A stretch of DNA of 64,000 nucleotides from Elusimicrobia bacterium GWB2_63_16 (GTDB lineage Bacteria > Elusimicrobiota > Elusimicrobia > Elusimicrobiales > UBA9959). The position numbers and the translations under genes are program-made. The notes below the pieces were generated by a model. It ran no database searches and had not been told where the DNA came from. It saw only the letters and a list, made by a program, of their open reading frames with translations. The DNA lies in the NCBI GenBank assembly GCA_001799715.1, contig MGTZ01000020.1:11115-75114 (forward strand), read 5' to 3'. Below, one piece after another: positions 1 to 64,000 of the stretch. The first letter of the stretch is position 1, and every line of letters begins with the position of its first letter.

Positions 1-249
1 GAGAAGCGCGCCTATTTCGAGACCGTCAAGAACCGCTTCAAGACGCTGCGCCTGTGGCGCAAAGAGACAGCCGCCCGCCGCAACATGCTGCCCGAGGCCA
101 TCTTGGGCAACGACGTGCTGGAGCGCCTGGCCATGGCGCAGCTGCACAAAATAGAGGACCTGCACGCCATCAAGGGCCTGGGCGCGGAAAAGGCTTCCCT
201 CTACGGCGCCGAAATAATGGAATTCCTGAAAAAACACCACGGCAAATAA
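1..249 (+). CDS. 3' end of an HRDC-domain protein (RNase D / RecQ / UvrD-type C-terminus), truncated by window start
   Basis: Frame-1 translation EKRAYFETVKNRFKTLRLWRKETAARRNMLPEAILGNDVLERLAMAQLHKIEDLHAIKGLGAEKASLYGAEIMEFL matches the HRDC pattern (L..WR...A....P...I.....L.......L..I.G.G..K...YG.EI); stop TAA 247-249. Confidence 0.8.
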   Translation, partial: EKRAYFETVKNRFKTLRLWRKETAARRNMLPEAILGNDVLERLAMAQLHKIEDLHAIKGLGAEKASLYGAEIMEFLKKHHGK

Positions 250-289
250 ACTAGGGACAGCGCCCTATTTATTTTCCGCTTTTTCCGGT

Positions 290-317
290 CGACCCCGACA
301 TGCAGTTGTCGGGGTCG
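290..317. repeat. Palindrome/hairpin upstream of the transposase
   Basis: CGACCCCGACA-tgcagt-TGTCGGGGTCG, perfect 11-bp stem. Confidence 0.7.
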
Positions 318-374
318 TCTGTTATATTCATAGTGAGGGGGACGTGCTTCAGGCGCGTTCTGTAAGGGGGGAAT

Positions 375-1091
375 ATGCCAAGGCTTGCAAGAGTTGTGGG
401 GGTGGGATTGCCGCATCATATTGTGCAGCGCGGAAATTGCCGGCAAAGGGTCTTTGAAAGCGAATACGACAGGGAATACTATCTGCGTCTGATCTCCGAA
501 TGCTCGAGCCGGGCGGGCCTTTCAATATTGGCCTACTGCCTTATGACGAATCATGTGCATTTTATAGCTATTCCGAAGAAGAAGGATTCCATGGCCCGCA
601 CATTCAATAGCGCTCATATGCGCTATTCTCAATACTTCAATTACAAACATAAACTGATAGGACACTTATGGCAGGGGCGGTATTTCTCCTGTGTTCTCGA
701 CGAAAAGCATCTCATAGCGGCTGCCAGGTACGTGGAGCGTAATCCGCTGCGTGCGGCGCTGGTCGGCTCGGCTGAAAATTGGAAATGGTCGAGCGCCGCG
801 GTTCATTGCGTGAGAGCAGGCGATCCGTTCGGCTTTTCTCTGGATAGCCTGCTGGAAATACTGGGGTTGAGCGGTAGAGGCTGGAGGGAACTGCTGGATG
901 AGGCGCAGGCTGAAACGGAAATTTCTGAAATACGCGCACATACCAGCGTAGGGCGCCCGCTGGGGAATAAGAGCTTCCTCGCGGGTATCGAAAAGAGATT
1001 AGGGAGGAGGGTTGGGGCTATGCCCCCGGGGCGCCCCAAAGGGACCAAACAGGGCGCTGTCCCTAGTTATAAAATAGGGCGCTGTCCCTAG
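375..1091 (+). CDS. REP-associated tyrosine transposase family protein (Y1_Tnp, HUH endonuclease)
   Basis: MPRLAR...PHHIVQRGN, AYCLMTNHVH (HUH), GHLWQGRY, RYVERNP (catalytic Tyr), WKWSS. Confidence 0.9.
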   Translation: MPRLARVVGVGLPHHIVQRGNCRQRVFESEYDREYYLRLISECSSRAGLSILAYCLMTNHVHFIAIPKKKDSMARTFNSAHMRYSQYFNYKHKLIGHLWQGRYFSCVLDEKHLIAAARYVERNPLRAALVGSAENWKWSSAAVHCVRAGDPFGFSLDSLLEILGLSGRGWRELLDEAQAETEISEIRAHTSVGRPLGNKSFLAGIEKRLGRRVGAMPPGRPKGTKQGAVPSYKIGRCP

Positions 1092-1112
1092 TTTTTACGG
1101 CAAGTAGGCCGG

Positions 1113-2882
1113 CTATTTAAGCAGCTTTTTCGCCAGGTCCGGGCGCTTGATCTCGCGCAGGGCCTGCAGGACGAGGGAGCGGTTTTCGGGTTTGTAATAC
1201 TGAAGGAGCGCGCGCTGCAGGCGCCGCTCCGTTTCTTTTTTGGGGACGTAGACGGGCTCGAGGGTGAAGGGGTCGAGGCCGGTGAAGTAGATGGAGGTCG
1301 CCAGTTCCATCGGCGCGGGCAGGAAGTCGTTGATCTGCTGCGGGCGGATGTTGCGCTCCTTCAGGAACACGGCCAGGTCGGCCATGTCGGCCAGCGTGGA
1401 GCCGGGGTGGGCCGAGATGAAATAGAGCACCAGGTACTGCTCCTTGCCGGCTTTCTTCGACTCGGCGAGGAACTTGTCGGCGAACTCCTTGAACACTTCC
1501 ACGGCGGGCTTCTTCATCACCGACAGCACCTTGGGAGAGATATGCTCGGGGGCGACCTTGAGCAGCCCGCCGGTGTGAAAACGCGCAATTTCCGAAATAT
1601 ACTCGCCGCATTTCAGCGCCAGGTCCATCCTGATGCCGCTGGCCACGAAAGCTTTCTTCAGACCCTTGATCGCCCGCACGCGGCGCATCAGCGCCAGCAG
1701 CGGCTTATGGTCGGTATTGAGGTTGGGGCAGATGACGGGGTGGACGCAGGAAAGCTTTTTGCAGGCCCTGCAGACCGCCATATCCTTGCCGCCCATGGCG
1801 TACATGTTGGCCGACGGGGCGCCCAGGTCCGAGATATTGCCGGGGTGGCGCGGCGTCTTCAACAGGGCCGCGGCTTCCTTCTCCACCGACTCCGCCGAGC
1901 GCGTCTGTATGAACCGGCCCTGGTGCAGCGTCAGCGAGCAGAAGGCGCAGCCGCCGAAGCAGCCGCGGTGTATGACTATCGAATCCTTTATGGTCTCCAG
2001 AGCGGGAATTGGTTCTTTATACGACGGGTGGGCGCGCTTGGCGAAGGGCAGGCCGTAGACGGCGTCCATCTCCGCCGTGGAGAGGGGGAGCGCGGGGGGA
2101 TTCTGTACCACCGCCTTACCCTCGCTCTTCTGGACCAGGACCGCGGCGTTGTAGGGATTGGAGTTCTCGTAAATAAGCCGCGTCGCGGCGGAGAATTTTA
2201 CGCGGTCGCCTGAAACTTCTCCGGCGGAGGGCAGCTCCACGGAGCCGGGCAGCGGCAGGGCGGCGGCTTCTTTGGCCCCGAGAGGGTAGGCGGTGCCGCG
2301 GACGTCGCGCAGCGCGCTTATCTTTTCGCCGGTCTTCAGCCTGGCGGCGATCTCGCGGATCTGGCGCTCGCCCATGCCGTACACCAGCAGGTCGGCCTTG
2401 GAGTCCAGCAGCACGCTGTGCCGCACCTTGTCGGACCAGTAGTCGTAATGCGCGAAGCGCCGCATGCTGGCCTCTATGCCGCCTATGACCACCGGCGCGT
2501 CGGGATAGGCCTCGCGGCAGCGCTGCGAGTAGATGATGGTGGCGCGGTCGGGGCGCAGGCCGGCGCGCCCGCCGGGGGAGAAATCGTCGGAGGAACGCAC
2601 GCGGCGGTTGTGCGTGTACTTGTTGATCATCGAGTCCATGTTCCCGGCGGAGACGCCGTAGAACAGGCGGGGTTTCCCGAATTGTCTGAAATCGGCCGGC
2701 GAATCCCAGCGCGGCTGGGCCAGGATGGCCACGCGCAGGCCCTCGGCTTCCAGCACGCGCCCTACCAGGGCCATGGCGAAAGAGGGATGGTCGACATAGG
2801 CGTCGCCCGTGACCAGGACCACGTCCACGGCGTCCCAGCCCAGGGCTTTGACCTCTTGCGGCGTCGCGGGAAGGAAACTCAT
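1113..2882 (-). CDS. ygiQ: YgiQ/UPF0313 family radical SAM protein
   Basis: [38 protein letters not shown] (CxxxCxxC), [17 protein letters not shown]. Confidence 0.92.
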
Positions 2883-2897
2883 ACTGTAATCATATCA
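2883..2897 (-). promoter_or_regulatory. Extended -10 promoter, probable leaderless mRNA
   Basis: Minus strand TGA-TATGAT-tacagt-ATG; no Shine-Dalgarno. Confidence 0.55.
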
Positions 2898-3000
2898 AAA
2901 AGACCTCTGCCGGGACTCCCCGGCCCGGCGCTGCCGGGGTTCCATTTATATTTAAATTATGGGATAATAGTAATGCAGAACTTGGTTTTTAGGAGGGAAA

Positions 3001-3738
3001 ATGAAAAAACTTATTATTTCGCTGTGCCTGCTGCCCGTATTGACCGCCGGCGCCAGTGCCGACTCGTTTGAGGACTTCAAGACCCAGATAGCGCTGCAGG
3101 GCGAAGCCCTGCTCAAGCCTTTCGCCATGGACCTGGGCGGCGTCATCGGCGCCAACGACTTCAATTCCGGGCGCACGCTCGGCTTTCCCGGCTTCGAGGT
3201 CGGCCTGGCCGCCACCGTGCAGGCCAAGCCCAGCGACGAGAACCGCGTGCTGCGCGACGCCGACGTGAACGCCTTCGGCGTGCCGATGGTGCACGCGGGC
3301 GTGGCCCTGCCGGCGGTGGGCGCCGACGTGATGGCGCGCGCGGTCAGCCTCTCCGGCTTCTCCATAGTCGGCGGCGGCCTGCGCAAGAGCATCATCAAGA
3401 GCGGCACGCTGACAAAGTTCATCCCGGACGTCTCGGTGTCCGCCTGGTACGACGTGATCAACTACGACTACTTCAAGGGCAGCCACCTGTCCTTCGACGC
3501 CACCGCCTCCTTCGACATCCCGGTGATAAAGCCGTATGTCGGCGTGGGCGTGGACCGCACGACGCTCGAGATCAAGAACGTGAACGCCGCGCTCAACGGC
3601 GTGGACGCCACCATCTCCAAACCCCGCTACACCGTAGGCGTGCGCCTGTCGCCGCTGCCGCTGCTGTACGTCTACGGCGCTTACAACATCCTGCACGGCC
3701 AGGCCGGGTATTCCCTGGGCGCCGGCGCGAAGTTCTAA
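3001..3738 (+). CDS. Secreted outer-membrane beta-barrel-like protein (DUF6588-like)
   Basis: RBS AGGAGG, signal peptide, alternating amphipathic strands, C-terminal Phe (YSLGAGAKF). Confidence 0.55.
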   Translation: MKKLIISLCLLPVLTAGASADSFEDFKTQIALQGEALLKPFAMDLGGVIGANDFNSGRTLGFPGFEVGLAATVQAKPSDENRVLRDADVNAFGVPMVHAGVALPAVGADVMARAVSLSGFSIVGGGLRKSIIKSGTLTKFIPDVSVSAWYDVINYDYFKGSHLSFDATASFDIPVIKPYVGVGVDRTTLEIKNVNAALNGVDATISKPRYTVGVRLSPLPLLYVYGAYNILHGQAGYSLGAGAKF

Positions 3739-3831
3739 AAAGTTGGGAGGCTGGCAGCCTTTACCTGGGGGGAGCCCGCTGCGGGCTCCCCGCTTAAACG
3801 CAGGGCCGCTCCCTTGAAAAAGGAGACCAAC

Positions 3832-5043
<1,212 letters not shown>

Positions 5044-5054
5044 GAGGTTTCGAC

Positions 5055-5092
5055 GCCCCGCCGGCCGCACCGCGCGCCGGCGGGGCTTTTTT
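5055..5092 (+). terminator. Rho-independent terminator after rocD
   Basis: GCCCCGCCGGC...GCCGGCGGGGC followed by T6. Confidence 0.75.
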
Positions 5093-5095
5093 AAC

Positions 5096-6025
5096 ATGCC
5101 AGACAAAGTTCCCGGCCACGGCCGGCTCTACCTGCAGGCAGCCCTGGCCACCGCCGTGTGGGGCGCCTCATATCCCTTTACCAAGCAGCTGATGAGCGAG
5201 GTCTCGCCGCTTACCATAGTAGTCTCGCGCGCCGCGATAGGCGCGCTGCTGCTCGTGCTCCTGGGCGGCGCCAGGCTTTCGCCGCGCGATTTCCGCGGCG
5301 CTCCCCTGCTCAAGCTCTTCATCCTTTCCGTGCTGGGCGTCTCGGCCCAGCAGTATATACAGGCCTACGCCCTCAAATACACGCTGGCGTCCAACGCCGG
5401 CTGGCTGATCTGCACCATTCCCATCATGGTGGCCGGGCTGGCCGCGGCGCTGGGCGAGCGCCTGGGGCCCTTCAAACTGGCGGCTTTCGCGCTGGGCACG
5501 GCCGGCACGCTGCTCGTGGTCTTCGGCCGCGCCGGGGCGGGGGCTTTCGCCCTGCCGTCCACCACCGGCGACGTCATTTTCCTGACCAGCTGCGTGGAAT
5601 GGACCATCTACGTTTACTGCGCCCAGCGCTGGCTCACCGATTGGCCGCAGGCCAAGGTCACGGCAGCCACGATGCTCGTGGCGCTGGCCAGCGTGCTGCC
5701 CGTCTGGCTGCTCTCCGGCGGCCCGGCGGATTACGCCGCCGTCAGTCCGCGCGGCTGGGCCGGTATCGCCTACCTGGGCGTGCTCTCCTCCGCCATGGGC
5801 TACCTGTTCTGGAACCGGGCCGTGGAAGGCCTGGGCGGCGTCAAAGCCTCCTATTTCATTTACCTGCAGCCTTTTTCGTCCATGCTGGCGGCTTACCTGC
5901 TGCTGGGCGAGCGCGCCGCGCCGGCGGCCTTCGCCGGAGGGCTGCTGATACTCGCCGGCGTATATCTGGTGGGATTAAAGGAGAAAACCCGCGCCGCCGC
6001 CGGCGGGGTCTCTGCCAATGCCTGA
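5096..6025 (+). CDS. EamA/DMT family transporter
   Basis: About 10 TM helices in two EamA repeats (VWGASYP, LGERL, YLGVLSSAMGYLFWN, LLGER). Confidence 0.88.
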   Translation: MPDKVPGHGRLYLQAALATAVWGASYPFTKQLMSEVSPLTIVVSRAAIGALLLVLLGGARLSPRDFRGAPLLKLFILSVLGVSAQQYIQAYALKYTLASNAGWLICTIPIMVAGLAAALGERLGPFKLAAFALGTAGTLLVVFGRAGAGAFALPSTTGDVIFLTSCVEWTIYVYCAQRWLTDWPQAKVTAATMLVALASVLPVWLLSGGPADYAAVSPRGWAGIAYLGVLSSAMGYLFWNRAVEGLGGVKASYFIYLQPFSSMLAAYLLLGERAAPAAFAGGLLILAGVYLVGLKEKTRAAAGGVSANA

Positions 6026-6914
6026 TTATTCAGCCCTTAAGCACAAGTTCGGCCCGCATTGCCTCTTCGGCGAGCCAGCCGCAAATTTTACCACCTACCG
6101 CGCCGGCGGGGCGGCCGAAGTGCTGCTCAAGCCCGGCACCCCGGAGGAACTGGCCTGGGCCTGCGCCTGGTGCCGCGCCAACGCGGCGCCGTGGCGCGTG
6201 TTGGGCCGCGGCTCCAATGTGCTGGTCAGCGACCGGGGGCTGCCCGGCGTAACTATTCTCACCGGCCGGCTGGCCGCCGTGGAAGTAAAAGGCTCCGCGC
6301 TGGAGGCGCAGGCCGGGGCGTCCTGGGACGAGGTGGCCCGCCTCTCCGCCGGGGCCGGCCTGGCCGGGCTGGAGAAGACCTCCGGCATCCCCGGCTCCGT
6401 GGGCGGCGCCGTGCGCATGAACGCCGGGGCTTTCGGCCAGGAGACCTTCGACCGGCTCGCCTCGGTGCTGGCCCTCGACGGCGAGGGGCGGGAGATAACG
6501 CTTTTAAAAAAGGACATCGGCCACGGGTACCGCCGGGCCGCGGGGCTGGACGGGCTGACCGTGCTCCTGGCGCGCTTCGAGTTCCAGCCGGGCGACCCGG
6601 CCGTGCTGCTGCAGGACCGTTCCTGCGTACTGGCCTCGCGCGAGGCCAAACAGCCGCTGGACTACCCGTCGGCGGGCAGCGTCTTCAAGCGGCCGCAGGG
6701 CGACTACGCCTCGCGGCTGATAGACGCGGCCGGCCTGAAGGGCCTCAGGGTGGGCGGGGCCGAGGTCTCTCCCAAGCATGCCGGCTTCATCGTGAACGCC
6801 GGCGGCGCCACGGCCGCCGACATCTACGCGCTGATCTGCCGCGTGCGCGGAGTCGTGAAGGAAAAGACCGGCGTGGAACTGCAGTTGGAACAGATACTGC
6901 TCGGCGATTTTTAA
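6018..6914 (+). CDS. murB: UDP-N-acetylmuramate dehydrogenase
   Basis: TTYRAGG, LGRGSNVLVSD, GIPGSVGGAVRMNAGAFG, KQPLDYPSAGSVFKRP, KHAGFIVN. Confidence 0.95.
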   Translation: MPDYSALKHKFGPHCLFGEPAANFTTYRAGGAAEVLLKPGTPEELAWACAWCRANAAPWRVLGRGSNVLVSDRGLPGVTILTGRLAAVEVKGSALEAQAGASWDEVARLSAGAGLAGLEKTSGIPGSVGGAVRMNAGAFGQETFDRLASVLALDGEGREITLLKKDIGHGYRRAAGLDGLTVLLARFEFQPGDPAVLLQDRSCVLASREAKQPLDYPSAGSVFKRPQGDYASRLIDAAGLKGLRVGGAEVSPKHAGFIVNAGGATAADIYALICRVRGVVKEKTGVELQLEQILLGDF

Positions 6915-6942
6915 ACCCGGCCGTCCGGCCGGAGGGGGAACT

Positions 6943-9900
6943 ATGAAGACTCTTATCGCGCTGCTGCTGCTGCCCTGCCTGGCCTACGGAGGGCCCACCG
7001 ACGCCGCCGACCAGGCTTTCGCCAAGGGCGAATACCAGGCCGCGCTGGACGGCTACGCCGCCGCCAAAACGCCGGGAGAGCCCGGCCTTAAGGCCCTGTA
7101 CCGCGCCGCCGAGAGCGAGGCCCTGCTGTCCCGGTACGGCGAGGCCGCCCAGCGCCTGTTCGGGATGAAGCTGCCGCCGGACCCGCTGTGGCAGGCCCGG
7201 TTCCTGCTGCTGCGCGCCGAGACCGGCCGCCAGTACCAGCAGCGGTACGGCTACTCGACGTCCGCCGACGAACAGAAAGGCGAGAAGGATGTGACCAAGC
7301 TGACTACCCAGCAGTGGCGCAGGCTGATAGCGGCGGATTACGACTCGCTCTGGCCGCTGAGGGGGGCCCTGGCGAAGACGGTTCTGGAGGGTGAGGCTTA
7401 CTTCGTAGACTTAAAGGACGCGGAACTGCTCTATACGCCTACGCTCTGGGATTTCGCGGTGCTGCGCTGGACCAGCTGGCTGCTGGGCGAATCGGAGAAC
7501 TCAGACGGGCCGCCCGCCGCCGAACCTTTCGTCGAGCTGTCCTACAAAGCGGACTACGCCGCCGGAGCACCGGCCGCCTCCAAGGCCGCCGCGCTCTACG
7601 AGGCCGCCGCGGCCGGCCCCGAAGGTTTCGTTCGCGAATACTGGCGCCTGCAGCGGCTGATGATCCCTTTCGAGCAGGCAGGCCGCGTGGCGGCTTACGA
7701 CCGCGCCGCGCTGCGCCAGCGGGCGCTGAAGACGCTCAAGTACTGGGCCGCCTCTTTTAAGACGGGCCTGGGCCGGAGCTGGGCCTTCTACCGAGCCGCC
7801 GCTTTCGAGAATGAGGCGGGAGAGTTCTCCTCCGCCGTGGAATTTTGCCGCAAAGCCGAGGCCGAAGCGCCGCGCTCCATGCCCGCCTCCCACTGCGCCC
7901 GCCTGCGGGCCGGCATAGAGCTGCCGCGGCTGGAACTGTCCGCCGTCTTCGCGCCGCCCCCGGGCAAGGATATACTCACGGTCTCCGCCCGCAACCTGCC
8001 TGAGCTGTACTTCAGGGCTTACAAGACCACTCCGGAAGAGCTGGAGGCCTCCCTCGGTCACGCGCAGCAGGGCTGGGACCACGTTAAATACCTGCGCCAG
8101 GAGACGGTAAAGGAATACCTGCGCCGCCGGGCTTCAGTGGAATGGAGTCAGGCGATAAAATACGAGGCCCCTTACCGCGAGGCTTCGGCCGCGGTCGCGA
8201 ATCCCCCGCTGAAGAAAGGGCTGTACGTGGTGGTGGCTTCCGGCGACGCCGGTTTCGAGGAGGGCGCCTCCCTGATGCGGGCCGTCACCGTGAATATTAC
8301 TGATATTTTCCTGCTCGGCACCTCGGGCCTGGGGGCCGATCCCGAGGCCTTCCTCTACGACCCGGCCGCTCCCTCGCGGCCGGCCTCCGCCGAGGTGTTC
8401 AGGCTCTACGCCGTTAACGCGCTGACCGGCGCGCCGCTGGCCGGGGCGAGGACCGAGACCTTCGTGCACAAGTCCCGCGCCGGGGACTGGCAGCGGGTCC
8501 CGCTGACCGCCGGCCCCGACGGGGCGGCCATCCTGCGCCACGAATTTGAGGTGACCTACCCGGCCAACGAATATTTCTCCCTGGACCCGCTGCTGCGGCA
8601 CGGGGGGGCTTACGCCTACTGGAACTCGCAGGCTTCGGCCGGGCTGCACGTGCCGGCCCCGGTCTCCGTCTTCGTGGAGACCGACAGGCCGGTATACCGG
8701 CCCGGGCAGGAGGTCAAGTTCAAGGTGACGGCGCTGCTGCGCCAGCCCGGCGGGTACAGGGTTTACGACGGGAAGGCCGCCGTGACCCTGACGGCCCGCG
8801 ACGCCAACTGGCAGCCGGCTTATACCGCCACCCTGCCGTTCACCGGCCTCGGCAGCGCGGCCGGCTCGTTCAAGCTGCCGGAAGGGCGCATGCTGGGCCA
8901 GTATTCGCTGTCGGCCGGCGTGCGGGAGTACGGTTATAATTTCAGCGGCACCGCGCAGTTCGGGGTCGAGGAATACAAGCGGCCCGAGTTCGAGGTAAAG
9001 CTGGAGGCCGCGGACAAGCCGCTGCGCTACGGCCAGGCTGCCAAGGTGTCCGGCGAGGCGAAGTACTACTTCGGCTCCCCGGTGCCGGGCGCCAGGGTTA
9101 AGTACAGGGTGACCCGCTCGCGCTACCTGCCGCGCTACTGCTGGTACTGGGGCTGGTTCTACGGCGGCGGCGCCACCGCCGAGGCGGCGGCCGGCGAGAC
9201 CGTGACCGGCGACGACGGCAAATTCAGCTTAACTTTTACTCCGGAGCCGGAGAGCGCGGAGTACGCGGGCTACCCGGCTTCCTACCAGGTGGAGGCCGAG
9301 GCGCTGGACGCCGGCGGCCGCACGATAACCGATTCGCGGGCCTACAGGGCCGGTTCCCGGGCCTGGCTTTTCGACGTCAAGCCCCAGGCGGGCTTCTTTG
9401 CGCCGGAGGGCACGGCGGCGCTGGACGCGCGGCTGATGGACCTCAACGACTCGCCGCAGGCCGGCGAGGCGCAGTACGCGCTTTACCGGCTCGACGGCGA
9501 GCCGGCGGCCGCCGCCGGCGGCAGCGGCTGGGGCTATTTCGGCCGCAACCCGTCGCTGGAACAGGCTTTCGACAAGGTCCCCGACGGCGCGCCGGCCGGC
9601 AAGGGCAAAGTGTTCTTCGCCAAGGACCGGCCCTCGGTGATCTCTTTCAAGAACCTCGCGCCCGGCGCCTACAGGCTGCGCCTGAAGGCGAGGGACCCAT
9701 GGGGGGGAGAGAGCGAGTCGCAGGTGGTCATAGTGTCAGCTTCGGCCGACGCGCGGCGCAACGCCGCGCTGCGCCTGCCGGCGGTGGCGCTGTTCGAGCG
9801 CGATTCCTACCAGTCCGGCGAGACAGCCAGGGTCCTGATAGGCGCCTCGGCCCTGAAGGGCGCCAAGTTCACCGAAGTGCTCGCCGGCAATTTCGTGCTG

Positions 9901-12867
9901 GCGCGCAGCGTCGCTGCCGGCGGCGGGCTTTCCGTATTCACGCTTAAGGTGGGCCCGGAGCACCGCGGCGGTTTCGGTCTGCGCTGGCTGGGCGCGGGCG
10001 GCTTCAAGGTTTATTCGGCCATGGCCGACGCCGAAGTGCCGGCGACGAACAAGAATATCAGCCTCTCGCTTGATTACGACAAGACCCTCGCCCCGGGGCA
10101 GCGGGCCGCGTGGAAGGTAAGGGCCAGGGACGCGGCCGGCCGGCCGGTGGCCGGCGAGGCGCTGGTAAAGGTGTTCGACCGCTCGCTGGAGTATTACGCC
10201 GGGGACGCCCCTTTCTGGGCGGACTCGCTCTATCCGCGCCGGTATTCCTCCGGAGAGGCCGTGGGGTCGCTGTTCACCCCGCGCGCCGTCAGCCTGCCCG
10301 TGCGCACCGGCATGATACAGAAAATGCTGCAGGCCTTCAGGCAGTACACCGCCGAGGAGCGCCTGGCTTCGCTGCGCATAGCCTCCACGCGGATGCGCCG
10401 TCATATGTACGACGGCGGGGCGGTCTATTCCAAGGGGCTGGCTTACGAAGCCGCCCCCAGCGGGGCCCTGGCTGAAGCCAACTTCGCGGACTCGGACGAA
10501 GCTGAAGGCTTAGGCGGACGGGCGGAGGGCAAGTTCAGGGTCTCCATGGCCCCTTACCCTGCCTCGGCGCCCGCCGCGGCTCCCGCCGCCGCGGTGGCGG
10601 TGCGCAAGGACTTTTCCGAGACCGCCTACTACAACCCCCAGCTCAAGGTGCTGCGGGGCGAGGCGGGCTTCTCGTTCAGGATCCCCGAACGCCTGACCTC
10701 CTGGAAGATCTCGTCCTACCTGCTGACGCGCGACGCGCGGCGCGGCTCTTTCGCCGCCGAGACGGTCACGAAAAAAGACCTGATGGCGCGGCTGGATATT
10801 CCGCGCTTCTTCCGCGAGGGCGACAGGTCGCGGCTGACCGCGCTGCTCACTAACGATACCGGCGGGGAGCTGACGGGCACCGTCTCTCTTTCCGTGCTGC
10901 GCGACGGGGCCGCGGCCCACGGCGACTTCGGGCTGAAGGACCTGTCTCGGCCTTTTACGGTTAAAGCCAAGGGCACCGTCCCGGTATACTGGGACATCAC
11001 GGCGCCGCGCGCTCCGGCCGCCTACAAGGCGCGCGTGATAGCCCGCGCGGGGCAGCTGTCCGACGCTCAGGAGAACGACCTGCCGGTGCTGCCGTCGCGC
11101 GAGCGGCTGATAGCCTCCGGCATGGCCGCGCTGGACGGCAACGCCTCCAAGACCTTCCGGCTGCCGGAGCTGGAGGCCGCCGACCCGACGCGCGAGGTGG
11201 AGTCGCTGCACCTGGAGATACAGCCGCAGCTGATACTGACCGTGCTCAACAGCCTGCCTTTCCTGGTCAATTACCCTTACGAATGCACGGAACAACTGCT
11301 CAACCGCTACGTGCCGCTGGCCATCACCAACGGCTTCTACAAGAAGTACCCGGCGCTCAGCGCCGCCGTGGCGAAGGTGCCCAAACGCAGCACGGTGACG
11401 CCGGAGTGGGAGCGCGACAACCCGGTGCGCCTGATGAGCCTGATGGAAACCCCGTGGGAGACCCAGTCGAAGGGACAGCGCTCAGGCTGGCCCGTGACCG
11501 ACATGCTGGACCCGAAGGTGGTGGCCGCTGAAAAGCAGGAAGCTCTGGATAAACTGAAAGCATACCAGGGCGCGGACGGTTCCTTCCCCTGGTTCCCCGG
11601 CGGCCGGGCGAACCTGCACATGACGCTCTACGTGCTGGAGGGACTGGCCGAGGCCTCGCGCTACGGCGTGGCGATACCGGAGGACATGGCCCGGCGGGCG
11701 CTGTCCTACGCGCTGGGCGAGATCCCGGCGCACCTGAAGGCCGACCCCGCCGAAACCTCGCTGGTGCTTTACGCGGCTTACGTCGTGACGTCGTTCCCGG
11801 CCGCCTGGCCGGAGAGCGCCGCCGCGCGCGAGTACGCCAAGGCCTGGGCGGATTTCGCGGACAAGCACGCCAACGCCATGACCGCCTTCGGCAAGGCCTA
11901 CGCGGCCTATGTCTACCACCGGCTCGGGGAGAAGGCAAAAGCCGACTCCTACCTGGCCCGCGCCATGGACGGGGCCCGCACCGACGAGATCTCCGGCACG
12001 TACTGGACGCCGGAGAAGATCTCGTGGCTGTGGTACAACGACAGCGTGGAGAAGCACGCTTTCCTGCTCCGGACCCTGCTGGCGCTGCGCCCGGCTGACC
12101 CGAAGATCCCGGGCCTGACGCGCTGGCTGCTGTTCAACCGCAAGGGCAACGAATGGAAGTCCACCAGGGCCTCGGCGGCGGCCATCTATTCGCTGCTCGA
12201 CGTGATGAAGGCCAAAGGCGCGCTGGACAAGGGCGAGACTTTCTCGCTGAAATGGGGCGCCACGGCCGAGAAGCTGGAGCTGCAGCCCTTCGACTGGGCC
12301 TCCCGGCCGTTGCGCTGGTCCAAATACGGCGCGGAGATCGGCAAGAAAGACCTGGCCCCGGCGGTGGACAAGCGCGGCCCCGGCCTGGCCTTCGCCGCTT
12401 TCACCGGCATCTATACCACCGACAGGACCGCCGAGGAGTCGCCGGACGGGATGATGAACGTCTCGCGCAAGTACTTCCTGCGCGCCAAAGAGGGGGACGC
12501 CTACACGCTGACCCCGCTGGCCGACGGGGATGCCGTGGCCGTGGGCGACCAGGTGGAGGTGCACCTGACGGTGAAGACGCGCAGCCAGTTCGAGTACGTG
12601 CACATCAAAGACCCCAAGGCCGCCGGCTTCGAGGCGGAGACGCTGACGAGCGGCTGGCACTGGGACCAGCTGTCGCGCTACGAGGAGCCGCGCGACTCGC
12701 TGACGAACTTCTTCGTGGAGTGGCTGCCGCACGGCGAGTACGTGCTCAAGTACCGGGTGCGCCCGACGACGCCAGGCACGTTCAAGGCCGGCGCGGCGGT
12801 GATCCAGTCCATGTACGCCCCCGAGTTCGCCGCCCACTCCTCCGGCTTCACCCTCAAAGTGAAGTAA
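6943..12867 (+). CDS. Bacterial alpha-2-macroglobulin family protein
   Basis: Signal peptide; ETDRPVYRPGQ (MG2), VEEYKRPEFEV, VRKDFSETAY, PRFFREGD, thioester motif YPYECTEQ, C-terminal SMYAPEF. Confidence 0.9.
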   Translation: MKTLIALLLLPCLAYGGPTDAADQAFAKGEYQAALDGYAAAKTPGEPGLKALYRAAESEALLSRYGEAAQRLFGMKLPPDPLWQARFLLLRAETGRQYQQRYGYSTSADEQKGEKDVTKLTTQQWRRLIAADYDSLWPLRGALAKTVLEGEAYFVDLKDAELLYTPTLWDFAVLRWTSWLLGESENSDGPPAAEPFVELSYKADYAAGAPAASKAAALYEAAAAGPEGFVREYWRLQRLMIPFEQAGRVAAYDRAALRQRALKTLKYWAASFKTGLGRSWAFYRAAAFENEAGEFSSAVEFCRKAEAEAPRSMPASHCARLRAGIELPRLELSAVFAPPPGKDILTVSARNLPELYFRAYKTTPEELEASLGHAQQGWDHVKYLRQETVKEYLRRRASVEWSQAIKYEAPYREASAAVANPPLKKGLYVVVASGDAGFEEGASLMRAVTVNITDIFLLGTSGLGADPEAFLYDPAAPSRPASAEVFRLYAVNALTGAPLAGARTETFVHKSRAGDWQRVPLTAGPDGAAILRHEFEVTYPANEYFSLDPLLRHGGAYAYWNSQASAGLHVPAPVSVFVETDRPVYRPGQEVKFKVTALLRQPGGYRVYDGKAAVTLTARDANWQPAYTATLPFTGLGSAAGSFKLPEGRMLGQYSLSAGVREYGYNFSGTAQFGVEEYKRPEFEVKLEAADKPLRYGQAAKVSGEAKYYFGSPVPGARVKYRVTRSRYLPRYCWYWGWFYGGGATAEAAAGETVTGDDGKFSLTFTPEPESAEYAGYPASYQVEAEALDAGGRTITDSRAYRAGSRAWLFDVKPQAGFFAPEGTAALDARLMDLNDSPQAGEAQYALYRLDGEPAAAAGGSGWGYFGRNPSLEQAFDKVPDGAPAGKGKVFFAKDRPSVISFKNLAPGAYRLRLKARDPWGGESESQVVIVSASADARRNAALRLPAVALFERDSYQSGETARVLIGASALKGAKFTEVLAGNFVLARSVAAGGGLSVFTLKVGPEHRGGFGLRWLGAGGFKVYSAMADAEVPATNKNISLSLDYDKTLAPGQRAAWKVRARDAAGRPVAGEALVKVFDRSLEYYAGDAPFWADSLYPRRYSSGEAVGSLFTPRAVSLPVRTGMIQKMLQAFRQYTAEERLASLRIASTRMRRHMYDGGAVYSKGLAYEAAPSGALAEANFADSDEAEGLGGRAEGKFRVSMAPYPASAPAAAPAAAVAVRKDFSETAYYNPQLKVLRGEAGFSFRIPERLTSWKISSYLLTRDARRGSFAAETVTKKDLMARLDIPRFFREGDRSRLTALLTNDTGGELTGTVSLSVLRDGAAAHGDFGLKDLSRPFTVKAKGTVPVYWDITAPRAPAAYKARVIARAGQLSDAQENDLPVLPSRERLIASGMAALDGNASKTFRLPELEAADPTREVESLHLEIQPQLILTVLNSLPFLVNYPYECTEQLLNRYVPLAITNGFYKKYPALSAAVAKVPKRSTVTPEWERDNPVRLMSLMETPWETQSKGQRSGWPVTDMLDPKVVAAEKQEALDKLKAYQGADGSFPWFPGGRANLHMTLYVLEGLAEASRYGVAIPEDMARRALSYALGEIPAHLKADPAETSLVLYAAYVVTSFPAAWPESAAAREYAKAWADFADKHANAMTAFGKAYAAYVYHRLGEKAKADSYLARAMDGARTDEISGTYWTPEKISWLWYNDSVEKHAFLLRTLLALRPADPKIPGLTRWLLFNRKGNEWKSTRASAAAIYSLLDVMKAKGALDKGETFSLKWGATAEKLELQPFDWASRPLRWSKYGAEIGKKDLAPAVDKRGPGLAFAAFTGIYTTDRTAEESPDGMMNVSRKYFLRAKEGDAYTLTPLADGDAVAVGDQVEVHLTVKTRSQFEYVHIKDPKAAGFEAETLTSGWHWDQLSRYEEPRDSLTNFFVEWLPHGEYVLKYRVRPTTPGTFKAGAAVIQSMYAPEFAAHSSGFTLKVK

Positions 12868-12906
12868 CGCTTGTCTCCGCGCGGAGCGAAGCCAAGTGGT
12901 GTTCGG

Positions 12907-13236
12907 GGATGGGGGTTTCAGGCACGGAGAAGGCTGGCGAGGGTACGCCTTCTCCGGGTACGCTCGGCCACACCGTGGCCTCGCTCTTTCGCTACGGCTC
13001 GGCGCTACGCAAGCCTCGCCTACGCGAGGCCCCTCCGAAGGCATACCCTCGTCAGCCTGCCGTTGTCCTGCAGTAGTCCGCCTCATGTGGCCACACAAGA
13101 GCATATGTGGAGGGGCGGATTGACCAGCGGATGGGTTCGGAAGGCCCTCACGGAGGCCGAGGCTTGCGAAGCGCCGAGGCCGAGTGAGGAGGGGCGAGCA
13201 CGGTGTGCGAGACCCCGTGCCTGACGGGCCCATCCG
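12907..13236. repeat. Structured intergenic element made of two inverted, diverged, self-complementary units
   Basis: Complementary pairs 12918-12927/13215-13224, 12969-12977/13199-13207, 12998-13018/13158-13178 (20/21), 12931-12952/13037-13058 (20/22), 13128-13135/13229-13236. Confidence 0.7.
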
Positions 13237-13328
13237 TTGGGCAAGCCGCCTGCCCGTACGGTAAGCCGCCAAAAGCCAGATACGACAAGATGGCAGCGTT
13301 CGTCGGCGGTCTTGCCGGGGAAATGATG

Positions 13329-13661
13329 TTAGAAACGGCGGAAGGTGACGGTGGGGGAGGCGCCGAGGGAGAGGAATTTGAAGAGCAGGTAGAAGACCAG
13401 GGCGCCCAGCAGCAGGAGCGGGATGCCGATGATGGCGCCGATGACGGTGGAGGTCAGCAGCGCGCCGGAGACCAGCAGGGCGAAACCCAGCAGGGCCAGG
13501 CCGGCGGCTATCAGGGCCTTCAGCCGGGCCAGCAGGCCGGGCGGCTGCGGCGGGGGGACTGGCCCCGGCCGCGGGCCGGAAGCGCGCGGGCCCTGGCCGC
13601 CGGGGCTGACGAGCTCCGGCTCCACGCACTCTTCGCTGACCGCCAGGCGGCGTTCTTCCAT
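13329..13661 (-). CDS. Small membrane protein (2 TM), hypothetical
   Basis: Pro-rich N-terminus then two hydrophobic segments (TVIGAIIGIPLLLLG); extended -10 just upstream. Confidence 0.7.
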   Translation of the reverse strand: MEERRLAVSEECVEPELVSPGGQGPRASGPRPGPVPPPQPPGLLARLKALIAAGLALLGFALLVSGALLTSTVIGAIIGIPLLLLGALVFYLLFKFLSLGASPTVTFRRF

Positions 13662-13676
13662 AGATAGATTTTACCA
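13662..13676 (-). promoter_or_regulatory. Extended -10 promoter, probable leaderless mRNA
   Basis: Minus strand TGG-TAAAAT-ctatct-ATG. Confidence 0.55.
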
Positions 13677-13731
13677 AAACGACGCAACAAATCCGTCATA
13701 CCACGCGTTTATAATGTAAGCAGGTGAAAAC

Positions 13732-14709
13732 ATGAAAATAAGGATTCCGCTCCTGTTCGCCGCCGCGCTGGCGGCCTCGTCTTTTCTCAACTCGCCGGCC
13801 CCGGCCGCCGAGGCTCCCGCCAACGCGCTGCTGGTGGTCCCTTCCGAAACGGCCTTCGACCGCAAGTTCCAGGACTACCTGGAGAAGAAGGGGGCGAAAC
13901 TGCTCGAGTCGCACCCGCCCAGCGTCTTCGTGGGCCATATCCCCCAGGACCTCGACCAGGAACTGGAGAAGAAATACGGCGCCAAGGTCTACCGCCAGAA
14001 GGTGGACGACTGGGCCTCCTTCGCCCGCTACGGCGAGAACGCCGTGTTCGCCGTGAACGCCTGGAACAAGCGTTTCGTGGAGGACCCGCCCGTGGCCCCG
14101 CTGGTGGTAAGCAACCGTGTGCAGAAAGCCGGGCGGCGCGGCCTGCGCCTGGCCTGGAACGACGTCATGAAAGCCACGTCCTACCGGCTGCAGATCAGCC
14201 GCGCCGAGGATTTCTCCAAGATCTTCCTGGAGACCGGCATCGGAGACAACCAGTACCTGCTCTATCCCTCGCTGCTGGAGGACGGGATCTATTACTGGCG
14301 CGTCGCGCCGGTGGTGCTCCTAAACACGGGGAAGTATTGGGAAATGCCCTACACCTCCGCTTACAGTTTCGCGGTCTCCAACCCCGCGGGGGGCGCCGCC
14401 GTTTCGCGGCCCGCGCCCGCGCAGGCCAAAGCGCCGCTGAACAAGGGCGCGGTGACCTGGCAGCACGCCCCAGGCGACAGGTACTTCCGGCTGCAGCTCT
14501 CCAATACCGCCGATTTCGAGGCGCCGCTGGCCGATGTTTTCACCGATACCTGCGCCTACAGGCTCTCCGGCCTGCCGGTCGCCGTAGCGCCCGGCCAGTA
14601 CCTGCGCTTCATGGGTTCGGACGGACGGCGGGCCGGTGACTGGTCCGCCCCCATAGAGATAGTTCCGGGCGCCACCGGCGCCCGCAGGAAGAAAGGACGC
14701 GCCCGCTGA
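13732..14709 (+). CDS. Secreted hypothetical protein with two FN3/Ig-like domains
   Basis: Signal peptide; repeated W....A..Y(R/F)LQ(I/L)S...DF motif and GIYYWRV; TATAAT upstream; 2 nt from the next gene. Confidence 0.65.
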   Translation: MKIRIPLLFAAALAASSFLNSPAPAAEAPANALLVVPSETAFDRKFQDYLEKKGAKLLESHPPSVFVGHIPQDLDQELEKKYGAKVYRQKVDDWASFARYGENAVFAVNAWNKRFVEDPPVAPLVVSNRVQKAGRRGLRLAWNDVMKATSYRLQISRAEDFSKIFLETGIGDNQYLLYPSLLEDGIYYWRVAPVVLLNTGKYWEMPYTSAYSFAVSNPAGGAAVSRPAPAQAKAPLNKGAVTWQHAPGDRYFRLQLSNTADFEAPLADVFTDTCAYRLSGLPVAVAPGQYLRFMGSDGRRAGDWSAPIEIVPGATGARRKKGRAR

Positions 14710-14711
14710 TT

Positions 14712-17700
14712 ATGACCCCGACCAAGGCCTCAACATCGAACCTGCTGCTGGCGCCCGCGCTGCTGCTGTGCCTTGCGGGCGCGGCCTACGCCGTGCCGGC
14801 CAACCCGCGCGCCGCCGCGGTGGCGCAGGCCGACGGCTCCACGGTGACGGTGCGGCTGCGCGGCGACGAGTATCATCACTGGCACGAGGACCGGGACGGC
14901 TATACAGTGCTCAAGGACAAGGCCGCCAGGACCTGGTTTTACGCGGAGAAGGCCGGCGACGGCTCGCTGCGGCCGGGCGCCCACCGCGTAGGTTCGGTAG
15001 AGCCGGATAAAGCGGGCTTTAAGAAGGGGCTGCGGGACGACAGGCGCGTCAAAGCCGGGGCCGAGCGCCGCCGGCGCGACGAAGCCGCCAGGCGCGCGCG
15101 CGCCTCCGCCTCGCCTTTAAGGGTTTCCTCGGTCCTGGGCGGGCAGGCTTCCGCTATAGCGCCGTCCGCCGCGCAGCCGGCCCGCGCGCCCATACTGACC
15201 GGCACTATGAAGAACCTGGTGATACTGGCCAGGTTCTCCGACCAGGCCGCCACGCACAGCCAGACCTCTTTCAATAACCTCTTCAACCAGGTGGGCTACA
15301 ATCTCGACGGCGCCGTCGGTTCCGTAAAAGACTATTTTCTGGAGACGTCCTACGGCAATCTGACGGTGCAGTCCGTGGTGACGGCCTGGGTGACGCTGCC
15401 GCAGAACCAGGCCTATTACGGCGCCAACGACGTGGACGGTTACGACTTGCGGCCGCGCGAGATGGTGCGCGACGCCATCAACGCGCTGGAAGCTTCCGGT
15501 TTCGACTTCAGCCAGGCGGACGGCAACGGCGACGGCGAGGTGGACGGCCTGACCGTCATCCACTCCGGCTTCGCCGAAGAGTATACGGATAACCCGACGG
15601 ATGCCATATGGTCCCACCAGTGGGAACTGATAACCCCGCTCACCTACGACGGGGTCAGGATGGAGGCCTATCATACCGAGGCGGAGATACGCGGCTGGAG
15701 CGACACGCCCTCGTCCCAGGGCATCTCCCGCATCGGCGTCATCTGCCACGAGACCGGCCATTTTCTGGGGCTCCCCGACCTTTACGACACCACGTACAAC
15801 AGCAACGGCGTAGGCAGTTTCTGCCTGATGAGCGGCGGCTCCTGGAACGGCGCGGACGAGGACGGCGCCTCCCCGGCCCACCTGAGCGCCTGGCCCAAGA
15901 AAAACCTGGGCTGGGCCGCGGCCACGCAGCTTACGACGATAGGCACCAAGTCGCTGGGCCGCATAGCCGCGGACCCCGCCGCGCTGTACCTGCTGCGCGA
16001 CGCGGCCTTCCCGGCCTCCGAATATTTCCTGATAGAGAACCGGCAGGGCTACGGCTTCGACGCCTACCTGCCCGGCTCCTCCCGCGGCCTGCTGGTGTGG
16101 CATGTCGACGAGTCGATGGCGGGTAACGACAACCCCGCCCATTACAAAGTGGACCTGGAAGAGGCCAGCGGCACGCAGCACCTTACGGCCGCCTACAACA
16201 GCTATACGATCGGAGACGACGCCGACTATTACCGGGCGGGCAATAATACCGATTTTACGGACGCTACGGCTCCCAACAGCATAAGTTACTCCGGCCAGAA
16301 CCTGAAGCTGCCCATCAGCGCGGTGTCCGCCACCGGCGCGGAGATGACTTTCTACCTGGGCACCACCGACGTCACGCCGCCGGCCGCCGTGGCCGCCGTC
16401 TACGACGGCCTGACCACCGGCAGCGACATCGCCACCACGGGCTCGCTGACGCAGCTCTCCGCCAACTGGCCGGCTTCGGCCGGCGACCCCGAGACCGGCC
16501 TGGCCGGCTACTACTACGCCATCGGCACCGCGCCGGGCGGCACCAACGTGGCGGACTGGACCTCCAACGGCCTCTCCCTGTCCGTAACCCGCTCCGGCCT
16601 CACGCTTACGCCGGGCCAGATCTACTATTTCAGCGTCAAGGCGATGAGCGGCGTCGGCGTGTTCTCCGCCGAAACCCGTTCCAACGGCCAGACCGTGGAC
16701 ACGCAGTCCCCTTCCGACGTGGCCTACGTTCACGACGGTACGGAGGGAGACATAGATTACGTGCGCTCCCTGACCACGCTCTCGGCCTACTGGCCGGAGT
16801 CGCCCTCCGAGAACATAGACCGCTACGAGTACGCCATCGGCACCACGCCGGGCGGCACGCAGACCGCGGGCTGGACCAGCGTGGGCATGAACACCTACGT
16901 GACGCGTGCCGGCCTGGGGCTGGCGCAGGCCACCACCTATTATTTCTCGGTGCGGGCTCACAACACCGGCGGTTTCTACTCCACGCCTACCGCTTCCGAC
17001 GGCCAGAAGACGGACACCATAAGCCCTTCGGCCAAGGTGGAGATCGCCACGGCGCTGCCGGCCCGGACAGGCATTTTTACGGCCAAACTGATAGTTACCG
17101 AGGCCAACCCGCTGCCGACCGCACCGCAGTTGCGTTTCGTCACGTCCACCGGGCGCATAGTTCCGCTGACGCTTACTTTCCTGACCGGGTCCACTTGGAC
17201 AGCCTCCGGGTACATAGAATCTTACCTCTCCACCGGCACGGCCTCCTTCCAGTTCGCCGCGGCCGACGCGGCGGGGAATAACGGCACCTCAATCACTTCC
17301 GGCGTTACTTTTACGATAAACTACGCCCTGGACGGGGCCTCCGGCGGCTCGGTGTACAACAGCGACGGCTCGGGCATAACGCTGCCGGCCGGGGCCTACC
17401 TGGGGACCATCCTCCTTTCCGTTTCCACCGCGCCGGCGGCGGCGCTGGCGGGGCCCGACGCCTCTTCGCCGGACTCTTTCAAGATCTACGGCTACGACCT
17501 GGCGCGCGACTTTTCCGCCCGGACCACCGCCGGCGCGCCCGTTACGACTTTCGCCGCGCCGGTGACGATCACCCTGGGCTACCCGGACGCCGATAACGAC
17601 GGCCGGATAGACATGGACCTGATAGAGGAGTCCAAAGCCTGGATCTACTACCTGGACACCGCCGCCGGCCGCTGGACCCCGGTGCCCGGCGTCACGCGCG

Positions 17701-18071
17701 ACGCCGGGGCCAACACCCTTTCCGCCCAGGTGGCGCATTTCTCGGTCTACTCGGTCAGGGCCGCCGGCGACGCCGGTCCCGGCATCGGCGAGCTGCGGGC
17801 CTACCCGAACCCCTGCGACCTGCGGACCGCCTCCTCGCTGACCATAGACGGCGTCCCCATAGACGCCGTCGGGACCAGGGCCTATATTTTCAATTCAGCC
17901 GGCGAACTGGTGCGGGAGCTGACGCGCTCCGACGGCGTGAACGCGCTGAACGCGATTTCCTGGAACGGGCGCGACAAGAGCGGCGCCAGGGCGGCCAGCG
18001 GGCTGTATATCTACGTGGTCAAGACGGACAACAGGGGGAAGGGCAGCGGCAAGTTCTTCCTGGTCTGGTAA
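14712..18071 (+). CDS. M6 family (immune inhibitor A-like) metalloprotease with FN3-like repeats and T9SS-type-A-like C-terminal domain
   Basis: VPANP...QADG..LRGDE propeptide; GSVKDYFLETSYG; ICHETGHFLGLPDLY; YFLIENRQ; C-terminus LRAYPNP..IFNSAGELVR..WNGRDKSG..ASGLYIY..GKFFLVW. Confidence 0.88.
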   Translation: MTPTKASTSNLLLAPALLLCLAGAAYAVPANPRAAAVAQADGSTVTVRLRGDEYHHWHEDRDGYTVLKDKAARTWFYAEKAGDGSLRPGAHRVGSVEPDKAGFKKGLRDDRRVKAGAERRRRDEAARRARASASPLRVSSVLGGQASAIAPSAAQPARAPILTGTMKNLVILARFSDQAATHSQTSFNNLFNQVGYNLDGAVGSVKDYFLETSYGNLTVQSVVTAWVTLPQNQAYYGANDVDGYDLRPREMVRDAINALEASGFDFSQADGNGDGEVDGLTVIHSGFAEEYTDNPTDAIWSHQWELITPLTYDGVRMEAYHTEAEIRGWSDTPSSQGISRIGVICHETGHFLGLPDLYDTTYNSNGVGSFCLMSGGSWNGADEDGASPAHLSAWPKKNLGWAAATQLTTIGTKSLGRIAADPAALYLLRDAAFPASEYFLIENRQGYGFDAYLPGSSRGLLVWHVDESMAGNDNPAHYKVDLEEASGTQHLTAAYNSYTIGDDADYYRAGNNTDFTDATAPNSISYSGQNLKLPISAVSATGAEMTFYLGTTDVTPPAAVAAVYDGLTTGSDIATTGSLTQLSANWPASAGDPETGLAGYYYAIGTAPGGTNVADWTSNGLSLSVTRSGLTLTPGQIYYFSVKAMSGVGVFSAETRSNGQTVDTQSPSDVAYVHDGTEGDIDYVRSLTTLSAYWPESPSENIDRYEYAIGTTPGGTQTAGWTSVGMNTYVTRAGLGLAQATTYYFSVRAHNTGGFYSTPTASDGQKTDTISPSAKVEIATALPARTGIFTAKLIVTEANPLPTAPQLRFVTSTGRIVPLTLTFLTGSTWTASGYIESYLSTGTASFQFAAADAAGNNGTSITSGVTFTINYALDGASGGSVYNSDGSGITLPAGAYLGTILLSVSTAPAAALAGPDASSPDSFKIYGYDLARDFSARTTAGAPVTTFAAPVTITLGYPDADNDGRIDMDLIEESKAWIYYLDTAAGRWTPVPGVTRDAGANTLSAQVAHFSVYSVRAAGDAGPGIGELRAYPNPCDLRTASSLTIDGVPIDAVGTRAYIFNSAGELVRELTRSDGVNALNAISWNGRDKSGARAASGLYIYVVKTDNRGKGSGKFFLVW

Positions 18072-18074
18072 TTT

Positions 18075-19124
18075 ATGAAACTAGCGGCAGCGGTCATAAT
18101 CGCTTTGTTCTCCGCCGCCCCGGCCTCGGGCGGGGCGGGAGGCGACGCGCTGCCATTTCTGAAACTGGACGCCGGGGCGCGCGGCGCCGCCATGGGCGGG
18201 GCCTACTGCGCCGCAGGCGACGACGCGCTGAGCGTGTTCTACAACCCGGCCGGCCCGGCTTTGGCCGAGCGGAAGGAAGTTTTGGTGGGGCATAACGAGT
18301 GGCTGCAGGAGATGCGCAACGAGTCCGCCGCCTATGTGCACCCGCTGGGGGCCCGGCTGACGCTGTTCGGCGGCGCGAACCTGCTGCTCTCCGGTAGCAT
18401 GGATAAATACGACGCGGCCGGAGCGCGTACCGGCTCTTTCAGCGCCCTGGAGGGCGTCGTGTCGGCCGGCGCCGCTGCCGCGCTCGGGCGGGAGTTCTAC
18501 GGCGGCGCCGCGTTAAAGTTCCTGACCCAGCGCGCCGACGGCCTGAGCGCCAGCGCCTGGGCCGGGGACGCCGGACTGCTGAAGGCGTTCGGCGATTGGC
18601 GCGCCGGCGTCTCCGCGGCTAATTTCGGCTCGGCCCTCAAGCTGGGCTCGCGCAGTTTCCCGCTGCCGCTGGTGCTGCGCGCGGGCATCTCCCGGTCTTT
18701 CCTGGGCAATTTCCTGGCCGCCGCCGAGGCGGTAAAGGCCGGCGGCTCCGACGCGGCCGCGGCGCTGGGAGCGGAGGCCCGCCTTACGGCGGGGCCGCAG
18801 GAATATTTTTACTTCAGGGGCGGCTACAAGACGGGCCGCAGCAGCTACGCCGGCACCGGCTTCTCGGCTGGCATCGGGCTCACCAACAGGGACCTGCGCG
18901 TGGATTACGCCTTCGCGCCGTACGGCGAACTCGGGGACGCCCACCGCGTTACCGTGGCGCTGAGTTTCGGGGCGGCCCGGCCGGACGAGGCCAGGCGCAG
19001 GCCTTTCGGCGGCCTGCCGCCGCGGGCGGTGAAAAAGGCCGCTCCGGGGCGCCAGGGCGGCACCAAAGCGCCGCCGGAGAAGAAGCGGTCCGAAGAGAAA
19101 GAGGAAGTTTACTTTATGTGGTAG
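18075..19124 (+). CDS. PorV/PorQ (UPF0164, FadL-like) family outer-membrane barrel
   Basis: PFLKLDAGARGAAMGGAY..DDALSVFYNPAG N-terminal motif; VDYAFAPYGELGDAHRV near the C-terminus. Confidence 0.8.
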   Translation: MKLAAAVIIALFSAAPASGGAGGDALPFLKLDAGARGAAMGGAYCAAGDDALSVFYNPAGPALAERKEVLVGHNEWLQEMRNESAAYVHPLGARLTLFGGANLLLSGSMDKYDAAGARTGSFSALEGVVSAGAAAALGREFYGGAALKFLTQRADGLSASAWAGDAGLLKAFGDWRAGVSAANFGSALKLGSRSFPLPLVLRAGISRSFLGNFLAAAEAVKAGGSDAAAALGAEARLTAGPQEYFYFRGGYKTGRSSYAGTGFSAGIGLTNRDLRVDYAFAPYGELGDAHRVTVALSFGAARPDEARRRPFGGLPPRAVKKAAPGRQGGTKAPPEKKRSEEKEEVYFMW

Positions 19125-20331
19125 GGCGGGGCGCCAGCAGATCCGCCCATAGCGCGGCGGTTTTCGAAAGTTCGAAATCCGCCGCTCTTCTTTTGCCCGC
19201 GGCGGCGTAGACCCTGAGCGCGGCGGGCGCGCGGAGCAGCTCTCCCAGCTCGGCCGCCCAGGCTTGTTCGGCAGCTTCGAGCGGGGCGGAGGGGCCGCGG
19301 CGGGCGCCGGAAAGGGGCGGCATCAGTATGCCGTACTCGGCCCGCTCCGGCGCCGCGGCGCGGCCTGCCGGCAGCGAGGCTGGCGCCAGCAACTCGCGGG
19401 GGCCGGAATCGCAGTCGGCGGAGATAACGGGCGCCCCGGAGGCCATGGCCTCCAGCAGGGCGTTGGGGAAACCTTCCCAGAGAGAAGTGAAAGCGAAGAG
19501 CCGGGACCGGGAGACGAACATATGCGGGTTCGGCCGGTAGCCGGCGAAATAGACGTCGGCGTCGGGCGGGGGAGCGCCGGGGCCGGCGAAAGCGCGCAGC
19601 CCCAGGCCGCGGCACAGGTCCAGCAGGTATTTCTCCAGCTCGCCCTCGCCCAGGAAGACCAGCGCCGCGCCGGGCAGGTCCTTGGAAAGTTCGCGGAATA
19701 TCCTCAGCAGATGCCAGTGGCCTTTGGCCGCCGTAAGCCTGCCGCCGGTAACAATAGACGGCCGCTCAAAGACCCGGGCCCACTCCGGCGGCAGCGGGGC
19801 CGCGGCCAGGCGGGCTATGCCGGCCGTATCGCAGCCGTTGGGGACCAGCGCCAGCTTCTCTTCCGGCACGGAAAAATTCTCAAGCAGGTCGCGCCTGACG
19901 CCCAGCGAATTGGCTGCCACCAGCGCGGCGCGCGGGTAGTAGCGGCGTATCAGGGGCCGCATCAGCGCGCCGCGCAGTCCCGAGAATTCTCCCGAGGGGC
20001 TGGTGCGCTCGCAGATCACGGCCCGGTGCCCGCTGCGGGCGGCGGCCACCACGTTGACTATGTTGGCTCGCTCCATGAACGAGAGCACGGTGTCGCCGGG
20101 GCCGGTCTGGGCGGCCAGGCGGCGCGCGTAGAGGGGGATGCAGGCGGTCTTGAGCAGGGAGGAGGTGGCGGCCCTGTGGTCCGACAGTATGAGCGGCCGC
20201 CGCGGCAGCGGCAGCGCTACTTCGTCCTCCAGGAGGATGATGTCGTCGTGCGGGAGCAGGGCCGACAGGGCGGCGAACTGCTTTTCGGCGCCGCCGCGGA
20301 ACAGCGAATTTATCAGGAGCTTCAGGCCCAT
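19114..20331 (-). CDS. Glycosyltransferase family 4 (PglJ-like)
   Basis: GGAEK, GRLTAAKG, EGFPNALLEAMASGAPVISADCDSGPRE. Confidence 0.88.
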   Translation of the reverse strand: MGLKLLINSLFRGGAEKQFAALSALLPHDDIILLEDEVALPLPRRPLILSDHRAATSSLLKTACIPLYARRLAAQTGPGDTVLSFMERANIVNVVAAARSGHRAVICERTSPSGEFSGLRGALMRPLIRRYYPRAALVAANSLGVRRDLLENFSVPEEKLALVPNGCDTAGIARLAAAPLPPEWARVFERPSIVTGGRLTAAKGHWHLLRIFRELSKDLPGAALVFLGEGELEKYLLDLCRGLGLRAFAGPGAPPPDADVYFAGYRPNPHMFVSRSRLFAFTSLWEGFPNALLEAMASGAPVISADCDSGPRELLAPASLPAGRAAAPERAEYGILMPPLSGARRGPSAPLEAAEQAWAAELGELLRAPAALRVYAAAGKRRAADFELSKTAALWADLLAPRPTT

Positions 20332-20343
20332 AAGCCAATTCTA
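20332..20343 (-). promoter_or_regulatory. -10 box, probable leaderless mRNA
   Basis: Minus strand TAGAAT-tggctt-ATG; no SD. Confidence 0.5.
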
Positions 20344-20415
20344 GAATATTTCGCGGCGGGCCGTTGCGGCCTGGGCGGGTTTTGTGTAGAATAGTCCCGT
20401 AAAGGGGGACAGAAA

Positions 20416-21345
20416 ATGTCTTATTTATCGCTATTGCTGCTTTTCTGCGGTACGGCCTCCGCTCAGCCGCCGCTGACGCTTTTCGGCCACAGCGCGGCCG
20501 TGGAGGCCGTGGCTTTTTCGCCGGACGGGAAATACCTGGCTTCCGCCGGCCTGGACGCGGGCGTGGCCCTCTGGGTGGTGAAGACCGGCAAGGTCAAGAA
20601 GGTGATGGGCGGCCACCGGGAGGCCGTCTGGACGCTGGCCTTCTCGCCGGACGGGGATTACCTGGCTTCCTCCGACAGCAAGACCATCGAGGTCTGGGCC
20701 GTGCCCTCCGGCAAGAGCTTTAAGAGCATAACGCCTCATACGCACGCCGTGCTGGGCGTGCGCTTCTCTCCCGGCGGCGAGTACGTCGGCGCGGCCGGCT
20801 ACGGCGGCATAGGGCTGTGGACCTTCCCGGAAGGCGAGAAATACAAGGTGATGAACGGGCCGGTAGAAACAGCCAACTCCCTGGATTTCTTTCCCGCCGT
20901 CAGCTACCTGGTCTCCGGCAACAGCAACGGCTCCGTGACGGTCTGGAACATGAACGACGGCAAGATCACCAGGACCATAGAGGCCCACGCCGAGGCGGTC
21001 CGGGCGGTGGCCATCTCCCCGGACGGAAAACATGCCGTTTCGGCCGGCCTGGACGGCCTGGTGAAGGTCTGGCGGCTCTCCGACGGGGCGATGGTGAACT
21101 CTTTCGCGGCCCATCCCGGCGGGGCCAGGGCGGTGGCCGTTTCCCCGGACGGCAGGCGCATAGCCAGCGGCGGCATGGACGGCCTGGTCCGGGTCTGGAA
21201 TTTCGCGGGCGCACAGAAGAAGCCGGCGATGGAGCTCAAGGATCACGACGGCAGCGTGGAGGCGGTGGCCTTCTCTCCCGACGGCCGTACTCTGGCCTCC
21301 GCCTCCAAGGACAAGACCGTGAAACTCTGGAAGCTTAAAAAATAA
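20416..21345 (+). CDS. Secreted WD40-repeat beta-propeller protein
   Basis: Signal peptide; seven GH..AV..VAFSPDG..LASA..D..V..W repeats. Confidence 0.9.
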   Translation: MSYLSLLLLFCGTASAQPPLTLFGHSAAVEAVAFSPDGKYLASAGLDAGVALWVVKTGKVKKVMGGHREAVWTLAFSPDGDYLASSDSKTIEVWAVPSGKSFKSITPHTHAVLGVRFSPGGEYVGAAGYGGIGLWTFPEGEKYKVMNGPVETANSLDFFPAVSYLVSGNSNGSVTVWNMNDGKITRTIEAHAEAVRAVAISPDGKHAVSAGLDGLVKVWRLSDGAMVNSFAAHPGGARAVAVSPDGRRIASGGMDGLVRVWNFAGAQKKPAMELKDHDGSVEAVAFSPDGRTLASASKDKTVKLWKLKK

Positions 21346-21361
21346 GGGCGTCCGGCCAAAG

Positions 21362-21392
21362 AAAAAGGGCGGACGCTGGTCCGCCCTTTTTT
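21362..21392. terminator. Bidirectional intrinsic terminator
   Basis: AAAAAGGGCGGAC-gctg-GTCCGCCCTTTTTT between convergent genes. Confidence 0.85.
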
Positions 21393-21406
21393 ATGCCCGG
21401 CCGGGG

Positions 21407-22651
21407 TTAGAGCAGCAGCCCGGCGACGGTAGCCGACAGGAAGCCGGCCAGCGAGCTGGCCAGCAGGGCGTAGAGGCCGAGCTTGGCGAGGTCATGGCGC
21501 CGCTCGGGAGCCATCGCGCCGATGCCGCCAATCTGTATGGCGATGGACAGGATGTTCGCGAAGCCGCAGAGGGCGTAGGAGGCCATGGCTACCGAGCGTT
21601 CGCTCATCACGCCGGGGTTGGCGTTAAGGTAGGTGGCCATGTTCAGGTAGGCCACGAACTCGTTGAGGATGGTCTTCTGGCCCATCCAGCTGGCCACCTG
21701 CTGCACCTCGTTGGAAGGCACGCCCATCACCCAGGCCAGCGGGGTAAAGATCCAGCCGAATACCTTCTCGAAAGTCAGGCCTTCGACGCCGGCGAAGCCC
21801 GCGCCGTAGCCGAGCATGAAGTTGGCCATGGCCAGGATGGCCATGAAGGCCACCAGGCAGGCGGTCACGTTGATGGCCAGCTGCATGCCTACGGTGGAAC
21901 CGTTGGCCGCGGCGTCGATCACGTTTGCGTCGGTGATCTCGAGCTGCATCTTGACGACGCCCTTGGTCTCGGATTCCTCGGTCTCCGGCACTATGATCTT
22001 GGCCATGACCAGGCCCGCGGGGGCCGCCATGATGGAGGCCGCGAGCAGGTGGCCGGCGATGTCCGGCACCGCGTCCTTCAGCAGGCCGACGTAGGCGGCC
22101 ATGATGCCGCCCGAGAGCGTGGCCATGCCGCCGGTCATGATGGCCATGAGCTCCGACTGCGTCATGCTGGCCACGTAGGGCCGCACCACGAGCGGGGCTT
22201 CGGTCTGGCCCACGAAGACGTTGGCGCTGGCGGAGAGGGATTCGGAGCCGGAGGTGCCCATGACCTTGGCCATGACCTTGGCGAAGACCAGCACGACTTT
22301 CTGCATGATGCCGAGGTAGTACAGCACGGACATGAGGGCGGAGACGAAGATGATGGTGGGCAGCACGCGCACCGCGAAGATGAAGCCCATCGCGGGGTTG
22401 CTGACCAGCGAGCCGAAGACGAATTCTGCGCCCTTGTCGGAGAACGAGAGCAGCTTGACGATGACGTCGTTCATCGTGGCGAAGAAGTACCGGCCTATGG
22501 GCAGCTTCAGGACGATGACGGCGAAAGTGATCTGCAGCAGCAGGCCGGCGGCGACGGTCTTATAGTTGATCGCCTTTTTATTCTTGCTGGCGAGCCAGGC
22601 TATGCCCAGCAGGACGAATACTCCGAAAAAACCGATGATCTTCGGTGACAT
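21407..22651 (-). CDS. nupC: Concentrative nucleoside transporter (CNT/NupC family)
   Basis: VLPTIIFVSAL, ESLSASANVFVGQTEAPL, NEFVAY, YALCGFAN, IQIGG. Confidence 0.92.
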   Translation of the reverse strand: MSPKIIGFFGVFVLLGIAWLASKNKKAINYKTVAAGLLLQITFAVIVLKLPIGRYFFATMNDVIVKLLSFSDKGAEFVFGSLVSNPAMGFIFAVRVLPTIIFVSALMSVLYYLGIMQKVVLVFAKVMAKVMGTSGSESLSASANVFVGQTEAPLVVRPYVASMTQSELMAIMTGGMATLSGGIMAAYVGLLKDAVPDIAGHLLAASIMAAPAGLVMAKIIVPETEESETKGVVKMQLEITDANVIDAAANGSTVGMQLAINVTACLVAFMAILAMANFMLGYGAGFAGVEGLTFEKVFGWIFTPLAWVMGVPSNEVQQVASWMGQKTILNEFVAYLNMATYLNANPGVMSERSVAMASYALCGFANILSIAIQIGGIGAMAPERRHDLAKLGLYALLASSLAGFLSATVAGLLL

Positions 22652-22705
22652 GCGCTCTCCTTTGGTAAACCGCTGTTGCGTCGCTTAATTATACAAATAA
22701 ATAAA

Positions 22706-23221
22706 TTAGTAGGCCCCGCGCACCTTGCCGTTGACGGCGGAGAGGGGGAGGAAATGCAGCGGCTCGCCGGTGGAAGGGTCCTTCCAGGAGGCCGAGTCGT
22801 AGGAATTGTCGCGGTTGTCGCCCAGTACGAAGAAGTGGCCCTCCGGCACGGTAAGCGGCCCCAGGGTGTCGCCTACCAGCCTCTCGTCCGGGCGCGCGTA
22901 GTAGGCGTAACTCTCGTAGAGCGGCTCGCCGTTGAGATAGACCTTTTTCTCCCTGAGCTCCACCATGTCGCCGCCCACGGCGATCACCCGCTTGACCATG
23001 CCGTAATCCTGCCCTTCGGGCGACTTGAACGAGATCACTTCGCCGCGGCGCGGGGCGCGGAAGCGGTAGGTGACGCGGTCGAGTATCAGGCGGTGGCCTT
23101 TGCGCATCGTGGGGGCCATCGAGTCGCTGGCCACGTAGATGGGCGCGGCCACCCACTGGCGCACGGCCAGGCCGGCGGCCAGCGTTACCAGGGAGATGAC
23201 GAGCAGGCGGCGTAGGTTCAT
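22706..23221 (-). CDS. lepB: Signal peptidase I
   Basis: SDSMAPT (Ser), VKRVIA (Lys), FVLGDNRDNSYDS. Confidence 0.9.
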   Translation of the reverse strand: MNLRRLLVISLVTLAAGLAVRQWVAAPIYVASDSMAPTMRKGHRLILDRVTYRFRAPRRGEVISFKSPEGQDYGMVKRVIAVGGDMVELREKKVYLNGEPLYESYAYYARPDERLVGDTLGPLTVPEGHFFVLGDNRDNSYDSASWKDPSTGEPLHFLPLSAVNGKVRGAY

Positions 23222-23222
23222 A

Positions 23223-24857
23223 TTATTGAGGCAGCACCACCGGCAGGCGGCCGGACGGGACCAGGCTGCCGGTGAGTATCTCCCCCGCGGCCGCCATGGA
23301 GGGGGCGGTCATGCCGTAGAGGGCGATGGCGCCCGGCGCGCCGGGATAGGAGGCCAGGTCGTAGGGGTTCATCAGGCTCAGCAGCACCGCCGGCTTGCCG
23401 GAGTTGATCAGCACGTTGATGGCGTCGCGCTGGCTGGCGTTCTGCGCCCCGGCCCACTGGAAACTGCCCAGCACCAGGATGTCCGCCTCGGCGGCCGCGC
23501 GGGTTATCGTCCGCAGTTCTCCCTCTTTAAGGCCTATGCCGAAGAAATACTGGCTGGTCTCGTAGCCGGCCTCGAGCAGCGTGCGGTAGAGGTGTATAGA
23601 GTTTTCGGCGAAGCGCTGCGGCGAGAAGATGATGACCGCGACCTTCTTGCCTTTGGGCAGGGGCACCAGGCCGCCGGACCTGACCAGGGTCACGGCCCGC
23701 CGCGAAAGTTCGCCGGTCACGCCGAGGTAGGCCTTGTCGAAGGGGGAGGGTGTTTCGGCCGCTTCGAACAGGCCGGCCGCGCGCTTTGCGGCCAGCACCT
23801 TGTGGTAGGCGTCGTTCAGGCGGGTCTCGTTGATCTCTCCCGAGCGCACCTGCCTGGCTATCTCGCGCACGGCCGCGCGGGGATCGCCGCGGCCGATGAG
23901 CAGCAGGTCCGCGCCGGCTTTGAGCGCGGCGGCCGCGGCCTTGCGCACCGGCAGGCGCAGGGTGATGGCGCGCATGTCCAGGCTGTCGGTGACTACCAGC
24001 CCGGCGTAACCGAGGTCCTTCTTGAGCAGGCCGGCCAGCACCGCGCGCGAGAGGGTGGCCGGCGCGGAGTCCAGCGCCGGGTAGCGGATGTGGGCGGTCA
24101 TGATGGCCGGCACGCCCAGGGCGATGGCCGCCTTGAAGGGGACCAAATGCGCCGTGTGCAGTTCGGCCGTAGAGATGGAGATCTCGGGCAGGGTCTTGTG
24201 CGAGTCTTTCTCTGCCGCGCCGTGCCCCGGGAAATGCTTAGCCACGGCTATCACGCCCGCGGCCTTGAGGCCGTTGATGATGGCGCCGCCCAGCCGCGAG
24301 GCCGCCGCCGGGTCTGAACCCAGCGAGCGGATGCCGATGATGGGGTTCTTCGGGTTGGTGTTGATGTCCAGCACCGGGCCGAAGGCCATGTTGATGCCGG
24401 CGCGGCGCAGTTCCTTGCCGGCCAGGTAGAACAGGGAGGCGGTGCCGTTCTCGTCGTCGGCGGCCCCGAGCATCATGTTGGTGGGGAGTTCCAGCAGGCC
24501 CAGCGTGGTGGGCACGTACACGCTGCCGCCCTCGTAGTCCACGGCTATGAACAGCGGCGTGGCGAGCGGGGAGCGCGCCGCGGCGGCCTGCAGCGTCTCG
24601 CTGAGCTTGCGGGTCTCCTCCAGGGAGTAGGAGCCCCACTGCAGCTGTATGCCGCCCACGCCGGAGGCCGCGGCCGCGGAGGCCACGGCGATGTCGGAGG
24701 CCTCGGTGGAGACTATCAGCAGCTGCGCCGCCTTCTGCTCTATCGTCGGCTCGGCGGCCAGGGTTGCCGGCAGCAGCAGCGCTCCCGCCAGGGCGCTTGC
24801 GAGGCGGCCCGGCCCGCGGGCGCGCCCGGCTGCGTCTGCGGCGGAGCGGGGCGTCAC
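23223..24857 (-). CDS. nagZ: GH3 beta-N-acetylhexosaminidase, secreted two-domain type
   Basis: AVDYEGG, PVLDIN, RSLG, KHFPGHG...DSH, MTAH, VTDSLDM; start codon uncertain. Confidence 0.85.
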   Translation of the reverse strand: MTPRSAADAAGRARGPGRLASALAGALLLPATLAAEPTIEQKAAQLLIVSTEASDIAVASAAAASGVGGIQLQWGSYSLEETRKLSETLQAAAARSPLATPLFIAVDYEGGSVYVPTTLGLLELPTNMMLGAADDENGTASLFYLAGKELRRAGINMAFGPVLDINTNPKNPIIGIRSLGSDPAAASRLGGAIINGLKAAGVIAVAKHFPGHGAAEKDSHKTLPEISISTAELHTAHLVPFKAAIALGVPAIMTAHIRYPALDSAPATLSRAVLAGLLKKDLGYAGLVVTDSLDMRAITLRLPVRKAAAAALKAGADLLLIGRGDPRAAVREIARQVRSGEINETRLNDAYHKVLAAKRAAGLFEAAETPSPFDKAYLGVTGELSRRAVTLVRSGGLVPLPKGKKVAVIIFSPQRFAENSIHLYRTLLEAGYETSQYFFGIGLKEGELRTITRAAAEADILVLGSFQWAGAQNASQRDAINVLINSGKPAVLLSLMNPYDLASYPGAPGAIALYGMTAPSMAAAGEILTGSLVPSGRLPVVLPQ

Positions 24858-26452
24858 TTGTCGAACTTGTAGCCGCGCGTCACGGCCTGCCTGCGTATGG
24901 AATCGATCATGGCCTTGTCCAGCGTGGAGGCGCCGGCGGCCTTCTTTTCCTCGGCCGCGATATGGGCCTTGCGCTGCGTCTGCAGGCGGGCTATCTCGGC
25001 CTGCAGCTTGCGGCGCTCGGCCAGCTTCTGGTCCAGATATTTTTCGCGCTCGGCCTTGCTCATCTTCTGCAGTTCTTCGGGCAGGCTCTCGGTCTTGAGC
25101 TGGTCCTTTTTCATTTTACCGCTCTCCAGCGCCGAGACGGCGTCCCAGGAGGAGTCGGCCTCGGCCACGGCCGGGGCCGCGTTGGACTGGTAGGCCGCGC
25201 GCTCGGCGGCCACGGAGGCGCCGGCGCCCATCACCTTTGAGAACACGCTGCGCTTCTCTTCCATCTTGTTCCTGCCGGAGGCGCCGTAGGCCACGTAGGT
25301 GTCGTTGAGCTGGCTGCTGAGCTGCGCTATCCGGTCGTCCTGCGGGGCGGTTACGGCGTAGTCGGCCGCGCCCTGGTCTATATTGGTGAAATCGCCCTCG
25401 GCCAGGTCGGCCCCGGACTTCCACTGCGTGGCTATGCCCTGCTGGCGGGGCCCGCAGAAAATGGTGTTGACGAAGATGTTCTTGGCCTTGGCCTTGGCCA
25501 CCGCGTCCTGGAACGGCACGGCGCCCTGCGTGAACGGCTCGTTGCCGGCTATGAAAATGACTTTATAGACGTCGGACTTGGGGCTCCACTTGAGCTCCTC
25601 CACGGCGGTCTTTATGGCCAGGCCGCAGTACTCGTCCCCGCCGTTGGTGGTGAGGGCGAACAGCTCCTTGGCCACGGCGTCGAGGTCGGTGGTGAAAGGC
25701 ATGACCTGCCGCAGCCAGCCTTTTTCAGCGCCCAGGCCGGAGTTGCCGTACTCGTAGAGGGCCACCTCGATGCGGGGCCTGGACCCGCTCTTCTCGGCGG
25801 TGACCAGCTCGTTGACGATCTTCCAGAGCTGGGTGCGGGCCTGGTTGATCAGGCCGTCCATGGAACCGGAGGTGTCCAGCAGTACCGCCACCTGCACCAG
25901 CGGCTTGGAGCCGAAGTCCTGCGGCGGTTTTACGGTAACCGCGGCGGAGTCCTTCCAGGTGCGGCGCACGGCCAGCGAGGCCGCGGCCAGGATCTTGCCG
26001 GTCTCGGTCTCCACCGCTCGGGCGTTGACCTCGGTCTCACCGTCGGAGAGGTCGTTGAGCGTACCTGTTACCACGGCGTCCGCCCCGAGCTGCTTACCCA
26101 GCTTGCGGGCGGTCTCCTCGTCGATGGCGCCGGAGGCCTGCAGGTTGAGCTCCTCCATCACTTTCTTGAGCAGGCCGCGCTCGACCAGGACTATCTTCTT
26201 CTTCTGGGCCAGCAGGGTGGTGAGGCGCTCCTGTATGATGACCGGCCCGTCGGAGGCCTTTTCGCTGGTGTAGGGGAAAGCCAGGACGGCCAGCTTGAGG
26301 CCGGGCCGGCTCTTAAGGCCTTTGGCCAGGCTGTCGGCGAGGTCCGAAAGTTCGCGGGTGGCGGGCGCCTGCGTTTTGGCCGGGGCCGCGGAGACTGCCG
26401 GAGACGGCGCGGCCAGGCCGAAGATGATGGAGAACGCGAGGATCTTGCTCAT
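24854..26452 (-). CDS. Secreted FlgO/CsgG-like domain + VWA-domain protein
   Basis: N-terminal LAVLAF..LVERG.L..V.EEL..LG..LGADAVVTG..NARAV..ETGKIL; MIDAS LDTSGSM, TNGGDE, IAGNE. Confidence 0.8.
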   Translation of the reverse strand: MSKILAFSIIFGLAAPSPAVSAAPAKTQAPATRELSDLADSLAKGLKSRPGLKLAVLAFPYTSEKASDGPVIIQERLTTLLAQKKKIVLVERGLLKKVMEELNLQASGAIDEETARKLGKQLGADAVVTGTLNDLSDGETEVNARAVETETGKILAAASLAVRRTWKDSAAVTVKPPQDFGSKPLVQVAVLLDTSGSMDGLINQARTQLWKIVNELVTAEKSGSRPRIEVALYEYGNSGLGAEKGWLRQVMPFTTDLDAVAKELFALTTNGGDEYCGLAIKTAVEELKWSPKSDVYKVIFIAGNEPFTQGAVPFQDAVAKAKAKNIFVNTIFCGPRQQGIATQWKSGADLAEGDFTNIDQGAADYAVTAPQDDRIAQLSSQLNDTYVAYGASGRNKMEEKRSVFSKVMGAGASVAAERAAYQSNAAPAVAEADSSWDAVSALESGKMKKDQLKTESLPEELQKMSKAEREKYLDQKLAERRKLQAEIARLQTQRKAHIAAEEKKAAGASTLDKAMIDSIRRQAVTRGYKFDK

Positions 26453-26597
26453 ATCTGTTACCCCTTTGGCTTTGCCGGGAACGGCCGGCTTTATGGAATT
26501 TAGAATACAAAATATCCTGCCCGGTTATACAGCGGGCTGCGGTATTGAACGCGCGCCGCTAAAAAAGGTATTTTCATTGTATGAGCAGGGGGAGACC

Positions 26598-27611
26598 ATG
26601 ACCAATACTTCGCTGAGAACCGCGGCCCTGGCCGCCGCGCTGGCCCTCGCCGGCTGCGGCAAGAGCGGCCAGGACGCTTACCGGCAGACTTCGGCCATCA
26701 TGAACGTGCCGGCCCAGGTGATAGTCTACGGCGCCGACGAGGCCGCCGGCAAGGCCATAGCCGACGCCGTGCTGGGGGAGTGGAACCGCATCTCCGGCGA
26801 GTTCAGCTTCAGCGACCCCTACAGCGTGACCTCGCTGGTCAACAGGAAGGCTTACGGCGAGTGGGTGAAGGTGGACGCCGAGTTCATGGGACTGCTGCGG
26901 CTGGCGCTGGACTATTACCGCCTGACGGACGGCGCCTTCGACATCACCTTCGCCCCGCTGTGGCCCATCTGGAAAGAGGCCGCCTCCACCAAGAAGATGC
27001 CGGCCAAAGAGGACATAGAGCGAGCGCTGGCCACCATGGGGTCCAATAACATACAGGTGGACCCGGCGCGCCTGATGGTGCGCTTCTCCAGGCCGGTGCA
27101 GATCAACCTGGGCGGCATATTGCGCGGCTACTGCTTCGTGCGGGCCGCCGAGCTGCTCAGGCAGATGGCCCCGCCGTACCCGGTGGAACTGCGCCTGGGC
27201 AGCAACATGCTCGCCTACGGCCGGCGGGACTGGGAATATTCCGTCACCGACCCCTTTAACGATGACAAATCCTTCGGCTCTTTCTCCTTCGGCGACGGCG
27301 TGCTGATGTCCTCGTCGGGTCGGGAGCATTTCGTACAGATAGAGGGCAAGCTGTACTCCCACATGCTGGACCTCAAGACCGGCTACCCGCTGGAGGATTT
27401 CTCCAGCCTCGTCGTCTATTTTCCCAAGCTGGAGAGCGAGAGCTTCCTGGCCTCGGCCGTGCTGGCCGTGATGGGCAAGGAAAAGGCTCTGGGCATAATC
27501 GGCAAGATGAAGGGCACGGCGGCGGTCTGGATAGACGGCTCCGGCAAGGAGACCGTGCTGGTCAACGAAGGCAGCGGGGCGAAATGGAGCAAGGCGCGGC
27601 GTCTCTTCTAG
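26598..27611 (+). CDS. apbE: ApbE-like FAD:protein FMN transferase family lipoprotein (divergent)
   Basis: Lipobox LAGC; LTDGAFDITFAPL..W, NLGGILRGY, YSHMLDLKTGYP; ATG 26598 after GGAG. Confidence 0.75.
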   Translation: MTNTSLRTAALAAALALAGCGKSGQDAYRQTSAIMNVPAQVIVYGADEAAGKAIADAVLGEWNRISGEFSFSDPYSVTSLVNRKAYGEWVKVDAEFMGLLRLALDYYRLTDGAFDITFAPLWPIWKEAASTKKMPAKEDIERALATMGSNNIQVDPARLMVRFSRPVQINLGGILRGYCFVRAAELLRQMAPPYPVELRLGSNMLAYGRRDWEYSVTDPFNDDKSFGSFSFGDGVLMSSSGREHFVQIEGKLYSHMLDLKTGYPLEDFSSLVVYFPKLESESFLASAVLAVMGKEKALGIIGKMKGTAAVWIDGSGKETVLVNEGSGAKWSKARRLF

Positions 27612-27625
27612 GCTTTCGTGGCGTG

Positions 27626-27655
27626 AAAAAACCCCGGGACCTCCCGGGGTTTTTT
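27626..27655. terminator. Bidirectional intrinsic terminator
   Basis: AAAAAACCCCGGGA-cc-TCCCGGGGTTTTTT. Confidence 0.85.
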
Positions 27656-27671
27656 CTTTTGCGGGCCGCGG

Positions 27672-28160
27672 CTACTTCACTTCCTCGAACTCGCCCTTGG
27701 GCTTGTTCTTGCGCACGTTGTTCCAGTTGAAATACCTGCCGTTCATGGCGATGTAGACCCCCGGGGGGAGCACCTGCGCGAAGGACAGGGCCGAGCCCAG
27801 GTTGAACATCCCGTCGGAAGAGCCGAACTTGTAGGGGATCATCGCCCCGGTGAGCACCACGGTCTTGTCCGTGATGCGCCGGCCCAGCAGGGCCGCCGTC
27901 TCCGGCATGGTGTCGGTGCCGTGCGTGATGACGATATGCTTCTCCCTGGCGGCCAGGCACTCCTTAAGGATCCTGGCGCGGTGGGCGGCCGTCATGAAGA
28001 GGCTGTCTATCATCATCAGCGTCTTCACCTTCACGGGCACGCGAGAGCGGCCCAGCGCCAGCATTTCGTGCAGGTGGGACTTGCGGAAGAAGAGCTCGCC
28101 GTTGAGCTCGTTGTACTCCTTGTCGAAGGTGCCGCCGGTGATCAGTAGTTTGATGAGCAT
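27672..28160 (-). CDS. Short asparaginase-domain protein
   Basis: ITGGTFDK, MIDS, ITHGTDTM, LTGAM; N-terminal asparaginase domain only. Confidence 0.88.
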   Translation of the reverse strand: MLIKLLITGGTFDKEYNELNGELFFRKSHLHEMLALGRSRVPVKVKTLMMIDSLFMTAAHRARILKECLAAREKHIVITHGTDTMPETAALLGRRITDKTVVLTGAMIPYKFGSSDGMFNLGSALSFAQVLPPGVYIAMNGRYFNWNNVRKNKPKGEFEEVK

Positions 28161-28203
28161 AAATCAGCCGGGGAGCGCCGCGGGGCGCTCCCCGTACCCG
28201 GGG

Positions 28204-29643
28204 TTATTTCCTGCCGTCCTTGAGGAAGGCCAGGTAGCCCTTGTAGGCCATGTAGATGTCCAGCTTGCCGGCCAGCTCCATCGGCGCGTGCATGGAGAAC
28301 AGGCCCACGCCGCAGTCCACCACCTGCATGCCGTAGCGGGCCATGAACTGCGCGATGGTGCCGCCGCCGCCCTGGTCCACCTTGCCCAGCTCGCCGGTCT
28401 GCCAGACCACGCCGTTCTTATCGAAGATGCGGCGTATATGGGCCATGAACTCGGCCGAGGCGTCGGAGGAACCCGACTTGCCGCGGCTGCCGGTGAACTT
28501 GGTCACGCAGACGCCGTGGTTGATGTGCGGCGTGTTGCGCTTGTCGGAGACCGAGGGGAACATGGGATCGAACAGCGCGTTGACGTCGGCCGACAGCATC
28601 CAGCTGTTGTGCAGCGCGCGCTTGAGGGTCAGCTCGCTGTAGGAGTCCGTGGTGAGGTTGAGCAGTTCCGCGGAAGCGTTCTCGAAGAGGTTGGAGGCCA
28701 TGCCGGTGGCGCCGACGGAGCCTATCTCCTCCTTGTCGCAGAGCAGCACGCAGGAAGTGTATTCCGGCGTGCCCTTGAGGTCGAGGATGGCCCGCAGGCC
28801 GGTCCAGGCGCAGACGCGGTCGTCGTGGCCGTAGCCCAGGATCATCGAGCGGTCCAGGCCGGCCTCGCGCGGCGCGGCGGCGGGTACCAGCTCCAGCTCG
28901 GCCGAGAGGAAGTCGGCCTCGGTGACGCCGTATTTCTTGTGGAGGATGGAGAGGATGTTGTGCTTGACCTTCTCCTTCTTGTCCTTGTCGGAGGTCGGGA
29001 TGGTGCCGGCCAGCACGTCCAGGCCCTCGCCGGTTATCGCTTCGCCGATGGTCTTCTTGTACTGGTCGGCCGCCAGGTGCGGCAGCAGGTCGGTGATGCA
29101 GAGCACCGGGTCGGCGGGGTCTTCGCCGATGGCGATCTTCACCTTCTTGCCGTCGGGTTTTACGAACACGCCGTGCAGCGCCAGCGGGATGGTGACCCAC
29201 TGGTACTTCTTGATGCCGCCGTAATAATGGGTGTCGAACAGGGCCAGCTCGGAATTCTCGTAGAGCGGGTTCTGCTTGAGGTCGATGCGGGGGGCGTCGG
29301 TGTGGCCGCCGACGATATGCATGCCTTCGGCGAGCGGCTTTTTGCCGACCACCACGGCCATCAGGGTCTTGCCCTCGCTGGAGCGGTAAACCTTGTCGCC
29401 GGGAACCAGCCTGGCGCCGGTCTTCTCGTACTGGCGCATGTCCTTGAAGCCGGCGGCTTCCAGCAGCAGGATGGCCTCGTCGCTGGCTTCGCGCTCGGTC
29501 TTGGCCTTGGTGATGTACTGCAGGTAGGCCTGGTTGACCTCCTCGCAGTGCTTCAGTTCGGCGGGGGAGATCTTTTCGTAGCCGTTCTTGGTGGCGTAGG
29601 TCAGCCCGGATGCGGGGGCGGTCTTCTTAGCGGTTTTTTTCAT
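28204..29643 (-). CDS. M18 family aminopeptidase
   Basis: GHTDAPR, HYYGGIKKYQW, GHDDR, DKEEIGS, LSADV, SMHAPME; start placed at MKKTAKK after GGAGG. Confidence 0.9.
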   Translation of the reverse strand: MKKTAKKTAPASGLTYATKNGYEKISPAELKHCEEVNQAYLQYITKAKTEREASDEAILLLEAAGFKDMRQYEKTGARLVPGDKVYRSSEGKTLMAVVVGKKPLAEGMHIVGGHTDAPRIDLKQNPLYENSELALFDTHYYGGIKKYQWVTIPLALHGVFVKPDGKKVKIAIGEDPADPVLCITDLLPHLAADQYKKTIGEAITGEGLDVLAGTIPTSDKDKKEKVKHNILSILHKKYGVTEADFLSAELELVPAAAPREAGLDRSMILGYGHDDRVCAWTGLRAILDLKGTPEYTSCVLLCDKEEIGSVGATGMASNLFENASAELLNLTTDSYSELTLKRALHNSWMLSADVNALFDPMFPSVSDKRNTPHINHGVCVTKFTGSRGKSGSSDASAEFMAHIRRIFDKNGVVWQTGELGKVDQGGGGTIAQFMARYGMQVVDCGVGLFSMHAPMELAGKLDIYMAYKGYLAFLKDGRK

Positions 29644-29722
29644 TTTATCCTCCAAAAGTTGCGCGGAACCGGGTTTTTGCCGGCCTTTACATATTACCAT
29701 TTTGCTATCATTTAAGCCTCCG

Positions 29723-30931
29723 ATGAACGACAAAAAATACGCCAGGGGTGTGCTGCTGCTGGTTTTCGGCCTCAGCCTCTTCAATTATATCGACCGGCAG
29801 GTGCTTTACGCGGTATTCCCGCTGATAAAGGCGGACCTGCGCCTCTCCGACGCGGAGCTGGGCTTCCTGGCCTCGTCGTTCATGATAGTCTACATGTGCT
29901 TCGCGCCTTTCGTCGGCTATTTCGGCGACCGGGTGCGCCGGCCGCTGATCATAGGCGTCAGCGCTATCTTCTGGAGCCTCTCCACGCTGTTCAGCGGCCT
30001 GGTGAAGAACTACGGCCAGCTGATAGCCACCCGCTCCGCGGTGGGCATCGGCGAGGCGGGCTACGGCACCGTCTGCCCGTCTTTCCTGGCCGAGTGGTTC
30101 CCGCTGGAGCGCCGGGCGCGCGTCATGGCGCTGTACGCGCTGGCCATCCCCGCCGGCAGCGCCGTGGGCTACCTGCTGGGCGGTTTCCTGGGCCACCATT
30201 TCGGCTGGCGCAACGCTTTCTTCATCGTGGCCCTGCCCGGCATGCTGCTGGGCGTCATAGCGCTGTTCCTCAGGGAGACGCCCGAGAAGAACGCCCGCAC
30301 CGAGCATATCGCCTTCTCCGGCTATTTCGCGCTGTTCAAGAACCGCACTTTCCTGCTGATCTGCCTGGCCCAGTCCATCGGCACCTTCTCCGTGGGCGGC
30401 CTGGCCGCCTGGATGCCCTCGTATTTCGTGCGCACCTTCGGCGTGTCGGTGGCCAAGGCGGGCTTCCTGTTCGGCGCCATCACCGTGGCGGCCGGCCTGC
30501 TGGGGAATTTCGCCGGCGGCTGGGCCGCGGACTGGCTGCACAAGCGCACCAAGCGCTCTTATTTCATAGTGGGCTATATGAGCTTCTTCCTGAGCATCCC
30601 GTTCGGCGTGGGGGCCATCATGGCCGACTCGCTGAACCTGTGCCTGGGCCTGATGTTCTGCGCCGAGTTCTTCGTCTTCGCCTACTCCGGCCCCTACCAC
30701 GCCGCCATCGTGGAGGTAGTGCCGGTGACGATGCGCTCCATGGCCTTCGCCGTGGACATCTTCATCATCCACGCGCTGGGCGACGCGATCTCGCCGTTCC
30801 TGCTGGGCGTGGTCTCGGACGGCGCCGGCCTGCCGTTCGCCATGTTCCTGGCCATGATCTACCTGCTCGCGGGCGGCTTCATCTCGATAGCCGCCGGCGA
30901 AGCTTATAAAAAGGACTTTCACGCCGCATGA
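29723..30931 (+). CDS. MFS transporter (spinster-like)
   Basis: NYIDRQ, GYFGDRVRR, R..VGIGEA, about 12 TM helices. Confidence 0.88.
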   Translation: MNDKKYARGVLLLVFGLSLFNYIDRQVLYAVFPLIKADLRLSDAELGFLASSFMIVYMCFAPFVGYFGDRVRRPLIIGVSAIFWSLSTLFSGLVKNYGQLIATRSAVGIGEAGYGTVCPSFLAEWFPLERRARVMALYALAIPAGSAVGYLLGGFLGHHFGWRNAFFIVALPGMLLGVIALFLRETPEKNARTEHIAFSGYFALFKNRTFLLICLAQSIGTFSVGGLAAWMPSYFVRTFGVSVAKAGFLFGAITVAAGLLGNFAGGWAADWLHKRTKRSYFIVGYMSFFLSIPFGVGAIMADSLNLCLGLMFCAEFFVFAYSGPYHAAIVEVVPVTMRSMAFAVDIFIIHALGDAISPFLLGVVSDGAGLPFAMFLAMIYLLAGGFISIAAGEAYKKDFHAA

Positions 30932-31581
30932 ACCCACTGGACCTGGAGATAGTAAGAGAGACCGCCGACCTGGTGGTGGTGAACAAGCCCTCCGGCCTGC
31001 TGACCATGCCGGCGCGCGGCGACCTGGCCAAGGCCAAGCACCTCGTAGGGCTGCTGCACCAGCGCTTCGGACGGGTCTTCGTCGTTCACCGCCTGGACCG
31101 CGACGCCAGCGGCCTGATCATGTTCGCGCGCAACGAGGCCGCGCACCGCTACTATTCGGGCCTGTTCGAGACCCGCGAGGTGGAGAAGCATTACCTCGTG
31201 GTCGCCGAAGGGAAGGTGGCGGAGAAGCGCGGCGAGATCGACAAGCCCCTCAAGGAGCGCGGCTCGGGGCGCGTCTCGGTGGCTTTCGACGGCAAGGCCT
31301 CGGTCACGCGCTACGAGGTGCTGGAGCGGCACAAGACCGCGACCATCCTCGACGTGTCCATCGCCACGGGCCGGCGCCACCAGATCAGGGCGCATCTCTA
31401 TTCCATCGGCAACCCCGTGCTGGGCGACAAGCTCTACGGCGACGCCGCCAAGCAGGCCAGGTACCCGCGGCTGATGCTGCACGCCTGGCGGCTGCGGTTC
31501 AACGACATGAAGACCGGCAAGCCGGTGCGCCTGGAGGCCGACCCGCCGAGGGATTTCATGGGCGTGCTGAAGGTGATATAA
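30928..31581 (+). CDS. RluA-family RNA pseudouridine synthase
   Basis: VNKPSGL, VHRLDRDASG, TGRRHQIRAH, GDKLYG, LMLHA. Confidence 0.92.
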   Translation: MNPLDLEIVRETADLVVVNKPSGLLTMPARGDLAKAKHLVGLLHQRFGRVFVVHRLDRDASGLIMFARNEAAHRYYSGLFETREVEKHYLVVAEGKVAEKRGEIDKPLKERGSGRVSVAFDGKASVTRYEVLERHKTATILDVSIATGRRHQIRAHLYSIGNPVLGDKLYGDAAKQARYPRLMLHAWRLRFNDMKTGKPVRLEADPPRDFMGVLKVI

Positions 31582-31604
31582 TAAAGTCTGTACCTCTCAC
31601 GCTT

Positions 31605-31629
31605 AAGGCATCCGCAAGGGTGCCTTTTT
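31605..31629 (+). terminator. Intrinsic terminator
   Basis: AAGGCATCC-gcaa-GGGTGCCTTTTT (GNRA loop). Confidence 0.75.
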
Positions 31630-31646
31630 GCTTGGCGGCGGCGCGG

Positions 31647-31672
31647 TGAAACTTTTCCGCCCCGGGCGCATC
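31647..31672 (+). promoter_or_regulatory. Possible ECF-sigma promoter
   Basis: TGAAAC-N16-CATC, resembling the TGAAAC-N16/17-CGTM ECF consensus, upstream of the thiol-redox gene. Confidence 0.35.
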
Positions 31673-31703
31673 TTATATCACCGGGGCGACAAGGAGCGAG
31701 CAT

Positions 31704-32345
31704 ATGACATTCATGGACCAGCAGACCGCGGACGAAGTCAGGAAGCGCCTGGCCGAATTGCCGGCCGAGGTGAAGATCGTTTATTTCAAGGAGGCGCTGC
31801 TCTGCCAGACCTGCGGCCCCGCCGAGGATTTTTACAAGGAACTGGTCACGCTGTCGGACAAGGTCAAGCTCGAAGTGTACAACCGGGTGACCGACACGGA
31901 GAAGGCCGCCGCCTACGGCATAACGCTCAGCCCCGCCGCGGTCATAGAGGGCCCAAAGGGCGGCCGCGTGCGCTTCTACGGCATACCGGCGGGCTACGAG
32001 TTCGTCTCGCTGCTCGAAGCTCTTAAAAATTCCGCTTCTCCCGCCACCGACCTGCAGCCGGAGACCGTGCAGGCGCTGGCCGGCGTGGCCAAGCCCGTGA
32101 ACATCAAGGTGTTCGTCACGCCCACCTGCCCCTACTGCCCTTCGGCGGTGGTGCTGGCGCACAAGTTCGCCCTGCAGTCCCCGCAGATCACCGCCGAGAT
32201 GGTGGAGGCCAGCGAGTTCCAGGAGCTGGCGGCCAAATACGAGGTGTCCGGCGTGCCGCAGGTGGTGTTCAACGAGAAGGTCAGCCTGGTCGGCGCGCAG
32301 CCGGAGTCGGCCATGCTCAAGGCCGTGCTCGAGGCGGCCGTTTAA
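31704..32345 (+). CDS. Protein disulfide oxidoreductase (two thioredoxin folds; AhpF-NTD/PDO-like)
   Basis: CQTC and CPYC motifs, RFYGIPAGYEF, VSGVP. Confidence 0.88.
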   Translation: MTFMDQQTADEVRKRLAELPAEVKIVYFKEALLCQTCGPAEDFYKELVTLSDKVKLEVYNRVTDTEKAAAYGITLSPAAVIEGPKGGRVRFYGIPAGYEFVSLLEALKNSASPATDLQPETVQALAGVAKPVNIKVFVTPTCPYCPSAVVLAHKFALQSPQITAEMVEASEFQELAAKYEVSGVPQVVFNEKVSLVGAQPESAMLKAVLEAAV

Positions 32346-32359
32346 TTTCAGGAGGGAAT

Positions 32360-32566
32360 ATGATAACCAAGAACGTGGGGAATTTCGACAGGGTGGTCAG
32401 GATGGTGGCCGGCGCGTCGCTGGGTTTCGCCGCTTACAGCACGGGCGGCACGGCGGCCTATATACTGGCCGCGGCCGGCGTGATGGCCTTCGTCACCGGC
32501 CTGATAGGCTGGTGCGGCGTCTACACGCTGCTGGGCATCAATACCTGCACCGTAGACAAGCCCTAA
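32360..32566 (+). CDS. DUF2892/YgaP-like small membrane protein
   Basis: KNVG.FDR..R, TGLIGWCG.Y.LLGINTC. Confidence 0.85.
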   Translation: MITKNVGNFDRVVRMVAGASLGFAAYSTGGTAAYILAAAGVMAFVTGLIGWCGVYTLLGINTCTVDKP

Positions 32567-35500
32567 CTACCGGCCCGCCAGTTCTATCGTCACGGCCGCT
32601 TCGGCCCCGCCCGACAGATAAGTCACTCTTATCTTCTGGCCGGGGCTGAATTTTTTCAGCTCCTCTGAATACGAGCGCAGGTCCTTTACGGCCGCGCCTT
32701 CCAATTTGATTATCACGTCTCCGGGCTTCAGGCCCGCCTTGTCGAGCGGCGAGCCAGGGGTGATGTCCTGCGCCCGCACGCCCTCGCCGGGGAAAGCGAA
32801 ATCCGGGACCAGTCCGGTGGACGCCTTGCGGGGCGCCGAGGGGGCGGCTGCGGAGGGCGCGGCGCCGGCCGGCCTGGTGATGAACTCGGCGTCGCCGGCC
32901 AGGTAATCGGCTATCTCACGCGCGAACTCGGCGACCTTTACCATGCCCCGGCTGTCCAGCTTGTCGCTCGTGTCGGTGCTCTTATGATAATCCGTGTGCG
33001 GGCCGCTGAAGAACTGCAGCGCGGGCAAGCCGGCCTCTATGAAGCTGGCCTGGTCGCTGGAGTCCAGGTCGGCGGCGGGGGCGTAGTCGTGCCCGGTGAC
33101 GAAACCGGCGCCTCGCAGTATGTGCACCCACTTGTCGGAGGAGCCCGACCCGAGCGCGAGGATCTTGCCCGCGCCGAGCCGGCCTACGGTGTCGAAGTTC
33201 AGCGCGGCGTTAACCTTCTCCCTCATGCCCGGCGCCAGCGCGGCCACGAAGGCCTTGGAGCCCTGCCGGCCCGCTTCCTCGCCGTCGAAGGCGGCGAAGA
33301 TCACGGAGCGGGCGGGGGGAGCGGCGGCGTAATGGCGCGCCAGCTCCAGCAGCAGCGCCACGCCCGAGGCGTTGTCGTCGGCGCCGGGGAACGTCTCGCC
33401 GCCCGCTTGCGGCAAATGGTCGTAGTGAGCGCACAGCACCACGTACTCGTCGGGCCGCGAGGTTCCCTTTATCATCCCGACTATATTCTCCCGGCCGGGG
33501 GGGCCGGCGCGCAGGGGGGAGGCGCCAAAGGGTTTCAGCCCGGCTTTTTTAAAAGCGGCTTCGATAAAGTCCCCGGCGCGCCTGTGGCCGGGGGTGCCGG
33601 GCGAGCGCCCTCCGGGCAGGGCCGCCAGGTGCCGGGCGTCGCCGGCCATGCGCTCCGCCGAGAAGGCGGACGGCAGCCAGGCCAGGGGCGCGCGGTCCGG
33701 GTAGGCGCGGGCGGCGGGGGCCTTGCTGCCCAGCGCGGCCGACAGCGGCGATGAAGAGACGGTCCAGACTCCGGAGGCCACCGAATTCATATCCTTGTCG
33801 AAGACCAGCCAGGAGTACTTGCCGTAATGCGGCAGCTTGGCGGCCAGCAGGCGCAGCTTGTCCGTGTCGCCGGCGACCACCAGCGCGCCCGAGCGCGCGG
33901 GGTTGGCCGGGTTATAGGCCGCGAAGACGAAGGTGTGCCCGTCCCGGGCGAAGCGGCGGCCGCCCAGCGTGACGGTGTCCAGGCCGAAGGCCGCCCCGTA
34001 GGCGGCCAGGTCCTCTTCGAAATCCCTGGTCAGCAAATTCTCCGCCCCGAAGACCCAGTAGGAGTCCCCGGCGGGCGGCGCCGTGACCGCCAGGTCGTCG
34101 GAGACCCGGGGCAGGTTGGACTTGTCCTTGGTCCAGACTTCGGCCAGGCCGAGCCAGGGGTCGCCGGCGGGGCCGGCCGGTACTATGATGGCGGGCCTGG
34201 AGGCCCCGAGCAGCCGCGACAAGGTGGGGGGCGTCTCCAGCGGGCTCAGCCTCCGGAACAGGTCGAACTCCGGGTCTATCTCCAGCCGCAGCGGGCGCAC
34301 GGCCGACGGGTAATGATAGGTTTCCGTCTTTTTGGTCATCGGCAGGCGCTTGAGCCTGGGCTCGTCCGCCCCTTCCAGGAAGACGGCGGCCGGCACTTCC
34401 AGCTCGTAAGCGGGGCCGGGCTGCGCCTGCTCCAGCGTGAATTCCAGCTCGTAGCCTTCCAGGCCGCGGGAAAGTTTAACGTTCTTCAGGCGCAGGTCGG
34501 GGGCCCCGGCGCGGGCGGTCCACTGGTCGAAGAAGGGCTTGAGCCGGCCCGGCCCGGAGACCCGCTCGAAGGCGGCGCGCAGGTCTTCGAAAGAGGCCGT
34601 GCGGAATTTGTTGGCGGCGTAGAAATCGCGCAGGCCGCGGGCGAAGCCCTGGTCGCCGAGCGCCTGCCGCAGCATGTGGTAGACCAGCATCATCTTGCCG
34701 TAGCCGACGGCCTCGGAGGCCGAGGAGTGGCGCGAGCGGAACTCCGTCAGCGGGAAGTCGGCGCCGCCGGAGACGTAGTCGGAATACTTCTGCAGCGCCG
34801 CCATGCGGTAGTCGCGGCCCTTGCCGCGGTTCTCGGCTATCAGGTAGTCGGCCAGGTACGCCGTCAGTCCCTCGCACCAGTTCCCCGACGGGTAATCCAC
34901 GAAAACGCCGTTGCCCCACCAGTTGTGCAGGATCTCGTGCGGGTAGGAGGAATTTATAATGAACGGCAGGCGTATCACCTTGCTCCCCAGCAGCGTGAAG
35001 GAGGGCATGCCGTAGCCGGTGTCCCAGAAATTCTCCACCAGCGCGAACTTGCCGTAGGGGTAGCGGCCGAGCAGTTCGGAATAAAGCTTTATGTACTTGG
35101 CAGTGGCGTCGAGGTAGCGCCCGGCCAGCGCGGGGTCCGGCTGAAGCAGGAAGGCCGCATAGGTCAAACCGCCCTCGCGCCGTTCGTACTCGGCGTAGCG
35201 GCCGCAGACCAGGGTGATCTCGTCCTGCGGCGCGCCGCTCTCCCAGACCTCTATGTTCCGGCCGCCGCGCGCGGAGCGGCGACCCCTGTCGCCGCCGGCT
35301 ACCGAGGCGTAGGGGGCCGGCAGCGAAGTCTCCAGGCGGTAGGAGACCATACGGCCGGGGAAATGCGGGTACCAGCCGGAGGCCCCGGAGAGATAGCAGC
35401 CTTCGGGCGAAATTACGCCCGGGGTCTCCGAGAAGCTGCGCGCGTACTCCTGCGCCTGCTCGCCGGGGGCGTGAGCTATGCGTCCCTCGTAGTTCAGCGT

Positions 35501-35812
35501 GAAAGAGGCCGACGGTCTGGTCAGACGCAGGAGGTAGGCGGCCTCTACGCCGCCGGAGGAGGAGTTGATGCCGTAGCGGGCCGCGGCGTCCCCCGGCAGT
35601 TCCTCTACAACGCCGCCGGGGGAGGCGGGCCGCAGGCCCCTGTGCAGGGTGAAGACGAACTCGGCGGCCGGGGCCGGGAAGGTGACCTTGTCCGACGCCT
35701 TTAGCAGTCCGTCCGCGGGGTGGAGCTCCGCCCTGAGGTCGTGGCGGAGGGCTTCGGCCGCGCGCGCGGGCGCGGCGGCCAGGAAAAAGCAGGCGAGGAG
35801 GAAAAATTTCAT
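32567..35812 (-). CDS. Secreted multidomain peptidase: M1-like + M28 + PDZ
   Basis: HEILHNWWG..WCEGL (HEXXH-X18-E); CAHYDH, GADDNASG, GEEAG, DYHK; C-terminal PDZ (GLVPDF, GSP..KAGLKPGDVI). Confidence 0.85.
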   Translation of the reverse strand: MKFFLLACFFLAAAPARAAEALRHDLRAELHPADGLLKASDKVTFPAPAAEFVFTLHRGLRPASPGGVVEELPGDAAARYGINSSSGGVEAAYLLRLTRPSASFTLNYEGRIAHAPGEQAQEYARSFSETPGVISPEGCYLSGASGWYPHFPGRMVSYRLETSLPAPYASVAGGDRGRRSARGGRNIEVWESGAPQDEITLVCGRYAEYERREGGLTYAAFLLQPDPALAGRYLDATAKYIKLYSELLGRYPYGKFALVENFWDTGYGMPSFTLLGSKVIRLPFIINSSYPHEILHNWWGNGVFVDYPSGNWCEGLTAYLADYLIAENRGKGRDYRMAALQKYSDYVSGGADFPLTEFRSRHSSASEAVGYGKMMLVYHMLRQALGDQGFARGLRDFYAANKFRTASFEDLRAAFERVSGPGRLKPFFDQWTARAGAPDLRLKNVKLSRGLEGYELEFTLEQAQPGPAYELEVPAAVFLEGADEPRLKRLPMTKKTETYHYPSAVRPLRLEIDPEFDLFRRLSPLETPPTLSRLLGASRPAIIVPAGPAGDPWLGLAEVWTKDKSNLPRVSDDLAVTAPPAGDSYWVFGAENLLTRDFEEDLAAYGAAFGLDTVTLGGRRFARDGHTFVFAAYNPANPARSGALVVAGDTDKLRLLAAKLPHYGKYSWLVFDKDMNSVASGVWTVSSSPLSAALGSKAPAARAYPDRAPLAWLPSAFSAERMAGDARHLAALPGGRSPGTPGHRRAGDFIEAAFKKAGLKPFGASPLRAGPPGRENIVGMIKGTSRPDEYVVLCAHYDHLPQAGGETFPGADDNASGVALLLELARHYAAAPPARSVIFAAFDGEEAGRQGSKAFVAALAPGMREKVNAALNFDTVGRLGAGKILALGSGSSDKWVHILRGAGFVTGHDYAPAADLDSSDQASFIEAGLPALQFFSGPHTDYHKSTDTSDKLDSRGMVKVAEFAREIADYLAGDAEFITRPAGAAPSAAAPSAPRKASTGLVPDFAFPGEGVRAQDITPGSPLDKAGLKPGDVIIKLEGAAVKDLRSYSEELKKFSPGQKIRVTYLSGGAEAAVTIELAGR

Positions 35813-35913
35813 ATGTAAGGATATACTATAATTTTCTGGTAAGGGCGAGGAACGCCGTATGCGCCGCCCGCCCGGCCGCGCCGCCGGGAGGTAAAACAGC
35901 GCGAGGAGATAAT

Positions 35914-37137
35914 ATGAAACAACAGAAAACCGCCCTTTTGCTGGTCATCGACGCCGTGGGCCTGTCCACGCTGGAGTACCTGCTTTCCAAGTATCCCGCC
36001 AAGGTGAAGCTGCCCAACCTCAGCCGGCTCGGGCTCGGCGACATCCTGCTCCCCGAATTCAAGAAGCGCCTCGGCAAGTCCGCCGGCAAAGCCTACGCGG
36101 CCCGCGTGGAGCAGGTCTCGGCCACCGCCGACAGCCTGGTAGGCCACCGCGAGATGATGGGCGTGGTGGACCACCGCACCTACGACCTCTTCGACGACGG
36201 CTTTGACCGCAGGTACCTGGCCGCGCTGGAGAAGCGCATCGGCCGCAAGACCTTCTTCAACAAGATGGCGGGCGGCCTGGAGGCCATCGAACTCAACGCC
36301 GTCGAGCACGAGCGCACCGGCAAGCCGATAGCCTACGCCAGCAAATGCGACCCGCTGATACAGCTGGCCATGAACGAGGCCGTGATCCCGGTGCACGAGC
36401 AGCACAAGATCGCCGACACCGCCTTCGCGCTCGCGATGGAGATGGGCATACCGATCACCCGCGCCATCGCCCGCTCCTATGTCCGCAACTCCGCCGGCGA
36501 GATCATCCGCACCTCCAACCGCCACGACGCGGTGCTGCCCATCGGCCAGGACACCCTGGTGGATGTGCTGCACGAAAACTGCGTCTGGACCGTGGCCGTG
36601 GGCAAGACCAGCGACCTGGTCAACACCGCCTACCACGCCAAGGTCAAGCTCAACAAGGAGGTCTACCTGGACCCCGCCCTGGGCCTGCGCTTCGTGCACC
36701 CGAAGAAGAAGGACACCAACCCGTTCTCCATCCAGGGCACGATCAACGCGCTGCGCGCCGCGCACGCCGTCTACCGCCCGAAGGGCACCTTCATCTTCAC
36801 CAACCTCGTCGACACCGACAGCGTCTACGGCCATACCCGCGAGGTGGAGGGAGCGATAAAGTCGCTCGAGGAGATAGACCGCACGCTGCCGCTCATAGAG
36901 CGGCACCTTGAGAAGGGGGACCTGCTGGGCATCACCGCCGACCACGGCATGGTGCACCGTGAGGACTACGGCTACCACAACAACGAGCCGCTGCCGTTCA
37001 TAGCCTGGCGCAAGGGCAGCGACCGGAAACTGGGCGGCCTGAAGACCGGCCTGATGCCCGGCCTGACGGACATAGGCAGCGTGTTCGCGCAGTACTTCGG
37101 CCTGCACGCCGAGTATAAGAAGATCGTGAAGAAGTAG
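35914..37137 (+). CDS. deoB: Phosphopentomutase-like metalloenzyme (divergent)
   Basis: LVIDAVG, LPNLSRLGLG, DSLVGHREMMG, RAIARSY, FTNLVDTDSVYGH, ITADHG. Confidence 0.7.
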   Translation: MKQQKTALLLVIDAVGLSTLEYLLSKYPAKVKLPNLSRLGLGDILLPEFKKRLGKSAGKAYAARVEQVSATADSLVGHREMMGVVDHRTYDLFDDGFDRRYLAALEKRIGRKTFFNKMAGGLEAIELNAVEHERTGKPIAYASKCDPLIQLAMNEAVIPVHEQHKIADTAFALAMEMGIPITRAIARSYVRNSAGEIIRTSNRHDAVLPIGQDTLVDVLHENCVWTVAVGKTSDLVNTAYHAKVKLNKEVYLDPALGLRFVHPKKKDTNPFSIQGTINALRAAHAVYRPKGTFIFTNLVDTDSVYGHTREVEGAIKSLEEIDRTLPLIERHLEKGDLLGITADHGMVHREDYGYHNNEPLPFIAWRKGSDRKLGGLKTGLMPGLTDIGSVFAQYFGLHAEYKKIVKK

Positions 37138-37153
37138 GGGCAGCGCCGCCAAT

Positions 37154-37185
37154 AAAAAAGACCGGGCCGCCCCGGTCTTTTTTTT
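37154..37185. terminator. Bidirectional intrinsic terminator
   Basis: AAAAAAGACCGGG-ccgc-CCCGGTCTTTTTTTT. Confidence 0.85.
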
Positions 37186-37196
37186 GGGGGCCGGGT

Positions 37197-38321
37197 TTAG
37201 TGTTTGTATTCGGGGTCCACGAAGGCGCGGTAGGACTGCGGGGTCAGGGCGGCCCAGGTATACTTGTTGGCCGGGTTCCACAGCACCCAGCTCTCGAGGT
37301 GGTTGAAGCGCGTGGCCATGATCTGCGCTCGCACCTCGGGGGCGCCGTAGGGCCAGCCCAGCGAGAAGTCCTGCAGGTAGGGGCGCAGCTTGGCGTAGTC
37401 CTTGCCCAGGCGGCCCATGGCGTCCCTGAGGCCGCGGTTGATCACCTTGAAGGGGCTGGCGTTGGGATGCTTGAGGTTGTACTCGCCGGGGTAGTAATGC
37501 GACGGGTACATCATGGGATAGACGAAGTCCGCGCCGGCCGCCAGTGTATTGATGTCCTGCCCTATTCCCATGTCGTCCTTGACCGTGGTGGTAAGGCCGA
37601 ACACGTCGACGGAGATCTTGACCTTGTACGGGGCCAGCCGCTTGCGCGCGTAGGCCAGGAAATCGCGCAGGTTGTTGATGGAATTCTGCCTGTTGTGCGG
37701 CTTGGAGTAGCGGCACAGCGAGGTGTTGCCCTCGGAGGGGTAGCGGATATAATCGAACTGGATCTCCTCAAAGCCCAGCTTGGCGCAGCGCTCGGCGATG
37801 TCGAGCGTGTATTCCCAGACCTCGCGGCTGTAGGGGTCTATCCAGGTGGCGCCGTTGTTGCTGCGCCACAGGCCGCCGTTCGGGGTGCGCACGGCCAGGT
37901 CCTGGCGCGCTTTGGGCAGCACCTTGTCCTTGAACACTACTATGCGCGCCACGGTCAGCAGGCCGGCGTCCTTGAAATCCTTCAGCATCTCCTCCGGCCT
38001 GGGGATGGCGGCCTGGTAGGAGCCGAACTTGTGCGCCTTGTCCACGCCGGGGAGGTAGACCTTGCCGTCGGTTTCCTTGACGGCGATGACCACCGTATTG
38101 ATGACCGAGGCCGAGATCTTCTTTATAAGTTCCTTCCTGAGCTTGGCCGAACCGGCGCCCCAGGAGGTAAGGTGTATGCCGCGTACCCTGGGCTGTTCGA
38201 GCACCAGTTCGCGGATGGCGGAGGTGGAGAGCTGTACTTTGGCCGGTGCGGTGGAGACCGGCGCGGCGGCGCGAACGACAGGAGCGGACACGAGAAGCAG
38301 AGAAAGCGCTGTATAGAGCAT
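37197..38321 (-). CDS. Putative glycoside hydrolase (DUF4015 family)
   Basis: VRGIHLT, NTVVIAVKETDG, ARIVVFKD, GFEEIQFDYIRYP, IGQD, PMMYPSHY, RPYLQDF, LWNP.N.Y. Confidence 0.85.
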   Translation of the reverse strand: MLYTALSLLLVSAPVVRAAAPVSTAPAKVQLSTSAIRELVLEQPRVRGIHLTSWGAGSAKLRKELIKKISASVINTVVIAVKETDGKVYLPGVDKAHKFGSYQAAIPRPEEMLKDFKDAGLLTVARIVVFKDKVLPKARQDLAVRTPNGGLWRSNNGATWIDPYSREVWEYTLDIAERCAKLGFEEIQFDYIRYPSEGNTSLCRYSKPHNRQNSINNLRDFLAYARKRLAPYKVKISVDVFGLTTTVKDDMGIGQDINTLAAGADFVYPMMYPSHYYPGEYNLKHPNASPFKVINRGLRDAMGRLGKDYAKLRPYLQDFSLGWPYGAPEVRAQIMATRFNHLESWVLWNPANKYTWAALTPQSYRAFVDPEYKH

Positions 38322-38361
38322 ATAGTTATATTTTACAATTTACGGAGATAAAGGGGACGCT

Positions 38362-40851
38362 ATGAAATATCTGAAGATTCTGCTGACGGGGGCCCTGCTT
38401 ATGCCGCAACAATTAAACGCCGCAGACAAACTGATAATACATTACAACCGCCTGGACCGCGCCTACGCCGGCTGGAACCTGTGGGTCTGGAACGACGGGG
38501 AGAAGCGGCCCGGCTTCGAGCTGGCGCCGGCCGGGGACGGCCCGTTCGGGATCTTTTTCGAGCTGGACCTGGACGCCTCGGGCCTCTCCGGCAAGCGGGC
38601 CGGCTTCCTGCCCCGCAAGGGCGACTGGGCCGACAAGGACGCCCCCGACCGCATAATGGAGCGTGCCCGCCAGGGGGAAGTGTACCTGATGGAGGGCGAC
38701 GGCAAGGTGTACGACGCCCCGCCCGCGGTCTCTACCGCCGTGACCGGGGCCTGGTACGACGGCGGCAGCGCCGTGCGCGCCGCGTTCACGCGCCCTCTGG
38801 ACGCGGCCTACCTGGCCGCGCAGGAGCTCTCGGTGGTCGGCGGGGGGGAGACCTATGAACCTGTTTCCGTGGAGCCCATAGGCGGCAAGTACTCGCGCGC
38901 CGCGCTGCTAAAGTTCGCGGAGTTCAAGCCGGACGCCGCGGCGCTCAACGCCGGCGGCTACGCGCTGCGCTCGAAGAGCTTCGAGCCCCGCCCGCTGCGC
39001 CTGGGCGACGCCGTCTACGGCCCGGAGTACGCCGGCGCCCTGCCGATGGGTTTGAGCGGGGACCCCGCCAAACCGGTGCTGCGCCTGTTCGCCCCGTACG
39101 CGGTAGAGGCCTCGGCGCTGATATACGAGTCCCCGAACGGCGAGCCCGCCGTGCACCCGCTGGAGCGCGGGCCCGGCGGCGTCTGGGAGAAGCGTTTCGA
39201 CGCGCCGCTGACCGGCAAGTACTACCGCATCCGCGCCAGGCAGAACGGCAAAGTCTCGGAGGGCCTGGACCCTTACGCCGCGTGCGTCAACGGCGACGGC
39301 GGCAAGGCGCTGGTCCTGAGGGACGAGACCGCGGTGGCCCCCGGCCCGGCCTTTCCGCCCGAAGAGGCCGTGGTCTACGAGGTGCACCTGCGCGACCTGA
39401 CCTCGGACGAATTCTCGGGCGTCAATAAGAAGGGCAAGTACCTCGGCGCGGCCGAGGCCGGCACCCGGCATCCCAAGTTCCCGGAACTCACCACCGCGCT
39501 TGACCACATCGCCGAGCTCGGCGTGAACGCCGTTCACATCCTGCCTTTCCAGGACTTCGAGAACAACGACGATCCGGCCTCATACAACTGGGGCTACATG
39601 CCCGTCAACTTCAACTCGCCGGAGGGCTCCTACGCCAGCAACCCGGCGGACGGCAGCCGCGTGCGCGAGGCCAAGCTGATGATAGACGCCTTCCACCGTA
39701 AGGGCCTGAAGGTGATCCTGGACGTGGTCTACAACCACACGGCCGAGACCCGCGCCAGCGTGTACAACTTCAACGCGGCCGCGCCGGACTATTATTACCG
39801 CCTGAACCCCGACGGGACCTACTCCAACGGCTCGGGCTGCGGCAACGAGTTCAGGACCGAGGCCCCGATGGCCAGGAAATTCCTGATCGACAGCCTGCTG
39901 CACTGGGTGCGCGAGTACAAGGTGGACGGCTTCCGCTTCGACCTGATGGGCCTGATAGACAGGCAGGCCGCCGCCGAGGTCATGAAGGCGCTGCGGGCCG
40001 AGAAGCCCGACATCTTCGTCTACGGCGAGCCGTGGAAGGCCGGGGCGAGCCCGGTGGACGGCGTGCAGAAAGGCAGCCAGCGCGGGCTGGGCTTCGCCGT
40101 TTTTAACGACGGCTTCCGCGACGCTATCAAGGGCAGCGTGTTCTCGATCGACGACCTGGGCTACGTGCAGGCCGCGCGGCAGCGCGACGGCGTCATGCGC
40201 GGGATGCGGGGCGCGGTGGACGACTTCACCGACGGGCCGCTGGAGACCATGAACTACGTCTCCTGTCACGACAACCACACGCTGTGGGACCGCATAGACC
40301 TTTCGGTGCCGCACGAGCCGGTGCTCAACAAGATCGCGATGGACAAGCTGGCCAACGCCATCGTGCTGACGTCTCAGGGCGTCCCGTTCCTGCACGCCGG
40401 GGAGGAATTCCTGCGCACCAAGGGCGGCGAGCACAACTCCTACAACCTGCCGGACGCCGTGAACCGGCTGGACTGGACGCGCAAGAAGGAGCATTACGGC
40501 GTCTACTCCTACTACCGGGACCTCATAGCGCTGCGCAAGGCGCACCCCGCCTTCCGGATGAAGACGCGCGGGGCCGTGCGCGAGAACCTGCAGTTCTACG
40601 AGGAGCTCGGCCTCAAGGTGCAGGCGCCGGGCATAGCCTACGTGCTCTATGGCGACAAGGCGGGCGACTCCTGGCGGCGCATCGCGGTGCTGGTGAACCC
40701 CGAGAAGACAGAGCGCCGGTTCGCGCTGCCCGAAGGGCGCTGGCTGGAGGCTTTCGACGAGGGGGGGCTGGTGAAGACCCCCGGCAAACCGCACTCCGGG
40801 CATGTCACCGTGGAGCCGCTGTCGCTGGCCGTGCTGCGCCTCGCCGATTAA
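38362..40851 (+). CDS. pulA: Type I pullulanase (GH13) with N-terminal CBM41-like domain
   Basis: YEVHLRD, YNWGY, DVVYNH, DGFRFDLMG, YGEPW, YVSCHDN; signal peptide. Confidence 0.9.
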   Translation: MKYLKILLTGALLMPQQLNAADKLIIHYNRLDRAYAGWNLWVWNDGEKRPGFELAPAGDGPFGIFFELDLDASGLSGKRAGFLPRKGDWADKDAPDRIMERARQGEVYLMEGDGKVYDAPPAVSTAVTGAWYDGGSAVRAAFTRPLDAAYLAAQELSVVGGGETYEPVSVEPIGGKYSRAALLKFAEFKPDAAALNAGGYALRSKSFEPRPLRLGDAVYGPEYAGALPMGLSGDPAKPVLRLFAPYAVEASALIYESPNGEPAVHPLERGPGGVWEKRFDAPLTGKYYRIRARQNGKVSEGLDPYAACVNGDGGKALVLRDETAVAPGPAFPPEEAVVYEVHLRDLTSDEFSGVNKKGKYLGAAEAGTRHPKFPELTTALDHIAELGVNAVHILPFQDFENNDDPASYNWGYMPVNFNSPEGSYASNPADGSRVREAKLMIDAFHRKGLKVILDVVYNHTAETRASVYNFNAAAPDYYYRLNPDGTYSNGSGCGNEFRTEAPMARKFLIDSLLHWVREYKVDGFRFDLMGLIDRQAAAEVMKALRAEKPDIFVYGEPWKAGASPVDGVQKGSQRGLGFAVFNDGFRDAIKGSVFSIDDLGYVQAARQRDGVMRGMRGAVDDFTDGPLETMNYVSCHDNHTLWDRIDLSVPHEPVLNKIAMDKLANAIVLTSQGVPFLHAGEEFLRTKGGEHNSYNLPDAVNRLDWTRKKEHYGVYSYYRDLIALRKAHPAFRMKTRGAVRENLQFYEELGLKVQAPGIAYVLYGDKAGDSWRRIAVLVNPEKTERRFALPEGRWLEAFDEGGLVKTPGKPHSGHVTVEPLSLAVLRLAD

Positions 40852-40947
40852 AGTAGGCCTTTGGACCCCGCCGGAGCTGGGCCTTTAGACGCTTCTCTCC
40901 GGCGGGTCCCGTTTGTAGAATATAAGCGACGGTATTAGGAGGGTATA

Positions 40948-41601
40948 ATGATAAAAGTTCTCGCTCTGCTGCTCGCGGTTGCCGCTGTTTCCCCGGCTTA
41001 CTCCCTGGATTTCTCCCTGGACAAGATCAAAGCCGCCGACCTCGGCGTAAAGGCCGAAGGCGTGCCCGCTCCGGGCGCGCCCGCTAAAGAAGAGGCCCAG
41101 GTGCCGCAGGACCTGGTCTATAAGTTCAGCCAGGTCCGCAACGAAGTCCGCCGCCTGGAGACCGACACCACCTGGCTGCGCAGCGATATCAACAGGCTGG
41201 AGTCCGACGCCCGCCGCATCGAGCAGGGCGTGTCCAATCCCTTCTTCTCCAGCGACCTGCGCCGCATGTCCATGGATATGTCCCGCCGTCTCACCGACCT
41301 GCAGCGCCTGGCCGCCGACGTGAAAAATCTGCTCGGCCTCGCCGTGAAGGACGCCGCGCTCAATCAGACGGCACGCGATATAGAATGGGACGCGCGCGAC
41401 CTGGAGAACCGCTTCCAGTTCGACGTCGTCAACGCCGCGCAGAGCCTGGAGTGGACCGTGCGCCGCCTGGACCCCAAACTGGTAGGCTACGACGCGCAGT
41501 GGACCGCCTCAGACCTCTCCCGCGTCTGCCGCGACCTGCAGTGGAAGACCCGCGACCTCAGCTGGGACGCCAGGGACCTGGTCTCCAAAACGCAGCCTTA
41601 A
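40948..41601 (+). CDS. Secreted helical hypothetical protein with heptad repeats
   Basis: AGGAGG RBS, signal peptide, repeated xRDLxWx heptads. Confidence 0.75.
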   Translation: MIKVLALLLAVAAVSPAYSLDFSLDKIKAADLGVKAEGVPAPGAPAKEEAQVPQDLVYKFSQVRNEVRRLETDTTWLRSDINRLESDARRIEQGVSNPFFSSDLRRMSMDMSRRLTDLQRLAADVKNLLGLAVKDAALNQTARDIEWDARDLENRFQFDVVNAAQSLEWTVRRLDPKLVGYDAQWTASDLSRVCRDLQWKTRDLSWDARDLVSKTQP

Positions 41602-41617
41602 GTCTCAGGGCACGGGG

Positions 41618-41645
41618 AAAGCGGGGCCGAGCGGCCCCGCTTTTT
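41618..41645 (+). terminator. Intrinsic terminator
   Basis: AAAGCGGGGCC-gagc-GGCCCCGCTTTTT. Confidence 0.8.
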
Positions 41646-41664
41646 CCTTTGCTGGAATCCATCT

Positions 41665-42303
41665 ATGGAACAACATCTCCGTACCGCGAATCTGATCAGG
41701 CTGCGGACCGCCGCGGCTGCGCTGCGGGCCAACCGCTTCGCCGCCGAGGTCTGCGAGGACGGTCCCGCCGCGTCGGCCGCCCTGCTGGCCCTGGCCGGCA
41801 AGGGCCGGAAGATAGGTCTTGGCGGTTCCATGACGGTGGCGTCGCTCGGCCTGCCTGAAGCGCTGGCCGCGGCCGGCAACACCATAGTCACGCATAAGTC
41901 CGGCATGACACCCGAGGAGAAACGCCTCGTCTGGCTGGAGGCGCAGGGTTCCGACCTCTACCTGGCCTCGCCGCAGGCGGTGACCATGGACGGGAAACTG
42001 GTTTTCCTCGACGCCAACGGCAACAGGGGCGCCGCCGTGATCTACGGCCCGCGCCGCATAGTGCTGATAGCGGGGGTAAACAAGCTGGCCCGGGACCAGG
42101 AGGAGGGGCTCTGGCGCGCCCGCAACGTGGCCGCCATCGCCAATAATATACGCCTGTCCAAGGATAATCCCTGCGTGAAGGCGGGCCGCTGCGTGGACTG
42201 CGCCGGCGCCGGCCGCATCTGCAACCAGGTCACCCTGCTCTGGAAAAAGCCCTCCGCCAGCGATATCCTTGTCCTGCTTGTTAACGAAACCTTGGGATAT
42301 TGA
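41665..42303 (+). CDS. LUD-domain (lactate utilisation/YkgG-like) protein
   Basis: GLGGSMT, AVTMDG.LV..D.NGNR, GP, G.NKL, PC...G.C.DC....RIC, NETLGY. Confidence 0.85.
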   Translation: MEQHLRTANLIRLRTAAAALRANRFAAEVCEDGPAASAALLALAGKGRKIGLGGSMTVASLGLPEALAAAGNTIVTHKSGMTPEEKRLVWLEAQGSDLYLASPQAVTMDGKLVFLDANGNRGAAVIYGPRRIVLIAGVNKLARDQEEGLWRARNVAAIANNIRLSKDNPCVKAGRCVDCAGAGRICNQVTLLWKKPSASDILVLLVNETLGY

Positions 42304-42409
42304 CGCGCGGATATTCGCGGGCTGTCTTTGCATTTATCTGTGACTACGAGTACAAGTATCCGGAATCACCTTACCCCTCACGCCTTTATTATTTATAATA
42401 TAGGTTGGG

Positions 42410-45400
42410 ATGAAGAAACTCGCGGTATTCCTGGCTTTTTTTGCTTTTTTCAAGGGGGGGGCGCTGGCCTTGGTCCCCTCGAATGTCCATTTTGATTACA
42501 ATACCTCCGATTCGGTCAGCGTTTCCTGGGATCCTTACGCCGGCCCCGGGTATTGGGCCGTCCTAAGCGACTACGAAGACTTCTCTACGTGGATCTCGAG
42601 CGCCCCGCTAGTTACCTCGGACGTAACGCGCCTCTACACGGGCCTGAAGGCCAACACCACCTACCATTTCAAGATAAAATTCTCCGACCAGGACGACAGC
42701 CAGTATTCCGCGCCCATTTCCACGGCGATACCCGCCGTACCGCCCTCCCAGGTCTCTTTCCCGGAAGTCTACTATTCCAGCGTCAGCGCCCAGTGGAGCA
42801 CCCTCGAGAATTCGCCGTCCTCAGAGTACCAGGCCGAAGCCGCCATGGACCCGGCTTTCACGCTGAACGTCTCCTTCTCCAGCGGCGCCGTCTCCGGCGC
42901 GGTGTTAGGCGGATTTACCCCTGATACGACGGTATACCTGCACGTACGGACTTTCGGCCTGACGGGAGCGGACAGTCCGTTCTCGGCGGCGCCGTCCACC
43001 GTGACGCTGGCCTATCCGCCGGGCAGCGAGGCTTATGCCCTGGTCTCCTCCACCGGCCTGTCCGTCTTCTGGGACGGCAACGGCAACCCCGGCTGGACCA
43101 AATATGAACTGACGGTTTCCACCGAGGAAGGCTTCGCCACGGTCAACTATTCCACCGCCCTGCCCGTCAATTATTACGAGGCGGCCGGCCTGCTGCCCAA
43201 CACCACCTACTATTTCAAGGCCCTGGCCGTGAACGGTTCCGGCATACGCACCGGGTATACCGTCTTCGGGGCCACGATGACCTATGCCGCCGCCCCCGGC
43301 GCTACCGCGCCCGCTCTGGACGCCGTCACCGCCACCTCGGCGGACGCGCACTGGCTGGGCGGCGACAACCCCGGCTTCACGGAATATTACGTGCAGGCCA
43401 GCACGGCCGCCGATTTCACCGGCCTGGATTACGGCCCCGGCACCTGGCTGGCGGGGGCCTACCGCAGCGTTACCGGGCTGGAGTCCGGCCTGACCTACCA
43501 TTTCCGCGTGCGGGCCCGCGACGCCCTGGGGCGCCCCAGCCCCTGGCTGGAGCTGGGCAGCGCGGTCACGCCGGCCGGGGCCGACACTACCCCGCCCTCG
43601 GTGACCGACCTGCAGGGCGGCGACGACGTGTGGCGCGGCGCCGCGGGCGGTTACTACATGGTGCATTTCTCCGACCTGGGCGCCGGACTGGACCGTTTCC
43701 AGGTGAGGGTCGCCACCGGCCCGGCCGGCAGCGGCACCGTGGTCTACGACTGGACCGACGCGGTCACCGGGATAAACGCCGCCGTTTACGACCAGGACTG
43801 GCCGCTGCCGGCGGCCGTCTTCGGGGCTATAGCCGAGAACGTGACTTCTTACGTTTCCGTCAGGGTCTACGACCTGGCCTCTCCGGCCAACTTTACCGTC
43901 AAGGAGGACGCCTTCTACGTTCTGCGCGACACCACCCCGCCGACCATAACCAATGCCGCGGTTTCACCCGCGGGCTGGCTGGCGGCCGATCCGGGGGCGG
44001 TCTTCGACGTGGATTTCGCCGACTCGCTGGCCGGCCTGGCCGCGGCCAGCTACAGCGCCGGTTCCGTCCCGGGCCTCGCCGGGGGGGACATACTGGGCTG
44101 GACCGCCGTGCCCGGCTTCGCTGCGGGCCCCGCCCATACCGCGCTCTGGGGCGTGGACTTCGGCGCGCTGCGCGACGGCGGCACAAACTATATCAGCGTG
44201 CGGGCAGTGGACGCGGCCGGCAACGCCAGCGTTCTGGCCGACGTGTTCAGGATACTCAAGAATACCGTGGGCCCGGCCGTCAGCATCGCGGCCCCTGCCT
44301 CCGCCTACGTGTCTACGGTGACGCTGGTAACCGGAGTAGCGGCCCCCATGACCGAGACAGATCCAGTGGCCGGCGTGCAGGTGTCGCTGCAGGAACTCTC
44401 CAGCCCCAACTCCTACTATTTCGACGGGGCGGCCTTCTCCTCCGCCTCGCCGGTCTGGCTGGCCGCCGCCGGCACGCTCTCCTGGTCCTACGACGCCTCC
44501 ACCGCGCCCTTCGCCGCCGGCGTGCAGTACCGGGCCGCGGCCCGCGCCAGCGATACCGACGGCCTGCTGACCGCGCCGCCCTACCCCAATGTCTCTTTCC
44601 GCCTGGACCAGGTGAACCCGACGGTCTACGTCTCCACCCCGCTCGCCGATTCCTCCGTCTACTCTCTGGATGCCGTAGAAGGCACCGCGGCCGACGCCGG
44701 CGGAGCCGGCCTGGGGGCGGTGGAGATCTACGTCAGCCGGGCTCTGGACGGGAAGTGGTGGAACTTCGTCGCCGGCTCCTGGGGCGACGTGGCCGTGGCC
44801 AGCGCCACGCCCGCCGCCGCCTCCTGGTCCTATACCCCGGCGGCCGGCCTGCGCGGCGCGCTGGCCCACGACCAGCAGTATTTCATAGCGGCCGTGGCCA
44901 GGGACGCCGCCGCGCCCGCCAACACTTCGGGTCTCGGCCTGGCCGGTTCCACCATAACCTGGAAGGACACGCTGGCCCCGGAGACCGTGACGGCCTTCGC
45001 GCCGTCCACGGGTTCCGCGCCGGGCCGGGTGGACCTGCGCTGGACCTTCGCCGGCGACGACGGCGGCGCGTTGGCGCTGACCTACGGGCGTTTCGCCGTG
45101 CAGTACTCCACCTACGCCGGGGCCGTGTTCAGCACCCAGACGGCCCAGGTGATGATCTCCACCGCCATGGTCCCGGCCGGGGCCCAGCTCTCCTACACGG
45201 TGGCCGGCCTGGCACCCGAGACCACCTACTATCTGCGCCTGTGGGTGCAGGACGACGCCGAGTTCTGGTCGGCCCCGTCGCCGCTGGCCTCTACCCTCTC
45301 CGGCGACCGCCTCAATGACACCATCTCCGGCTCCGTGCGCACCCCAGCGGGCGCCGGCGTCACCGGCGTTATGGTGGACGCCATCACCAACCTGGGCGCC

Positions 45401-46156
45401 GTGGCGGCCTCCGCCTACACGCTCGACGACGGGCTGGGCTCCTTCTCGCTGACGCCGCTGCCCGACGGCATCTACCGCGTTCGCGCCACCTGGCTGCAGG
45501 ACGGCTTCTCCAACTCCATCGCCAAGGACCAGATCCCGATGGGCTACGCGGACACCAATTTCCTGCTCTCGCTGGACTACGAGCTGGCCAGCGTCTCCGG
45601 CTCGCTGCCGGCCGCCGCGCCTTCCGGCCTGCGGCCGTCCGCGGCGGGGGGACAGGCGCAGTTGTGGCGCGGGGCCAGCCTGCTGGCCACCGCGGCCGCC
45701 GACGCTTCCGGGCGGTTTTTTATAGGCAATCTCATCCCCGGGCCGTACACCCTGCGCGTCAGCGCCGACGGCGCGGCCTGGAAAACTCTGGAGATCTCCC
45801 TGGCGCCCGGCCAGGAACTGCGCCTGCAGCCGCTGGGCGCCCTGGCGGACAAGGCCGGCACCTATGTCTATCCGAACCCGTCCTCGTCGCACGTCGTCTT
45901 CCGCGTGGCCACGGCCATCTCTCCGGTCAGGTTGAAGCTCTCCATCTTCGCGCTCGACGGTACGCTGGTGAAGGCCACGGAGTACGGCGAAGCCGGCTGG
46001 ACCTACACGGACGCCGCCACCGACGTCTACGAGTACCGCTGGGATTTCTCCGGCAGCCGGCCGGCCAGCGGCGTCTATTTCTGCACGGTGAAGCTGAAGG
46101 ACGAGCTCGGCGGCGGCGCCGAGACCCTGACCAGGAAATTCGCGGTCATAAGGTGA
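42410..46156 (+). CDS. Large secreted FN3/Ig-repeat protein with T9SS-type-A-like C-terminal domain
   Basis: Signal peptide; four GL.(P/A)NTTY.F-type FN3 units; DTTPP Ig-like units; carboxypeptidase-regulatory-like domains; TYVYPNP..IFALDGTLVK..W..PASGVYF..TRKFAVIR. Confidence 0.8.
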   Translation: MKKLAVFLAFFAFFKGGALALVPSNVHFDYNTSDSVSVSWDPYAGPGYWAVLSDYEDFSTWISSAPLVTSDVTRLYTGLKANTTYHFKIKFSDQDDSQYSAPISTAIPAVPPSQVSFPEVYYSSVSAQWSTLENSPSSEYQAEAAMDPAFTLNVSFSSGAVSGAVLGGFTPDTTVYLHVRTFGLTGADSPFSAAPSTVTLAYPPGSEAYALVSSTGLSVFWDGNGNPGWTKYELTVSTEEGFATVNYSTALPVNYYEAAGLLPNTTYYFKALAVNGSGIRTGYTVFGATMTYAAAPGATAPALDAVTATSADAHWLGGDNPGFTEYYVQASTAADFTGLDYGPGTWLAGAYRSVTGLESGLTYHFRVRARDALGRPSPWLELGSAVTPAGADTTPPSVTDLQGGDDVWRGAAGGYYMVHFSDLGAGLDRFQVRVATGPAGSGTVVYDWTDAVTGINAAVYDQDWPLPAAVFGAIAENVTSYVSVRVYDLASPANFTVKEDAFYVLRDTTPPTITNAAVSPAGWLAADPGAVFDVDFADSLAGLAAASYSAGSVPGLAGGDILGWTAVPGFAAGPAHTALWGVDFGALRDGGTNYISVRAVDAAGNASVLADVFRILKNTVGPAVSIAAPASAYVSTVTLVTGVAAPMTETDPVAGVQVSLQELSSPNSYYFDGAAFSSASPVWLAAAGTLSWSYDASTAPFAAGVQYRAAARASDTDGLLTAPPYPNVSFRLDQVNPTVYVSTPLADSSVYSLDAVEGTAADAGGAGLGAVEIYVSRALDGKWWNFVAGSWGDVAVASATPAAASWSYTPAAGLRGALAHDQQYFIAAVARDAAAPANTSGLGLAGSTITWKDTLAPETVTAFAPSTGSAPGRVDLRWTFAGDDGGALALTYGRFAVQYSTYAGAVFSTQTAQVMISTAMVPAGAQLSYTVAGLAPETTYYLRLWVQDDAEFWSAPSPLASTLSGDRLNDTISGSVRTPAGAGVTGVMVDAITNLGAVAASAYTLDDGLGSFSLTPLPDGIYRVRATWLQDGFSNSIAKDQIPMGYADTNFLLSLDYELASVSGSLPAAAPSGLRPSAAGGQAQLWRGASLLATAAADASGRFFIGNLIPGPYTLRVSADGAAWKTLEISLAPGQELRLQPLGALADKAGTYVYPNPSSSHVVFRVATAISPVRLKLSIFALDGTLVKATEYGEAGWTYTDAATDVYEYRWDFSGSRPASGVYFCTVKLKDELGGGAETLTRKFAVIR

Positions 46157-46163
46157 GAACGCT

Positions 46164-47903
46164 ATGAAGACAAGACTGGCCCTGATCTGCTGCCTGCTGC
46201 TGCCCGCGGCCTCCCGCGCGGCCAACATAACCGGCACCGGCGCCTCGGTGCACGACTCCGCCGGCGCGGCGCGCAGCACCTTCTCCAACTCCGAGACCAT
46301 CACGCTGCGCCAGAGCGTGAACATCGCCGAGAACAGCCCTACGAGCGACAGCGTGGATTTCACCTTCGAGATCCTAAACGCCGCCGGCGCCGCGGTATTT
46401 ACCCACGCCGGCAACTCCGCGCCCGGCACGCAGGGCGGGGCGCAGACTCAGCTGGCGGGTATCTCGATCAACTCCTTCTACTCTTCCCCGGGCAACTATA
46501 CCTTCCGGGCCAAGGCCACGCTGGACGCCGAGACCGTAACGCAGACGGCCGCTTTCCTGATCTCCAGCCCCAACATCACGCTGATCTACCCGCCCAACGG
46601 CGCGCGCGGCCTGTCCGACAACCCGCTCACCTTCCGCTGGACGGCCAGCGGGGCCAGCCGCTACCGCGTAACCGTGGCCGACAACGCCAGCCTCTACAAC
46701 GAGCTGCACTCGGCGGTGAACGCCGGCGAGAGCTATTATTCCTATCCCGCGGATCCCTCGGAGCCCAGGGAACGGCTCGTGCCCGAGCAGGTCTACTACT
46801 GGAAGGTGGAGGGCCTGGACGCCAGCAACAACAAGATCTCGGAGAGCAACGTCTATACTTTCTCGCTCAAGGGGCAGGCTTCCTCCACCACCCGCAACGT
46901 GGCCGTCACCCTGCTGGAGGTGACCACCCCGGCGCTGGATTTCGAGAAGCCGATCAATTTTAAGGCGGTACTCTACAACAGCGGCTCGGCTACCGAGTCC
47001 AATATCTCGGTGAAGATGTCCCTGGGCGGCCTGTCGGCCCAGGATTCGCCCAAACCGGTGATGACCATAGGCCCCGGCGAGCAGGTGGCGCTGACCTTCA
47101 CCGCCTTCATGCCGCCCGGCCAGGAGCAGGGTCTGGCCGCGGCCTGCGCGGACCTGTTCGACGACAACATGCCGGACAACTGCAAGACCAGATTGATCGG
47201 CAAGGACGCCGGCACCACTACTGCCGCGGGGGCCGGCCGCAAGCTGACCTACGACGAGATGTTCCAGGCCATCCTGCAGCGGCTCGGGCCCGAAGCGGCC
47301 AAGGCCCTGGAGGGGTACACTTTCGAGAGCCTCTCCTGCGCCAACTGCTCACAGGACGAGCTGGCGCTCATCATCGCCGCGCTGATAAGCGGCGAGGCGC
47401 AGCTCATAGGAGCCTCCGTCACCGAGACCGGCGGCGCCGAAACCACCCTGGGCGCCAACACCTCCGCCGCGGCGGACGCCGGTTCGGACTCCGCGGGCGA
47501 GGAGGCCGTGCCCGAGGAGACCTCGCTGGACCTGTCCCCGCTGAAGAACGACATCCCCGGAGAATGGAGCGGGTACACCGAGGCGCGGGGCAAGGAAGCC
47601 TCGACTATAGTGATACGGAGCAAGAAGGAATGGCGCAAGCTGTGGCAGACGCTGTCCAACGAGGAGGAGCCGGACGTGGACTTCGGCGATTCCATGGTGA
47701 TAGGAGTCATCTCCGGCGCGCTGGACCGGGCGGCCGCGGTACGCCTGCTGGGCAGCCGCAAAACGGACGACGGGATGGCCTTCGATTATTACCAGATAGA
47801 GACCCCGCGCGGAGCCGAGGCTTCCAAGGCGGCCTATATTTTCCGTCTCTACCCGCGCTCGGACGACAAGGTTTCCTTCTCGCGGGTGGACGTCCGCAAG
47901 TGA
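46164..47903 (+). CDS. Secreted Ig/FN3 + CARDB-like + PrcB-C-like protein
   Basis: LIYPPNG..TFRW..YYWKV; LYNSGSA..IGPGE..DNC (CARDB-like); VIRSKKEWRKLW..PDVDF..MVIGV (PrcB C-terminal-like). Confidence 0.6.
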   Translation: MKTRLALICCLLLPAASRAANITGTGASVHDSAGAARSTFSNSETITLRQSVNIAENSPTSDSVDFTFEILNAAGAAVFTHAGNSAPGTQGGAQTQLAGISINSFYSSPGNYTFRAKATLDAETVTQTAAFLISSPNITLIYPPNGARGLSDNPLTFRWTASGASRYRVTVADNASLYNELHSAVNAGESYYSYPADPSEPRERLVPEQVYYWKVEGLDASNNKISESNVYTFSLKGQASSTTRNVAVTLLEVTTPALDFEKPINFKAVLYNSGSATESNISVKMSLGGLSAQDSPKPVMTIGPGEQVALTFTAFMPPGQEQGLAAACADLFDDNMPDNCKTRLIGKDAGTTTAAGAGRKLTYDEMFQAILQRLGPEAAKALEGYTFESLSCANCSQDELALIIAALISGEAQLIGASVTETGGAETTLGANTSAAADAGSDSAGEEAVPEETSLDLSPLKNDIPGEWSGYTEARGKEASTIVIRSKKEWRKLWQTLSNEEEPDVDFGDSMVIGVISGALDRAAAVRLLGSRKTDDGMAFDYYQIETPRGAEASKAAYIFRLYPRSDDKVSFSRVDVRK

Positions 47904-47946
47904 CCGGAGTTCAGGATAGATCTTAAGCTAACTTAACGGAGGAGTC

Positions 47947-48675
47947 ATGACGAAAACAATGAAGATGGTAGCGGCCTTCGCCGCGGCGGGGGCGCTGGCG
48001 GCCTTCGCGCAGCCCGCCCTTTGCGCGCCCCGCGTGGCCGCGGTGGCGGTATTCATAACGGGCGACGTGCAGGTTAAGCGCACCGGTGAGTCGGCCTTCT
48101 CTGAACTGAAGGTCAACGACATGCTGTACGCCGGCGACAACATCAAGACCGCGGCCGCCAGCCGCGCCGGACTGGTCACCAAGGCCGGCGCCGAGGTGCG
48201 CCTCAACGAGAACTCCAGCTTCGAGATCTCGTCCCAGGGAAAGCTGCGCGACATGCTGAACCTGTCCGTGGGCCAGCTCTGGACCCGGATGCTGCACAAG
48301 ATGGCCAAGATCAACGTGCGCACCCCGTCGGCCGTCTGCGCCGTGCGCGGCACCGAGGCCGACATCGAGCAGCGCAGCCTGCTGACGGTGAAAGTCTACG
48401 AGGGTCATGTGGACGTGCAGAACTCGCTGGGCAAGCAGTCCCTGCGGGCCGGCCAGATGACCACGGTGTCCGGCGCAAACGCCGCGCCCGAGGCCGCCAA
48501 GAAGATGTCCGGCCAGGACGCCGGCAAGTGGCAGGAAGAGATCAAGGTGAGCGACTACAAAAAATTCATCAGCCTGCTCGAGGAGAGCGCCGCCGGCGGC
48601 AAAGACCTCAAGACGTCCGTCAAGATGCCGGACGGCTCGGTGAAGCAGATAGAAGGTTCGCTGAAGAAGAAGTAA
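47947..48675 (+). CDS. Secreted FecR-domain protein
   Basis: GDVQVKR, GDNIKT, VRLNENS, VRTPSAVCAVRGT, VKVYEGHV, LRAGQ; cleavable signal peptide. Confidence 0.85.
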   Translation: MTKTMKMVAAFAAAGALAAFAQPALCAPRVAAVAVFITGDVQVKRTGESAFSELKVNDMLYAGDNIKTAAASRAGLVTKAGAEVRLNENSSFEISSQGKLRDMLNLSVGQLWTRMLHKMAKINVRTPSAVCAVRGTEADIEQRSLLTVKVYEGHVDVQNSLGKQSLRAGQMTTVSGANAAPEAAKKMSGQDAGKWQEEIKVSDYKKFISLLEESAAGGKDLKTSVKMPDGSVKQIEGSLKKK

Positions 48676-48704
48676 GCCGGCCACGCCCGGCGGAGGAACT
48701 GTTT

Positions 48705-49631
48705 ATGAAACCTGGCATTATACTGGGAGTGCTGCTGCTGGCACAGGGGGCGCCGCTGCGCGCCGCCGGCAGCTCCGCGGCGCAGTTCCTCAGCCTGGGC
48801 TTCGGGGCCCGGGCGCTCGGCATGGGCGAGGCGTACACGGCGGTGTCCGATGACATCTCAAGCGTCTACTATAACCCGGCCGGGCTGGCCTCCGGGGGAG
48901 AGGGGCGGGAGCTCGCTTTCTCGCACGCCTTCCACCTGGAGGACACCTCGGTCTCGCAGGCCGCCTATATGCGGCGGCCCTTCGCGGCGGCGGTCACCTA
49001 TTTCTCGGCCGGGGAGCTTGAGGGCCGCGACGCCACCGGCGGCCTGACCGGGGATTTCACGGCCAGGGACGTGGCGGCGCAGCTGTCCCGCGGCTTCAAG
49101 CTCGGGCCGCTCGATGCCGGTCTCACCGGCAGGGTGATCAGCCAGCGCATACGCTCCAGCGGGGCCACTTCCCTCTCGGCCGACGCCGGGCTGCTGTACC
49201 GCTTCGCGGGCACGCCCTGGTCGCTGGGGGCGGCGGTGACCAACCTGGGCACCCGGGTCAAGTTCGAAGAGGAGAGTTTTCCTCTGCCGCTCAGGTTCAA
49301 GGCCGGCGCGGCGGCGGCTTTCAAGGGCGCGCGGCTGCTGGTGGCGCTCGACGCGGAGTTGCCGGCCGACGGCCCGGCGCTGGCGCGGCTCGGGGCGGAA
49401 TACACCGGGCTGGAAGGCATAGCGCTGCGCCTGGGCTGGCGCACCGCGGCCTCGGGGCAAAGGGACGCGATACTGGGCAGGGGTTTCGACGAGACGTCAG
49501 GGGCGGCAGGCCTGTACGGCTTTTTCGCCGGCGCCGGTTTCGCCTACGCCGGCTTCAGCCTGGACTACGCCCTGCTGCCGTACGGCGACCTGGGCACGGC
49601 GCACCGGTTCGCGGTAGGCATGAAGTTCTAG
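48705..49631 (+). CDS. PorV/PorQ (UPF0164, FadL-like) family outer-membrane barrel
   Basis: QFLSLGFGARALGMGEAYTAVSDDISSVYYNPAGL; LDYALLPYGDLGTAHRF..KF terminal Phe; ATG after GGAGG. Confidence 0.82.
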   Translation: MKPGIILGVLLLAQGAPLRAAGSSAAQFLSLGFGARALGMGEAYTAVSDDISSVYYNPAGLASGGEGRELAFSHAFHLEDTSVSQAAYMRRPFAAAVTYFSAGELEGRDATGGLTGDFTARDVAAQLSRGFKLGPLDAGLTGRVISQRIRSSGATSLSADAGLLYRFAGTPWSLGAAVTNLGTRVKFEEESFPLPLRFKAGAAAAFKGARLLVALDAELPADGPALARLGAEYTGLEGIALRLGWRTAASGQRDAILGRGFDETSGAAGLYGFFAGAGFAYAGFSLDYALLPYGDLGTAHRFAVGMKF

Positions 49632-49725
49632 CGGGGTGCCAGGGTTGAAATAAGCGCGGGGCCCGTCGGGGGGCGCCGCGGATATTTGAACCTTTGCATT
49701 GCGTGATATTCACGGAGGCAGTCTT

Positions 49726-52700
49726 ATGAAGAAACTTATACTCGCCATCGCCATTTTCCTGGGGGCCTCGCCCCTCTGGGCCGAAGTTATGACCTACCAG
49801 GGCCGCCTGAAGGAATCGGACATTCCGGTGAGCGCCAACCGCGTCTTCCTTTTCGAATTCTGCGACGCGGAGACCAGCGGGATCTGCCATACCACGCCTT
49901 CCGGCTACCAGTCCTTCGCCGCGCAGAACGGTCTGTTCAAATCCACCTTCACCATCCCCGCGGCCGACCTGTCGCAGGGGCAGTGGTACCTGCAGGTCTC
50001 GGTGGGCCCCGATATCCCCGGTATCGTGGTTCTCACGCCCCGCGAGCGCCTTACCGCCGTGCCGTACGCCGTCTTCGCGTCCTCGGCTGGCTACGCTTCA
50101 TACGCCGCCGGGGCGGTGCAGAAGACCGGCGACACCATGAGCGGTCAGCTGACGCTGGCCGGCTCCACGCTGACGGTCACCGGCAGCGAGTTCTCCGTAG
50201 GCGGCAGCACCTTCACGGTGAAAGCGGGATACGTGGGCATAGGGGTTGACACCCCCAGTGTGCCGCTTACGCTGGGATACAATAATTTCGCCGGCTGGGA
50301 ATATTCCTCATCGAATCATAGCGTTGCCCACAAAATAGGCAAAACTTCCGACGGCGCCGGCCCGCTGCAGTTTGTTACCACCTTCAACCCCGGGGAATCC
50401 GGTGAGGTTTTCCGTTTCTCCTCCATGTACCGCGGCAATCTCCTTTCCATGCTGGCCGGAGGCGGCGTGGGCATAGGCACCGATATGCCCAGTGCGACGC
50501 TGGATATAATTTCTACCGGCACCGCGGCCGATGTGTACGCGCAGATCTGGCGCGATTCTACCGGCCTTGTCGTAGGCTCTATGAGCGCTACGGGCTTAAT
50601 GCAGGCGGTAAAGTTCGTCGGCGACGGCTCCGGCCTCTCCGGCGTTACAGGGGCTACCGACGATACAAAGGTGCTCAAGACCGGCGACACCATGACCGGC
50701 CCTCTGGCCGTCATTGTCGATACCTCCGTGGATTCGTTCGACATTCAGACTAACGGTATAAATATTTCCACGTCGGGCGCCATTACCACGGTCGGACTCG
50801 GGCTTGGCACGGCTTCGCCAGATACGCGGGGCCAGGGCGCGGCGGATCTCCAGACCCAAAGGACCGCCGCTGACCAGATAGCCTCGGGCCAGTTCTCTTC
50901 TATCTCGGGCGGCGCCCTGAATACCGCCGCGGGAGAGTACTCCGTGGTGTCCGGCGGCTATAAGAATACCGCCGCCGGCCAGGTTTCCAACGTTTCCGGC
51001 GGCCAGTTCAACACCGTTTCAGGGATCAACTCCTCCGTTTCGGGAGGTCTGTTCAATGTCGTGGCCGGTTCTAACTCGGCGGTTTCCGGCGGCGCCTACA
51101 ATACCGTGACCGGCACCTCGGCGGTGATCGCCGGCGGCGAGTATAATGTCGCGTCAGGTAAACACTCCGCGGTGGGGGGCGGTTTTCTCAACACGGCTTC
51201 TTCCTTGTATTCGGCCGTGGGCGCCGGCACGGGCAACACCGCTTCCAACACCTACTCTTACGTTGGCGGCGGCTCCGCCAACCTGGCTTCAGGCTATGTC
51301 GCCGTGGTCGCCGGCGGCGCGGCCAACCGCGCGGACGGATACCGCGCGGCGGTCGGCGGCGGTTATGATAACCGGGCTTCCGGGCAGGATTCGGTAGTCC
51401 CGGGCGGCTATAACAATACGGCGGAAGGCAATTATTCCTTCGCCGCCGGCGCGAAATCCAGCTCTACCGCGCAGGGCGCCTTTACCTGGCAGGACAGCGG
51501 CGGCACCACCATTAACCTCGTCAACGGCGTGACCGACCGCACGGTGTTCAAGAGCCGCGGCGGTTTCCTCGTGACCGGTTCCACCAATACCTCGATGACA
51601 GGCACGCAGGACCGCGGCGTGATCATGACCGGCAACGGCCTCTTGGGCATAGCCATCGACTCGCCCCAGGCCGCGTTGGACGTGGTGTCCACCGGCACCG
51701 CTTCCGACGTCTACGCGCAGATCTGGCGCGATTCTACCGGCCTTGTTGTAGGCTCTGTGAGCGCTGCGGGCTTCATGAAGGCGGTAAAGTTCGTCGGCGA
51801 CGGCTCGGGGCTTACCGGCGTGACCGGGGCTTCCGGCACGGATACTTCGAAGGTGCTCAAGGCCGGCGACACGATGACCGGAGACCTGACGATGGCGCTG
51901 GGTTCCACCATCACGGTTACCGGCAGCTCGTTCAGCGTGGGCGGCGCTACGCTGGCGGTAAGGGACGGGTTCGTGGGCATAGGAACGGCCAGCCCCGCCG
52001 CCCCGCTGACCATCGCCGGCGTGGTGGGCAACGAGATACAGTTCCCCAGCGCCGGCGGAGACATCCAGATCTTCGGTACCGGCAGCCCGGACCAGTTCCT
52101 GATCGGCGGCGCCAACACCTTCGAGGTCAATATCGCCGGCACCTACCCGATGCGGGTAAGCAATACCGGCGTCGCCGTGGATACCGTGACCGCCAACGGG
52201 ACCATCAGCGCGGCTCGCTACTATATCTCCGGCTCCCCGGCGCTGGTCTTCAGCGGCCTGGGCAATATGCTGGCCGGCAAGTCCGCCGGCGCCGTTACGA
52301 CGAGCGGCGACGCCAATACCATGGCGGGCGCCTACGCCGGAGGCTCCAATACCACCGGAGGCAGCAACGCGATGGTGGGCGCTTATTCCGGCTACAGCAA
52401 TATCTCCGGCTCCTATAACGCCCTCCTGGGCAAGGACGCCGGCTACGGCTCTTCCGGTTTTTCTTTCTCGAAAGCCGCGATGGTGGGTTACCAGGCCGGT
52501 TACGCGCTGATGCAGGGGGATAACAACGTATTTCTGGGCCACCGCGCGGGCTACAGCGTAACGGTCGGGAGCTCCAACATCGTCATCGGAGCCGACATCA
52601 CTACGCCGGAAACCGACTCCGATTACACCCTGAACATAGGCGGCGTCCTCCACGGGGACCTGGCGGCCGGGACCATCGGCATCTCCACGCGCGCGCCGCA

Positions 52701-55700
52701 GGCGGCGCTGGATATAGTGTCCACCGGCACTCTTCCTACGCAGATGGCCCAGATCTGGCGCGATTCGACCGGCCTTATCGTCGGTTCCATGAGCGTGACG
52801 GGGGCCATGCAGGCGGTGAAATTCGTGGGCAACGGCGCCGGCCTGACCGGCGTTACGGCTTTAGACGACACCAAACTGGCGCTGACCGGCGGCACTCTGG
52901 GCGGCGTCCTGAACATGAACGGCAACTTCCTGTCGGGTGTCTCCACAATCACCATGCTCAGCGGCAGCATAGCCATAGTGCCGCCCGGCACGGGCGGGAG
53001 CAATATCGGTTACGGTATTTCCATCGGCTCAAACTCCTACAACAACTATACCAGCGGTATCGGCCTGGGGCATTCCGCCCGGGATAACTACACTGGCGGC
53101 GTGGGCATCGGCGATTCCGCCTTCGATAATTACAGCTACGGCGTGGGTGTGGGCAATAACGCCACGAGCAACAACACTTCCGGCGTGGGCATCGGCAACG
53201 GCGCCTCCGGGAACAATAACTTCGGCGTCGGCATAGGCGCGCAGGCTTCAGCCAACCCGTACTACGCGGTAGGGGTGGGCGCCTATTCGCAGAATAACAA
53301 GGGCTATGGCGCGGCGCTGGGCGCCTATTCCTACGCGTCGTCCTCGGCTACCGCCCTCGGCGCGCAGGCCAGGGCCAACGCGGAGCTCAGCCTGGCGCTG
53401 GGCTACGGCACGGTCAACAATTCCACCGGCACGGCCAGCTTCGGCGCCTACGGCGTCAATGCCGCCTATTACCAGGTTAACGGCGGCACCGTATTGAACG
53501 TGCTGCCCGGCATAGGCAGCCTGGCCGTTGGCGTGGCGGCGGCGGCTTCGGATACCGGCGCTTATAATCTTTTCGTGGGCTCGGCTGCGGGCCACGGACA
53601 TAGCTCCGGCTCCAATAATGTGATGCTGGGCTACGGAGCCGGCTTTCAGAACACCACCGGCGCGGGCAATGTTTTTATAGGCGCGGCCGCCGCGAATACG
53701 AATATCAACGGCGACCAGAATATCGTGATCGGCTACAACCAGGGCACTTCCGCGCAGGGAGCTTCCAACGAACTGAATATCGGCGGCTTGATCTTCGGTC
53801 AGATCGGCGCTAAGACCGTCGGTATCTCCACTCGCGCGCCGCAGGCCGCGCTGGACGTGGTGTCTACCGGCACGGGGGCCGGCTTTTACGCGCAGATCTG
53901 GCGCGATTCCACCGGCCTCGTGGTCAGCTCCGTGAGTTCCCAGGGTATCTATTACGGCAACGGTTCCGGCCTGACCAGCCTGCCCGTGCCCTCCGGGGTG
54001 GTGCAGAAGGCGGGGGACTCTATGACCGGGGCTCTGTATCTGGACGGCACCGGCGGCAGCAATGTTTACCTGAAGATCACGCAGACCAGCGGCGGCAACC
54101 TTATTTCCGCAGGCCTGACCGGCGGCGCCACGGCGCTATTATACGCTGATGGCAGTTCTATCGGGCTGTTTAGCGAGCAAGTCTCTCACCGCGTGGGGAT
54201 CGGCGCCGGCATGACCGAGGCGCTGACCGTCACCCAGAACAGGGTGGGCGTGAACAATACTTCGCCTTTCTATACGCTGGACGTCAACGGCCCGGGCCGC
54301 TTCGCGGACCAGATCGTAGCCGGCGGCAGCGTGACGGTCGCCGGCAGCGCCTTCTCGGTGGGCGGCTCCACTTTCGTGGTGAACGCCGGCCGCGTGGGCA
54401 TAAACTGGACTACGCCCGAGGCCGCGCTGCAGGTAAGCGGGGGGGCGAAGTTCCTCTCCAGCGCCGGCACGTCCTATATACTTACGGCGGGCTCCTCCGC
54501 CAGGCCGGACATGTTCTTCGTCTCCAGCGGCGGCATCGTCGGGGCCGGTGATTTTACCGATATTTTCGTGGATACCTACGCGGTGGTCAGCCTGGCGCCG
54601 GTGCTGAAGTCCGGCGCCGACGGCGCGGTGGGCCTTACCGTTTACGCGCGCACGGATAAAGCCGCTACCGTTACCGCCACCGGCCCCGATCAGGTACTGG
54701 CAGGCGGTAATTTCGAAGCCGTGGCGGGCGGCGACGATTCTGTGACCCTGCTGGCGGCTGTCCGCACGCAGCTGCGGCGTGAAAGCGTCGGCGTCGGCGT
54801 AGTATCCAAGGCCTATGGCCTACTCGTAGACGATATCTATACCGATTCGGGCGCGGGCGTCATAACCGACACCTACGGTATTTACATCGGCGACCAGACC
54901 TCCGCTTTCGGCGGTACGCAGACCAACTCCCCCTACGCCATCTACTCTCAGGACCCCGGGGCCAAAGTGTTTTTTGCGGGTAACCTGGGACTGGGCATGT
55001 CTAACCCGGGGGCCCGCCTGGATATCGCCGCGATAGCCGACGATCCCGCTACTATGGGGCAGATCTGGCGCAATTCCCTCGGCAATATAGTCTCTTCCAT
55101 GAGCGCCACCGGCGTGATGATGTCCGCGAAGTTCGTCGGCGACGGCTCCGGGCTGACCAACGTCCCCGGCGTACAGAAGACCGGCGACACCATGACCGGG
55201 CAGCTTACTATATTCGGCTCGTCTCTCACTATCCGCCCCGCTGCGAGCGACGCCTATTCGCTGTACGTAAGTTCCGCCGACGGCTCTACCCCGGCGCTTA
55301 CGGTAAAGCCCGGCGGCGAACTGTACACCGCCGGCAGGGCGGGCATCGGTTCAGCCGCCCCGGCCGAAGCGCTGGACATATCCGGCAGGGTGTTGATATC
55401 CACCAATGCCGGCAATGTTTCTACCGACGGACTGTTCTCCAACGGTTCTGGCGGCATCGTGTTCCAAAGCGCCGGCACCACTTACCTGAAGGCGTCTTAC
55501 GGCGGCGGCTATGTCGGCATCGGCCCGAGCGCCAACGTGTACACCGATACCATGTCGCCGAAGGTGCAGGCCAGGGGCAGCATGAGCGTGGGTTCCGGCT
55601 ACAACACTTCCCATCCCCCGGCGGAAAGCCTGGTGGTCCAGGGCCGCCTGGGCATAGGTACGCCCGCGCCCGACGCGGCGCTGAGCGTGGTTCAGGCCGA

Positions 55701-58290
55701 TGTCGCCGCCTCATCGTACACTGTGCATATCGGCACTTCGGCCTCCGTCTACCACCTGGTGGTCACTACCGCCGGCTGGGTGGGCCTTAACACGCAGCGG
55801 CCCCAGGCCCCGCTGCACCTGACCGCGGCCACCAAGGACGAGGGCATAGTTGTCGAGCACAACAGCAATACTGCCGAAGGCTCCTACCTCGCCCTGCTCA
55901 AGGCGCGCGGCACGGCGCAGTCGCAGTCCCTGGTAGCCGAGGGCGACAATCTGGGCGTGCTGGCTTTCGGCGGCTATAACGGCGCCTCCGGCGACCCGTT
56001 CCCGACGGCGGCCGCGATAATCGGCCGCGTGGACGGCGCTCCTACCCTGAGCCCGGCCCTCGATATGCCCGGCCGGCTGGAGTTCATGACCGCCGCGGAC
56101 GGCACTGCTGAAACCGTGACGCGCATGGTAATACGCGGCGACGGCGGGGTCGGTATCGCTACCGGCACCCCGCAGGCTATGCTGGACATACTCTCCACCT
56201 CCACTGTCGCCCAGATCTGGCGCGACGCAACAGGCGTGGTGCGCGCCTCAATGACCGCGGACGGCACGCTCTACGCTGCGGTGGGCTCTGCGGTGCAGAA
56301 GAGCGGGGACAATATGACCGGTCCCCTGACCATAACCCCGGACCCCGCGGTCTATATCTACGACCTTATGACCAACGGCATCCAGATATCCACGGCCGGG
56401 TCCATAGTTACGGTAGGCGTCGGCAACGGCTCCATGGGCGCCGGTCAGCGCGGCATGGGCGTGGTAGACCTGCAGACGGCCAGAGCGACCATAAGCCAGG
56501 TGGCGCTGGGGGACTTTTCCACGCTTAGCGGCGGCGCCTACAACACCGCCTTCGGTTCCGGCACGGTCATGGCCGGCGGCCTTTATAACATAGCCGCGGG
56601 CACGCTGGCCGTGATCTCCGGCGGTCAGAATAACTACGCGGACGCCCGCTTCAGCGCCGTGGGCGGCGGCAAGGGCAATACGGCCAACGCGGACTACGCC
56701 GGAGTCTTCTCCGGGTCCGGGAACCTTGTGGCCGGCGCAGGGGGATTCATAGGCGGCGGCCAGGGGAACACTGTGGAGTTCAATTACGGCGCGATAGCCG
56801 GCGGCATGAACAACCTGGTGGACGTGGCGGCCGATTACGGCTTCGTGGGCGGCGGCTACGGCAATAAAGCCGCCAACACGCACGCCGCGGTGGCCGGGGG
56901 CTGGACTAACGCCGCCAACGGCATGGAAGCCTTCGTGGGCGCGGGCTACATGAACGCCGCCGACGGCGAGAAATCGGTGGTGGGCGGCGGCAATAATAAT
57001 ACGGTAACTGCTTTCGGTCTCTATTCGGCGGTAGTAGGCGGCAGCAGCAATACCGTGGCCGGCGAGGCCAGCTTCGTGGGCGGCGGCAACACCAATGTCG
57101 TCTCAGGCAAAAACTCCGTGGTGCCGGGCGGCCTTCGCAATACCGTGACCGCGATCCAGTCCGGCATAATGAGCGGCAATGATAACGTCGTTACCGGGAC
57201 CGCTTCAGTAGTCTCGGGAGGCGATCATAACGTTGTAAGCGGACAGGATTCGGTGATAGCCGGCGGCGCCAACAACAGCGCCAAAGGCTGGTGGGCCACC
57301 ATCCCCGGCGGCTACCAGAACTCCGCCGTGGGGAACTACTCGTTCGCGGCCGGCTACAAGTCCAGTTCCACGGCGGCGGGCGCGTTCACCTGGGCCGATA
57401 GCCAGGGAACAGAGGTTCTCAACGGGGTGCCCGACCAGGTCCGTTTCAAGGCTGCCGGCGGTTTCATGGTCTCCACCTCAGCCGTCTATTCCACTCCCGG
57501 CTTGTACGTCAACGAGTTCAATGCGGTGGGCATCGGCACCGCCACCACCCGCAGCGACCTGACGCTCTTTGTCAACAGGGGCGCCAGCCAGAATACGTTC
57601 CTGCTGGGCAGCGAAAGCAAAGGCCTGCGCCTGCGCGATACCGGCAGCCTCATAGATATAGAATCGGTGGGAAGCGATATTATCTTCAACGCCAGCGGGC
57701 AGGGCGCCTATTTCTACCAGGGTAAGGTAGGCTTCGGTACCACCGCCAGCGGCGTGGTCGGAACAAAAGTGGCCATAGTGCAGCCTTTCCTCACCACCGA
57801 CCCGTACGTGCTGAAGGTGGGCACCGGCACGAACCCGACCAGCCTCACCGTATCCACCTCGGGCGTGATAGGGATGCCCATGCAGTCCATGGCCAGGGCA
57901 TATGGCGCCGCGAGCGTCGGAGTGCCCTCCTCGACTTTGTGGCAGCCCGTCAGCGTCGACGCGAAGTTTGAGGACACCCAGGGTGAATATGATACCACCA
58001 CTCAAAAGTTTACCGCCACGACGGGCGGCCTCTACCTGGTGGCGGGCCATGTATGGATAGCCGCCAACGCGACGGGGTCCCGCGGTATAGGCGTCGGCAT
58101 CAACGGATCGGCTACTCCGCTGAAGCAGGCGACCGATGTCAGGGCGGCAGGCGTTTCTACCAGTGACCTCACTCTCAGTTCCGTAATAAGGCTGCTGCCA
58201 GGAGAGTTCCTCCGGCTTATGGTCTACCAGGATTCCGGTTCCACGCTGAACGTCGGCAACGCCACGTTTGACGTGGTGAAATTGAATTAA
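49726..58290 (+). CDS. Giant secreted phage-tail-fibre-like (probably trimeric) adhesin with C-terminal C1q-like domain
   Basis: Signal peptide; TYQGRL...NGLF...LTPRERLTAVPYA N-domain; repeated KxGDTMTG and VGIGT..P.A.LD shaft motifs; Gly/Asn beta-solenoid repeats; C-terminal YDTTTQKFTA..GLYLV..SSVIRL.PGE.L.L.VYQ. Confidence 0.8.
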   Translation: MKKLILAIAIFLGASPLWAEVMTYQGRLKESDIPVSANRVFLFEFCDAETSGICHTTPSGYQSFAAQNGLFKSTFTIPAADLSQGQWYLQVSVGPDIPGIVVLTPRERLTAVPYAVFASSAGYASYAAGAVQKTGDTMSGQLTLAGSTLTVTGSEFSVGGSTFTVKAGYVGIGVDTPSVPLTLGYNNFAGWEYSSSNHSVAHKIGKTSDGAGPLQFVTTFNPGESGEVFRFSSMYRGNLLSMLAGGGVGIGTDMPSATLDIISTGTAADVYAQIWRDSTGLVVGSMSATGLMQAVKFVGDGSGLSGVTGATDDTKVLKTGDTMTGPLAVIVDTSVDSFDIQTNGINISTSGAITTVGLGLGTASPDTRGQGAADLQTQRTAADQIASGQFSSISGGALNTAAGEYSVVSGGYKNTAAGQVSNVSGGQFNTVSGINSSVSGGLFNVVAGSNSAVSGGAYNTVTGTSAVIAGGEYNVASGKHSAVGGGFLNTASSLYSAVGAGTGNTASNTYSYVGGGSANLASGYVAVVAGGAANRADGYRAAVGGGYDNRASGQDSVVPGGYNNTAEGNYSFAAGAKSSSTAQGAFTWQDSGGTTINLVNGVTDRTVFKSRGGFLVTGSTNTSMTGTQDRGVIMTGNGLLGIAIDSPQAALDVVSTGTASDVYAQIWRDSTGLVVGSVSAAGFMKAVKFVGDGSGLTGVTGASGTDTSKVLKAGDTMTGDLTMALGSTITVTGSSFSVGGATLAVRDGFVGIGTASPAAPLTIAGVVGNEIQFPSAGGDIQIFGTGSPDQFLIGGANTFEVNIAGTYPMRVSNTGVAVDTVTANGTISAARYYISGSPALVFSGLGNMLAGKSAGAVTTSGDANTMAGAYAGGSNTTGGSNAMVGAYSGYSNISGSYNALLGKDAGYGSSGFSFSKAAMVGYQAGYALMQGDNNVFLGHRAGYSVTVGSSNIVIGADITTPETDSDYTLNIGGVLHGDLAAGTIGISTRAPQAALDIVSTGTLPTQMAQIWRDSTGLIVGSMSVTGAMQAVKFVGNGAGLTGVTALDDTKLALTGGTLGGVLNMNGNFLSGVSTITMLSGSIAIVPPGTGGSNIGYGISIGSNSYNNYTSGIGLGHSARDNYTGGVGIGDSAFDNYSYGVGVGNNATSNNTSGVGIGNGASGNNNFGVGIGAQASANPYYAVGVGAYSQNNKGYGAALGAYSYASSSATALGAQARANAELSLALGYGTVNNSTGTASFGAYGVNAAYYQVNGGTVLNVLPGIGSLAVGVAAAASDTGAYNLFVGSAAGHGHSSGSNNVMLGYGAGFQNTTGAGNVFIGAAAANTNINGDQNIVIGYNQGTSAQGASNELNIGGLIFGQIGAKTVGISTRAPQAALDVVSTGTGAGFYAQIWRDSTGLVVSSVSSQGIYYGNGSGLTSLPVPSGVVQKAGDSMTGALYLDGTGGSNVYLKITQTSGGNLISAGLTGGATALLYADGSSIGLFSEQVSHRVGIGAGMTEALTVTQNRVGVNNTSPFYTLDVNGPGRFADQIVAGGSVTVAGSAFSVGGSTFVVNAGRVGINWTTPEAALQVSGGAKFLSSAGTSYILTAGSSARPDMFFVSSGGIVGAGDFTDIFVDTYAVVSLAPVLKSGADGAVGLTVYARTDKAATVTATGPDQVLAGGNFEAVAGGDDSVTLLAAVRTQLRRESVGVGVVSKAYGLLVDDIYTDSGAGVITDTYGIYIGDQTSAFGGTQTNSPYAIYSQDPGAKVFFAGNLGLGMSNPGARLDIAAIADDPATMGQIWRNSLGNIVSSMSATGVMMSAKFVGDGSGLTNVPGVQKTGDTMTGQLTIFGSSLTIRPAASDAYSLYVSSADGSTPALTVKPGGELYTAGRAGIGSAAPAEALDISGRVLISTNAGNVSTDGLFSNGSGGIVFQSAGTTYLKASYGGGYVGIGPSANVYTDTMSPKVQARGSMSVGSGYNTSHPPAESLVVQGRLGIGTPAPDAALSVVQADVAASSYTVHIGTSASVYHLVVTTAGWVGLNTQRPQAPLHLTAATKDEGIVVEHNSNTAEGSYLALLKARGTAQSQSLVAEGDNLGVLAFGGYNGASGDPFPTAAAIIGRVDGAPTLSPALDMPGRLEFMTAADGTAETVTRMVIRGDGGVGIATGTPQAMLDILSTSTVAQIWRDATGVVRASMTADGTLYAAVGSAVQKSGDNMTGPLTITPDPAVYIYDLMTNGIQISTAGSIVTVGVGNGSMGAGQRGMGVVDLQTARATISQVALGDFSTLSGGAYNTAFGSGTVMAGGLYNIAAGTLAVISGGQNNYADARFSAVGGGKGNTANADYAGVFSGSGNLVAGAGGFIGGGQGNTVEFNYGAIAGGMNNLVDVAADYGFVGGGYGNKAANTHAAVAGGWTNAANGMEAFVGAGYMNAADGEKSVVGGGNNNTVTAFGLYSAVVGGSSNTVAGEASFVGGGNTNVVSGKNSVVPGGLRNTVTAIQSGIMSGNDNVVTGTASVVSGGDHNVVSGQDSVIAGGANNSAKGWWATIPGGYQNSAVGNYSFAAGYKSSSTAAGAFTWADSQGTEVLNGVPDQVRFKAAGGFMVSTSAVYSTPGLYVNEFNAVGIGTATTRSDLTLFVNRGASQNTFLLGSESKGLRLRDTGSLIDIESVGSDIIFNASGQGAYFYQGKVGFGTTASGVVGTKVAIVQPFLTTDPYVLKVGTGTNPTSLTVSTSGVIGMPMQSMARAYGAASVGVPSSTLWQPVSVDAKFEDTQGEYDTTTQKFTATTGGLYLVAGHVWIAANATGSRGIGVGINGSATPLKQATDVRAAGVSTSDLTLSSVIRLLPGEFLRLMVYQDSGSTLNVGNATFDVVKLN

Positions 58291-58331
58291 CGCGCACTGG
58301 AGGAGGCTTAGCGCTTAGCAGAAACTGACTG

Positions 58332-61300
58332 ATGGGAAATCGCATATTCCCGGCCGCCTTGTTGGCATGCCTGTTTACCGTACAGGCGGCGGCCCAAAAA
58401 ACAGCGGGAGACATAACCGTGCTCGGTGACGCGGCGGACTACTCGTCCGCCAGCGCGGGGCAGTCGCATGCCGACGGCAAGGTAGTGCAGGGGGGGCTGG
58501 CGGGCGCGGCCCACGGCTCGCAGGAGTTCCACAGCGCGGGCACCGACATCGTGCTGGAGTCTGGTTTCTACTCGCGGCTCGTCTCGTCGGCAGCGGTCTT
58601 CGGCTACGCCGCGCAGGGGATCAGCAGTTATACGCTGGCCTGGACCGACCAGGGCTGGCCGTATCCCGCCAATCCCCCGGGCACCACTTACGACCTCTTC
58701 CTCTCCACCTGGGCGGAGGCGGACCCGTACATGGTCTCCTATTCCACCGACGAACACGGCTACCCGGTGGAGGGTCTGGCCCCCAACACCAGCTACTACA
58801 ACTTCCTGTTCGCCAACTATATGGAGGGCGACTATTCAGCCTATTCCTCTTCTACCGCGGTGACGATGGCGGCCGTGCCTTCCACCGGGGCATTTACGCT
58901 GACCGACGCTGGTCACAGTACCCTGGGGCTCACCTTCGCCTCCTCCGGCAACCCGCCGCCGTTCCTTGAGGCCGCCTGGCTGACGGCCCTGCCGCCCGCC
59001 GGCACGCTGCCGGCGCCGCGCACCGGCGCCGCGGCGGTGGTCTACGGTTCGCACGTGTACTTGAGCGGCGGGTTCGACGGGGTCTATTATTCAAGCGCCA
59101 TCTTCCGCGCCGAGACCTATGCTGACGGCACGCTGGGCCCCTGGGGCCTTGCCGGTTTCATGCCGGCCGCCCTCTACGGCCACCAGGCGGTGGCCGCGCG
59201 CGGCCGCCTTTACATCCTGGGCGGTTCCGGCTTCGGCGCGGCGCACGACGAGGTCTGGTCGGCCGATATCTCCTCGGCGGGCGCGCTCGGCTCCTGGGAG
59301 GCAGAGCCTAAACTGAACGCCCCCGTTTATTTCCACGCCGCGGCGCTGGCGGGGGGCAGGATATACGTGGCGGGCGGCTACATGCCCGGTTCCGGCGTCT
59401 TGAACAGTCTCCGCTACGCGGCTATCGGGCCCGACGGAACGTTGTCGGACTGGCAGGCGGCGGGCAGCGTTCCGGCCCCGCGCTACGGGCATTCCCTGAC
59501 GCTCCTGGAAGACCGCCTGCTGCTGGCCGGCGGCAACGACGGTTCTTCGGCCAGAGCCGAAACCTGGACCTATTCCCCGGCCGGGGACGCCTGGACGCCC
59601 TATACGCAGCTGCCCTCCCCGCGCTTCGGCCATGCCGCCGCCGCCGTTGAGAACAGGCTTTATGTTTTCGGCGGCAATAACGGTTACGCCTCGCAGTCCC
59701 ACGTGTTCCACAGCAGCGTGCCGGCCGCGGGAACCGCGCCCTGGGCGGCGGGGGAACCGATACCGGCCGCGCGCCAGTTCTCCGCCGTGGCCCTGACCGG
59801 GGGCCGCCTCCACCTCATAGGCGGAGCGTCGGGCTCGGTCCCCTCGGATTCCGTCTGCTCGGCGGTGGTACTGGGCGCGGAGTACCAGGCCGAAGTGGCC
59901 GAGAACGCCGGCTTTATAGGCGCCAAATCCTCGAGCTGGTCCGCCAGCCCGGCCTTCGCCTTTACCGAACTGAAGCCCGGCACGCAGTATTACTACCGGG
60001 CGCGGGCCCGCAACTGGTCCGGGGTCGCCACCGTTTTTTCCCTGAGCGGGTCCACCTTCACCTACGCCGCTGTGCCCGGTACCGCCCCCTGGACCAATGT
60101 CTGGGTCTCTTCCGCGACGCTGAACTGGACGGCCAACGGCAACCCGGCGGGCAGCGACTACGCCGTGGTCTACTCCTCCTACCCGGACTACTCCTACCCG
60201 CAGGGCATGAGCGCGGCGGGCGCTCTTTCTGCGGGCCTGACCGGCCTGCAGCAGAGCACCACCTATTACGCCAAGGTCCGCCTGCAGGACGGGGACCTGC
60301 TGTCGCGCTACGCCGAACTGCCGCCCGTGCGGACCGGCTTCGACCCGGCCCTGGACGTCAGCAGCCCCACTATAGACAGCAACCAGGGGGATATCCCCGG
60401 CTGGCAATCCACCAACACCTTCCTCTGCGACGTGGACTTCGCCGATGTCGGCGCGGCCGGCTTGGACCGGATAGAACTGCGCATTTCGACCCAGGCCGCG
60501 GACCCGGCCAGCTTCGTCGGTGAGTGGACGCCGGCAATCACGGCCATCAATCAGGATGCCTACACCGCTGACTGGCGCCTGACCCAGCAGGTCTGGGAGG
60601 CCATGCTCGACGGCGCCTCCAACTATGTTTCCGTCCGCGCCTATGACCGCTCCGGCAACCGCGGCGAGGAACTGGAACTCTTCATGGTGCGCAAGGACAC
60701 TACGCCCCCGGCGATAGCGGTCGGTTACGCGGCCCCTGCGGCCTGGCAGATAGATTATCCCGGAGACGTGACGCCCCTGGACTTCGGCGACCCGCTGTCG
60801 GGCCTGGCCCGGGTGCAGTATAGCGTCAGCGCCTCCAAGAACTTCGCGGACGGCGCCGTGATACCGTGGACGGATATCGCCGGGCTGACCCCCGGCGCCA
60901 CCTGGTACCGCCCCACGCTGACTTACAGCTTCAACGCGCTGGCCAACGCGACCTCCAATTACTTCAGCTTCAGGGCGGTGGACGTGGCCGGCTCCACCCG
61001 CACGCTCACCGACGCCTTCGGCATAGCCAAGAACGTCAGCGGCCCCATAGTGGATATCTCCACGCCCACGGCCCTGTTCCTGTCCACGTTCACGCGGGTT
61101 TCCGGCGACACGGCCGAGACCAACTTCCACCAGGTGATGGGCACCGAGGTCTCCATCCGCGACCTTACGAGCCTGCTTTACTACAACGCCGGAGCTTTCC
61201 TCTCCGGCTCGCACGCCTGGCAGGACGCGCAGGATTTCCCCAGCAGCTATACCATAGTCTTCCAGAATCTGCCGCTGATCAGCGGCCGCCAGTACCAGGT

Positions 61301-62945
61301 GGTGGCCCGCTCTTCCGACGCGGCAGGGGACTACTCGCAGCTGTTCGCCACCCACACCTTCACTTTCGACGCGGACGCCCCGGCCGCCGCGGTGCTGTAC
61401 CCCGCCGACGGCTCCACCGCGGCCTCCCTGGCCGCCGTCAGCGGCACGGCCGCCGACCCGCAGTCCGGCATAAGCGCCGTGGACGTGGCGCTGCGCCGCC
61501 TCTCCGACGGGAAATGGTGGAAGAACTCCGTTTCCGAATGGGCCGACGCCCCCGAGCCGCTGCAGGCCGGTACCACGCCGTACTGGACCTGGAATTTCCA
61601 GCCCTACCTGCGCGACGCGCTGGTGCACGGCGCTTCCTATTACGTCACCGTGCGCGCCTCCGACCTGGCCGTGCCGGTGAATACCGGCGCGTTCCACCTG
61701 TCCGGCTCCACGTTCACCTACGCCGACGCCACGCCGCCGCCGCCCACGGCCGGCCTGGCCGCGGTACCCGGGGCTTTCAGCGGCGCCGTCAACCTCTCCT
61801 GGCCCTCCGCCGGTGATAACGCGGCCGGCGGCTACCTGCTGGCGGGCCTCTACAAGATCGCCTATTCCACCTATACCGGCGCGCCCGCCTCCACGGCTAC
61901 GGCCCAGGTAAGTATTGCCACGGCTTCCGTTACCGCCGGCAGTACCCGGTACTGGACCCTGACCGGCCTGGACCCGGCCGCGGCCTACTATTTCACGCTC
62001 TGGACCGCCGACGACGCGCAGAACTGGTCCGCGGTCTCCAACGAGGCCTCGGCCCTGAGCGGGGCCCCCGACAGCGGCGCCCTGACCGGCCGCGTCACGG
62101 ACGCCTCCGCCCAGCCCCTGACCGGCGTGCTCGTGGAGGCCCGCTCCCCCGCAGGGGCGCTGGAGGGCAGCGACTACACGGACGCCTTCGGCGCCTATTC
62201 CATCCCCGGCGTGGACTCGCTCTACGTCAATATCCGGGCGGTCTGGACCGCGCAGGACATAGAGAGCTCGGTCACCAAGGACAATGTGCCCAACGGCTCC
62301 TCGAACGTCAACTTCAGCCTGAGCGTCTCCTACCAGCTGGCCAGCATCCTCGGCGTGATCCCGGCGAACTATCTGCCGGCCTCCTCCGGCGCTAGGCCCG
62401 CCTCCGCGCGCTATACCACGCGTGAGACCCGGACCTCTTCCGGCGCCGAACCCTTCGTGGAACTGTACAGCCGCGGCCGCCGCATAGGCGCGGCTTACAC
62501 CGACGCCGGCGGCTCGTTCGAGATCCCGAACCTGCTGCCCGGCACCTACTCGCTGCGCGTCTTCAACGGTTCGGAGTTCAGCCGGCTGGAGACGGTGAAG
62601 CTCGGGCCCGGCGAACGGCTGGTCTTCTCGCCGCAGTGGGACCTGCTCAACAAGGCCGGCGTCTTCGCCTATCCCAATCCGGCCAGCACCGAGGTGCACT
62701 TCCATTTCTCGCCGTCCGCGGTCTCCTTCGAGGCCGAGGTGCAGATCTTCGACATCTCCGGGCGCCTGGTCAGGACGCTCGACGCCCACGCGCCGGACCT
62801 GGCGCAGCTCGGCGGCAGACGCCTTACCTGGGACCTGGTCCGCGACGGCGCGGCGCCGGGCGTGTATCTCTATGTGCTGCGTGTTAAGGATGTTTCCACC
62901 GGACGAGCCGAGAAGGTGGTAAAGAAGTTCGCGGTGGTGAGGTAG
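58332..62945 (+). CDS. Secreted Kelch-propeller + FN3/Ig-repeat protein with T9SS-type-A-like C-terminal domain (paralogue of 42410)
   Basis: Six Kelch repeats (VYLSGG, LYILGG, IYVAGG, LLLAGG, LYVFGG, LHLIGG); FN3 units; VFAYPNP..IFDISGRLVR..W..APGVYLY..VVKKFAVVR. Confidence 0.82.
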   Translation: MGNRIFPAALLACLFTVQAAAQKTAGDITVLGDAADYSSASAGQSHADGKVVQGGLAGAAHGSQEFHSAGTDIVLESGFYSRLVSSAAVFGYAAQGISSYTLAWTDQGWPYPANPPGTTYDLFLSTWAEADPYMVSYSTDEHGYPVEGLAPNTSYYNFLFANYMEGDYSAYSSSTAVTMAAVPSTGAFTLTDAGHSTLGLTFASSGNPPPFLEAAWLTALPPAGTLPAPRTGAAAVVYGSHVYLSGGFDGVYYSSAIFRAETYADGTLGPWGLAGFMPAALYGHQAVAARGRLYILGGSGFGAAHDEVWSADISSAGALGSWEAEPKLNAPVYFHAAALAGGRIYVAGGYMPGSGVLNSLRYAAIGPDGTLSDWQAAGSVPAPRYGHSLTLLEDRLLLAGGNDGSSARAETWTYSPAGDAWTPYTQLPSPRFGHAAAAVENRLYVFGGNNGYASQSHVFHSSVPAAGTAPWAAGEPIPAARQFSAVALTGGRLHLIGGASGSVPSDSVCSAVVLGAEYQAEVAENAGFIGAKSSSWSASPAFAFTELKPGTQYYYRARARNWSGVATVFSLSGSTFTYAAVPGTAPWTNVWVSSATLNWTANGNPAGSDYAVVYSSYPDYSYPQGMSAAGALSAGLTGLQQSTTYYAKVRLQDGDLLSRYAELPPVRTGFDPALDVSSPTIDSNQGDIPGWQSTNTFLCDVDFADVGAAGLDRIELRISTQAADPASFVGEWTPAITAINQDAYTADWRLTQQVWEAMLDGASNYVSVRAYDRSGNRGEELELFMVRKDTTPPAIAVGYAAPAAWQIDYPGDVTPLDFGDPLSGLARVQYSVSASKNFADGAVIPWTDIAGLTPGATWYRPTLTYSFNALANATSNYFSFRAVDVAGSTRTLTDAFGIAKNVSGPIVDISTPTALFLSTFTRVSGDTAETNFHQVMGTEVSIRDLTSLLYYNAGAFLSGSHAWQDAQDFPSSYTIVFQNLPLISGRQYQVVARSSDAAGDYSQLFATHTFTFDADAPAAAVLYPADGSTAASLAAVSGTAADPQSGISAVDVALRRLSDGKWWKNSVSEWADAPEPLQAGTTPYWTWNFQPYLRDALVHGASYYVTVRASDLAVPVNTGAFHLSGSTFTYADATPPPPTAGLAAVPGAFSGAVNLSWPSAGDNAAGGYLLAGLYKIAYSTYTGAPASTATAQVSIATASVTAGSTRYWTLTGLDPAAAYYFTLWTADDAQNWSAVSNEASALSGAPDSGALTGRVTDASAQPLTGVLVEARSPAGALEGSDYTDAFGAYSIPGVDSLYVNIRAVWTAQDIESSVTKDNVPNGSSNVNFSLSVSYQLASILGVIPANYLPASSGARPASARYTTRETRTSSGAEPFVELYSRGRRIGAAYTDAGGSFEIPNLLPGTYSLRVFNGSEFSRLETVKLGPGERLVFSPQWDLLNKAGVFAYPNPASTEVHFHFSPSAVSFEAEVQIFDISGRLVRTLDAHAPDLAQLGGRRLTWDLVRDGAAPGVYLYVLRVKDVSTGRAEKVVKKFAVVR

Positions 62946-62990
62946 GCCGCCGCCGGCCGCGGGTAAATTAATATAATTTAAGGCTCAATA

Positions 62991-64000
62991 ATGCGTAAAC
63001 TTGCCGTACTCATACTTTTCTCCCTCGTCTGCCAGGCCCGGCCGCTGCTGGCGCAGGACGCCGCCAGCCTGCAGTTCACGGTGGCCGCGCCCGACCCGGT
63101 GATGGCCGGCGAGGAAGTGACGCTGCAGACGCTCGCCGTCAACAGCGGCGCCTCCGTGTGGGAGCGCGGGAGCTACTACTGGATAGGCGAGGTGTACGCC
63201 ATAGAGGGGGAGGGCCGCCGTTTCCTGACCCAGACGGCCAGCGTGTCGCCGGCCGAGGACGTGGCCCCCGGCGCGGCGCAGGGCGTGCAGCTGCTCTTCC
63301 GCGTGCCCGACAATCTGGCCGGCCGCCGCCTGCTCTACCGCGTGTTCCTCATCAAGGACGGCCGCCGCATCCTCGAAACGGATTTTAAAGGCTTCCAGGT
63401 CATAGAGAAGGAATTGCGCTACACTATCCCCGAGGATTTCAAGATCGGCGGCGACGTCTCCTTCACCTACAAGAACAACAGCCGCGACGGCTGGGACCAC
63501 CACCAGGGCATCACGTCGGCCAACCTCGTGGGCAAGATCCGCCAGTCCTCTTTCCTGTTCAATACCTACGTGGTGCACACCTACCACCGGCCGATCACGC
63601 CCACTATCGTGCTGCTCAACTACTACGCCCCGTGGGGCACCCTGAGCATCGGCGACATCTCGCCGACCCTGACGCCGCTGTCGATGGACGGGCAGGGGAT
63701 GCGCGGCGTCTCGTTCGAGCGGGCCCGGGGGAGATACTCGCTGCTGGCCCTGGTGGGACGCATCGTGGCGCCGGAGGAGCCGGGCCCCAACAGCGGCGGC
63801 CGCTTCGCGCGCTACACCAGCGGCCTGAAGGCAGGCTGGCAGTTCCGGCCCAACCTCAAGGTCTCGGTGGACGCGGTGATGAGCCGCGACGATATGCATT
63901 CCATCAACATCACCACCGCTGCGCTGACCATAAAGCCGCAGCAGACCGTGGTCTACGGCCTCAACGCCGAGTGGAAGTTCCTGAAAGCTTTCTCCCTGAA
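62991..64000 (+). CDS. Secreted protein with N-terminal Ig-like domain followed by outer-membrane beta-barrel strands; truncated at window end
   Basis: Open frame from ATG 62991 to the window end (absent from ORF track as it has no stop): MRKLAVLILFSLVCQARPLLAQ, VNSGASVW..VAPG, KIGGDVSFTY, LSIGDISPTLTPLSMDGQGMRGVSF, YGLNAEWKF; TATAAT at 62972-62977. Confidence 0.75.
   Translation, partial: MRKLAVLILFSLVCQARPLLAQDAASLQFTVAAPDPVMAGEEVTLQTLAVNSGASVWERGSYYWIGEVYAIEGEGRRFLTQTASVSPAEDVAPGAAQGVQLLFRVPDNLAGRRLLYRVFLIKDGRRILETDFKGFQVIEKELRYTIPEDFKIGGDVSFTYKNNSRDGWDHHQGITSANLVGKIRQSSFLFNTYVVHTYHRPITPTIVLLNYYAPWGTLSIGDISPTLTPLSMDGQGMRGVSFERARGRYSLLALVGRIVAPEEPGPNSGGRFARYTSGLKAGWQFRPNLKVSVDAVMSRDDMHSINITTAALTIKPQQTVVYGLNAEWKFLKAFSL

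Follow-up and report, generated by a model that had tools for sequence, protein, structure and literature searches.

In type IX secretion (T9SS), PorU is retained on PorV, and type B cargoes are retained on PorP/SprF. Published descriptions confine the T9SS to Bacteroidota, with a possible extension to further phyla of the FCB group, and make it depend on the GldLM/PorLM motor (PMC11285876, PMC10994853); the first of these, a 2024 paper, says that non-FCB phyla lack T9SS genes. The T9SS substrate exits SprA bound to its carrier, and in Bacteroidota its release from the translocon is PMF-driven (PMC10994853). PorZ is retained on PorQ (PMC10202324), and the genes of type B cargoes cluster with those of their cognate PorP/SprF barrels, the barrel being proposed as surface anchor (PMC10202324, PMC9143113). 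A search of the full-text literature, supplements aside, found no paper linking Elusimicrobia to type IX secretion or T9SS.

The window analysed here (the whole stretch of DNA, 64,000 nucleotides) comes from a groundwater Elusimicrobiota bacterium and ends in a cluster of seven genes, g1 to g7, all on the + strand (Table 1). Judging by their N-terminal sequences, g4 and g5 actually begin at 48705 and 49726 rather than at 48528 and 49699, and with these corrected starts the successive intergenic gaps are 7, 43, 29, 94, 41 and 45 nt, hence 7-94 nt overall. The last gene extends 904 nt beyond the end of the window. All seven N-termini have the appearance of Sec-type signal peptides, as judged by eye. 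A sequence-only reading of this DNA had noticed seven co-oriented genes with gaps below 100 nt, signal peptides and a set of recognisable domains, and this description was borne out by the ORFs, the profile scans and the structure models. The window also contains a second cargo and carrier pair (14712..19124, +).

Table 1. Features of the seven-gene cluster and of the second cargo and carrier pair, in positions of the window.
Feature	Position	Strand	Description
g1	42410..46156	+	1248-aa secreted surface protein; FN3 repeats, CarboxypepD_reg domains, T9SS type-A-like CTD
g1 CTD (last 110 aa)	45824..46153	+	YVYPNP, SGVY, invariant K in RKFAVIR (alignment)
g2	46164..47903	+	579-aa secreted protein; three Ig-like domains, helical/disordered linker, C-terminal alpha/beta domain
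g3	47947..48675	+	242-aa secreted stand-alone FecR-domain protein
g4	48705..49631	+	308-aa PorV/PorQ-family outer-membrane barrel
g5	49726..58290	+	2854-aa secreted fibre; beta-roll, repeated modules, phage-fibre-like C-terminal tip
g6	58332..62945	+	1537-aa secreted protein; Kelch beta-propeller, FN3, CarboxypepD_reg, type A CTD
g6 CTD (~residues 1447-1537)	62670..62942	+	TIGR04183 over residues 1447-1531
g7	62991..64000, on to window-equivalent 64904	+	637 aa; signal peptide, Ig-like domain, ~26-strand barrel
M6 metalloprotease with type A CTD	14712..18071	+	TIGR03296 220.9 bits; TIGR04183 24.0
PorQ-like barrel directly after M6 metalloprotease	18075..19124	+	NF033709 130.4 bits

The host belongs to the Elusimicrobiota (Elusimicrobiales), outside the Bacteroidota and the FCB group, as had been guessed beforehand; orthologues of g4, of 71-95% identity, are found in Elusimicrobia or Elusimicrobiales MAGs. 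In 16 of 16 loci with a g4 of at least 71% identity the order g1-g2-g3-g4-g5-g6(-g7) is found as far as the flanks reach, and three loci with a g4 that is 53-54% identical have the order g1-g2-(g3)-g4-g7. The check on gene order proposed with the sequence-only reading thus shows it to be kept in all 19 orthologous loci.

Profile and pairwise comparisons show g1 and g6 to be paralogous giant, putatively surface-exposed proteins ending in T9SS type-A-like CTDs. The C-terminal two thirds of g6 are paralogous to g1 (phmmer of g1 against g6, E 5e-151). Scans with Pfam/NCBIfam revealed fn3 (75.5 bits) and CarboxypepD_reg in g1, and Kelch and fn3 in g6. The type A sorting domain TIGR04183 (cut-off 23) was found at the extreme C-terminus of both proteins, at 28.3 bits in g6 and at 23.4 bits in g1 in the genome search (19.9 bits, below the cut-off, in hmmscan); g1 was also matched by a purpose-built CTD HMM. 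Both CTDs bear YPNP ... SGVY ... KFAV(I/V)R, and orthologues of g1 are present in 17 loci.

The barrel g4 falls within the PorV/PorQ family NF033709 (146.5 bits, cut-off 90, model positions 2-326 of 326). It stays under the equivalog cut-offs for PorV (49.5 against 250) and for PorQ (98.7 against 220), and it matches F. johnsoniae PorV (6h3i_F, E 6.5e-5). When g4 was modelled in complex with the CTD of g1, the ipSAE was 0.93 in 3/3 runs, against 0.00 for the best of three controls; 58 out of 80 solved complexes attain that mark, as do 2 out of 110 mismatched pairs. Agreement in contacts between runs was at least 98%, with a partner pLDDT of 86-87, and the predicted interface is made by the YVYPNP, SGVY and KFAVIR stretches. 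Since PorV-CTD complexes have already been solved, this pass may mirror a resemblance to those structures and not an interaction of this particular pair. The modelling suggests that g4 probably carries and anchors the g1 CTD, and perhaps that of g6 too. Against these pairings, g2 and g3 stand between g1 and g4, and g6 is followed by g7, which is not a PorV-like gene. The assignment of the C-termini as T9SS CTDs has held up, as they match the type A model and the CTD of g1 docks on the PorV-like g4 in the complex model. Three findings had been named as fatal to the sequence-only reading, an FCB host with a canonical T9SS, CTDs that neither fold nor dock as such, and an order of genes that is not conserved; none of them was observed.

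The genome-wide search with TIGR04183 and PorV HMMs that had been proposed at the same time returned 27 CTD genes and 29 PorV/PorQ-family barrel genes, the ORFs being counted with purpose-built HMMs among ~2525 crude genes. A PorV-like ORF directly follows 21 of the 27 CTD ORFs, at a spacing of -3 to 367 nt, whereas 0.31 such adjacencies are expected (binomial P 5e-36; maximum of 4 in 10000 label shuffles), and 20 of the 26 TIGR04183 matches have a PorV_fam match at most 500 bp downstream. This result shows that a CTD gene with its own PorV/PorQ-like gene directly downstream is a near-general rule in this genome. The cluster is one of 21 cargo and carrier pairs, and the idea that it is a minimal system for secreting a single fibre had to be given up.

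We find it reasonably probable that the seven genes, in an operon-like arrangement, encode envelope proteins exported by Sec and take part in a phylum-wide, T9SS-like display system of Elusimicrobiota, including the steps proposed for export and anchoring of the g1 CTD by g4 and for the accompanying module. The proteins of the locus would first be exported by Sec. The CTD of g1, and probably that of g6, would then be recognised by the cognate barrel g4 at a SprA-like translocon, and the cargo would leave the pore bound to this carrier. It would remain non-covalently anchored to the barrel with its CTD retained, presumably because PorU, which would cleave it off, is lacking. The proteins g2, g3 and g7 would accompany the CTD giant, g7 forming the outer-membrane platform of the assembly, and either the CTD proteins or g7 would likely hold the g5 fibre on the surface. 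Our verdict is that of a T9SS variant outside the FCB group, in which each cargo has a carrier to itself and no motor is known.

The sole translocon candidate is an ORF of 1776 aa on another contig (C8) than that of the locus, so that the system is not self-contained at the locus. Three collinear stretches of this ORF match TIGR04189, scoring 127.3 bits (E 3.6e-37) against a cut-off of 200 and controls above 2700, and the protein is ~600 aa shorter than SprA. No match was obtained with Pfam SprA_N at E<=0.01, nor with SprA by single-sequence phmmer. A profile built from 24 Elusimicrobial SprA-like relatives finds no PDB protein other than the SprA of F. johnsoniae (E 6e-17); judging from these profile comparisons, the protein is a divergent SprA homologue below the equivalog cut-off. 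Among 121 sampled Elusimicrobiota genomes, 114 have a SprA-like hit and 117 have PorV_fam. All of the 114 have PorV_fam too, and in the 4 genomes where PorV_fam is missing the SprA-like hit is missing as well, which may be a single loss event since they belong to one genus; three further genomes have PorV_fam but no SprA-like hit. The SprA-like gene adjoins lptF/lptG and is near-universal even in small genomes with 1-4 PorV-like genes, so that it could have another core envelope role.

These observations also bear on an explanation in which the CTD and PorV/PorQ pairs serve as anchors without the SprA-like protein, the cargo crossing by another route or co-assembling with the barrel at BAM and the SprA-like protein having some other core envelope function. 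The spread of the SprA-like gene regardless of the number of PorV-like genes, its position beside lptF/lptG, its score under the family cut-off, the three genomes with PorV_fam alone and the failure to find a motor would all agree with it. However, SprA is the sole PDB relative of the Elusimicrobial profile, the 4 sampled genomes without PorV_fam have no SprA-like hit either and no SprA-like hit occurs in the sample without PorV_fam, and 14 of 14 genomes of other phyla with CTD genes followed by PorV-like genes also carry a SprA homologue. In addition, known PorV-family barrels act by docking on SprA (PMC10994853). We consider this explanation unlikely.

The T9SS-like display system that we favour leaves parts to be assigned to g2, g3, g5 and g7, whose roles are ones that we infer. 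The protein g2 had been read as an Ig/CARDB/PrcB protein: Ig-like domains, three in number, are indeed present in its predicted structure, which ends in an alpha/beta domain with a weak likeness to PrcB_C, while the CARDB (17.1 against 22.7) and PrcB (22.1 against 125) matches are sub-threshold only. The FecR domain of g3 (PF04773, 49.5 bits, cut-off 24, profile positions 1-96 of 97) is preceded by a signal peptide, judged by eye, and comes without an anti-sigma N-terminal part or a transmembrane helix; g3 resembles in part two FecR-type proteins of Leptospira, Lsa33 and LipL45. No Pfam or NCBIfam family was matched by g7, and a profile search showed that this large barrel is not PorV-like. 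Its model (pLDDT 79.6) consists of an N-terminal Ig-like domain and a large barrel of ~26 strands, ending in a C-terminal YNYSF. MtrB is the 26-strand sheath of the MtrCAB complex, and it is the nearest fold to g7 (6r2q_B, Z 21.3, rmsd 4.3, 457 aligned; Foldseek TMq 0.53), followed by the usher translocation domains of FimD (Z 17.9) and PapC (Z 17.1). With Pfam/NCBIfam, no cytochrome family was matched among the seven gene products, nor was membership of the MtrB/porin-cytochrome families found. All organisms given for the 161 relatives of g7 are Elusimicrobia/Elusimicrobiota or plain 'bacterium'; by this sequence sampling, the g7 family is Elusimicrobiota-only.

Both g2 and g7 are single copy in the genome. 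The order CTD giant, g2, g3, g7 was observed in 8 of 18 g7 neighbourhoods, from several families, and no g5-like gene was recognised in these eight. This arrangement suggests that g2, g3 and g7 form an older conserved module accompanying a CTD giant of the g1/g6 type across the phylum. As modelled, g7 is probably an outer-membrane platform, with a partner protein lodged in its barrel or threaded through it.

The only Pfam family found in g5 is a beta-roll family. Residues 420-645 correspond to a UspA1-head-like beta-roll (3pr7, E 7.2e-24), and the C-terminal 199 aa match the phage virion protein family phrog_13989 (E 4.6e-12); no phage genes lie near g5. Neither a CTD (Pfam scan and C-terminal sequence) nor a YadA-type C-terminal anchor (Pfam, E<=0.01) was detected. 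A trimeric autotransporter adhesin is ruled out by the missing YadA-type anchor, the beta-roll head alone being shared. Three paralogues of g5 are present elsewhere in the genome, and g5-like genes adjoin CTD/PorV genes at two further sites (contigs C8 and C28). On the basis of these predictions, g5 is probably an adhesive, trimeric fibre that lacks its own anchor.

Could the locus instead serve the display of g5, with g7 as an usher-like or two-partner-like pore and the CTD proteins as an accessory tip or base? Such an arrangement would suit a g5 that has a signal peptide and neither CTD nor anchor, the resemblance of the g7 barrel to FimD and PapC, the two further sites with g5-like genes, and one locus (L101) with the order g5-like, g6-like, g7. 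However, g7 accompanies the CTD giant, g2 and g3 in the eight neighbourhoods mentioned above and directly follows g4 in loci of the L034-L036 type. It is present in single copy while g5 has its three paralogues, and the Pfam/NCBIfam scans of g7 revealed neither chaperone nor TpsB/POTRA-like features. We regard this arrangement as quite improbable. The proposal of a system dedicated to the fibre is likewise not supported, as g5 has no CTD and g7 joins CTD giants where no g5-like gene is recognised nearby.

No porK/L/M/N, porU or gld genes had been noticed in the window, and GldL, GldM, GldN and PorU were not found genome-wide either, with positive Bacteroidota controls. GldL (TIGR03513) was over the cut-off in 0/121 Elusimicrobiota genomes, 116 of them at least 90% complete, with one 24.7-bit match, whereas 3/3 Bacteroidota controls reached 190-254 bits. 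No GldM (TIGR03517) was found in this genome, the TIGR models being narrow (GldM was positive in only 6/26 control-phylum genomes), and GldM_1st (PF12081) was found in 0/5 Elusimicrobiota against 5/5 controls. GldN was not found in this genome (G000), in the chromosome-level assembly G032 or in G033, with 3/3 controls positive. In the same three genomes PorU (NF033707) was matched only at model positions ~950-1095, the CTD end, against full-length matches of 1374-1397 bits in two controls. In searches run without a positive control, GldK gave only a 70-bit match (cut-off 350) to the FGE-sulfatase part, in a 942-aa ORF, and the best match to PorP/SprF (TIGR03519) in this genome, at 20.6 bits (cut-off 90.55), lay within a PorV-like ORF on C28. 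It speaks against a T9SS-like reading that no energy source was found here, although release is PMF-driven in Bacteroidota. That the host is an FCB organism or has a canonical T9SS elsewhere, the locus being plain cargo beside porV, is very improbable indeed: CTD and PorV family scores lie above curated cut-offs and, the genome being 91% complete, T9SS parts could be unassembled, but this is contradicted by the Elusimicrobial host, by the GldL result across the phylum, and by GldM_1st, GldN and PorU not being found in the chromosome-level relative with positive controls.

Elusimicrobiota, a non-FCB phylum, near-universally carry a translocon homologue, many carriers and CTD cargo, while neither motor nor ring nor sortase could be detected. 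If functional, the translocon and carrier core of the T9SS would here be separated from its energy chain, and the purpose of the motor would become directly testable. The one-carrier-per-cargo rule could predict which proteins this little-studied phylum displays on its surface; so predicted, these comprise proteases, fibres and adhesins of as many as 12,759 aa. The g7 barrels would represent a new phylum-specific family with conserved partners. The novelty is limited in that automatic database annotation probably names these proteins already. A wider and distinctly tentative proposal, which we hold possible but doubtful, is that Elusimicrobiota and, judging by 14 genomes, Cloacimonadota, Krumholzibacteriota, Goldbacteria and other candidate phyla have a motor-less type IX secretion, with a SprA-type translocon and with a PorV/PorQ-type carrier-anchor reserved for each individual CTD cargo, but with neither GldLM/PorKN nor PorU. 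It would be either the ancestral T9SS core or a system with an undiscovered energy coupling, and g7 would be a third, new class of cargo-partner barrel (~26 strands, MtrB-like), holding giant CTD adhesins and fibres on the surface together with FecR-like and Ig-repeat proteins.

The system resembles the T9SS of Bacteroidota in its type-A-like CTD (YPNP, GxY, C-terminal Lys), its PorV/PorQ barrel, its SprA homologue and the predicted interface between CTD and barrel, and differs from it in that neither the GldL/M motor nor the ring of GldN nor the sortase PorU was found. Whereas Bacteroidota have one shared PorV, here there is a carrier gene per cargo gene (21 pairs), and the Elusimicrobial SprA-like protein measures ~1776 aa against ~2400 aa for SprA. 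With the PorZ-PorQ and PorU-PorV pairs of P. gingivalis it would share a retained CTD bound to a PorV/PorQ-type barrel as anchor; two of the barrels here score 98.7 and 114.8 bits with the PorQ model against 49.5 and 34.7 with that of PorV. In P. gingivalis, however, retention concerns two machine components, while here it would apply to every cargo, and there is no A-LPS attachment step, unlike in the P. gingivalis attachment complex. As for SprB-SprF and PG1035-PorP, each cargo gene clusters with the gene of its own barrel, but those pairs combine a type B CTD with PorP/SprF, and the present ones a type A-like CTD with a PorV/PorQ-like barrel. Like MtrB and the ushers, g7 is a wide barrel able, by its predicted fold, to hold a protein; it differs from them by the lack of sequence-family membership and by its extra N-terminal Ig-like domain, and the locus, unlike MtrCAB and usher systems, has no cytochromes, chaperones or pilins. 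Finally, g5 shares a UspA1-head-like beta-roll, a phage virion-like C-terminus and a signal peptide with trimeric autotransporter adhesins and phage tail fibres, and we take it to be comparable to the MAT fibres of Bdellovibrio.

The region from position 42410 to beyond the end of the window contains seven ORFs on the + strand, g1 to g7. They are separated by intergenic gaps of 7, 43, 29, 94, 41 and 45 nt, which bears out the earlier description of seven co-oriented genes less than 100 nt apart. Reading of the N-termini led to revised starts for g4 (MKPGIILG...) and g5 (MKKLILAIA...). As judged by eye, all seven N-termini resemble Sec signal peptides, in agreement with the sequence-only reading. 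Its domain labels were largely confirmed by family scans, with CARDB and PrcB in g2 staying below threshold and g7 matching no family. The g4 product scores 98.7 bits with the PorQ model and 49.5 bits with the PorV model, and is thus nearer to the former.

Features of the g1-g7 locus, of the rest of the window and of other contigs (C) of the host genome. Positions are those of the window unless a contig is named. CTD: T9SS type-A-like C-terminal domain.
Feature	Position	Strand	Length	Families and content
g1		+		fn3 and CarboxypepD_reg; CTD 19.9 (hmmscan, cut-off 23) and 23.4 (genome search)
g2		+		CARDB and PrcB, both sub-threshold only
g3		+		FecR, 49.5 bits
g4	from 48705	+		PorV/PorQ family, 146.5 bits (cut-off 90)
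g5	from 49726	+	2854 aa	beta-roll, sole family
g6		+		Kelch, fn3 and type A CTD, 28.3 (cut-off 23)
g7	C20:74105-76018	+	637 aa	extends beyond the window
IS200-like Y1 transposase	375-1091			PF01797, 59 bits; at window start
Bacterial alpha-2-macroglobulin	6943-12867		1974 aa	MG2, A2M and bMG10 domains
M6-family metalloprotease	14712-18071		1119 aa	type A CTD
PorQ-like barrel	18075-19124		349 aa	3-nt gap after the M6 metalloprotease; second cargo-carrier pair
CsgG/LpoB-VWA protein	24854-26452	-	532 aa	CsgG/LpoB-like N-terminal part and VWA domain
SprA-like gene (locus L017)	C8:4671-10001			adjoins divergently oriented lptF and lptG
Second fibre locus (L017/L018)	C8:16090-24930	-		CTD protein (443 aa), PorV-like gene, 273-aa secreted ORF without family, g5-like fibre (1844 aa)
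Largest CTD ORF and PorV-like gene	C36:58258-98388		12,759 aa (CTD ORF)	CTD ORF, then PorV-like gene

Upstream of g1, a promoter and terminator scan detected no sigma-70-like site on the + strand, and it gave nothing decisive. The share of sampled words of the locus recovered in one metatranscriptome run was 0.10. In 29 of 30 bins the locus is covered by short contigs from a sediment metatranscriptome library, most of them 88-95% similar, and the junctions g1/g2, g3/g4 and g4/g5 are each spanned by single contigs. Since these contigs come from relatives and the RNA library possibly contains DNA, they demonstrate neither transcription nor a single transcript. DNA near-identical to window positions 46164-49631 was present in metagenome runs of about 10 studies, from groundwater, aquatic and sediment sources.

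Across the whole host genome, the PorV family model (PorV_fam) gave 30 matches, 18 of them individually over cut-off, and the CTD model TIGR04183 gave 26 at E<=0.01. For 20 of these 26, a same-strand PorV_fam match started no more than 500 bp further downstream. Using HMMs built from the copies of this genome, we called 29 PorV-like ORFs and 27 ORFs ending in a CTD; a PorV-like ORF followed the CTD ORF at a distance of -3 to 367 nt in 21 of the 27 cases (0.31 expected by chance, binomial P 5e-36, maximum of 4 in 10000 label shuffles). The g1 and g6 genes are among the six unpaired CTD ORFs: g2 and g3 separate g1 from g4, and g7 follows g6. The locus exemplifies a cargo-carrier pattern that recurs across the genome. 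The predicted CTD cargo ORFs include proteins of 12,759, 6,022, 3,033 and 2,631 aa. A PorV-like gene comes next after the two shorter ones, and after a small intervening CTD ORF in the case of the 6,022-aa ORF. Relatives have undergone the expansion too: PorV_fam matches numbered 19-43 per genome in 18 genomes of the host genus, 25-26 in two sister-family genomes and only 1-4 in ten small genomes (1.4-1.7 Mb) of a third family.

Docking of a CTD on a PorV-like barrel was modelled with mature g4 and the last 110 aa of g1, each chain being represented by a 17-row orthologue alignment (A4 and A3, respectively). Three runs gave an ipSAE of 0.93, the best of three controls reaching 0.00, with contact agreement of at least 98% and a partner pLDDT of 86-87. 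In calibration of the tool, 58 of 80 solved complexes attained the pass mark, as did 2 of 110 mismatched pairs. Three conserved stretches, YVYPNP, SGVY and KFAVIR, take part in the predicted interface. The Lys in KFAVIR is invariant among the g1 CTD orthologues of A3, and, according to Lauber and colleagues (PMC10994853), it is the only conserved residue of the CTD in contact with PorV. The g1 CTD is thus predicted to dock on g4, as would be expected if, as first proposed, these C-termini belong to T9SS-type cargo. Because PorV-CTD complexes have already been solved, passing this test indicates likeness to those structures and is not proof of binding by this particular pair.

A 1776-aa ORF on contig C8 showed similarity to the SprA model along three collinear segments, with a total of 127.3 bits (E 3.6e-37), below the cut-off of 200. 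A profile built from 24 Elusimicrobial relatives (A2) retrieved F. johnsoniae SprA as its sole match among PDB sequences (E 6e-17), while single-sequence phmmer found no PDB match and Pfam SprA_N did not match the protein. Of the 121 Elusimicrobiota genomes sampled, 114 gave an SprA-like ORF and 117 a PorV_fam match. The four that lacked PorV_fam, all from one genus and of 1.0-1.4 Mb, gave no SprA-like match either, and three further genomes had PorV_fam and no SprA-like match. In the small-genome family of the order, to which the cultured Elusimicrobium minutum belongs, the genomes sampled carry the SprA-like gene together with 1-4 PorV-like genes.

The other T9SS components were searched for genome-wide, using as positive controls Bacteroidota genomes obtained by sampling the phylum of G031, a MAG titled Chitinophagaceae. 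GldL was over cut-off in none of the 121 phylum genomes and in 3/3 controls (190-254 bits), and Pfam GldM_1st matched 0/5 Elusimicrobiota versus 5/5 controls. GldN matched 3/3 controls and gave no match in the host genome (G000) or in two further genomes, G032 and G033. The GldM model TIGR03517 did not match the host genome, and GldM gave no match in G031. With PorU, the CTD end alone matched, full-length matches being obtained in two controls. Searches performed without positive control yielded only a 70-bit match to the FGE-sulfatase domain for GldK and 20.6 bits for PorP/SprF. Since G032 is a chromosome-level assembly, incompleteness does not explain these absences. The TIGR models are narrow, GldM matching just 6 of 26 control-phylum genomes, so that very divergent motors could still be present. 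The lack of T9SS motor, ring and sortase genes first noticed in the window therefore holds at the scale of the genome for GldL, GldM, GldN and PorU, the GldK search being uncontrolled.

In a scan of species-representative genomes, orthologues of g4 with 71-95% identity were found in MAGs titled Elusimicrobia or Elusimicrobiales, indicating that Elusimicrobiota had been correctly named as the host phylum. Where a source name is given for relatives of g7 or of the SprA-like protein, it is likewise Elusimicrobia. The host genome assembly, 91% complete, consists of 62 contigs totalling 2.87 Mb, with a G+C content of about 65%. We compared the order of g1-g7 across 19 orthologous loci (L019-L037). 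The g2-g3-g4 succession is kept in all 16 loci with a g4 identity of at least 71%; in these, wherever the flank is long enough, g1 is found upstream and g5 downstream, g6 follows g5 in 7/7 loci reaching that far, and g7 follows g6 in 1/1. Three loci with 53-54% g4 identity show the order g1-g2-(g3)-g4-g7, with a g5-like gene upstream of g1 in two of them. Gene order is therefore conserved as far as the flanks extend. Paralogy with g1 extends over the C-terminal two thirds of g6, at 34-37% identity along some 1000 aa (phmmer E 5e-151).

The g7 protein has 161 relatives, whose given organism names are all Elusimicrobia, Elusimicrobiota or plain 'bacterium' and none of which carries a Pfam domain; g7 itself matched no PDB sequence and no family. 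By the PorV-like HMM built from the copies of this genome, g7 is not a PorV paralogue. Its AlphaFold model (pLDDT 79.6) predicts an N-terminal Ig-like sandwich at residues 25-138, then a barrel of about 26 strands at 150-636. The best solved match to this fold is MtrB (Foldseek TMq 0.53; VIA Z 21.3, rmsd 4.3, 457 aligned), followed by the FimD and PapC pores (Z 17.9 and 17.1). The family occurs, mostly as a single copy, in 23 of 121 phylum genomes from 13 families, and in 0/37 and 0/34 genomes of two mostly small-genome families; g2 and g7 have one copy each in the host genome. Among 18 fetched g7 neighbourhoods, eight display a large g1/g6-type protein ending in a CTD (CTD giant), then g2, g3 and g7. 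In these eight, g7 is preceded by a PorV-like gene in one case and by an ORF of about 385 aa in two (L106 and L107, between g3 and g7), these ORFs having no NCBIfam family and not being PorV-like. One other neighbourhood has g2 and g3 beside g7 in a different order, one has a g5-like gene, a g6-like gene and g7, and eight show no recognised neighbour. PorV-like g4 is found among these loci only in the host's family, and g5-g6 between g4 and g7 only in the host genus. These neighbourhoods suggest an old core consisting of the CTD giant, g2, g3 and g7.

For g2, the predicted fold comprises three Ig-like domains, a helical and disordered linker and a C-terminal alpha/beta domain. The ESM Atlas returned CARDB leads only (0.84) and Foldseek only generic Ig, MG and FN3 chains (TMq <=0.22), with no informative fold match. 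Proteins of the g3 type weakly resemble the LapA retention module (22-25 bits, cut-off 50), a likeness that is only a lead toward a plug-in-barrel idea. Part of g5 is similar to the UspA1 trimeric adhesin head (E 7e-24), and the last 199 aa of the protein show a match to a family of phage virion proteins (E 4.6e-12). PHROG gave no match for the whole protein, and a family scan detected neither a CTD nor a YadA-type anchor. There are three g5 paralogues. One of them, on contig C8, has an N-terminus like that of g5 and is preceded by a CTD gene, a PorV-like gene and an ORF of 273 aa. Here, for the second time, a fibre gene that lacks a CTD adjoins a cargo-carrier pair.

Among 60 more distant PorV-family loci having an upstream ORF, this ORF ends in a CTD in 27. 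We tested 14 of the 27, with titles not naming Elusimicrobia (G171-G184, within loci L042-L096; 4 Cloacimonadota, 2 Krumholzibacteriota, 1 Goldbacteria and 7 unlabelled). An SprA homologue was present in all 14, over cut-off in 11, and GldL was found in 0/14 and GldM_1st in 0/11 tested, these counts covering the assembled part of each MAG. The combination of CTD-PorV pairs and SprA with no GldL suggests that a motor-less arrangement may be widespread outside Bacteroidota. In Zixibacteria, Ignavibacteria, Chlorobiaceae, Calditrichaceae and one Chitinophagaceae-labelled MAG, a CTD-less ORF of about 311-342 aa, rather than a cargo gene, lies upstream of the PorV-family gene (loci L040, L051, L065, L071, L073-L075, L078, L085, L086, L092 and L098). 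In the main texts examined, co-mentions of Elusimicrobia with type IX secretion or T9SS were confined to reference lists and unrelated passages. Among the articles retrieved on PorV-like or PorQ-like proteins and PorV homologs or paralogs, none dealt with the cargo-carrier arrangement.

The Elusimicrobiota system is T9SS-like, without known motor, ring or sortase. To this extent the proposal of a T9SS-like system stands; its dedication to a surface fibre is not supported. The locus is not a self-contained fibre-secretion system but a single cargo-carrier unit to which a fibre gene and a barrel module specific to the phylum are joined. We propose that cargo would be exported by Sec and that, at the SprA-like translocon, a dedicated PorV/PorQ-like carrier would bind the CTD of the cargo. 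The cargo-carrier pair would then exit the pore laterally, as in F. johnsoniae (PMC10994853). The g7, g2 and g3 products may form a second, older platform for giants of the g1/g6 type, and g5 could be a fibre borne by this assembly. Without PorU, the CTD would remain on the barrel, which would itself be the anchor. Such anchoring by a retained CTD would parallel PorZ-PorQ, PorU-PorV and type B cargo with PorP/SprF, as described in PMC10202324 and PMC9143113.

What the first reader, a model, noticed from the sequence alone, without database searches (positions are those of the whole stretch)
49726..58290. 2854-aa fibre built from near-equal ~1.15 kb cassettes joined by a conserved connector
Seen: the connector (A/G)QIWR(D/N)xxG.(V/I)V.S(M/V)..G recurs six times at about 50539, 51715, 52747, 53890, 55057 and 56209 (spacings 1176, 1032, 1143, 1167, 1152 nt), usually followed by GDGSGL and a KxGDTMTG-like motif. 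Cassette contents differ: 14-aa SGGxxN solenoid, AGxxN solenoid, 13-aa NYxxGVGIG solenoid, non-repetitive phage-fibre segments. Copies 1 and 2 are near-identical in DNA over ~100 bp, and the first and last cassettes are paralogous. Inference: connectors act as recombination points for cassette shuffling with roughly constant rise per cassette.
Basis: partly seen in the sequence, partly recalled or inferred. Interest (0 to 1): 0.75.

Follow-up and report, generated by a model that had tools for sequence, protein, structure and literature searches.

The report
Mosaic giant surface fibre of Elusimicrobia
A 2,854-residue secreted fibre protein of an uncultured Elusimicrobia bacterium is built from exchangeable modules joined by a repeated 83-residue joint, and it resembles phage tail fibres and Bdellovibrio MAT adhesins rather than being a new kind of system.

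Summary
One ORF (49726-58290, +) encodes a 2,854-aa secreted protein with six copies of a connector at exactly the stated spacings.

The connector is a composite 83-aa joint with four parts:
- a capping loop, VGIGTxxPxxxLDV;
- the AQIWRD strand;
- FVGDGSGL;
- KxGDTMTG.

A trimer model places QIWRD against ALDVV of a neighbouring chain (score 0.91, best control 0.00). Cassette 1 matches the UspA1 head, and the tip has a C1q/TNF fold.

The gene sits in a slot that is syntenic across Elusimicrobia genomes. Flanks are 84-88% identical in DNA to two relatives, while the fibre body is patchy and rearranged, with a different length, cassette order and tip.

Homology blocks end at the connector motifs. 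Two near-identical natural variants differ by one 78-aa module, and the junction lies in a 12-nt VGIG-coding repeat.

Cassette shuffling is supported on an evolutionary time scale. "Constant rise" is not: spacing in relatives runs from 43 to 1274 aa. Thirteen of 15 connector pairs give z of 2.2 or less in the shared-codon test, so the conservation is mainly at protein level.

Closest known systems are Bdellovibrio MAT fibres and phage tail fibres. This is a new variant of a known kind.

The parts
49726..58290 (+). Fibre gene, 2,854 aa plus stop
   Evidence: Single open frame. 133 large relatives at E<=1e-3, and the named ones that carry connectors are Elusimicrobia.
49726..49788 (+). Signal peptide (MKKLILAIAIFLGASPLWA|E), read by eye
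   Evidence: Sequence. The first 20 residues are identical in P0002-P0007. No signal-peptide predictor was run.
49789..50100 (+). Conserved N-terminal beta-sandwich domain (TYQGRLK ... NGLFKST ... VPY)
   Evidence: 20 invariant columns in 20 sequences. AF2 model with about 90 pLDDT over residues 1-93, all beta. No PDB or BFVD fold match at E<=1e-3.
50101..50232 (+). First KTGDTMSG motif plus TVTGSEFSVGGSTFTV hairpin module; conserved DNA homology with relatives ends here
   Evidence: blastn homology to L002 ends at 50168 and to L001 at 50243.
50233..50466 (+). 78-aa module (aa 170-247) that is present or absent among near-identical natural variants; bounded by the 12-nt repeat CGTGGGCATAGG (VGIG)
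   Evidence: P0248/P0250 (2,776 aa) equal P0254 minus exactly this module. Homologous modules sit at other positions in P0151, P0046, P0010, P0014, P0057 and P0031.
50458..50709 (+). Connector K1
   Evidence: Excess codon identity with K2: 42 of 60 against 27.5 expected.
50710..51633 (+). Cassette 1: 15-aa SGGxxN solenoid, YadA/UspA1-type head
   Evidence: UspA1 head 3pr7, E 7.2e-24, aa 420-645. 45-nt repeat.
51634..51891 (+). Connector K2
   Evidence: Trimer model of aa 560-770 scores 0.91 against best control 0.00.
51892..52665 (+). Cassette 2: hairpin module plus 17-aa AGxxN solenoid
   Evidence: (D8, D10). 37 homology blocks with relatives start at aa 840-860.
52666..52914 (+). Connector K3
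52915..53808 (+). Cassette 3: 14-aa NYxxGVGIG solenoid plus a second AGxxN solenoid
   Evidence: TRF period 42 nt. D10/D14 repeats. 22 block starts at aa 1260-1280.
53809..54039 (+). Connector K4 (short GNGSGL arm)
54040..54975 (+). Cassette 4: non-repetitive, with two capping loops and a hairpin module
   Evidence: Atlas look-alikes are unnamed clusters; a phage-tail-like trimerisation cluster scores 0.88, a lead only.
54976..55209 (+). Connector K5 (GQIWRN variant)
55210..56127 (+). Cassette 5: non-repetitive; its last ~110 aa match cyanophage tail-fibre / endosialidase-type genes
   Evidence: tblastn against phages: 12 of 50,697 records. 11 of them cover aa ~2038-2171 at 37-42% identity, E 3e-8 to 7e-7.
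56128..56331 (+). Connector K6 (lacks the GDGSGL arm)
56332..57525 (+). Cassette 6: longer SGGxxN head, paralogue of cassette 1
   Evidence: 38% identity, E 8e-58. Pfam LbR_Ice_bind at aa 2451-2535, 37.8 bits against cut-off 30.
57880..58287 (+). C-terminal C1q/TNF-like jelly-roll tip
   Evidence: AF2 model core at pLDDT 82-95. Foldseek PDB: C1QL3 5ybz E 3.2e-7, TM 0.76; also C1QTNF5, ExsFA/BxpB and phage fibre knobs. Same-type tips in L015 and L019 pass the Pfam C1q cut-off.
48690..49631 (+). Upstream neighbour: PorV/PorQ-family outer-membrane protein
   Evidence: NF033709, 147.1 bits against cut-off 90. PDB PorV 6h3i, E 6e-5. 95% identical in L001 and L002.
47947..48675 (+). Upstream neighbour: FecR-domain protein
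   Evidence: Pfam FecR, E 5.8e-13. Conserved in 27 of 44 loci.
58332..62945 (+). Downstream neighbour: 1,537-aa Kelch/fn3 protein with a T9SS type A sorting domain
   Evidence: Pfam. TIGR04183, 28.3 bits against cut-off 23. 81-85% identical in L001 and L002.

Best explanation
The gene encodes a secreted, very long homotrimeric surface fibre, probably an adhesin or recognition fibre, of an Elusimicrobia bacterium.

**Layout.** A conserved N-terminal beta-sandwich domain is the cell-proximal end. A C1q/TNF-like jelly roll is the distal binding tip. The shaft between them is a string of structurally different trimeric modules: a UspA1/YadA-type head, a 17-aa solenoid, a 14-aa solenoid, and phage-fibre-type beta-helix modules.

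**The connector.** It is an ~83-aa inter-chain joint. The capping-loop strand (ALDVV) of one chain pairs with the QIWRD strand of the next, followed by the FVGDGSGL and KxGDTMTG elements. This resets the trimer register between unlike modules. Because every module ends or begins with the same short motifs, in-frame joins at those motifs give foldable products.

**Evolution.** Over evolutionary time, modules, cassettes and tips have been gained, lost, duplicated and exchanged at these motifs. The gene has become the hypervariable member of an otherwise conserved surface-protein locus.

**What is shown:** the anatomy, family distribution, synteny, mosaicism, junction positions and one natural module indel.

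**What is inferred:** trimer state (from a model and from homology), surface display, adhesin function, and whether junctions reflect microhomology-guided recombination or only selection for foldable joins.
For: **Anatomy.**

**Trimer-type parts.**
- UspA1 head, E 7.2e-24.
- C1q/TNF tip fold, E 3e-7, TM 0.76. Pfam C1q passes its cut-off in same-type tips of L015 and L019.
- Homotrimer model of aa 560-770: score 0.91, best of 3 controls 0.00. That mark was reached by 20 of 30 proteins solved as pairs of one chain and by 1 of 23 solved as single chains. The runs share at least 93% of contacts and partner pLDDT is at least 89. The lowest-error contacts are residues 664-669 (AQIWRD) with 649-654 (AALDVV) of another chain.

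**Family.**
- Connector in 79 of 119 large relatives.
- Profile search: 5,912 representatives at E<=1e-3, 783 at <=1e-10, 141 at <=1e-30.
- The named holders of the full connector are Elusimicrobia or are unclassified ('bacterium').

**Hypervariable slot.**
- Flanks are colinear at 85.6% and 84.2% (L001) and at 88.0% and 86.9% (L002) DNA identity. Between 50168/50243 and 58351/58397 only patches of 68-83% remain.
- Flank proteins are 81-99% identical.
- Slot genes range from 479 to 3,240 aa. Tips fall into several unrelated types. The window's type is shared with L018, L015, L019 and L021, but not with the closest-flank relatives L001 and L002.

**Junctions at motifs.**
- 108 of 215 protein homology-block ends lie in a connector +-10 aa, against 20.7% expected (p 9e-22).
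- 10 of 128 DNA block ends lie within -3..+20 nt of a QIWR start, against 1.7% expected (p 7e-5). Only 2 of 128 blocks span a whole connector.
- Of 14 block ends inspected by eye, 3 fall at QIWR|D and several more fall at or beside a VGIG-type loop or a GDxMxG motif.
- A 234-nt module indel separates variants that are otherwise identical. Its junction is in a 12-nt repeat.
- The longest exact runs between connectors centre on the QIWR core in 13 of 15 pairs, 12-35 nt long.
Against: - There is no experimental evidence of any kind. The trimer rests on a model, and that pass may partly reflect memory of solved UspA1-type heads, since aa 560-645 belong to the head.
- No membrane anchor or known export signal beyond a Sec-type leader was found, so surface display is an inference.
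- Block ends at connectors are partly expected anyway. Connectors are the best conserved stretches, so alignments extend into them. Block starts are not enriched (34 of 195) and instead peak inside cassettes 2 and 3.
- In the shared-codon test, 13 of 15 connector pairs give z of 2.2 or less. Connectors group by position across genes. They are therefore old and kept by selection on the protein, not homogenised by frequent recombination.
- Within the 90% cluster, 4 of 4 full-length 2,854-aa copies have the same architecture, so nothing suggests fast switching.
- The sequence link between the connector and solved MAT or phage structures is weak (E 0.09-1.4).
Confidence: 0.7

Rival explanations
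1. The connectors are dedicated recombination sites for frequent, possibly programmed, cassette switching, comparable to antigenic-variation systems. Their DNA, not only their protein sequence, is what is conserved.
For: - All six copies use the same 12-mer for QIWR. Codon usage predicts 0.29 per copy, or 6e-4 for six. In relatives 29 of 49 QIWR sites use that 12-mer.
- K1 and K2 share a 35-nt exact run and show excess codon identity, z 3.9.
- DNA homology blocks stop at QIWR|D.
- Several connector-bearing paralogues per genome could act as donors.
Against: - 13 of 15 connector pairs give z of 2.2 or less in the shared-codon test.
- Connectors cluster by position across genes, not by gene.
- 4 of 4 near-identical full-length copies from separate assemblies share one architecture. 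The only variant is a 78-aa indel at a VGIG repeat, not at a QIWR core.
- No silent cassette array, recombinase or reverse transcriptase was seen among the window ORFs scanned.
- The 12-mer test was chosen after seeing the data.
Confidence: 0.12
2. The near-equal ~1.15-kb spacing is functional. Each cassette adds a constant rise, so the fibre is a ruler made of equal units.
For: Spacings of 391/344/381/389/388 aa give CV 0.047, the lowest among 56 proteins with four or more spacings. Only 9.8% of family spacings fall within 344-391 aa.
Against: - Family spacings range from 43 to 1274 aa, median 302.
- Slot orthologues of 1,100 aa or more have 3-9 connectors. Slot genes range from 479 to 3,240 aa.
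- The cassettes hold different folds with 14-, 15- and 17-aa periods and non-repetitive parts, so equal residue counts do not imply equal rise.
- This protein is the extreme of many that were examined.
Confidence: 0.08
3. The gene is a prophage or tailocin tail fibre rather than a cellular surface protein.
For: - KxGDTMTG and FxGDGSxLTG motifs occur in phage and chlorovirus fibre proteins.
- The end of cassette 5 matches cyanophage tail-fibre genes at 37-42% identity.
- The tip fold is also seen in phage fibre knobs.
Against: - The protein has a Sec-type signal peptide.
- PHROGs gives 0 families.
- Neighbours are cellular: pullulanase, PorV/PorQ, FecR, Kelch/fn3 proteins. They are syntenic in a dozen or more genomes.
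- Only 12 of 50,697 phage records match, each over 4-5% of the protein.
- GC content is like that of the flanks.
Confidence: 0.03
4. The gene is a trimeric autotransporter adhesin (type Vc).
For: UspA1 head match, E 7.2e-24. Its head-connector-head layout recalls the head-neck-stalk grammar of these adhesins.
Against: No YadA-type C-terminal anchor was found by Pfam or NCBIfam. The C-terminus is a C1q-like jelly roll. The conserved end is the N-terminus.
Confidence: 0.02

Closest known systems
Bdellovibrio bacteriovorus MAT (mosaic adhesive trimer) fibres (Caulton et al. 2024, PMC10769870; I read the abstract, found passages, and sections 10, 11, 12, 14 and 16)
   Same: - A signal peptide is followed by a conserved beta-rich N-terminal domain that has no PDB homologue.
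- The shaft is a long trimeric beta-helix.
- Capping loops at module edges have the consensus V-G-G/N-pi-x-x-P-x-x-x-L. Here there are 12 loops of the VGIGTxxPxxxL type, and they align with the MAT chain 8ojn (GRVGVGTTAPTSALHV).
- Tips are exchangeable and include TNF/C1q-like folds. C1QL2 (4qpy), the C1q-like structure the paper names as close to Bd2734, is also among my tip hits.
- Some large relatives listed carry Peptidase_S74.
   Different: - This protein is about three times longer than a typical MAT (~1,000 aa).
- It contains UspA1/YadA-type heads and other solenoid classes.
- It carries the QIWR composite joint reiterated 1-13 times. This joint was found only in Elusimicrobia or unclassified records among those that carry a name.
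- The sequence link to MAT structures is weak (E 0.23 and 1.4).
- N-domain homology to MAT could not be tested.
- The organism is not known to be a predator.
- The paper's supplementary tables of non-Bdellovibrio relatives could not be opened.
Phage tail fibres and tailspikes (S74/endosialidase-type, cyanophage fibres)
   Same: - Mosaic trimeric fibres with a conserved N-terminal attachment end and swappable distal tips.
- KxGDTMTG motif (8jov).
- The cassette-5 end matches cyanophage fibre genes.
- Tip fold resembles phage knobs.
   Different: - It lies in a cellular, syntenic locus and has a signal peptide.
- No phage genes are nearby and PHROGs gives no hit.
Trimeric autotransporter adhesins (UspA1, YadA)
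   Same: The 15-aa SGGxxN head is homologous to the UspA1 head. Both have a modular head/connector architecture and both are known for domain shuffling (the last point is recalled).
   Different: There is no C-terminal beta-barrel anchor. Polarity is reversed: the conserved end is N-terminal and the binding tip is C-terminal.
Chlorovirus glycoprotein repeat (PF06598) / PBCV-1 fibre protein P22 (8h2i)
   Same: The FVGDGSGLTGV arm of the connector aligns with the reiterated fFGNGSxLTGiT repeats. PF06598 is precomputed on several relatives.
   Different: The match is weak (E 0.09) and covers only one arm of the connector.
C1q/TNF-like bacterial tips (BclA, ExsFA/BxpB)
   Same: The tip has the same jelly-roll fold. 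The tip of L021 hits BclA_C at 24.5 bits, below the cut-off of 38.
   Different: There is no collagen-like stalk. The tip is attached to a beta-solenoid fibre.

Membership tests
MAT superfamily (Bdellovibrio-type mosaic adhesive trimers) | Signal peptide followed directly by a conserved beta-rich N-terminal domain of ~130 aa | tested here: inconclusive
   A signal peptide (read by eye) is followed by a conserved, all-beta domain of ~100 aa. Like the MAT N-domain, it has no PDB homologue. Homology to the Bdellovibrio N-domain itself was not testable because no MAT N-domain sequence or structure was available. The word-based search found only Elusimicrobia.
MAT superfamily (Bdellovibrio-type mosaic adhesive trimers) | Capping-loop motif V-G-G/N-pi-x-x-P-x-x-x-L at beta-helix module edges | tested here: met
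   12 loops of the type [VIL]G[ILV]x...P...L[DHTQ][ILV] were found. The profile aligns with the MAT chain 8ojn at that loop, but only at E 0.23. The spacing between VG and P is one residue longer than the consensus as printed in the paper.
MAT superfamily (Bdellovibrio-type mosaic adhesive trimers) | Intertwined homotrimer along the fibre | tested here: met
   This rests on a model only. Three copies of aa 560-770 score 0.91 against best control 0.00. The mark was reached by 20 of 30 proteins solved as pairs of one chain and by 1 of 23 solved as single chains. Contact agreement is at least 93% and pLDDT at least 89.
MAT superfamily (Bdellovibrio-type mosaic adhesive trimers) | Variable C-terminal adhesive tip (S74, TNF-like, lectin) on a conserved base | tested here: met
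   The tip has a C1q/TNF fold. Several unrelated tip types occupy the same slot. Some large relatives listed carry S74.
MAT superfamily (Bdellovibrio-type mosaic adhesive trimers) | Display on the cell surface and a role in cell-cell recognition | not testable with these tools
   This needs microscopy or fractionation of an uncultured organism, or heterologous expression.
Trimeric autotransporter adhesin (type Vc) | C-terminal YadA-type beta-barrel anchor | tested here: not met
   No anchor family was found by Pfam or NCBIfam. The C-terminus folds as a C1q-like jelly roll.
Trimeric autotransporter adhesin (type Vc) | YadA/UspA1-type head repeats | tested here: met
   UspA1 head 3pr7, E 7.2e-24 over aa 420-645.
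T9SS cargo protein | C-terminal type A or B sorting domain | tested here: not met
   The fibre has no Por_Secre_tail or TIGR04183 hit. The downstream Kelch protein does have one: 28.3 bits against cut-off 23.
Phage tail fibre (virion component) | Encoded among phage structural genes | tested here: not met
   The neighbours are cellular and syntenic. PHROGs gives 0 families.

The most novel reading that the evidence does not exclude
The QIWR joint may be a universal adaptor. It would let structurally unrelated trimeric modules be concatenated in any order: a TAA-type head, 14- and 17-aa solenoids, phage S74-type beta-helices and small globular inserts.

Its nucleotide core is the same 12-mer in 6 of 6 copies here and in 29 of 49 in relatives. 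Together with the VGIG-coding repeat, it would serve as microhomology for in-frame exchange among the several paralogues each genome carries.

On this reading, Elusimicrobia own a natural plug-and-play system for varying the length and specificity of a cell-contact fibre. That could hint at an attachment-dependent lifestyle (episymbiotic or predatory) in these uncultured bacteria.
Probability: 0.25. Interest if true: 0.7.

Novelty: new variant of a known kind. Interest (0 to 1): 0.5.

Why it matters
**Relation to known systems.** Mosaic trimeric fibres are how phages, and Bdellovibrio, recognise other cells. This finding extends that design to an uncultured phylum and to a much larger scale, with fibres up to 4,418 aa and 1-13 joints.

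**Structural interest.** It shows that one short, conserved inter-chain joint can splice very different trimeric folds, including an autotransporter-type head in a protein that has no autotransporter anchor.

**Evolutionary interest.** It also gives a clean natural example of a hypervariable gene inside a conserved locus. One strain-level module indel has its junction caught in a 12-nt repeat.

**Practical value.**
- The joint is a candidate building block for engineering chimeric fibres.
- The locus is a marker of strain- and species-level surface diversity in Elusimicrobia.
- The PorV/PorQ-family neighbour suggests a testable route for display.

None of this overturns current ideas. It is a well-supported extension of them.

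Tried and rejected
- **Self-BLAST.** Whole-protein self-BLAST returned only the identity hit. I replaced it with segment-by-segment BLAST. That run had composition statistics off, so its E-values are inflated. The key pair was re-checked.
- **Family libraries.** NCBIfam and PHROGs gave no family for the fibre. Pfam gave only LbR_Ice_bind.
- **N-domain.** There were no fold matches at E<=1e-3 in PDB or BFVD. The best were weak phage baseplate hits (E 0.012), kept as a lead only. Atlas look-alikes of the N-domain and of cassettes 4-5 are unnamed clusters and are also leads only.
- **Architecture clustering.** Coarse clustering of inter-connector segments in 16 slot fibres gave 15 distinct strings of 16. 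Single linkage lumped most solenoid cassettes into one family, so I do not rely on it beyond the connector counts of 3-9.
- **Concerted evolution of connectors within a gene.** Rejected on the tree and the codon test, except for K1-K2.
- **Assembly artefact for the whole architecture.** Rejected because four full-length copies from separate assemblies agree. However, three cluster members are cut at contig ends inside K1, so the repeat does break assemblies.
- **Literature.** Five searches found no paper on Elusimicrobia fibre proteins. This covers only the open library that was searched.
- **Supplementary files.** The supplementary tables of PMC10769870 could not be opened.
- **Not searched.** DNA of the closest relatives (P0002, P0003) and connectors in uncultivated phages therefore stayed unchecked.
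Full report
**1. Observation**

The ORF from ATG 49726 to the stop at 58288-58290 is uninterrupted and encodes 2,854 aa. QIWR occurs six times, at nt 50542, 51718, 52750, 53893, 55060 and 56212. It occurs nowhere else in the six frames of the window.

A 51-nt DNA repeat family reproduces the stated spacings, 1176/1032/1143/1167/1152. The 15-mer CAGATCTGGCGCRAY matches six times against 0.01 expected, and 0 of 100 shuffles reach six.

Copies 1 and 2 are 96% identical over 51 nt, 90% over 111 nt and 82% over 199 nt. Cassettes 1 and 6 are paralogues: 38% identity, E 8e-58.

Minor corrections to the repeat periods:
- SGGxxN: 15 aa
- GVGIG: 14 aa
- AGxxN: 17 aa

**2. Anatomy**

From the N-terminus the protein has:
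- a Sec-type leader (read by eye);
- a conserved N-terminal domain, TYQGRLK...NGLFKST...VPY, with 20 invariant columns in 20 sequences, modelled as a beta sandwich at about 90 pLDDT and without fold matches at E<=1e-3 in PDB or BFVD;
- a first KTGDTMSG motif with a hairpin module;
- six connector-cassette units;
- a C-terminal domain.

The tip model has a core at pLDDT 82-95. It matches C1q/TNF jelly rolls: C1QL3 at E 3.2e-7 and TM 0.76, C1QTNF5, ExsFA/BxpB and phage fibre knobs. Same-type tips in two relatives pass the Pfam C1q cut-off.

Cassette 1 is homologous to the UspA1 head, E 7.2e-24. The end of cassette 5 matches cyanophage tail-fibre or endosialidase-type genes. In total 12 of 50,697 phage records match, 11 of them at this region, with 37-42% identity. 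Pfam otherwise finds only LbR_Ice_bind in cassette 6. NCBIfam and PHROGs find nothing.

**3. The connector**

Aligned, the six copies define an ~83-aa composite:
- VGIGTxxPxAxLDVvSTGT
- AQIWRDSTGxVVxSMSxxG
- KFVGDGSGLTGV
- KxGDTMTGxL

The first element also occurs outside connectors, 12 times in all. It corresponds to the 'capping loop' that Caulton et al. describe at the edges of beta-helix modules in Bdellovibrio MAT fibres (PMC10769870, section 11).

Against PDB sequences the profile gives only weak, piecewise matches:
- MAT chain 8ojn at the loop, E 0.23
- PBCV-1 P22 repeats at the GDGSGL arm, E 0.09
- a tail fibre at KAGDTMTG, E 0.14

A three-copy model of aa 560-770 scored 0.91 with best control 0.00. 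That mark was reached by 20 of 30 proteins solved as pairs of one chain and by 1 of 23 solved as single chains. The runs agree in at least 93% of contacts and partner pLDDT is at least 89. The lowest-error contacts join AQIWRD (664-669) of one chain to AALDVV (649-654) of another.

The model supports binding but does not show it. It may draw partly on memory of UspA1-type heads for aa 560-645.

**4. Family**

The whole-protein search returned 133 proteins at E<=1e-3, of which 120 were listed. Those that carry a name and also a connector are Elusimicrobia. The connector HMM finds 1-13 copies in 79 of 119 of them.

A full-library profile search gave 5,912 representatives at E<=1e-3, 783 at <=1e-10 and 141 at <=1e-30. 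Of 115 further representatives examined, 97 hold a full connector and 89 hold QxWR. Hits named as Margulisiibacteriota or Paceibacterota carry only sub-motifs.

A search with K2 alone found 85 proteins at E<=1e-5. All named ones are Elusimicrobia or unclassified. They include several genes per genome.

**5. A hypervariable gene in a conserved locus**

The genome search returned 44 loci, all from MAGs titled Elusimicrobia or 'bacterium'. The conserved gene order is:

pullulanase - two small genes - fn3 giant - 579-aa protein - FecR-domain protein - PorV/PorQ-family protein - FIBRE - Kelch/fn3 giant - 336-aa protein

By tblastn at E<=1e-8, FecR is found in 27 of 44 loci, the PorV-like gene in 39 of 44 and the Kelch protein in 36 of 44. 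Many loci are cut by contig ends.

Against L001 and L002 the DNA is colinear at 85.6% and 88.0% up to nt 50243 and 50168. It is colinear again at 84.2% and 86.9% from 58351 and 58397. Between those points only patches of 68-83% remain. Flank proteins are 81-99% identical.

The genes occupying the slot range from 479 to 3,240 aa. The cassette map shows:
- a colinear relative with extra cassettes (P0002);
- relatives in which the cassette-3 type precedes the cassette-1 type (P0007, P0008, P0018);
- absence of the window's tip from its nine closest relatives, P0002-P0010.

Tip types at the slot fall into several unrelated groups. The window's type is shared with L018 (54%), L015, L019 and L021, but not with L001 or L002. 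L009 has an Lcl_C tip.

**6. Where the joins are**

- Protein level: 108 of 215 homology-block ends lie within a connector +-10 aa, against 20.7% expected (p 9e-22).
- DNA level: 10 of 128 block ends lie within -3..+20 nt of a QIWR start, against 1.7% expected (p 7e-5). Only 2 of 128 blocks span a whole connector.
- Of 14 block ends inspected by eye, 3 fall at QIWR|D and several more fall at or beside a VGIG-type loop or a GDxMxG motif.

The clearest case lies within the 90%-identity cluster. P0248 and P0250 (2,776 aa) equal P0254 (2,854 aa) except for the clean absence of aa 170-247. The junction is inside the 12-nt repeat CGTGGGCATAGG, which encodes VGIG at both ends. Homologues of that 78-aa module sit at quite different positions in six other family members.

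**7. What argues against the stronger reading**

- Block starts are not enriched in connectors (34 of 195). They peak inside cassettes 2 and 3, at the start of the AGxxN solenoid, so the exchanged units are often smaller than a cassette.
- Some enrichment of block ends is expected simply because connectors are conserved.
- Synonymous codons: only K1-K2 (42 of 60 same codon against 27.5 expected, z 3.9) and, weakly, K3-K4 (z 2.4) stand out. The other 13 pairs give z from -0.1 to 2.2.
- In a tree of 44 connectors from eight proteins, copies group by position across proteins, not by gene. The window's K1 is the exception.
- The four full-length cluster members that are at least 99.6% identical share one architecture.
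- Spacing in relatives is 43-1274 aa. The regularity of this protein is the extreme of 56.
- One hint points the other way: all six QIWR cores use one 12-mer. The expectation from codon usage is 6e-4, and 29 of 49 cores in relatives use it too. This was a post hoc test.

**8. How it most likely works**

Shown:
- a secreted, modular protein;
- a conserved N-terminus;
- a variable shaft and tip;
- reiterated joints;
- a syntenic locus with a PorV/PorQ-family gene (147.1 bits against cut-off 90) directly upstream;
- a downstream neighbour with a T9SS type A sorting domain (28.3 bits against cut-off 23).

Inferred: three chains intertwine along the whole length. The N-domain holds the fibre at the cell surface, and its partner is unknown. 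The PorV/PorQ-family neighbour is a candidate by position only. The C1q-like tip binds a ligand on another surface. The joints reset the trimer register between unlike modules and so make in-frame joins at shared motifs viable. This has allowed cassettes and tips to be gained, lost and exchanged between paralogues and lineages.

**9. Comparison and novelty**

The design matches the MAT superfamily and phage tail fibres. It borrows a head from trimeric autotransporters but lacks their anchor, so it is not one.

Membership in MAT is plausible but not established. The N-domain could not be compared and the sequence link is weak.

No paper on such fibres in Elusimicrobia turned up in five searches of the open library. 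The MAT paper's supplementary tables of relatives in other bacteria could not be opened.

I rate this a new variant of a known kind, of moderate interest.

Noticed in passing
window 6943-19124: A second surface-protein cluster lies upstream. It holds a 1,974-aa ORF with no NCBIfam hit (6943-12867), an M6 metalloprotease with weak T9SS-type C-terminal matches (14712-18071), and a second PorV/PorQ-family gene (18075-19124, 130.4 bits against cut-off 90). PorV/PorQ-family genes placed next to giant secreted proteins may be a recurring arrangement in this genome.
   Followed up: partly
window 58332-62945 and 42410-46156: Two giant Kelch/fn3/CarboxypepD_reg proteins flank the fibre. The downstream one passes the T9SS type A sorting-domain cut-off (28.3 against 23). 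The upstream one falls just below it (19.9). T9SS-like sorting signals in Elusimicrobia may deserve a look. Two literature searches gave nothing specific.
   Followed up: partly
window 50458-50709 (K1): Three members of the 90% protein cluster (P0251, P0252, P0255) begin at aa 254, 292 and 248. Their contigs therefore end inside connector K1. The K1/K2 repeat seems to break short-read assemblies, so copy number in other MAGs may be under-called.
   Followed up: no
window 50542-56223 (six QIWR cores): All six cores use the identical 12-mer CAGATCTGGCGC. Codon usage predicts 0.29 per copy. 29 of 49 cores in related loci use the same 12-mer. This could be context-dependent codon bias or conservation at DNA level; it is unexplained.
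   Followed up: partly
L026, L008, L003 (slot downstream of the first fibre gene): In some genomes the slot seems to hold two consecutive fibre genes. For example P0040 and P0050 carry adjacent locus tags, as do P0018 and P0045. This suggests split or duplicated forms.
   Followed up: no
window 375-1091: ORF with a REP-associated tyrosine transposase match (62.1 bits, below the cut-off of 80).
   Followed up: no
window 51289-52653 (-) and 59091-62789 (-): Long antisense ORFs (454 and 1,232 aa) overlap the fibre gene and the Kelch gene. These are typical of 65% GC DNA and I did not treat them as genes.
   Followed up: no

Follow-up and report, generated by a model that had tools for sequence, protein, structure and literature searches.

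The window analysed here is a 64,000-nt stretch of the genome of Elusimicrobia bacterium GWB2_63_16 (contig MGTZ01000020.1), and all positions given below refer to this whole stretch. A gene on its forward strand (49,726..58,290), with GGAGG located 8 nt before the ATG at 49,726, encodes a protein of 2854 aa that is very probably a cell-surface fibre of the mosaic adhesive trimer (MAT) type. MATs are prey-recognition adhesins of Bdellovibrio that were described in 2024 (Caulton et al. 2024, PMC10769870).

The fibre gene is part of a cluster of forward-strand genes separated by gaps of 7-94 nt. The first gene of the conserved cluster (42,410..46,156) encodes a secreted protein of 1248 aa with FN3 (Pfam fn3, E 3.8e-21) and CarboxypepD_reg (1.7e-14) domains and a C-terminal domain (CTD) resembling type A of the type IX secretion system (T9SS); this CTD is below the cut-off of TIGR04183 (5.5e-4), is recognized by a custom HMM (1e-13), and of 60 related loci, 24 have this gene in synteny. 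It is followed by a gene for a secreted protein of 579 aa (46,164..47,903), with a weak CARDB match (Pfam, 0.0064) and a weak C-terminal match to denti_PrcB (NCBIfam, 1.1e-4, far below its cut-off), and by a gene for a FecR-domain protein of 242 aa (47,947..48,675; Pfam FecR, 5.8e-13), which is syntenic in 26 of the 60 loci. Directly upstream of the fibre gene, an outer-membrane barrel of 308 aa is encoded (48,705..49,631) that matches the PorV/PorQ family model NF033709 of NCBIfam (7.7e-43; 147.3 bits, cut-off 90). As this protein scores below the cut-offs of the equivalog models for PorQ (99.6 bits, cut-off 220) and PorV (50.3 bits, cut-off 250), it is a member of the PorV/PorQ family and not an equivalog of either. 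No terminator-like site was found by a terminator scan of the plus strand in the 94-nt gap between this gene and the fibre gene. At 41 nt past the fibre gene, a gene for a protein of 1537 aa begins (58,332..62,945), with Kelch (several Pfam families), FN3 and CarboxypepD_reg domains and a T9SS type-A CTD (TIGR04183, 1.3e-6; 28.3 bits, cut-off 23). This gene is also present 3' of the fibre gene in four other loci (L009, L011, L022 and L046). Large proteins on both flanks of the fibre gene carry a CTD, unlike the fibre protein.

The fibre protein starts with a Sec-type signal peptide (MKKLILAIAIFLGASPLWA, residues 1-19, 49,726..49,782), as judged by eye from the sequence, which contains no Cys and therefore no lipobox. 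The initial annotation had placed a YQGR-type motif straight after this peptide, and the motif is present exactly as quoted (MTYQGRL...FLFEFC...NGLF...LTPRERLTAVPYA) in an N-terminal domain (N-domain) at residues 20-128 (49,783..50,109). The N-domain is modelled by AF2 as a globular beta-sandwich (pLDDT 83.3), and it holds the sole two Cys residues of the protein, C46 and C54. It is followed by a shaft of approximately 2,600 aa, which is rich in Gly, Ala, Ser and Thr. Six copies of a node (PxAxLD[IV] ... QIWRDxTG ... G[DN]GSGLT ... KxGDxMTG) occur along this shaft (50,488..56,322), spaced approximately 350-390 aa apart, with the motif at residues 273, 665, 1009, 1390, 1779 and 2163. Residues 420-645 (50,983..51,660) resemble the left-handed beta-roll of the UspA1 head (PDB 3pr7, E 7.2e-24; 3ntn, 4.2e-6), and residues 2441-2536 (57,046..57,333) match a second beta-roll of the ice-binding LbR type (PDB 3ult, 3.1e-4), for which Pfam LbR_Ice_bind gives E 2.1e-9 in the whole protein and 1e-12 in the last 500 aa. 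Judged by these matches, both segments are of a kind familiar from trimeric adhesins.

At the C-terminus, a C1q/TNF-like head is predicted in approximately the last 133 residues (57,889..58,287). The Pfam C1q model matches here below threshold (0.051), and for the assignment, the last 175 aa were modelled with AF2 (pLDDT 74.5; residues 43-175 well predicted) and the model was compared with known structures using Foldseek. The best match was 4f3j (E 2.8e-8, TMt 0.66), and of the 410 matches at E<=1e-3, every listed one has a C1q/TNF-type fold. The C1q-like head of the initial annotation is thereby borne out, as is its statement that an autotransporter barrel, a CTD and an S74 chaperone are lacking. 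Over the whole protein, Pfam reported LbR_Ice_bind alone and NCBIfam reported nothing, and Pfam at E<=5 gave nothing beyond LbR_Ice_bind and the sub-threshold C1q match for the last 500 aa. By these searches and by reading of the sequence, the fibre protein carries no autotransporter barrel, Peptidase_S74 or lipobox, and no T9SS CTD of type A (TIGR04183/PF18962) or type B was found in the whole protein or, at E<=5, in its last 500 aa. A C-terminal translocator or lipid anchor, either of which would have spoken against a MAT-like fibre according to the initial annotation, was found in neither form.

The N-domain belongs to a large family. It shares 19 invariant columns with 17 homologues of 43-75% identity, and the conservation of the motif is far above chance. 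Searching with a profile of this alignment returned 25,898 cluster representatives (counted at 50% clustering) at E<=1e-3, of which 1,239 remain at E<=1e-10 and 111 at E<=1e-30. Of the 150 matches listed, 147 start at residue 47 or before, right behind a signal peptide. No match below E 0.03 came out of Pfam, NCBIfam and PHROG searches with the N-domain and its 17 homologues (best PHROG match to the N-domain, 0.033), and a search of the ESM Atlas returned unnamed clusters only; the family is without a Pfam, PHROG or NCBIfam model. Foldseek found no structure at E<=1e-3 for the N-domain model, the top matches being the pilotins AspS (5wec, E 0.011) and ExsB (2yjl). With VIA-align, the highest Z was 7.2 and no match reached 8, which the tool itself counts as the range of chance, and the pilotin likeness was set aside. 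Also set aside was the possibility of an 'inverse' trimeric autotransporter, in which the N-domain would contribute one third of a trimeric membrane barrel, since the model is a globular sandwich and full-length Bd2133 of Bdellovibrio is described as purified as a soluble fibre (PMC10769870). In the genome of the window, seven ORFs are found with the N-domain profile, at E values of 9e-48 to 2e-5; their bodies differ, and their C-termini are unrelated to each other. Four of the 62 relatives of one of these paralogues end in S74.

The resemblance of this N-domain to that of MAT fibres had been pointed out in the initial annotation, which proposed a profile comparison with MAT N-termini. For this comparison, four genomes labelled Bdellovibrio bacteriovorus were found via a published 16S primer, none of them being strain HD100. 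In these genomes, an HMM of a wider subfamily, which includes a paralogue from the genome of the window, matched 15, 4, 13 and 4 ORFs, which are 522-1519 aa long. In one of them, 9 of the 15 ORFs carry Peptidase_S74 at the C-terminus. All five tested Bdellovibrio ORFs match the MAT crystal entries 8OKW, 8OJN/8ONB/8ONC, 8OND, 8OML, 8ON4 and 8OL4, the codes being taken from the data-availability passage of PMC10769870. By the criteria given in the text of that paper, the 15 ORFs of the one genome are MATs. Using hhalign, an alignment of 30 Bdellovibrio N-domains was matched to that of the window N-domain and its 17 homologues at 96.4% (E 1e-9, columns 4-97 of the latter against 2-130) and to that of the wider subfamily at 99.0% (E 3.3e-18) over the whole domain. 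With HMMER alone, the Bdellovibrio domains align to the profile only over its first two thirds, at E values per genome of 3e-9 to 7e-4; the full-length match to Bdellovibrio comes from hhalign. On the strength of these profile alignments, the N-domain of the window protein and that of the MATs are homologous, and the resemblance pointed out in the initial annotation holds.

The two kinds of fibre are alike in several respects. All 21 MATs are described as having a conserved domain, beta-rich and approximately 130 aa in length, directly after the signal peptide (PMC10769870), and in the window protein, as in the non-S74 MATs, the homologous beta-rich N-domain is immediately behind the signal peptide, with a long fibre body next. 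The tips of the non-S74 MATs Bd2439 and Bd2734 are described as TNF/C1q-like (PMC10769870), as is the head of the window protein, and 4qpy, the match named there for Bd2734, ranks 15 among the matches to our head model. In both, a genome encodes several paralogues that keep the N-domain constant and exchange the tips, and both are without a known outer-membrane export signal. The MAT N-domain has no known fold relative, receptor or export route (PMC10769870), and neither N-domain has a clear PDB homologue. The window protein differs from the MATs in its origin, an Elusimicrobia genome whose host is not a known predator, and in its length of 2854 aa compared to approximately 1000 aa in Bdellovibrio. 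Its N-domain is approximately 105-109 aa long; the Bdellovibrio form is approximately 130 aa long and contains an inserted stretch that carries a second Cys. The shaft of the window protein contains UspA1-like beta-rolls and does not match the solved pieces of MAT shafts in sequence. Its gene shares a conserved operon with genes for a PorV-like barrel and CTD proteins, an arrangement missing in Bdellovibrio. Supplementary tables 3 and 4 of PMC10769870 are said to list MAT-like proteins of other bacteria, which may include Elusimicrobia.

Two other systems can be compared to the window fibre. It shares the head-type left-handed beta-roll (E 7e-24) and the long fibre bearing an adhesive head with the trimeric autotransporter adhesins of type Vc, such as Moraxella UspA1. 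However, a C-terminal beta-barrel anchor of the YadA type was not found by Pfam, the C-terminus being the C1q-like head, and the polarity is reversed, with a conserved N-terminal base and a C-terminal head. Proteins of the PorV family are FadL-like barrels that act as carriers and anchors of CTD proteins, and known anchoring pairs of the T9SS are PorU-PorV and PorZ-PorQ in Porphyromonas gingivalis and SprB-SprF in Flavobacterium johnsoniae. As in these pairs, a gene for a PorV/PorQ-family barrel adjoins genes for large surface proteins in the window, but the fibre is without a CTD and neither SprA nor a full-length PorU was found in the genome.

The genome of the window is 91% complete. SprA_N had no matches in this genome and in a related Elusimicrobiales genome, compared to one match in each of two Ignavibacteria controls. 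For PorU, only the CTD part was matched in the genome of the window, while full-length matches of 723 and 686 bits were obtained in the Ignavibacteria controls. The GldM model was silent in the genome of the window and in T9SS-positive controls alike, and is uninformative for that reason. The core T9SS, consisting of the SprA/Sov translocon and the PorU sortase, was not found in this genome, which points to a role outside classic T9SS work for its PorV-like barrels. Secretins are present in all five tested genomes that bear the N-domain and in 6 of 14 control genomes. As secretins are near-universal in diderms, their presence lends weak support to a type II-like route.

That the neighbouring genes offer a candidate route across the outer membrane was also suggested in the initial annotation, together with statistics of the genomic context. 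Among 60 orthologous Elusimicrobia loci, the PorV-like gene is directly 5' of the fibre gene on the same strand in 39, down to N-domain identities of approximately 43%, and the genes for the 579-aa protein, the FecR-domain protein and the PorV-like barrel are together 5' of the fibre gene in 26. In L036 and L040, the gene order is CTD protein, PorV-like and fibre, and in six loci the fibre gene immediately follows that of a CTD protein without a PorV-like gene. In the wider subfamily, 3-kb flanks contain a PorV-like gene in 2 of 77 loci, none of them within 1.1 kb, and a CTD-like ORF in 1 of 77. In Bdellovibrio, no PorV-family match above the cut-off was found and a CTD-like ORF was present in none of 44 loci. 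No universal partner gene was found beside the N-domain genes in the loci of the wider subfamily and Bdellovibrio, the largest clusters being lineage-specific. The linkage is therefore tight in the orthologous Elusimicrobia subfamily and among the paralogues in the genome of the window but absent across the domain family and in Bdellovibrio, so the PorV-like barrel is a lineage-specific partner at most and not the general route of the family. Literature searches on PorV or type IX secretion in Elusimicrobia yielded nothing that bears on this question.

Within the genome of the window, approximately 24 PorV-like genes and 25 CTD genes were counted, and a PorV-like ORF follows the CTD ORF in 16 of 25 cases. 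For five of the seven fibre genes, a PorV-like or CTD gene is no further than 3 kb away, compared to a mean of 1.02 for random placement; a fraction of 0.0009 of 20,000 random placements reached five, under a null that ignores the general clustering of surface-protein genes. Paralogous fibre and PorV-like genes are 724 nt apart on contig C8, 538 nt on C61 and 2,133 nt, divergently, on C28. In three paralogues the end of a CTD gene and the fibre ORF are 0-4 nt apart, and in two paralogues, those on contigs C61 and C7, a protein of approximately 197 aa, consisting of little beyond a CTD, is encoded between the barrel and fibre genes. The fibre-adjacent PorV-like paralogues share 29-30% identity with each other compared to 35-36% with CTD-adjacent ones, and by these identities they are not each other's closest relatives. 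The paralogue on contig C48 and its orthologues, in 26 Elusimicrobia loci, are located behind a two-component system.

As a whole, the explanation that fits best, and that is probably correct, is a MAT-type cell-surface fibre of an Elusimicrobia bacterium. The protein would reach the periplasm via Sec and then trimerise, as suggested by analogy with the trimeric UspA1 head and trimeric C1q/TNF domains. It would cross the outer membrane by a machine encoded outside its own sequence. Our best guess, a doubtful one, is a secretin-type (type II-like) pathway, since secretins are present in all five N-domain genomes tested and the PorV/CTD modules are lineage-specific. There is roughly an even chance that the N-domain would hold the fibre on the surface, and the C1q-like head would be outermost as a putative ligand-binding tip. 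In Elusimicrobia, the docking site may, tentatively, be the module that a CTD-bearing protein and a PorV-like barrel, both encoded with the fibre, would form, with the barrels acting as anchors and not channels, analogous to PorQ holding PorZ and PorV holding PorU. As Bdellovibrio is without PorV-family and CTD neighbours, this docking cannot be general. More speculative, and less probable, is an anchoring system without SprA/PorU in which the CTD of each large surface protein would plug into its own PorV-like barrel and MAT-type fibres would dock via their N-domain, the CTD protein of approximately 197 aa being a possible adaptor.

The PorV-like barrel directly upstream could instead be the outer-membrane route or shuttle itself, recognizing a CTD-less cargo via the N-domain. 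The same-strand adjacency in 39 of 60 loci even at approximately 43% identity, the three further pairs on C8, C61 and C28, the terminator-free 94-nt gap and the lack of SprA/PorU, which leaves the barrels without classic T9SS work, would all suit such a role, which we nevertheless consider unlikely. PorV-family proteins are known for carrying and anchoring CTD proteins and are not known to act as channels for folded fibres. In addition, the order of a CTD gene followed by a PorV-like gene is the rule in the genome and recurs in L036 and L040, so the barrel is more simply a partner of the CTD protein than of the fibre. The linkage is missing in 75 of 77 wider-subfamily loci and in Bdellovibrio, and in six of the 60 loci the fibre immediately follows a CTD protein, a PorV-like gene being missing.

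The same synteny may also reflect a surface-protein island, in which fibre, CTD and PorV-like genes are co-regulated without physical contact and one operon has been vertically inherited. Since the 39 loci are orthologues that for the most part have the entire gene block in common, they are not independent events; with so many PorV-like and CTD genes in the genome, such neighbours are common, and the C48 paralogue and its orthologues are behind a two-component system instead. This reading, less likely than not, is countered by the five of seven paralogous fibre genes that are near PorV-like or CTD genes on different contigs and in different orders (1.02 expected), by the 0-4 nt between CTD gene and fibre ORF in three paralogues and by the short gaps of 7-94 nt in the window cluster. 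A phage or tailocin tail-fibre gene left by a prophage, rather than a cellular surface fibre, is very improbable. KxGDxMTG motifs, as present in the shaft, are common in phage tail fibres, a phage Collar domain occurs in one Bdellovibrio MAT and S74 in nine, and C1q-like knobs of phage spikes (9eul and 9k09) are among the head matches. However, the protein has a Sec signal peptide and no C-terminal S74, its N-domain is without a PHROG family, no phage genes were found among the 32 window ORFs scanned or the neighbours of the fibre gene, and the chromosomal operon is kept across many Elusimicrobia.

For the MAT-type fibre, these results mean that the N-domain heads fibres in a distant phylum that does not appear to be predatory, and that it is a very large domain family without a Pfam model. 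Defining this family would re-annotate many giant proteins now labelled 'hypothetical'. In one lineage, its genes are linked to those of PorV-like barrels and CTD proteins, in a genome where neither SprA nor PorU was found, and this linkage supplies concrete, testable candidates for the surface anchor of the fibre. If docking to CTD/PorV pairs is true, the surface receptor that has long been sought for the MAT N-domain would be named for one phylum at least, and such pairs would act outside type IX secretion.

The fibre protein P0001 is encoded by a single ORF (window 49726-58290, + strand; 2854 aa), with GGAGG 8 nt 5' of the ATG, and carries an N-terminal Sec-type signal peptide (MKKLILAIAIFLGASPLWA, read from the sequence), which lacks Cys and thus a lipoprotein box. 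Behind it lies the N-domain (residues 20-128; window 49783-50109), in which the motif quoted in the initial annotation is present. The only two Cys of the fibre, C46 and C54, are found in this domain, 8 residues apart (window 49861-49887). Since C46 is also invariant in A1, an alignment of the window's and 17 homologous N-domains, a disulphide between them is likely. Beyond the N-domain, the fibre contains 16.6% Gly, 12.1% Ala, 10.2% Ser and 9.4% Thr, and it has six copies of a node module spaced 350-390 aa apart, a region resembling the head of the trimeric adhesin UspA1 (residues 420-645; 3pr7, E 7e-24) and an ice-binding beta-roll match (residues 2441-2536). The last ~133 residues are modeled as a C1q/TNF jelly-roll (pLDDT 74.5; the input alignment had only 5 sequences), with 410 structural matches at E<=1e-3 and 4f3j as the best (E 2.8e-8), in line with the C1q-like head proposed initially. 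At rank 15 is 4qpy, likewise reported to match the tip of Bd2734 (PMC10769870). The fibre has no autotransporter anchor, type IX secretion-type C-terminal domain (CTD) or S74 domain, even at E<=5 in its last 500 aa, as had been noticed before.

The N-domain represents a real, very large and unnamed family. A word-based search yielded 20 proteins with 42-71% identity to it, the named ones all from Elusimicrobia MAGs, and 19 columns are invariant in A1. Of 1.84 billion cluster representatives scored with the A1 profile, 25,898 match at E<=1e-3; 1,239 remain at E<=1e-10 and 111 at E<=1e-30. For 147 of the 150 hits listed, the aligned region starts at residue <=47, just behind a signal peptide. 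No model of the domain is present in Pfam, NCBIfam or PHROGs, and the 30 nearest ESM Atlas clusters have no common Pfam family. The window genome (2.87 Mb, 62 contigs, 91% complete) carries seven N-domain ORFs (405-2866 aa) whose C-termini are unrelated; a C-terminal Peptidase_S74 is found in 4/62 relatives of one paralogue. Modeling with AF2 and A1 predicted a beta-sandwich (pLDDT 83.3, pTM 0.74). Foldseek found nothing in the PDB at E<=1e-3, its top matches being the secretin pilotins AspS (5wec, E 0.011, TM 0.51) and ExsB (2yjl), and VIA-align against 48,161 chains reached Z 7.2 at best, with none at >=8; these matches were too weak for naming a fold family. This agrees with the study on mosaic adhesive trimer (MAT) fibres, in which the MAT N-domain is without a structural homologue in the PDB (PMC10769870).

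As no MAT N-terminus is present in the PDB, Bdellovibrio bacteriovorus genomes, located via the published 16S primer 842R (PMC11156984) and from strains other than HD100, were used for comparison. The profile of A2, the wider subfamily including a paralogue from the window genome, matched 15, 4, 13 and 4 ORFs (522-1519 aa) in four genomes, with E 3e-9 to 7e-4. In one of these genomes, 9/15 ORFs end in Peptidase_S74 and one carries a phage Collar domain, while all five ORFs tested match the MAT structures Bd2734, Bd3182, Bd2133, Bd1334 and Bd2439. The S74 ends and these matches identify the 15 ORFs as MATs; in the published set, 13 MATs have the S74 end and 8 do not (PMC10769870). The Bdellovibrio MAT N-domains read (L)TYQGRI...VSF.FEI...C..YRE...GVFD.PIG...LRVQFHDG.GW..I.P..EIRSVP(Y/F)A, matching the YQGR(I/L)...VP(F/Y)A pattern named initially, and are longer than those of the window family due to an insert. 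HMMER alone sees them over the first two thirds only, which is mostly the part of the A2 profile covered. Profile-profile comparison of 30 Bdellovibrio N-domains gave 96.4% (E 1e-9) against A1 and 99.0% (E 3.3e-18) against A2, both extending from the YQG to the VPYA motif. The suspected resemblance is thereby supported, and homology of the two N-domains is taken as established, with the strains other than HD100 and the partial coverage by HMMER as caveats. The fibre is a MAT-type fibre, a further member of a kind already known.

Six genes on the same strand, with gaps of 7-94 nt, encode an FN3 protein with a CTD, a 579-aa protein, a FecR-domain protein, a PorV/PorQ-family barrel (window 48705-49631; NF033709, 147 bits, cut-off 90), the fibre and a Kelch protein with a CTD. 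Among the 60 loci with the window-type (TYQGRLKE) N-domain, a PorV-like gene ends <=1.1 kb upstream of the fibre on the same strand in 39; 3 of the other 21 have <1 kb upstream and could not show one. The block of 579-aa, FecR and PorV-like genes is found in 26 loci, 24 of which also have the FN3-CTD gene. A CTD protein directly upstream replaces the PorV-like gene in 6 loci, and in two (L036, L040) the order is CTD protein, PorV-like, fibre. In contrast, within 3 kb flanks, a PorV-like gene of any kind occurs in only 2 of the 77 loci from the wider INYQGRLTD subfamily, and a CTD-like ORF in one. No CTD-like ORF is seen in 44 Bdellovibrio loci, and none of the 4 PorV-family matches in a Bdellovibrio genome exceeds the cut-off. 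The fibre-PorV linkage is therefore lineage-specific, and the neighbours, initially offered as a candidate export route, are frequent associates of the window-type fibre but not of the wider family.

Phmmer found 24 PorV-like ORFs in the window genome, and NF033709 has 29 matches versus 15 in each of two Ignavibacteria. About 25 ORFs end in a CTD-like domain, 16 of 25 being followed by a PorV-like ORF on the same strand. SprA_N is absent from this genome and a related Elusimicrobiales genome and present in both Ignavibacteria controls; PorU matches in the window genome are limited to PorU's CTD part. A PorV-like or CTD ORF is found <=3 kb from five of the seven fibre genes: besides the window's own order (C20), the contigs show CTD protein, barrel, fibre (C8); barrel, 197-aa CTD protein, fibre (C61); 196-aa CTD protein, fibre (C7); and 568-aa CTD protein, fibre, with a divergent 139-aa CTD protein and barrel-TPR fusion (C28). 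Random placement gave a mean of 1.02/7, with 0.0009 of 20,000 trials reaching 5, a naive null since surface genes cluster anyway. The fibre-adjacent barrels do not form a separate clade: identity to the window's barrel is 29-30% for them and 35-36% for CTD-adjacent barrels.

The two ~197-aa ORFs (C61:3490-4080, C7:40148-40735) consist of a signal peptide, a short body and a CTD-like end, and end 0-4 nt from fibre paralogues; such proteins may link the barrel to the fibre as adaptors. Two smaller proteins (139 and 132 aa), hardly more than a CTD-like domain, directly precede PorV-like ORFs (C28:56544-58938, C60:36580-37559), that on C28 (660 aa) being a fusion of a barrel with a TPR-like tail. 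On C21 (29158-48770), the gene of a 420-aa N-domain fibre precedes, on the same strand and in this order, a 4534-aa ORF, the gene of a 1241-aa CTD protein and a PorV-like ORF. The paralogue at C48:77723-80623 lies directly behind response-regulator-like and sensor-kinase-like genes, an arrangement kept in 26 Elusimicrobia loci (L068-L102), suggesting that this fibre may be under regulated expression. The window also holds a second CTD-then-barrel pair (14712-19124), a 1119-aa M6-type peptidase (Pfam Peptidase_M6 2.5e-31) ending in a CTD-like domain and a 349-aa PorV-like ORF starting 3 nt after it, an IS200-like (Y1_Tnp) transposase gene at its start (375-1091), a 1974-aa bacterial alpha-2-macroglobulin (6943-12867; MG2, A2M, bMG10) and a 532-aa VWA protein with weak CsgG-like and FlgO-like matches (24854-26452, - strand).

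For outer-membrane crossing, neither the fibre protein nor the family-wide gene context indicates a machine. Each of the five N-domain genomes tested has secretin matches (4, 4, 4, 2 and 4), so a type II-like route could exist in all of them; secretins are common, however, and their presence argues for it weakly. The barrel beside the fibre is most plausibly a CTD protein's partner. The PorQ-PorZ and PorV-PorU pairs provide an analogy for a barrel that holds a protein at the surface, and by this analogy the barrel would serve as an anchor, not a channel. The excerpted text of a 2026 Bdellovibrio review adds nothing on export or anchorage (PMC13689555), nothing relevant was found in the literature on Elusimicrobia together with PorV or type IX secretion, and the binding partner of the MAT N-domain on the predator surface is given as unknown (PMC10769870). 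The repeated siting of N-domain fibres beside CTD/barrel modules suggests, as a tentative and rather doubtful proposal, that in this phylum the fibre base docks on CTD/PorV-like modules, and the fibre-PorV link in this lineage is worth testing.
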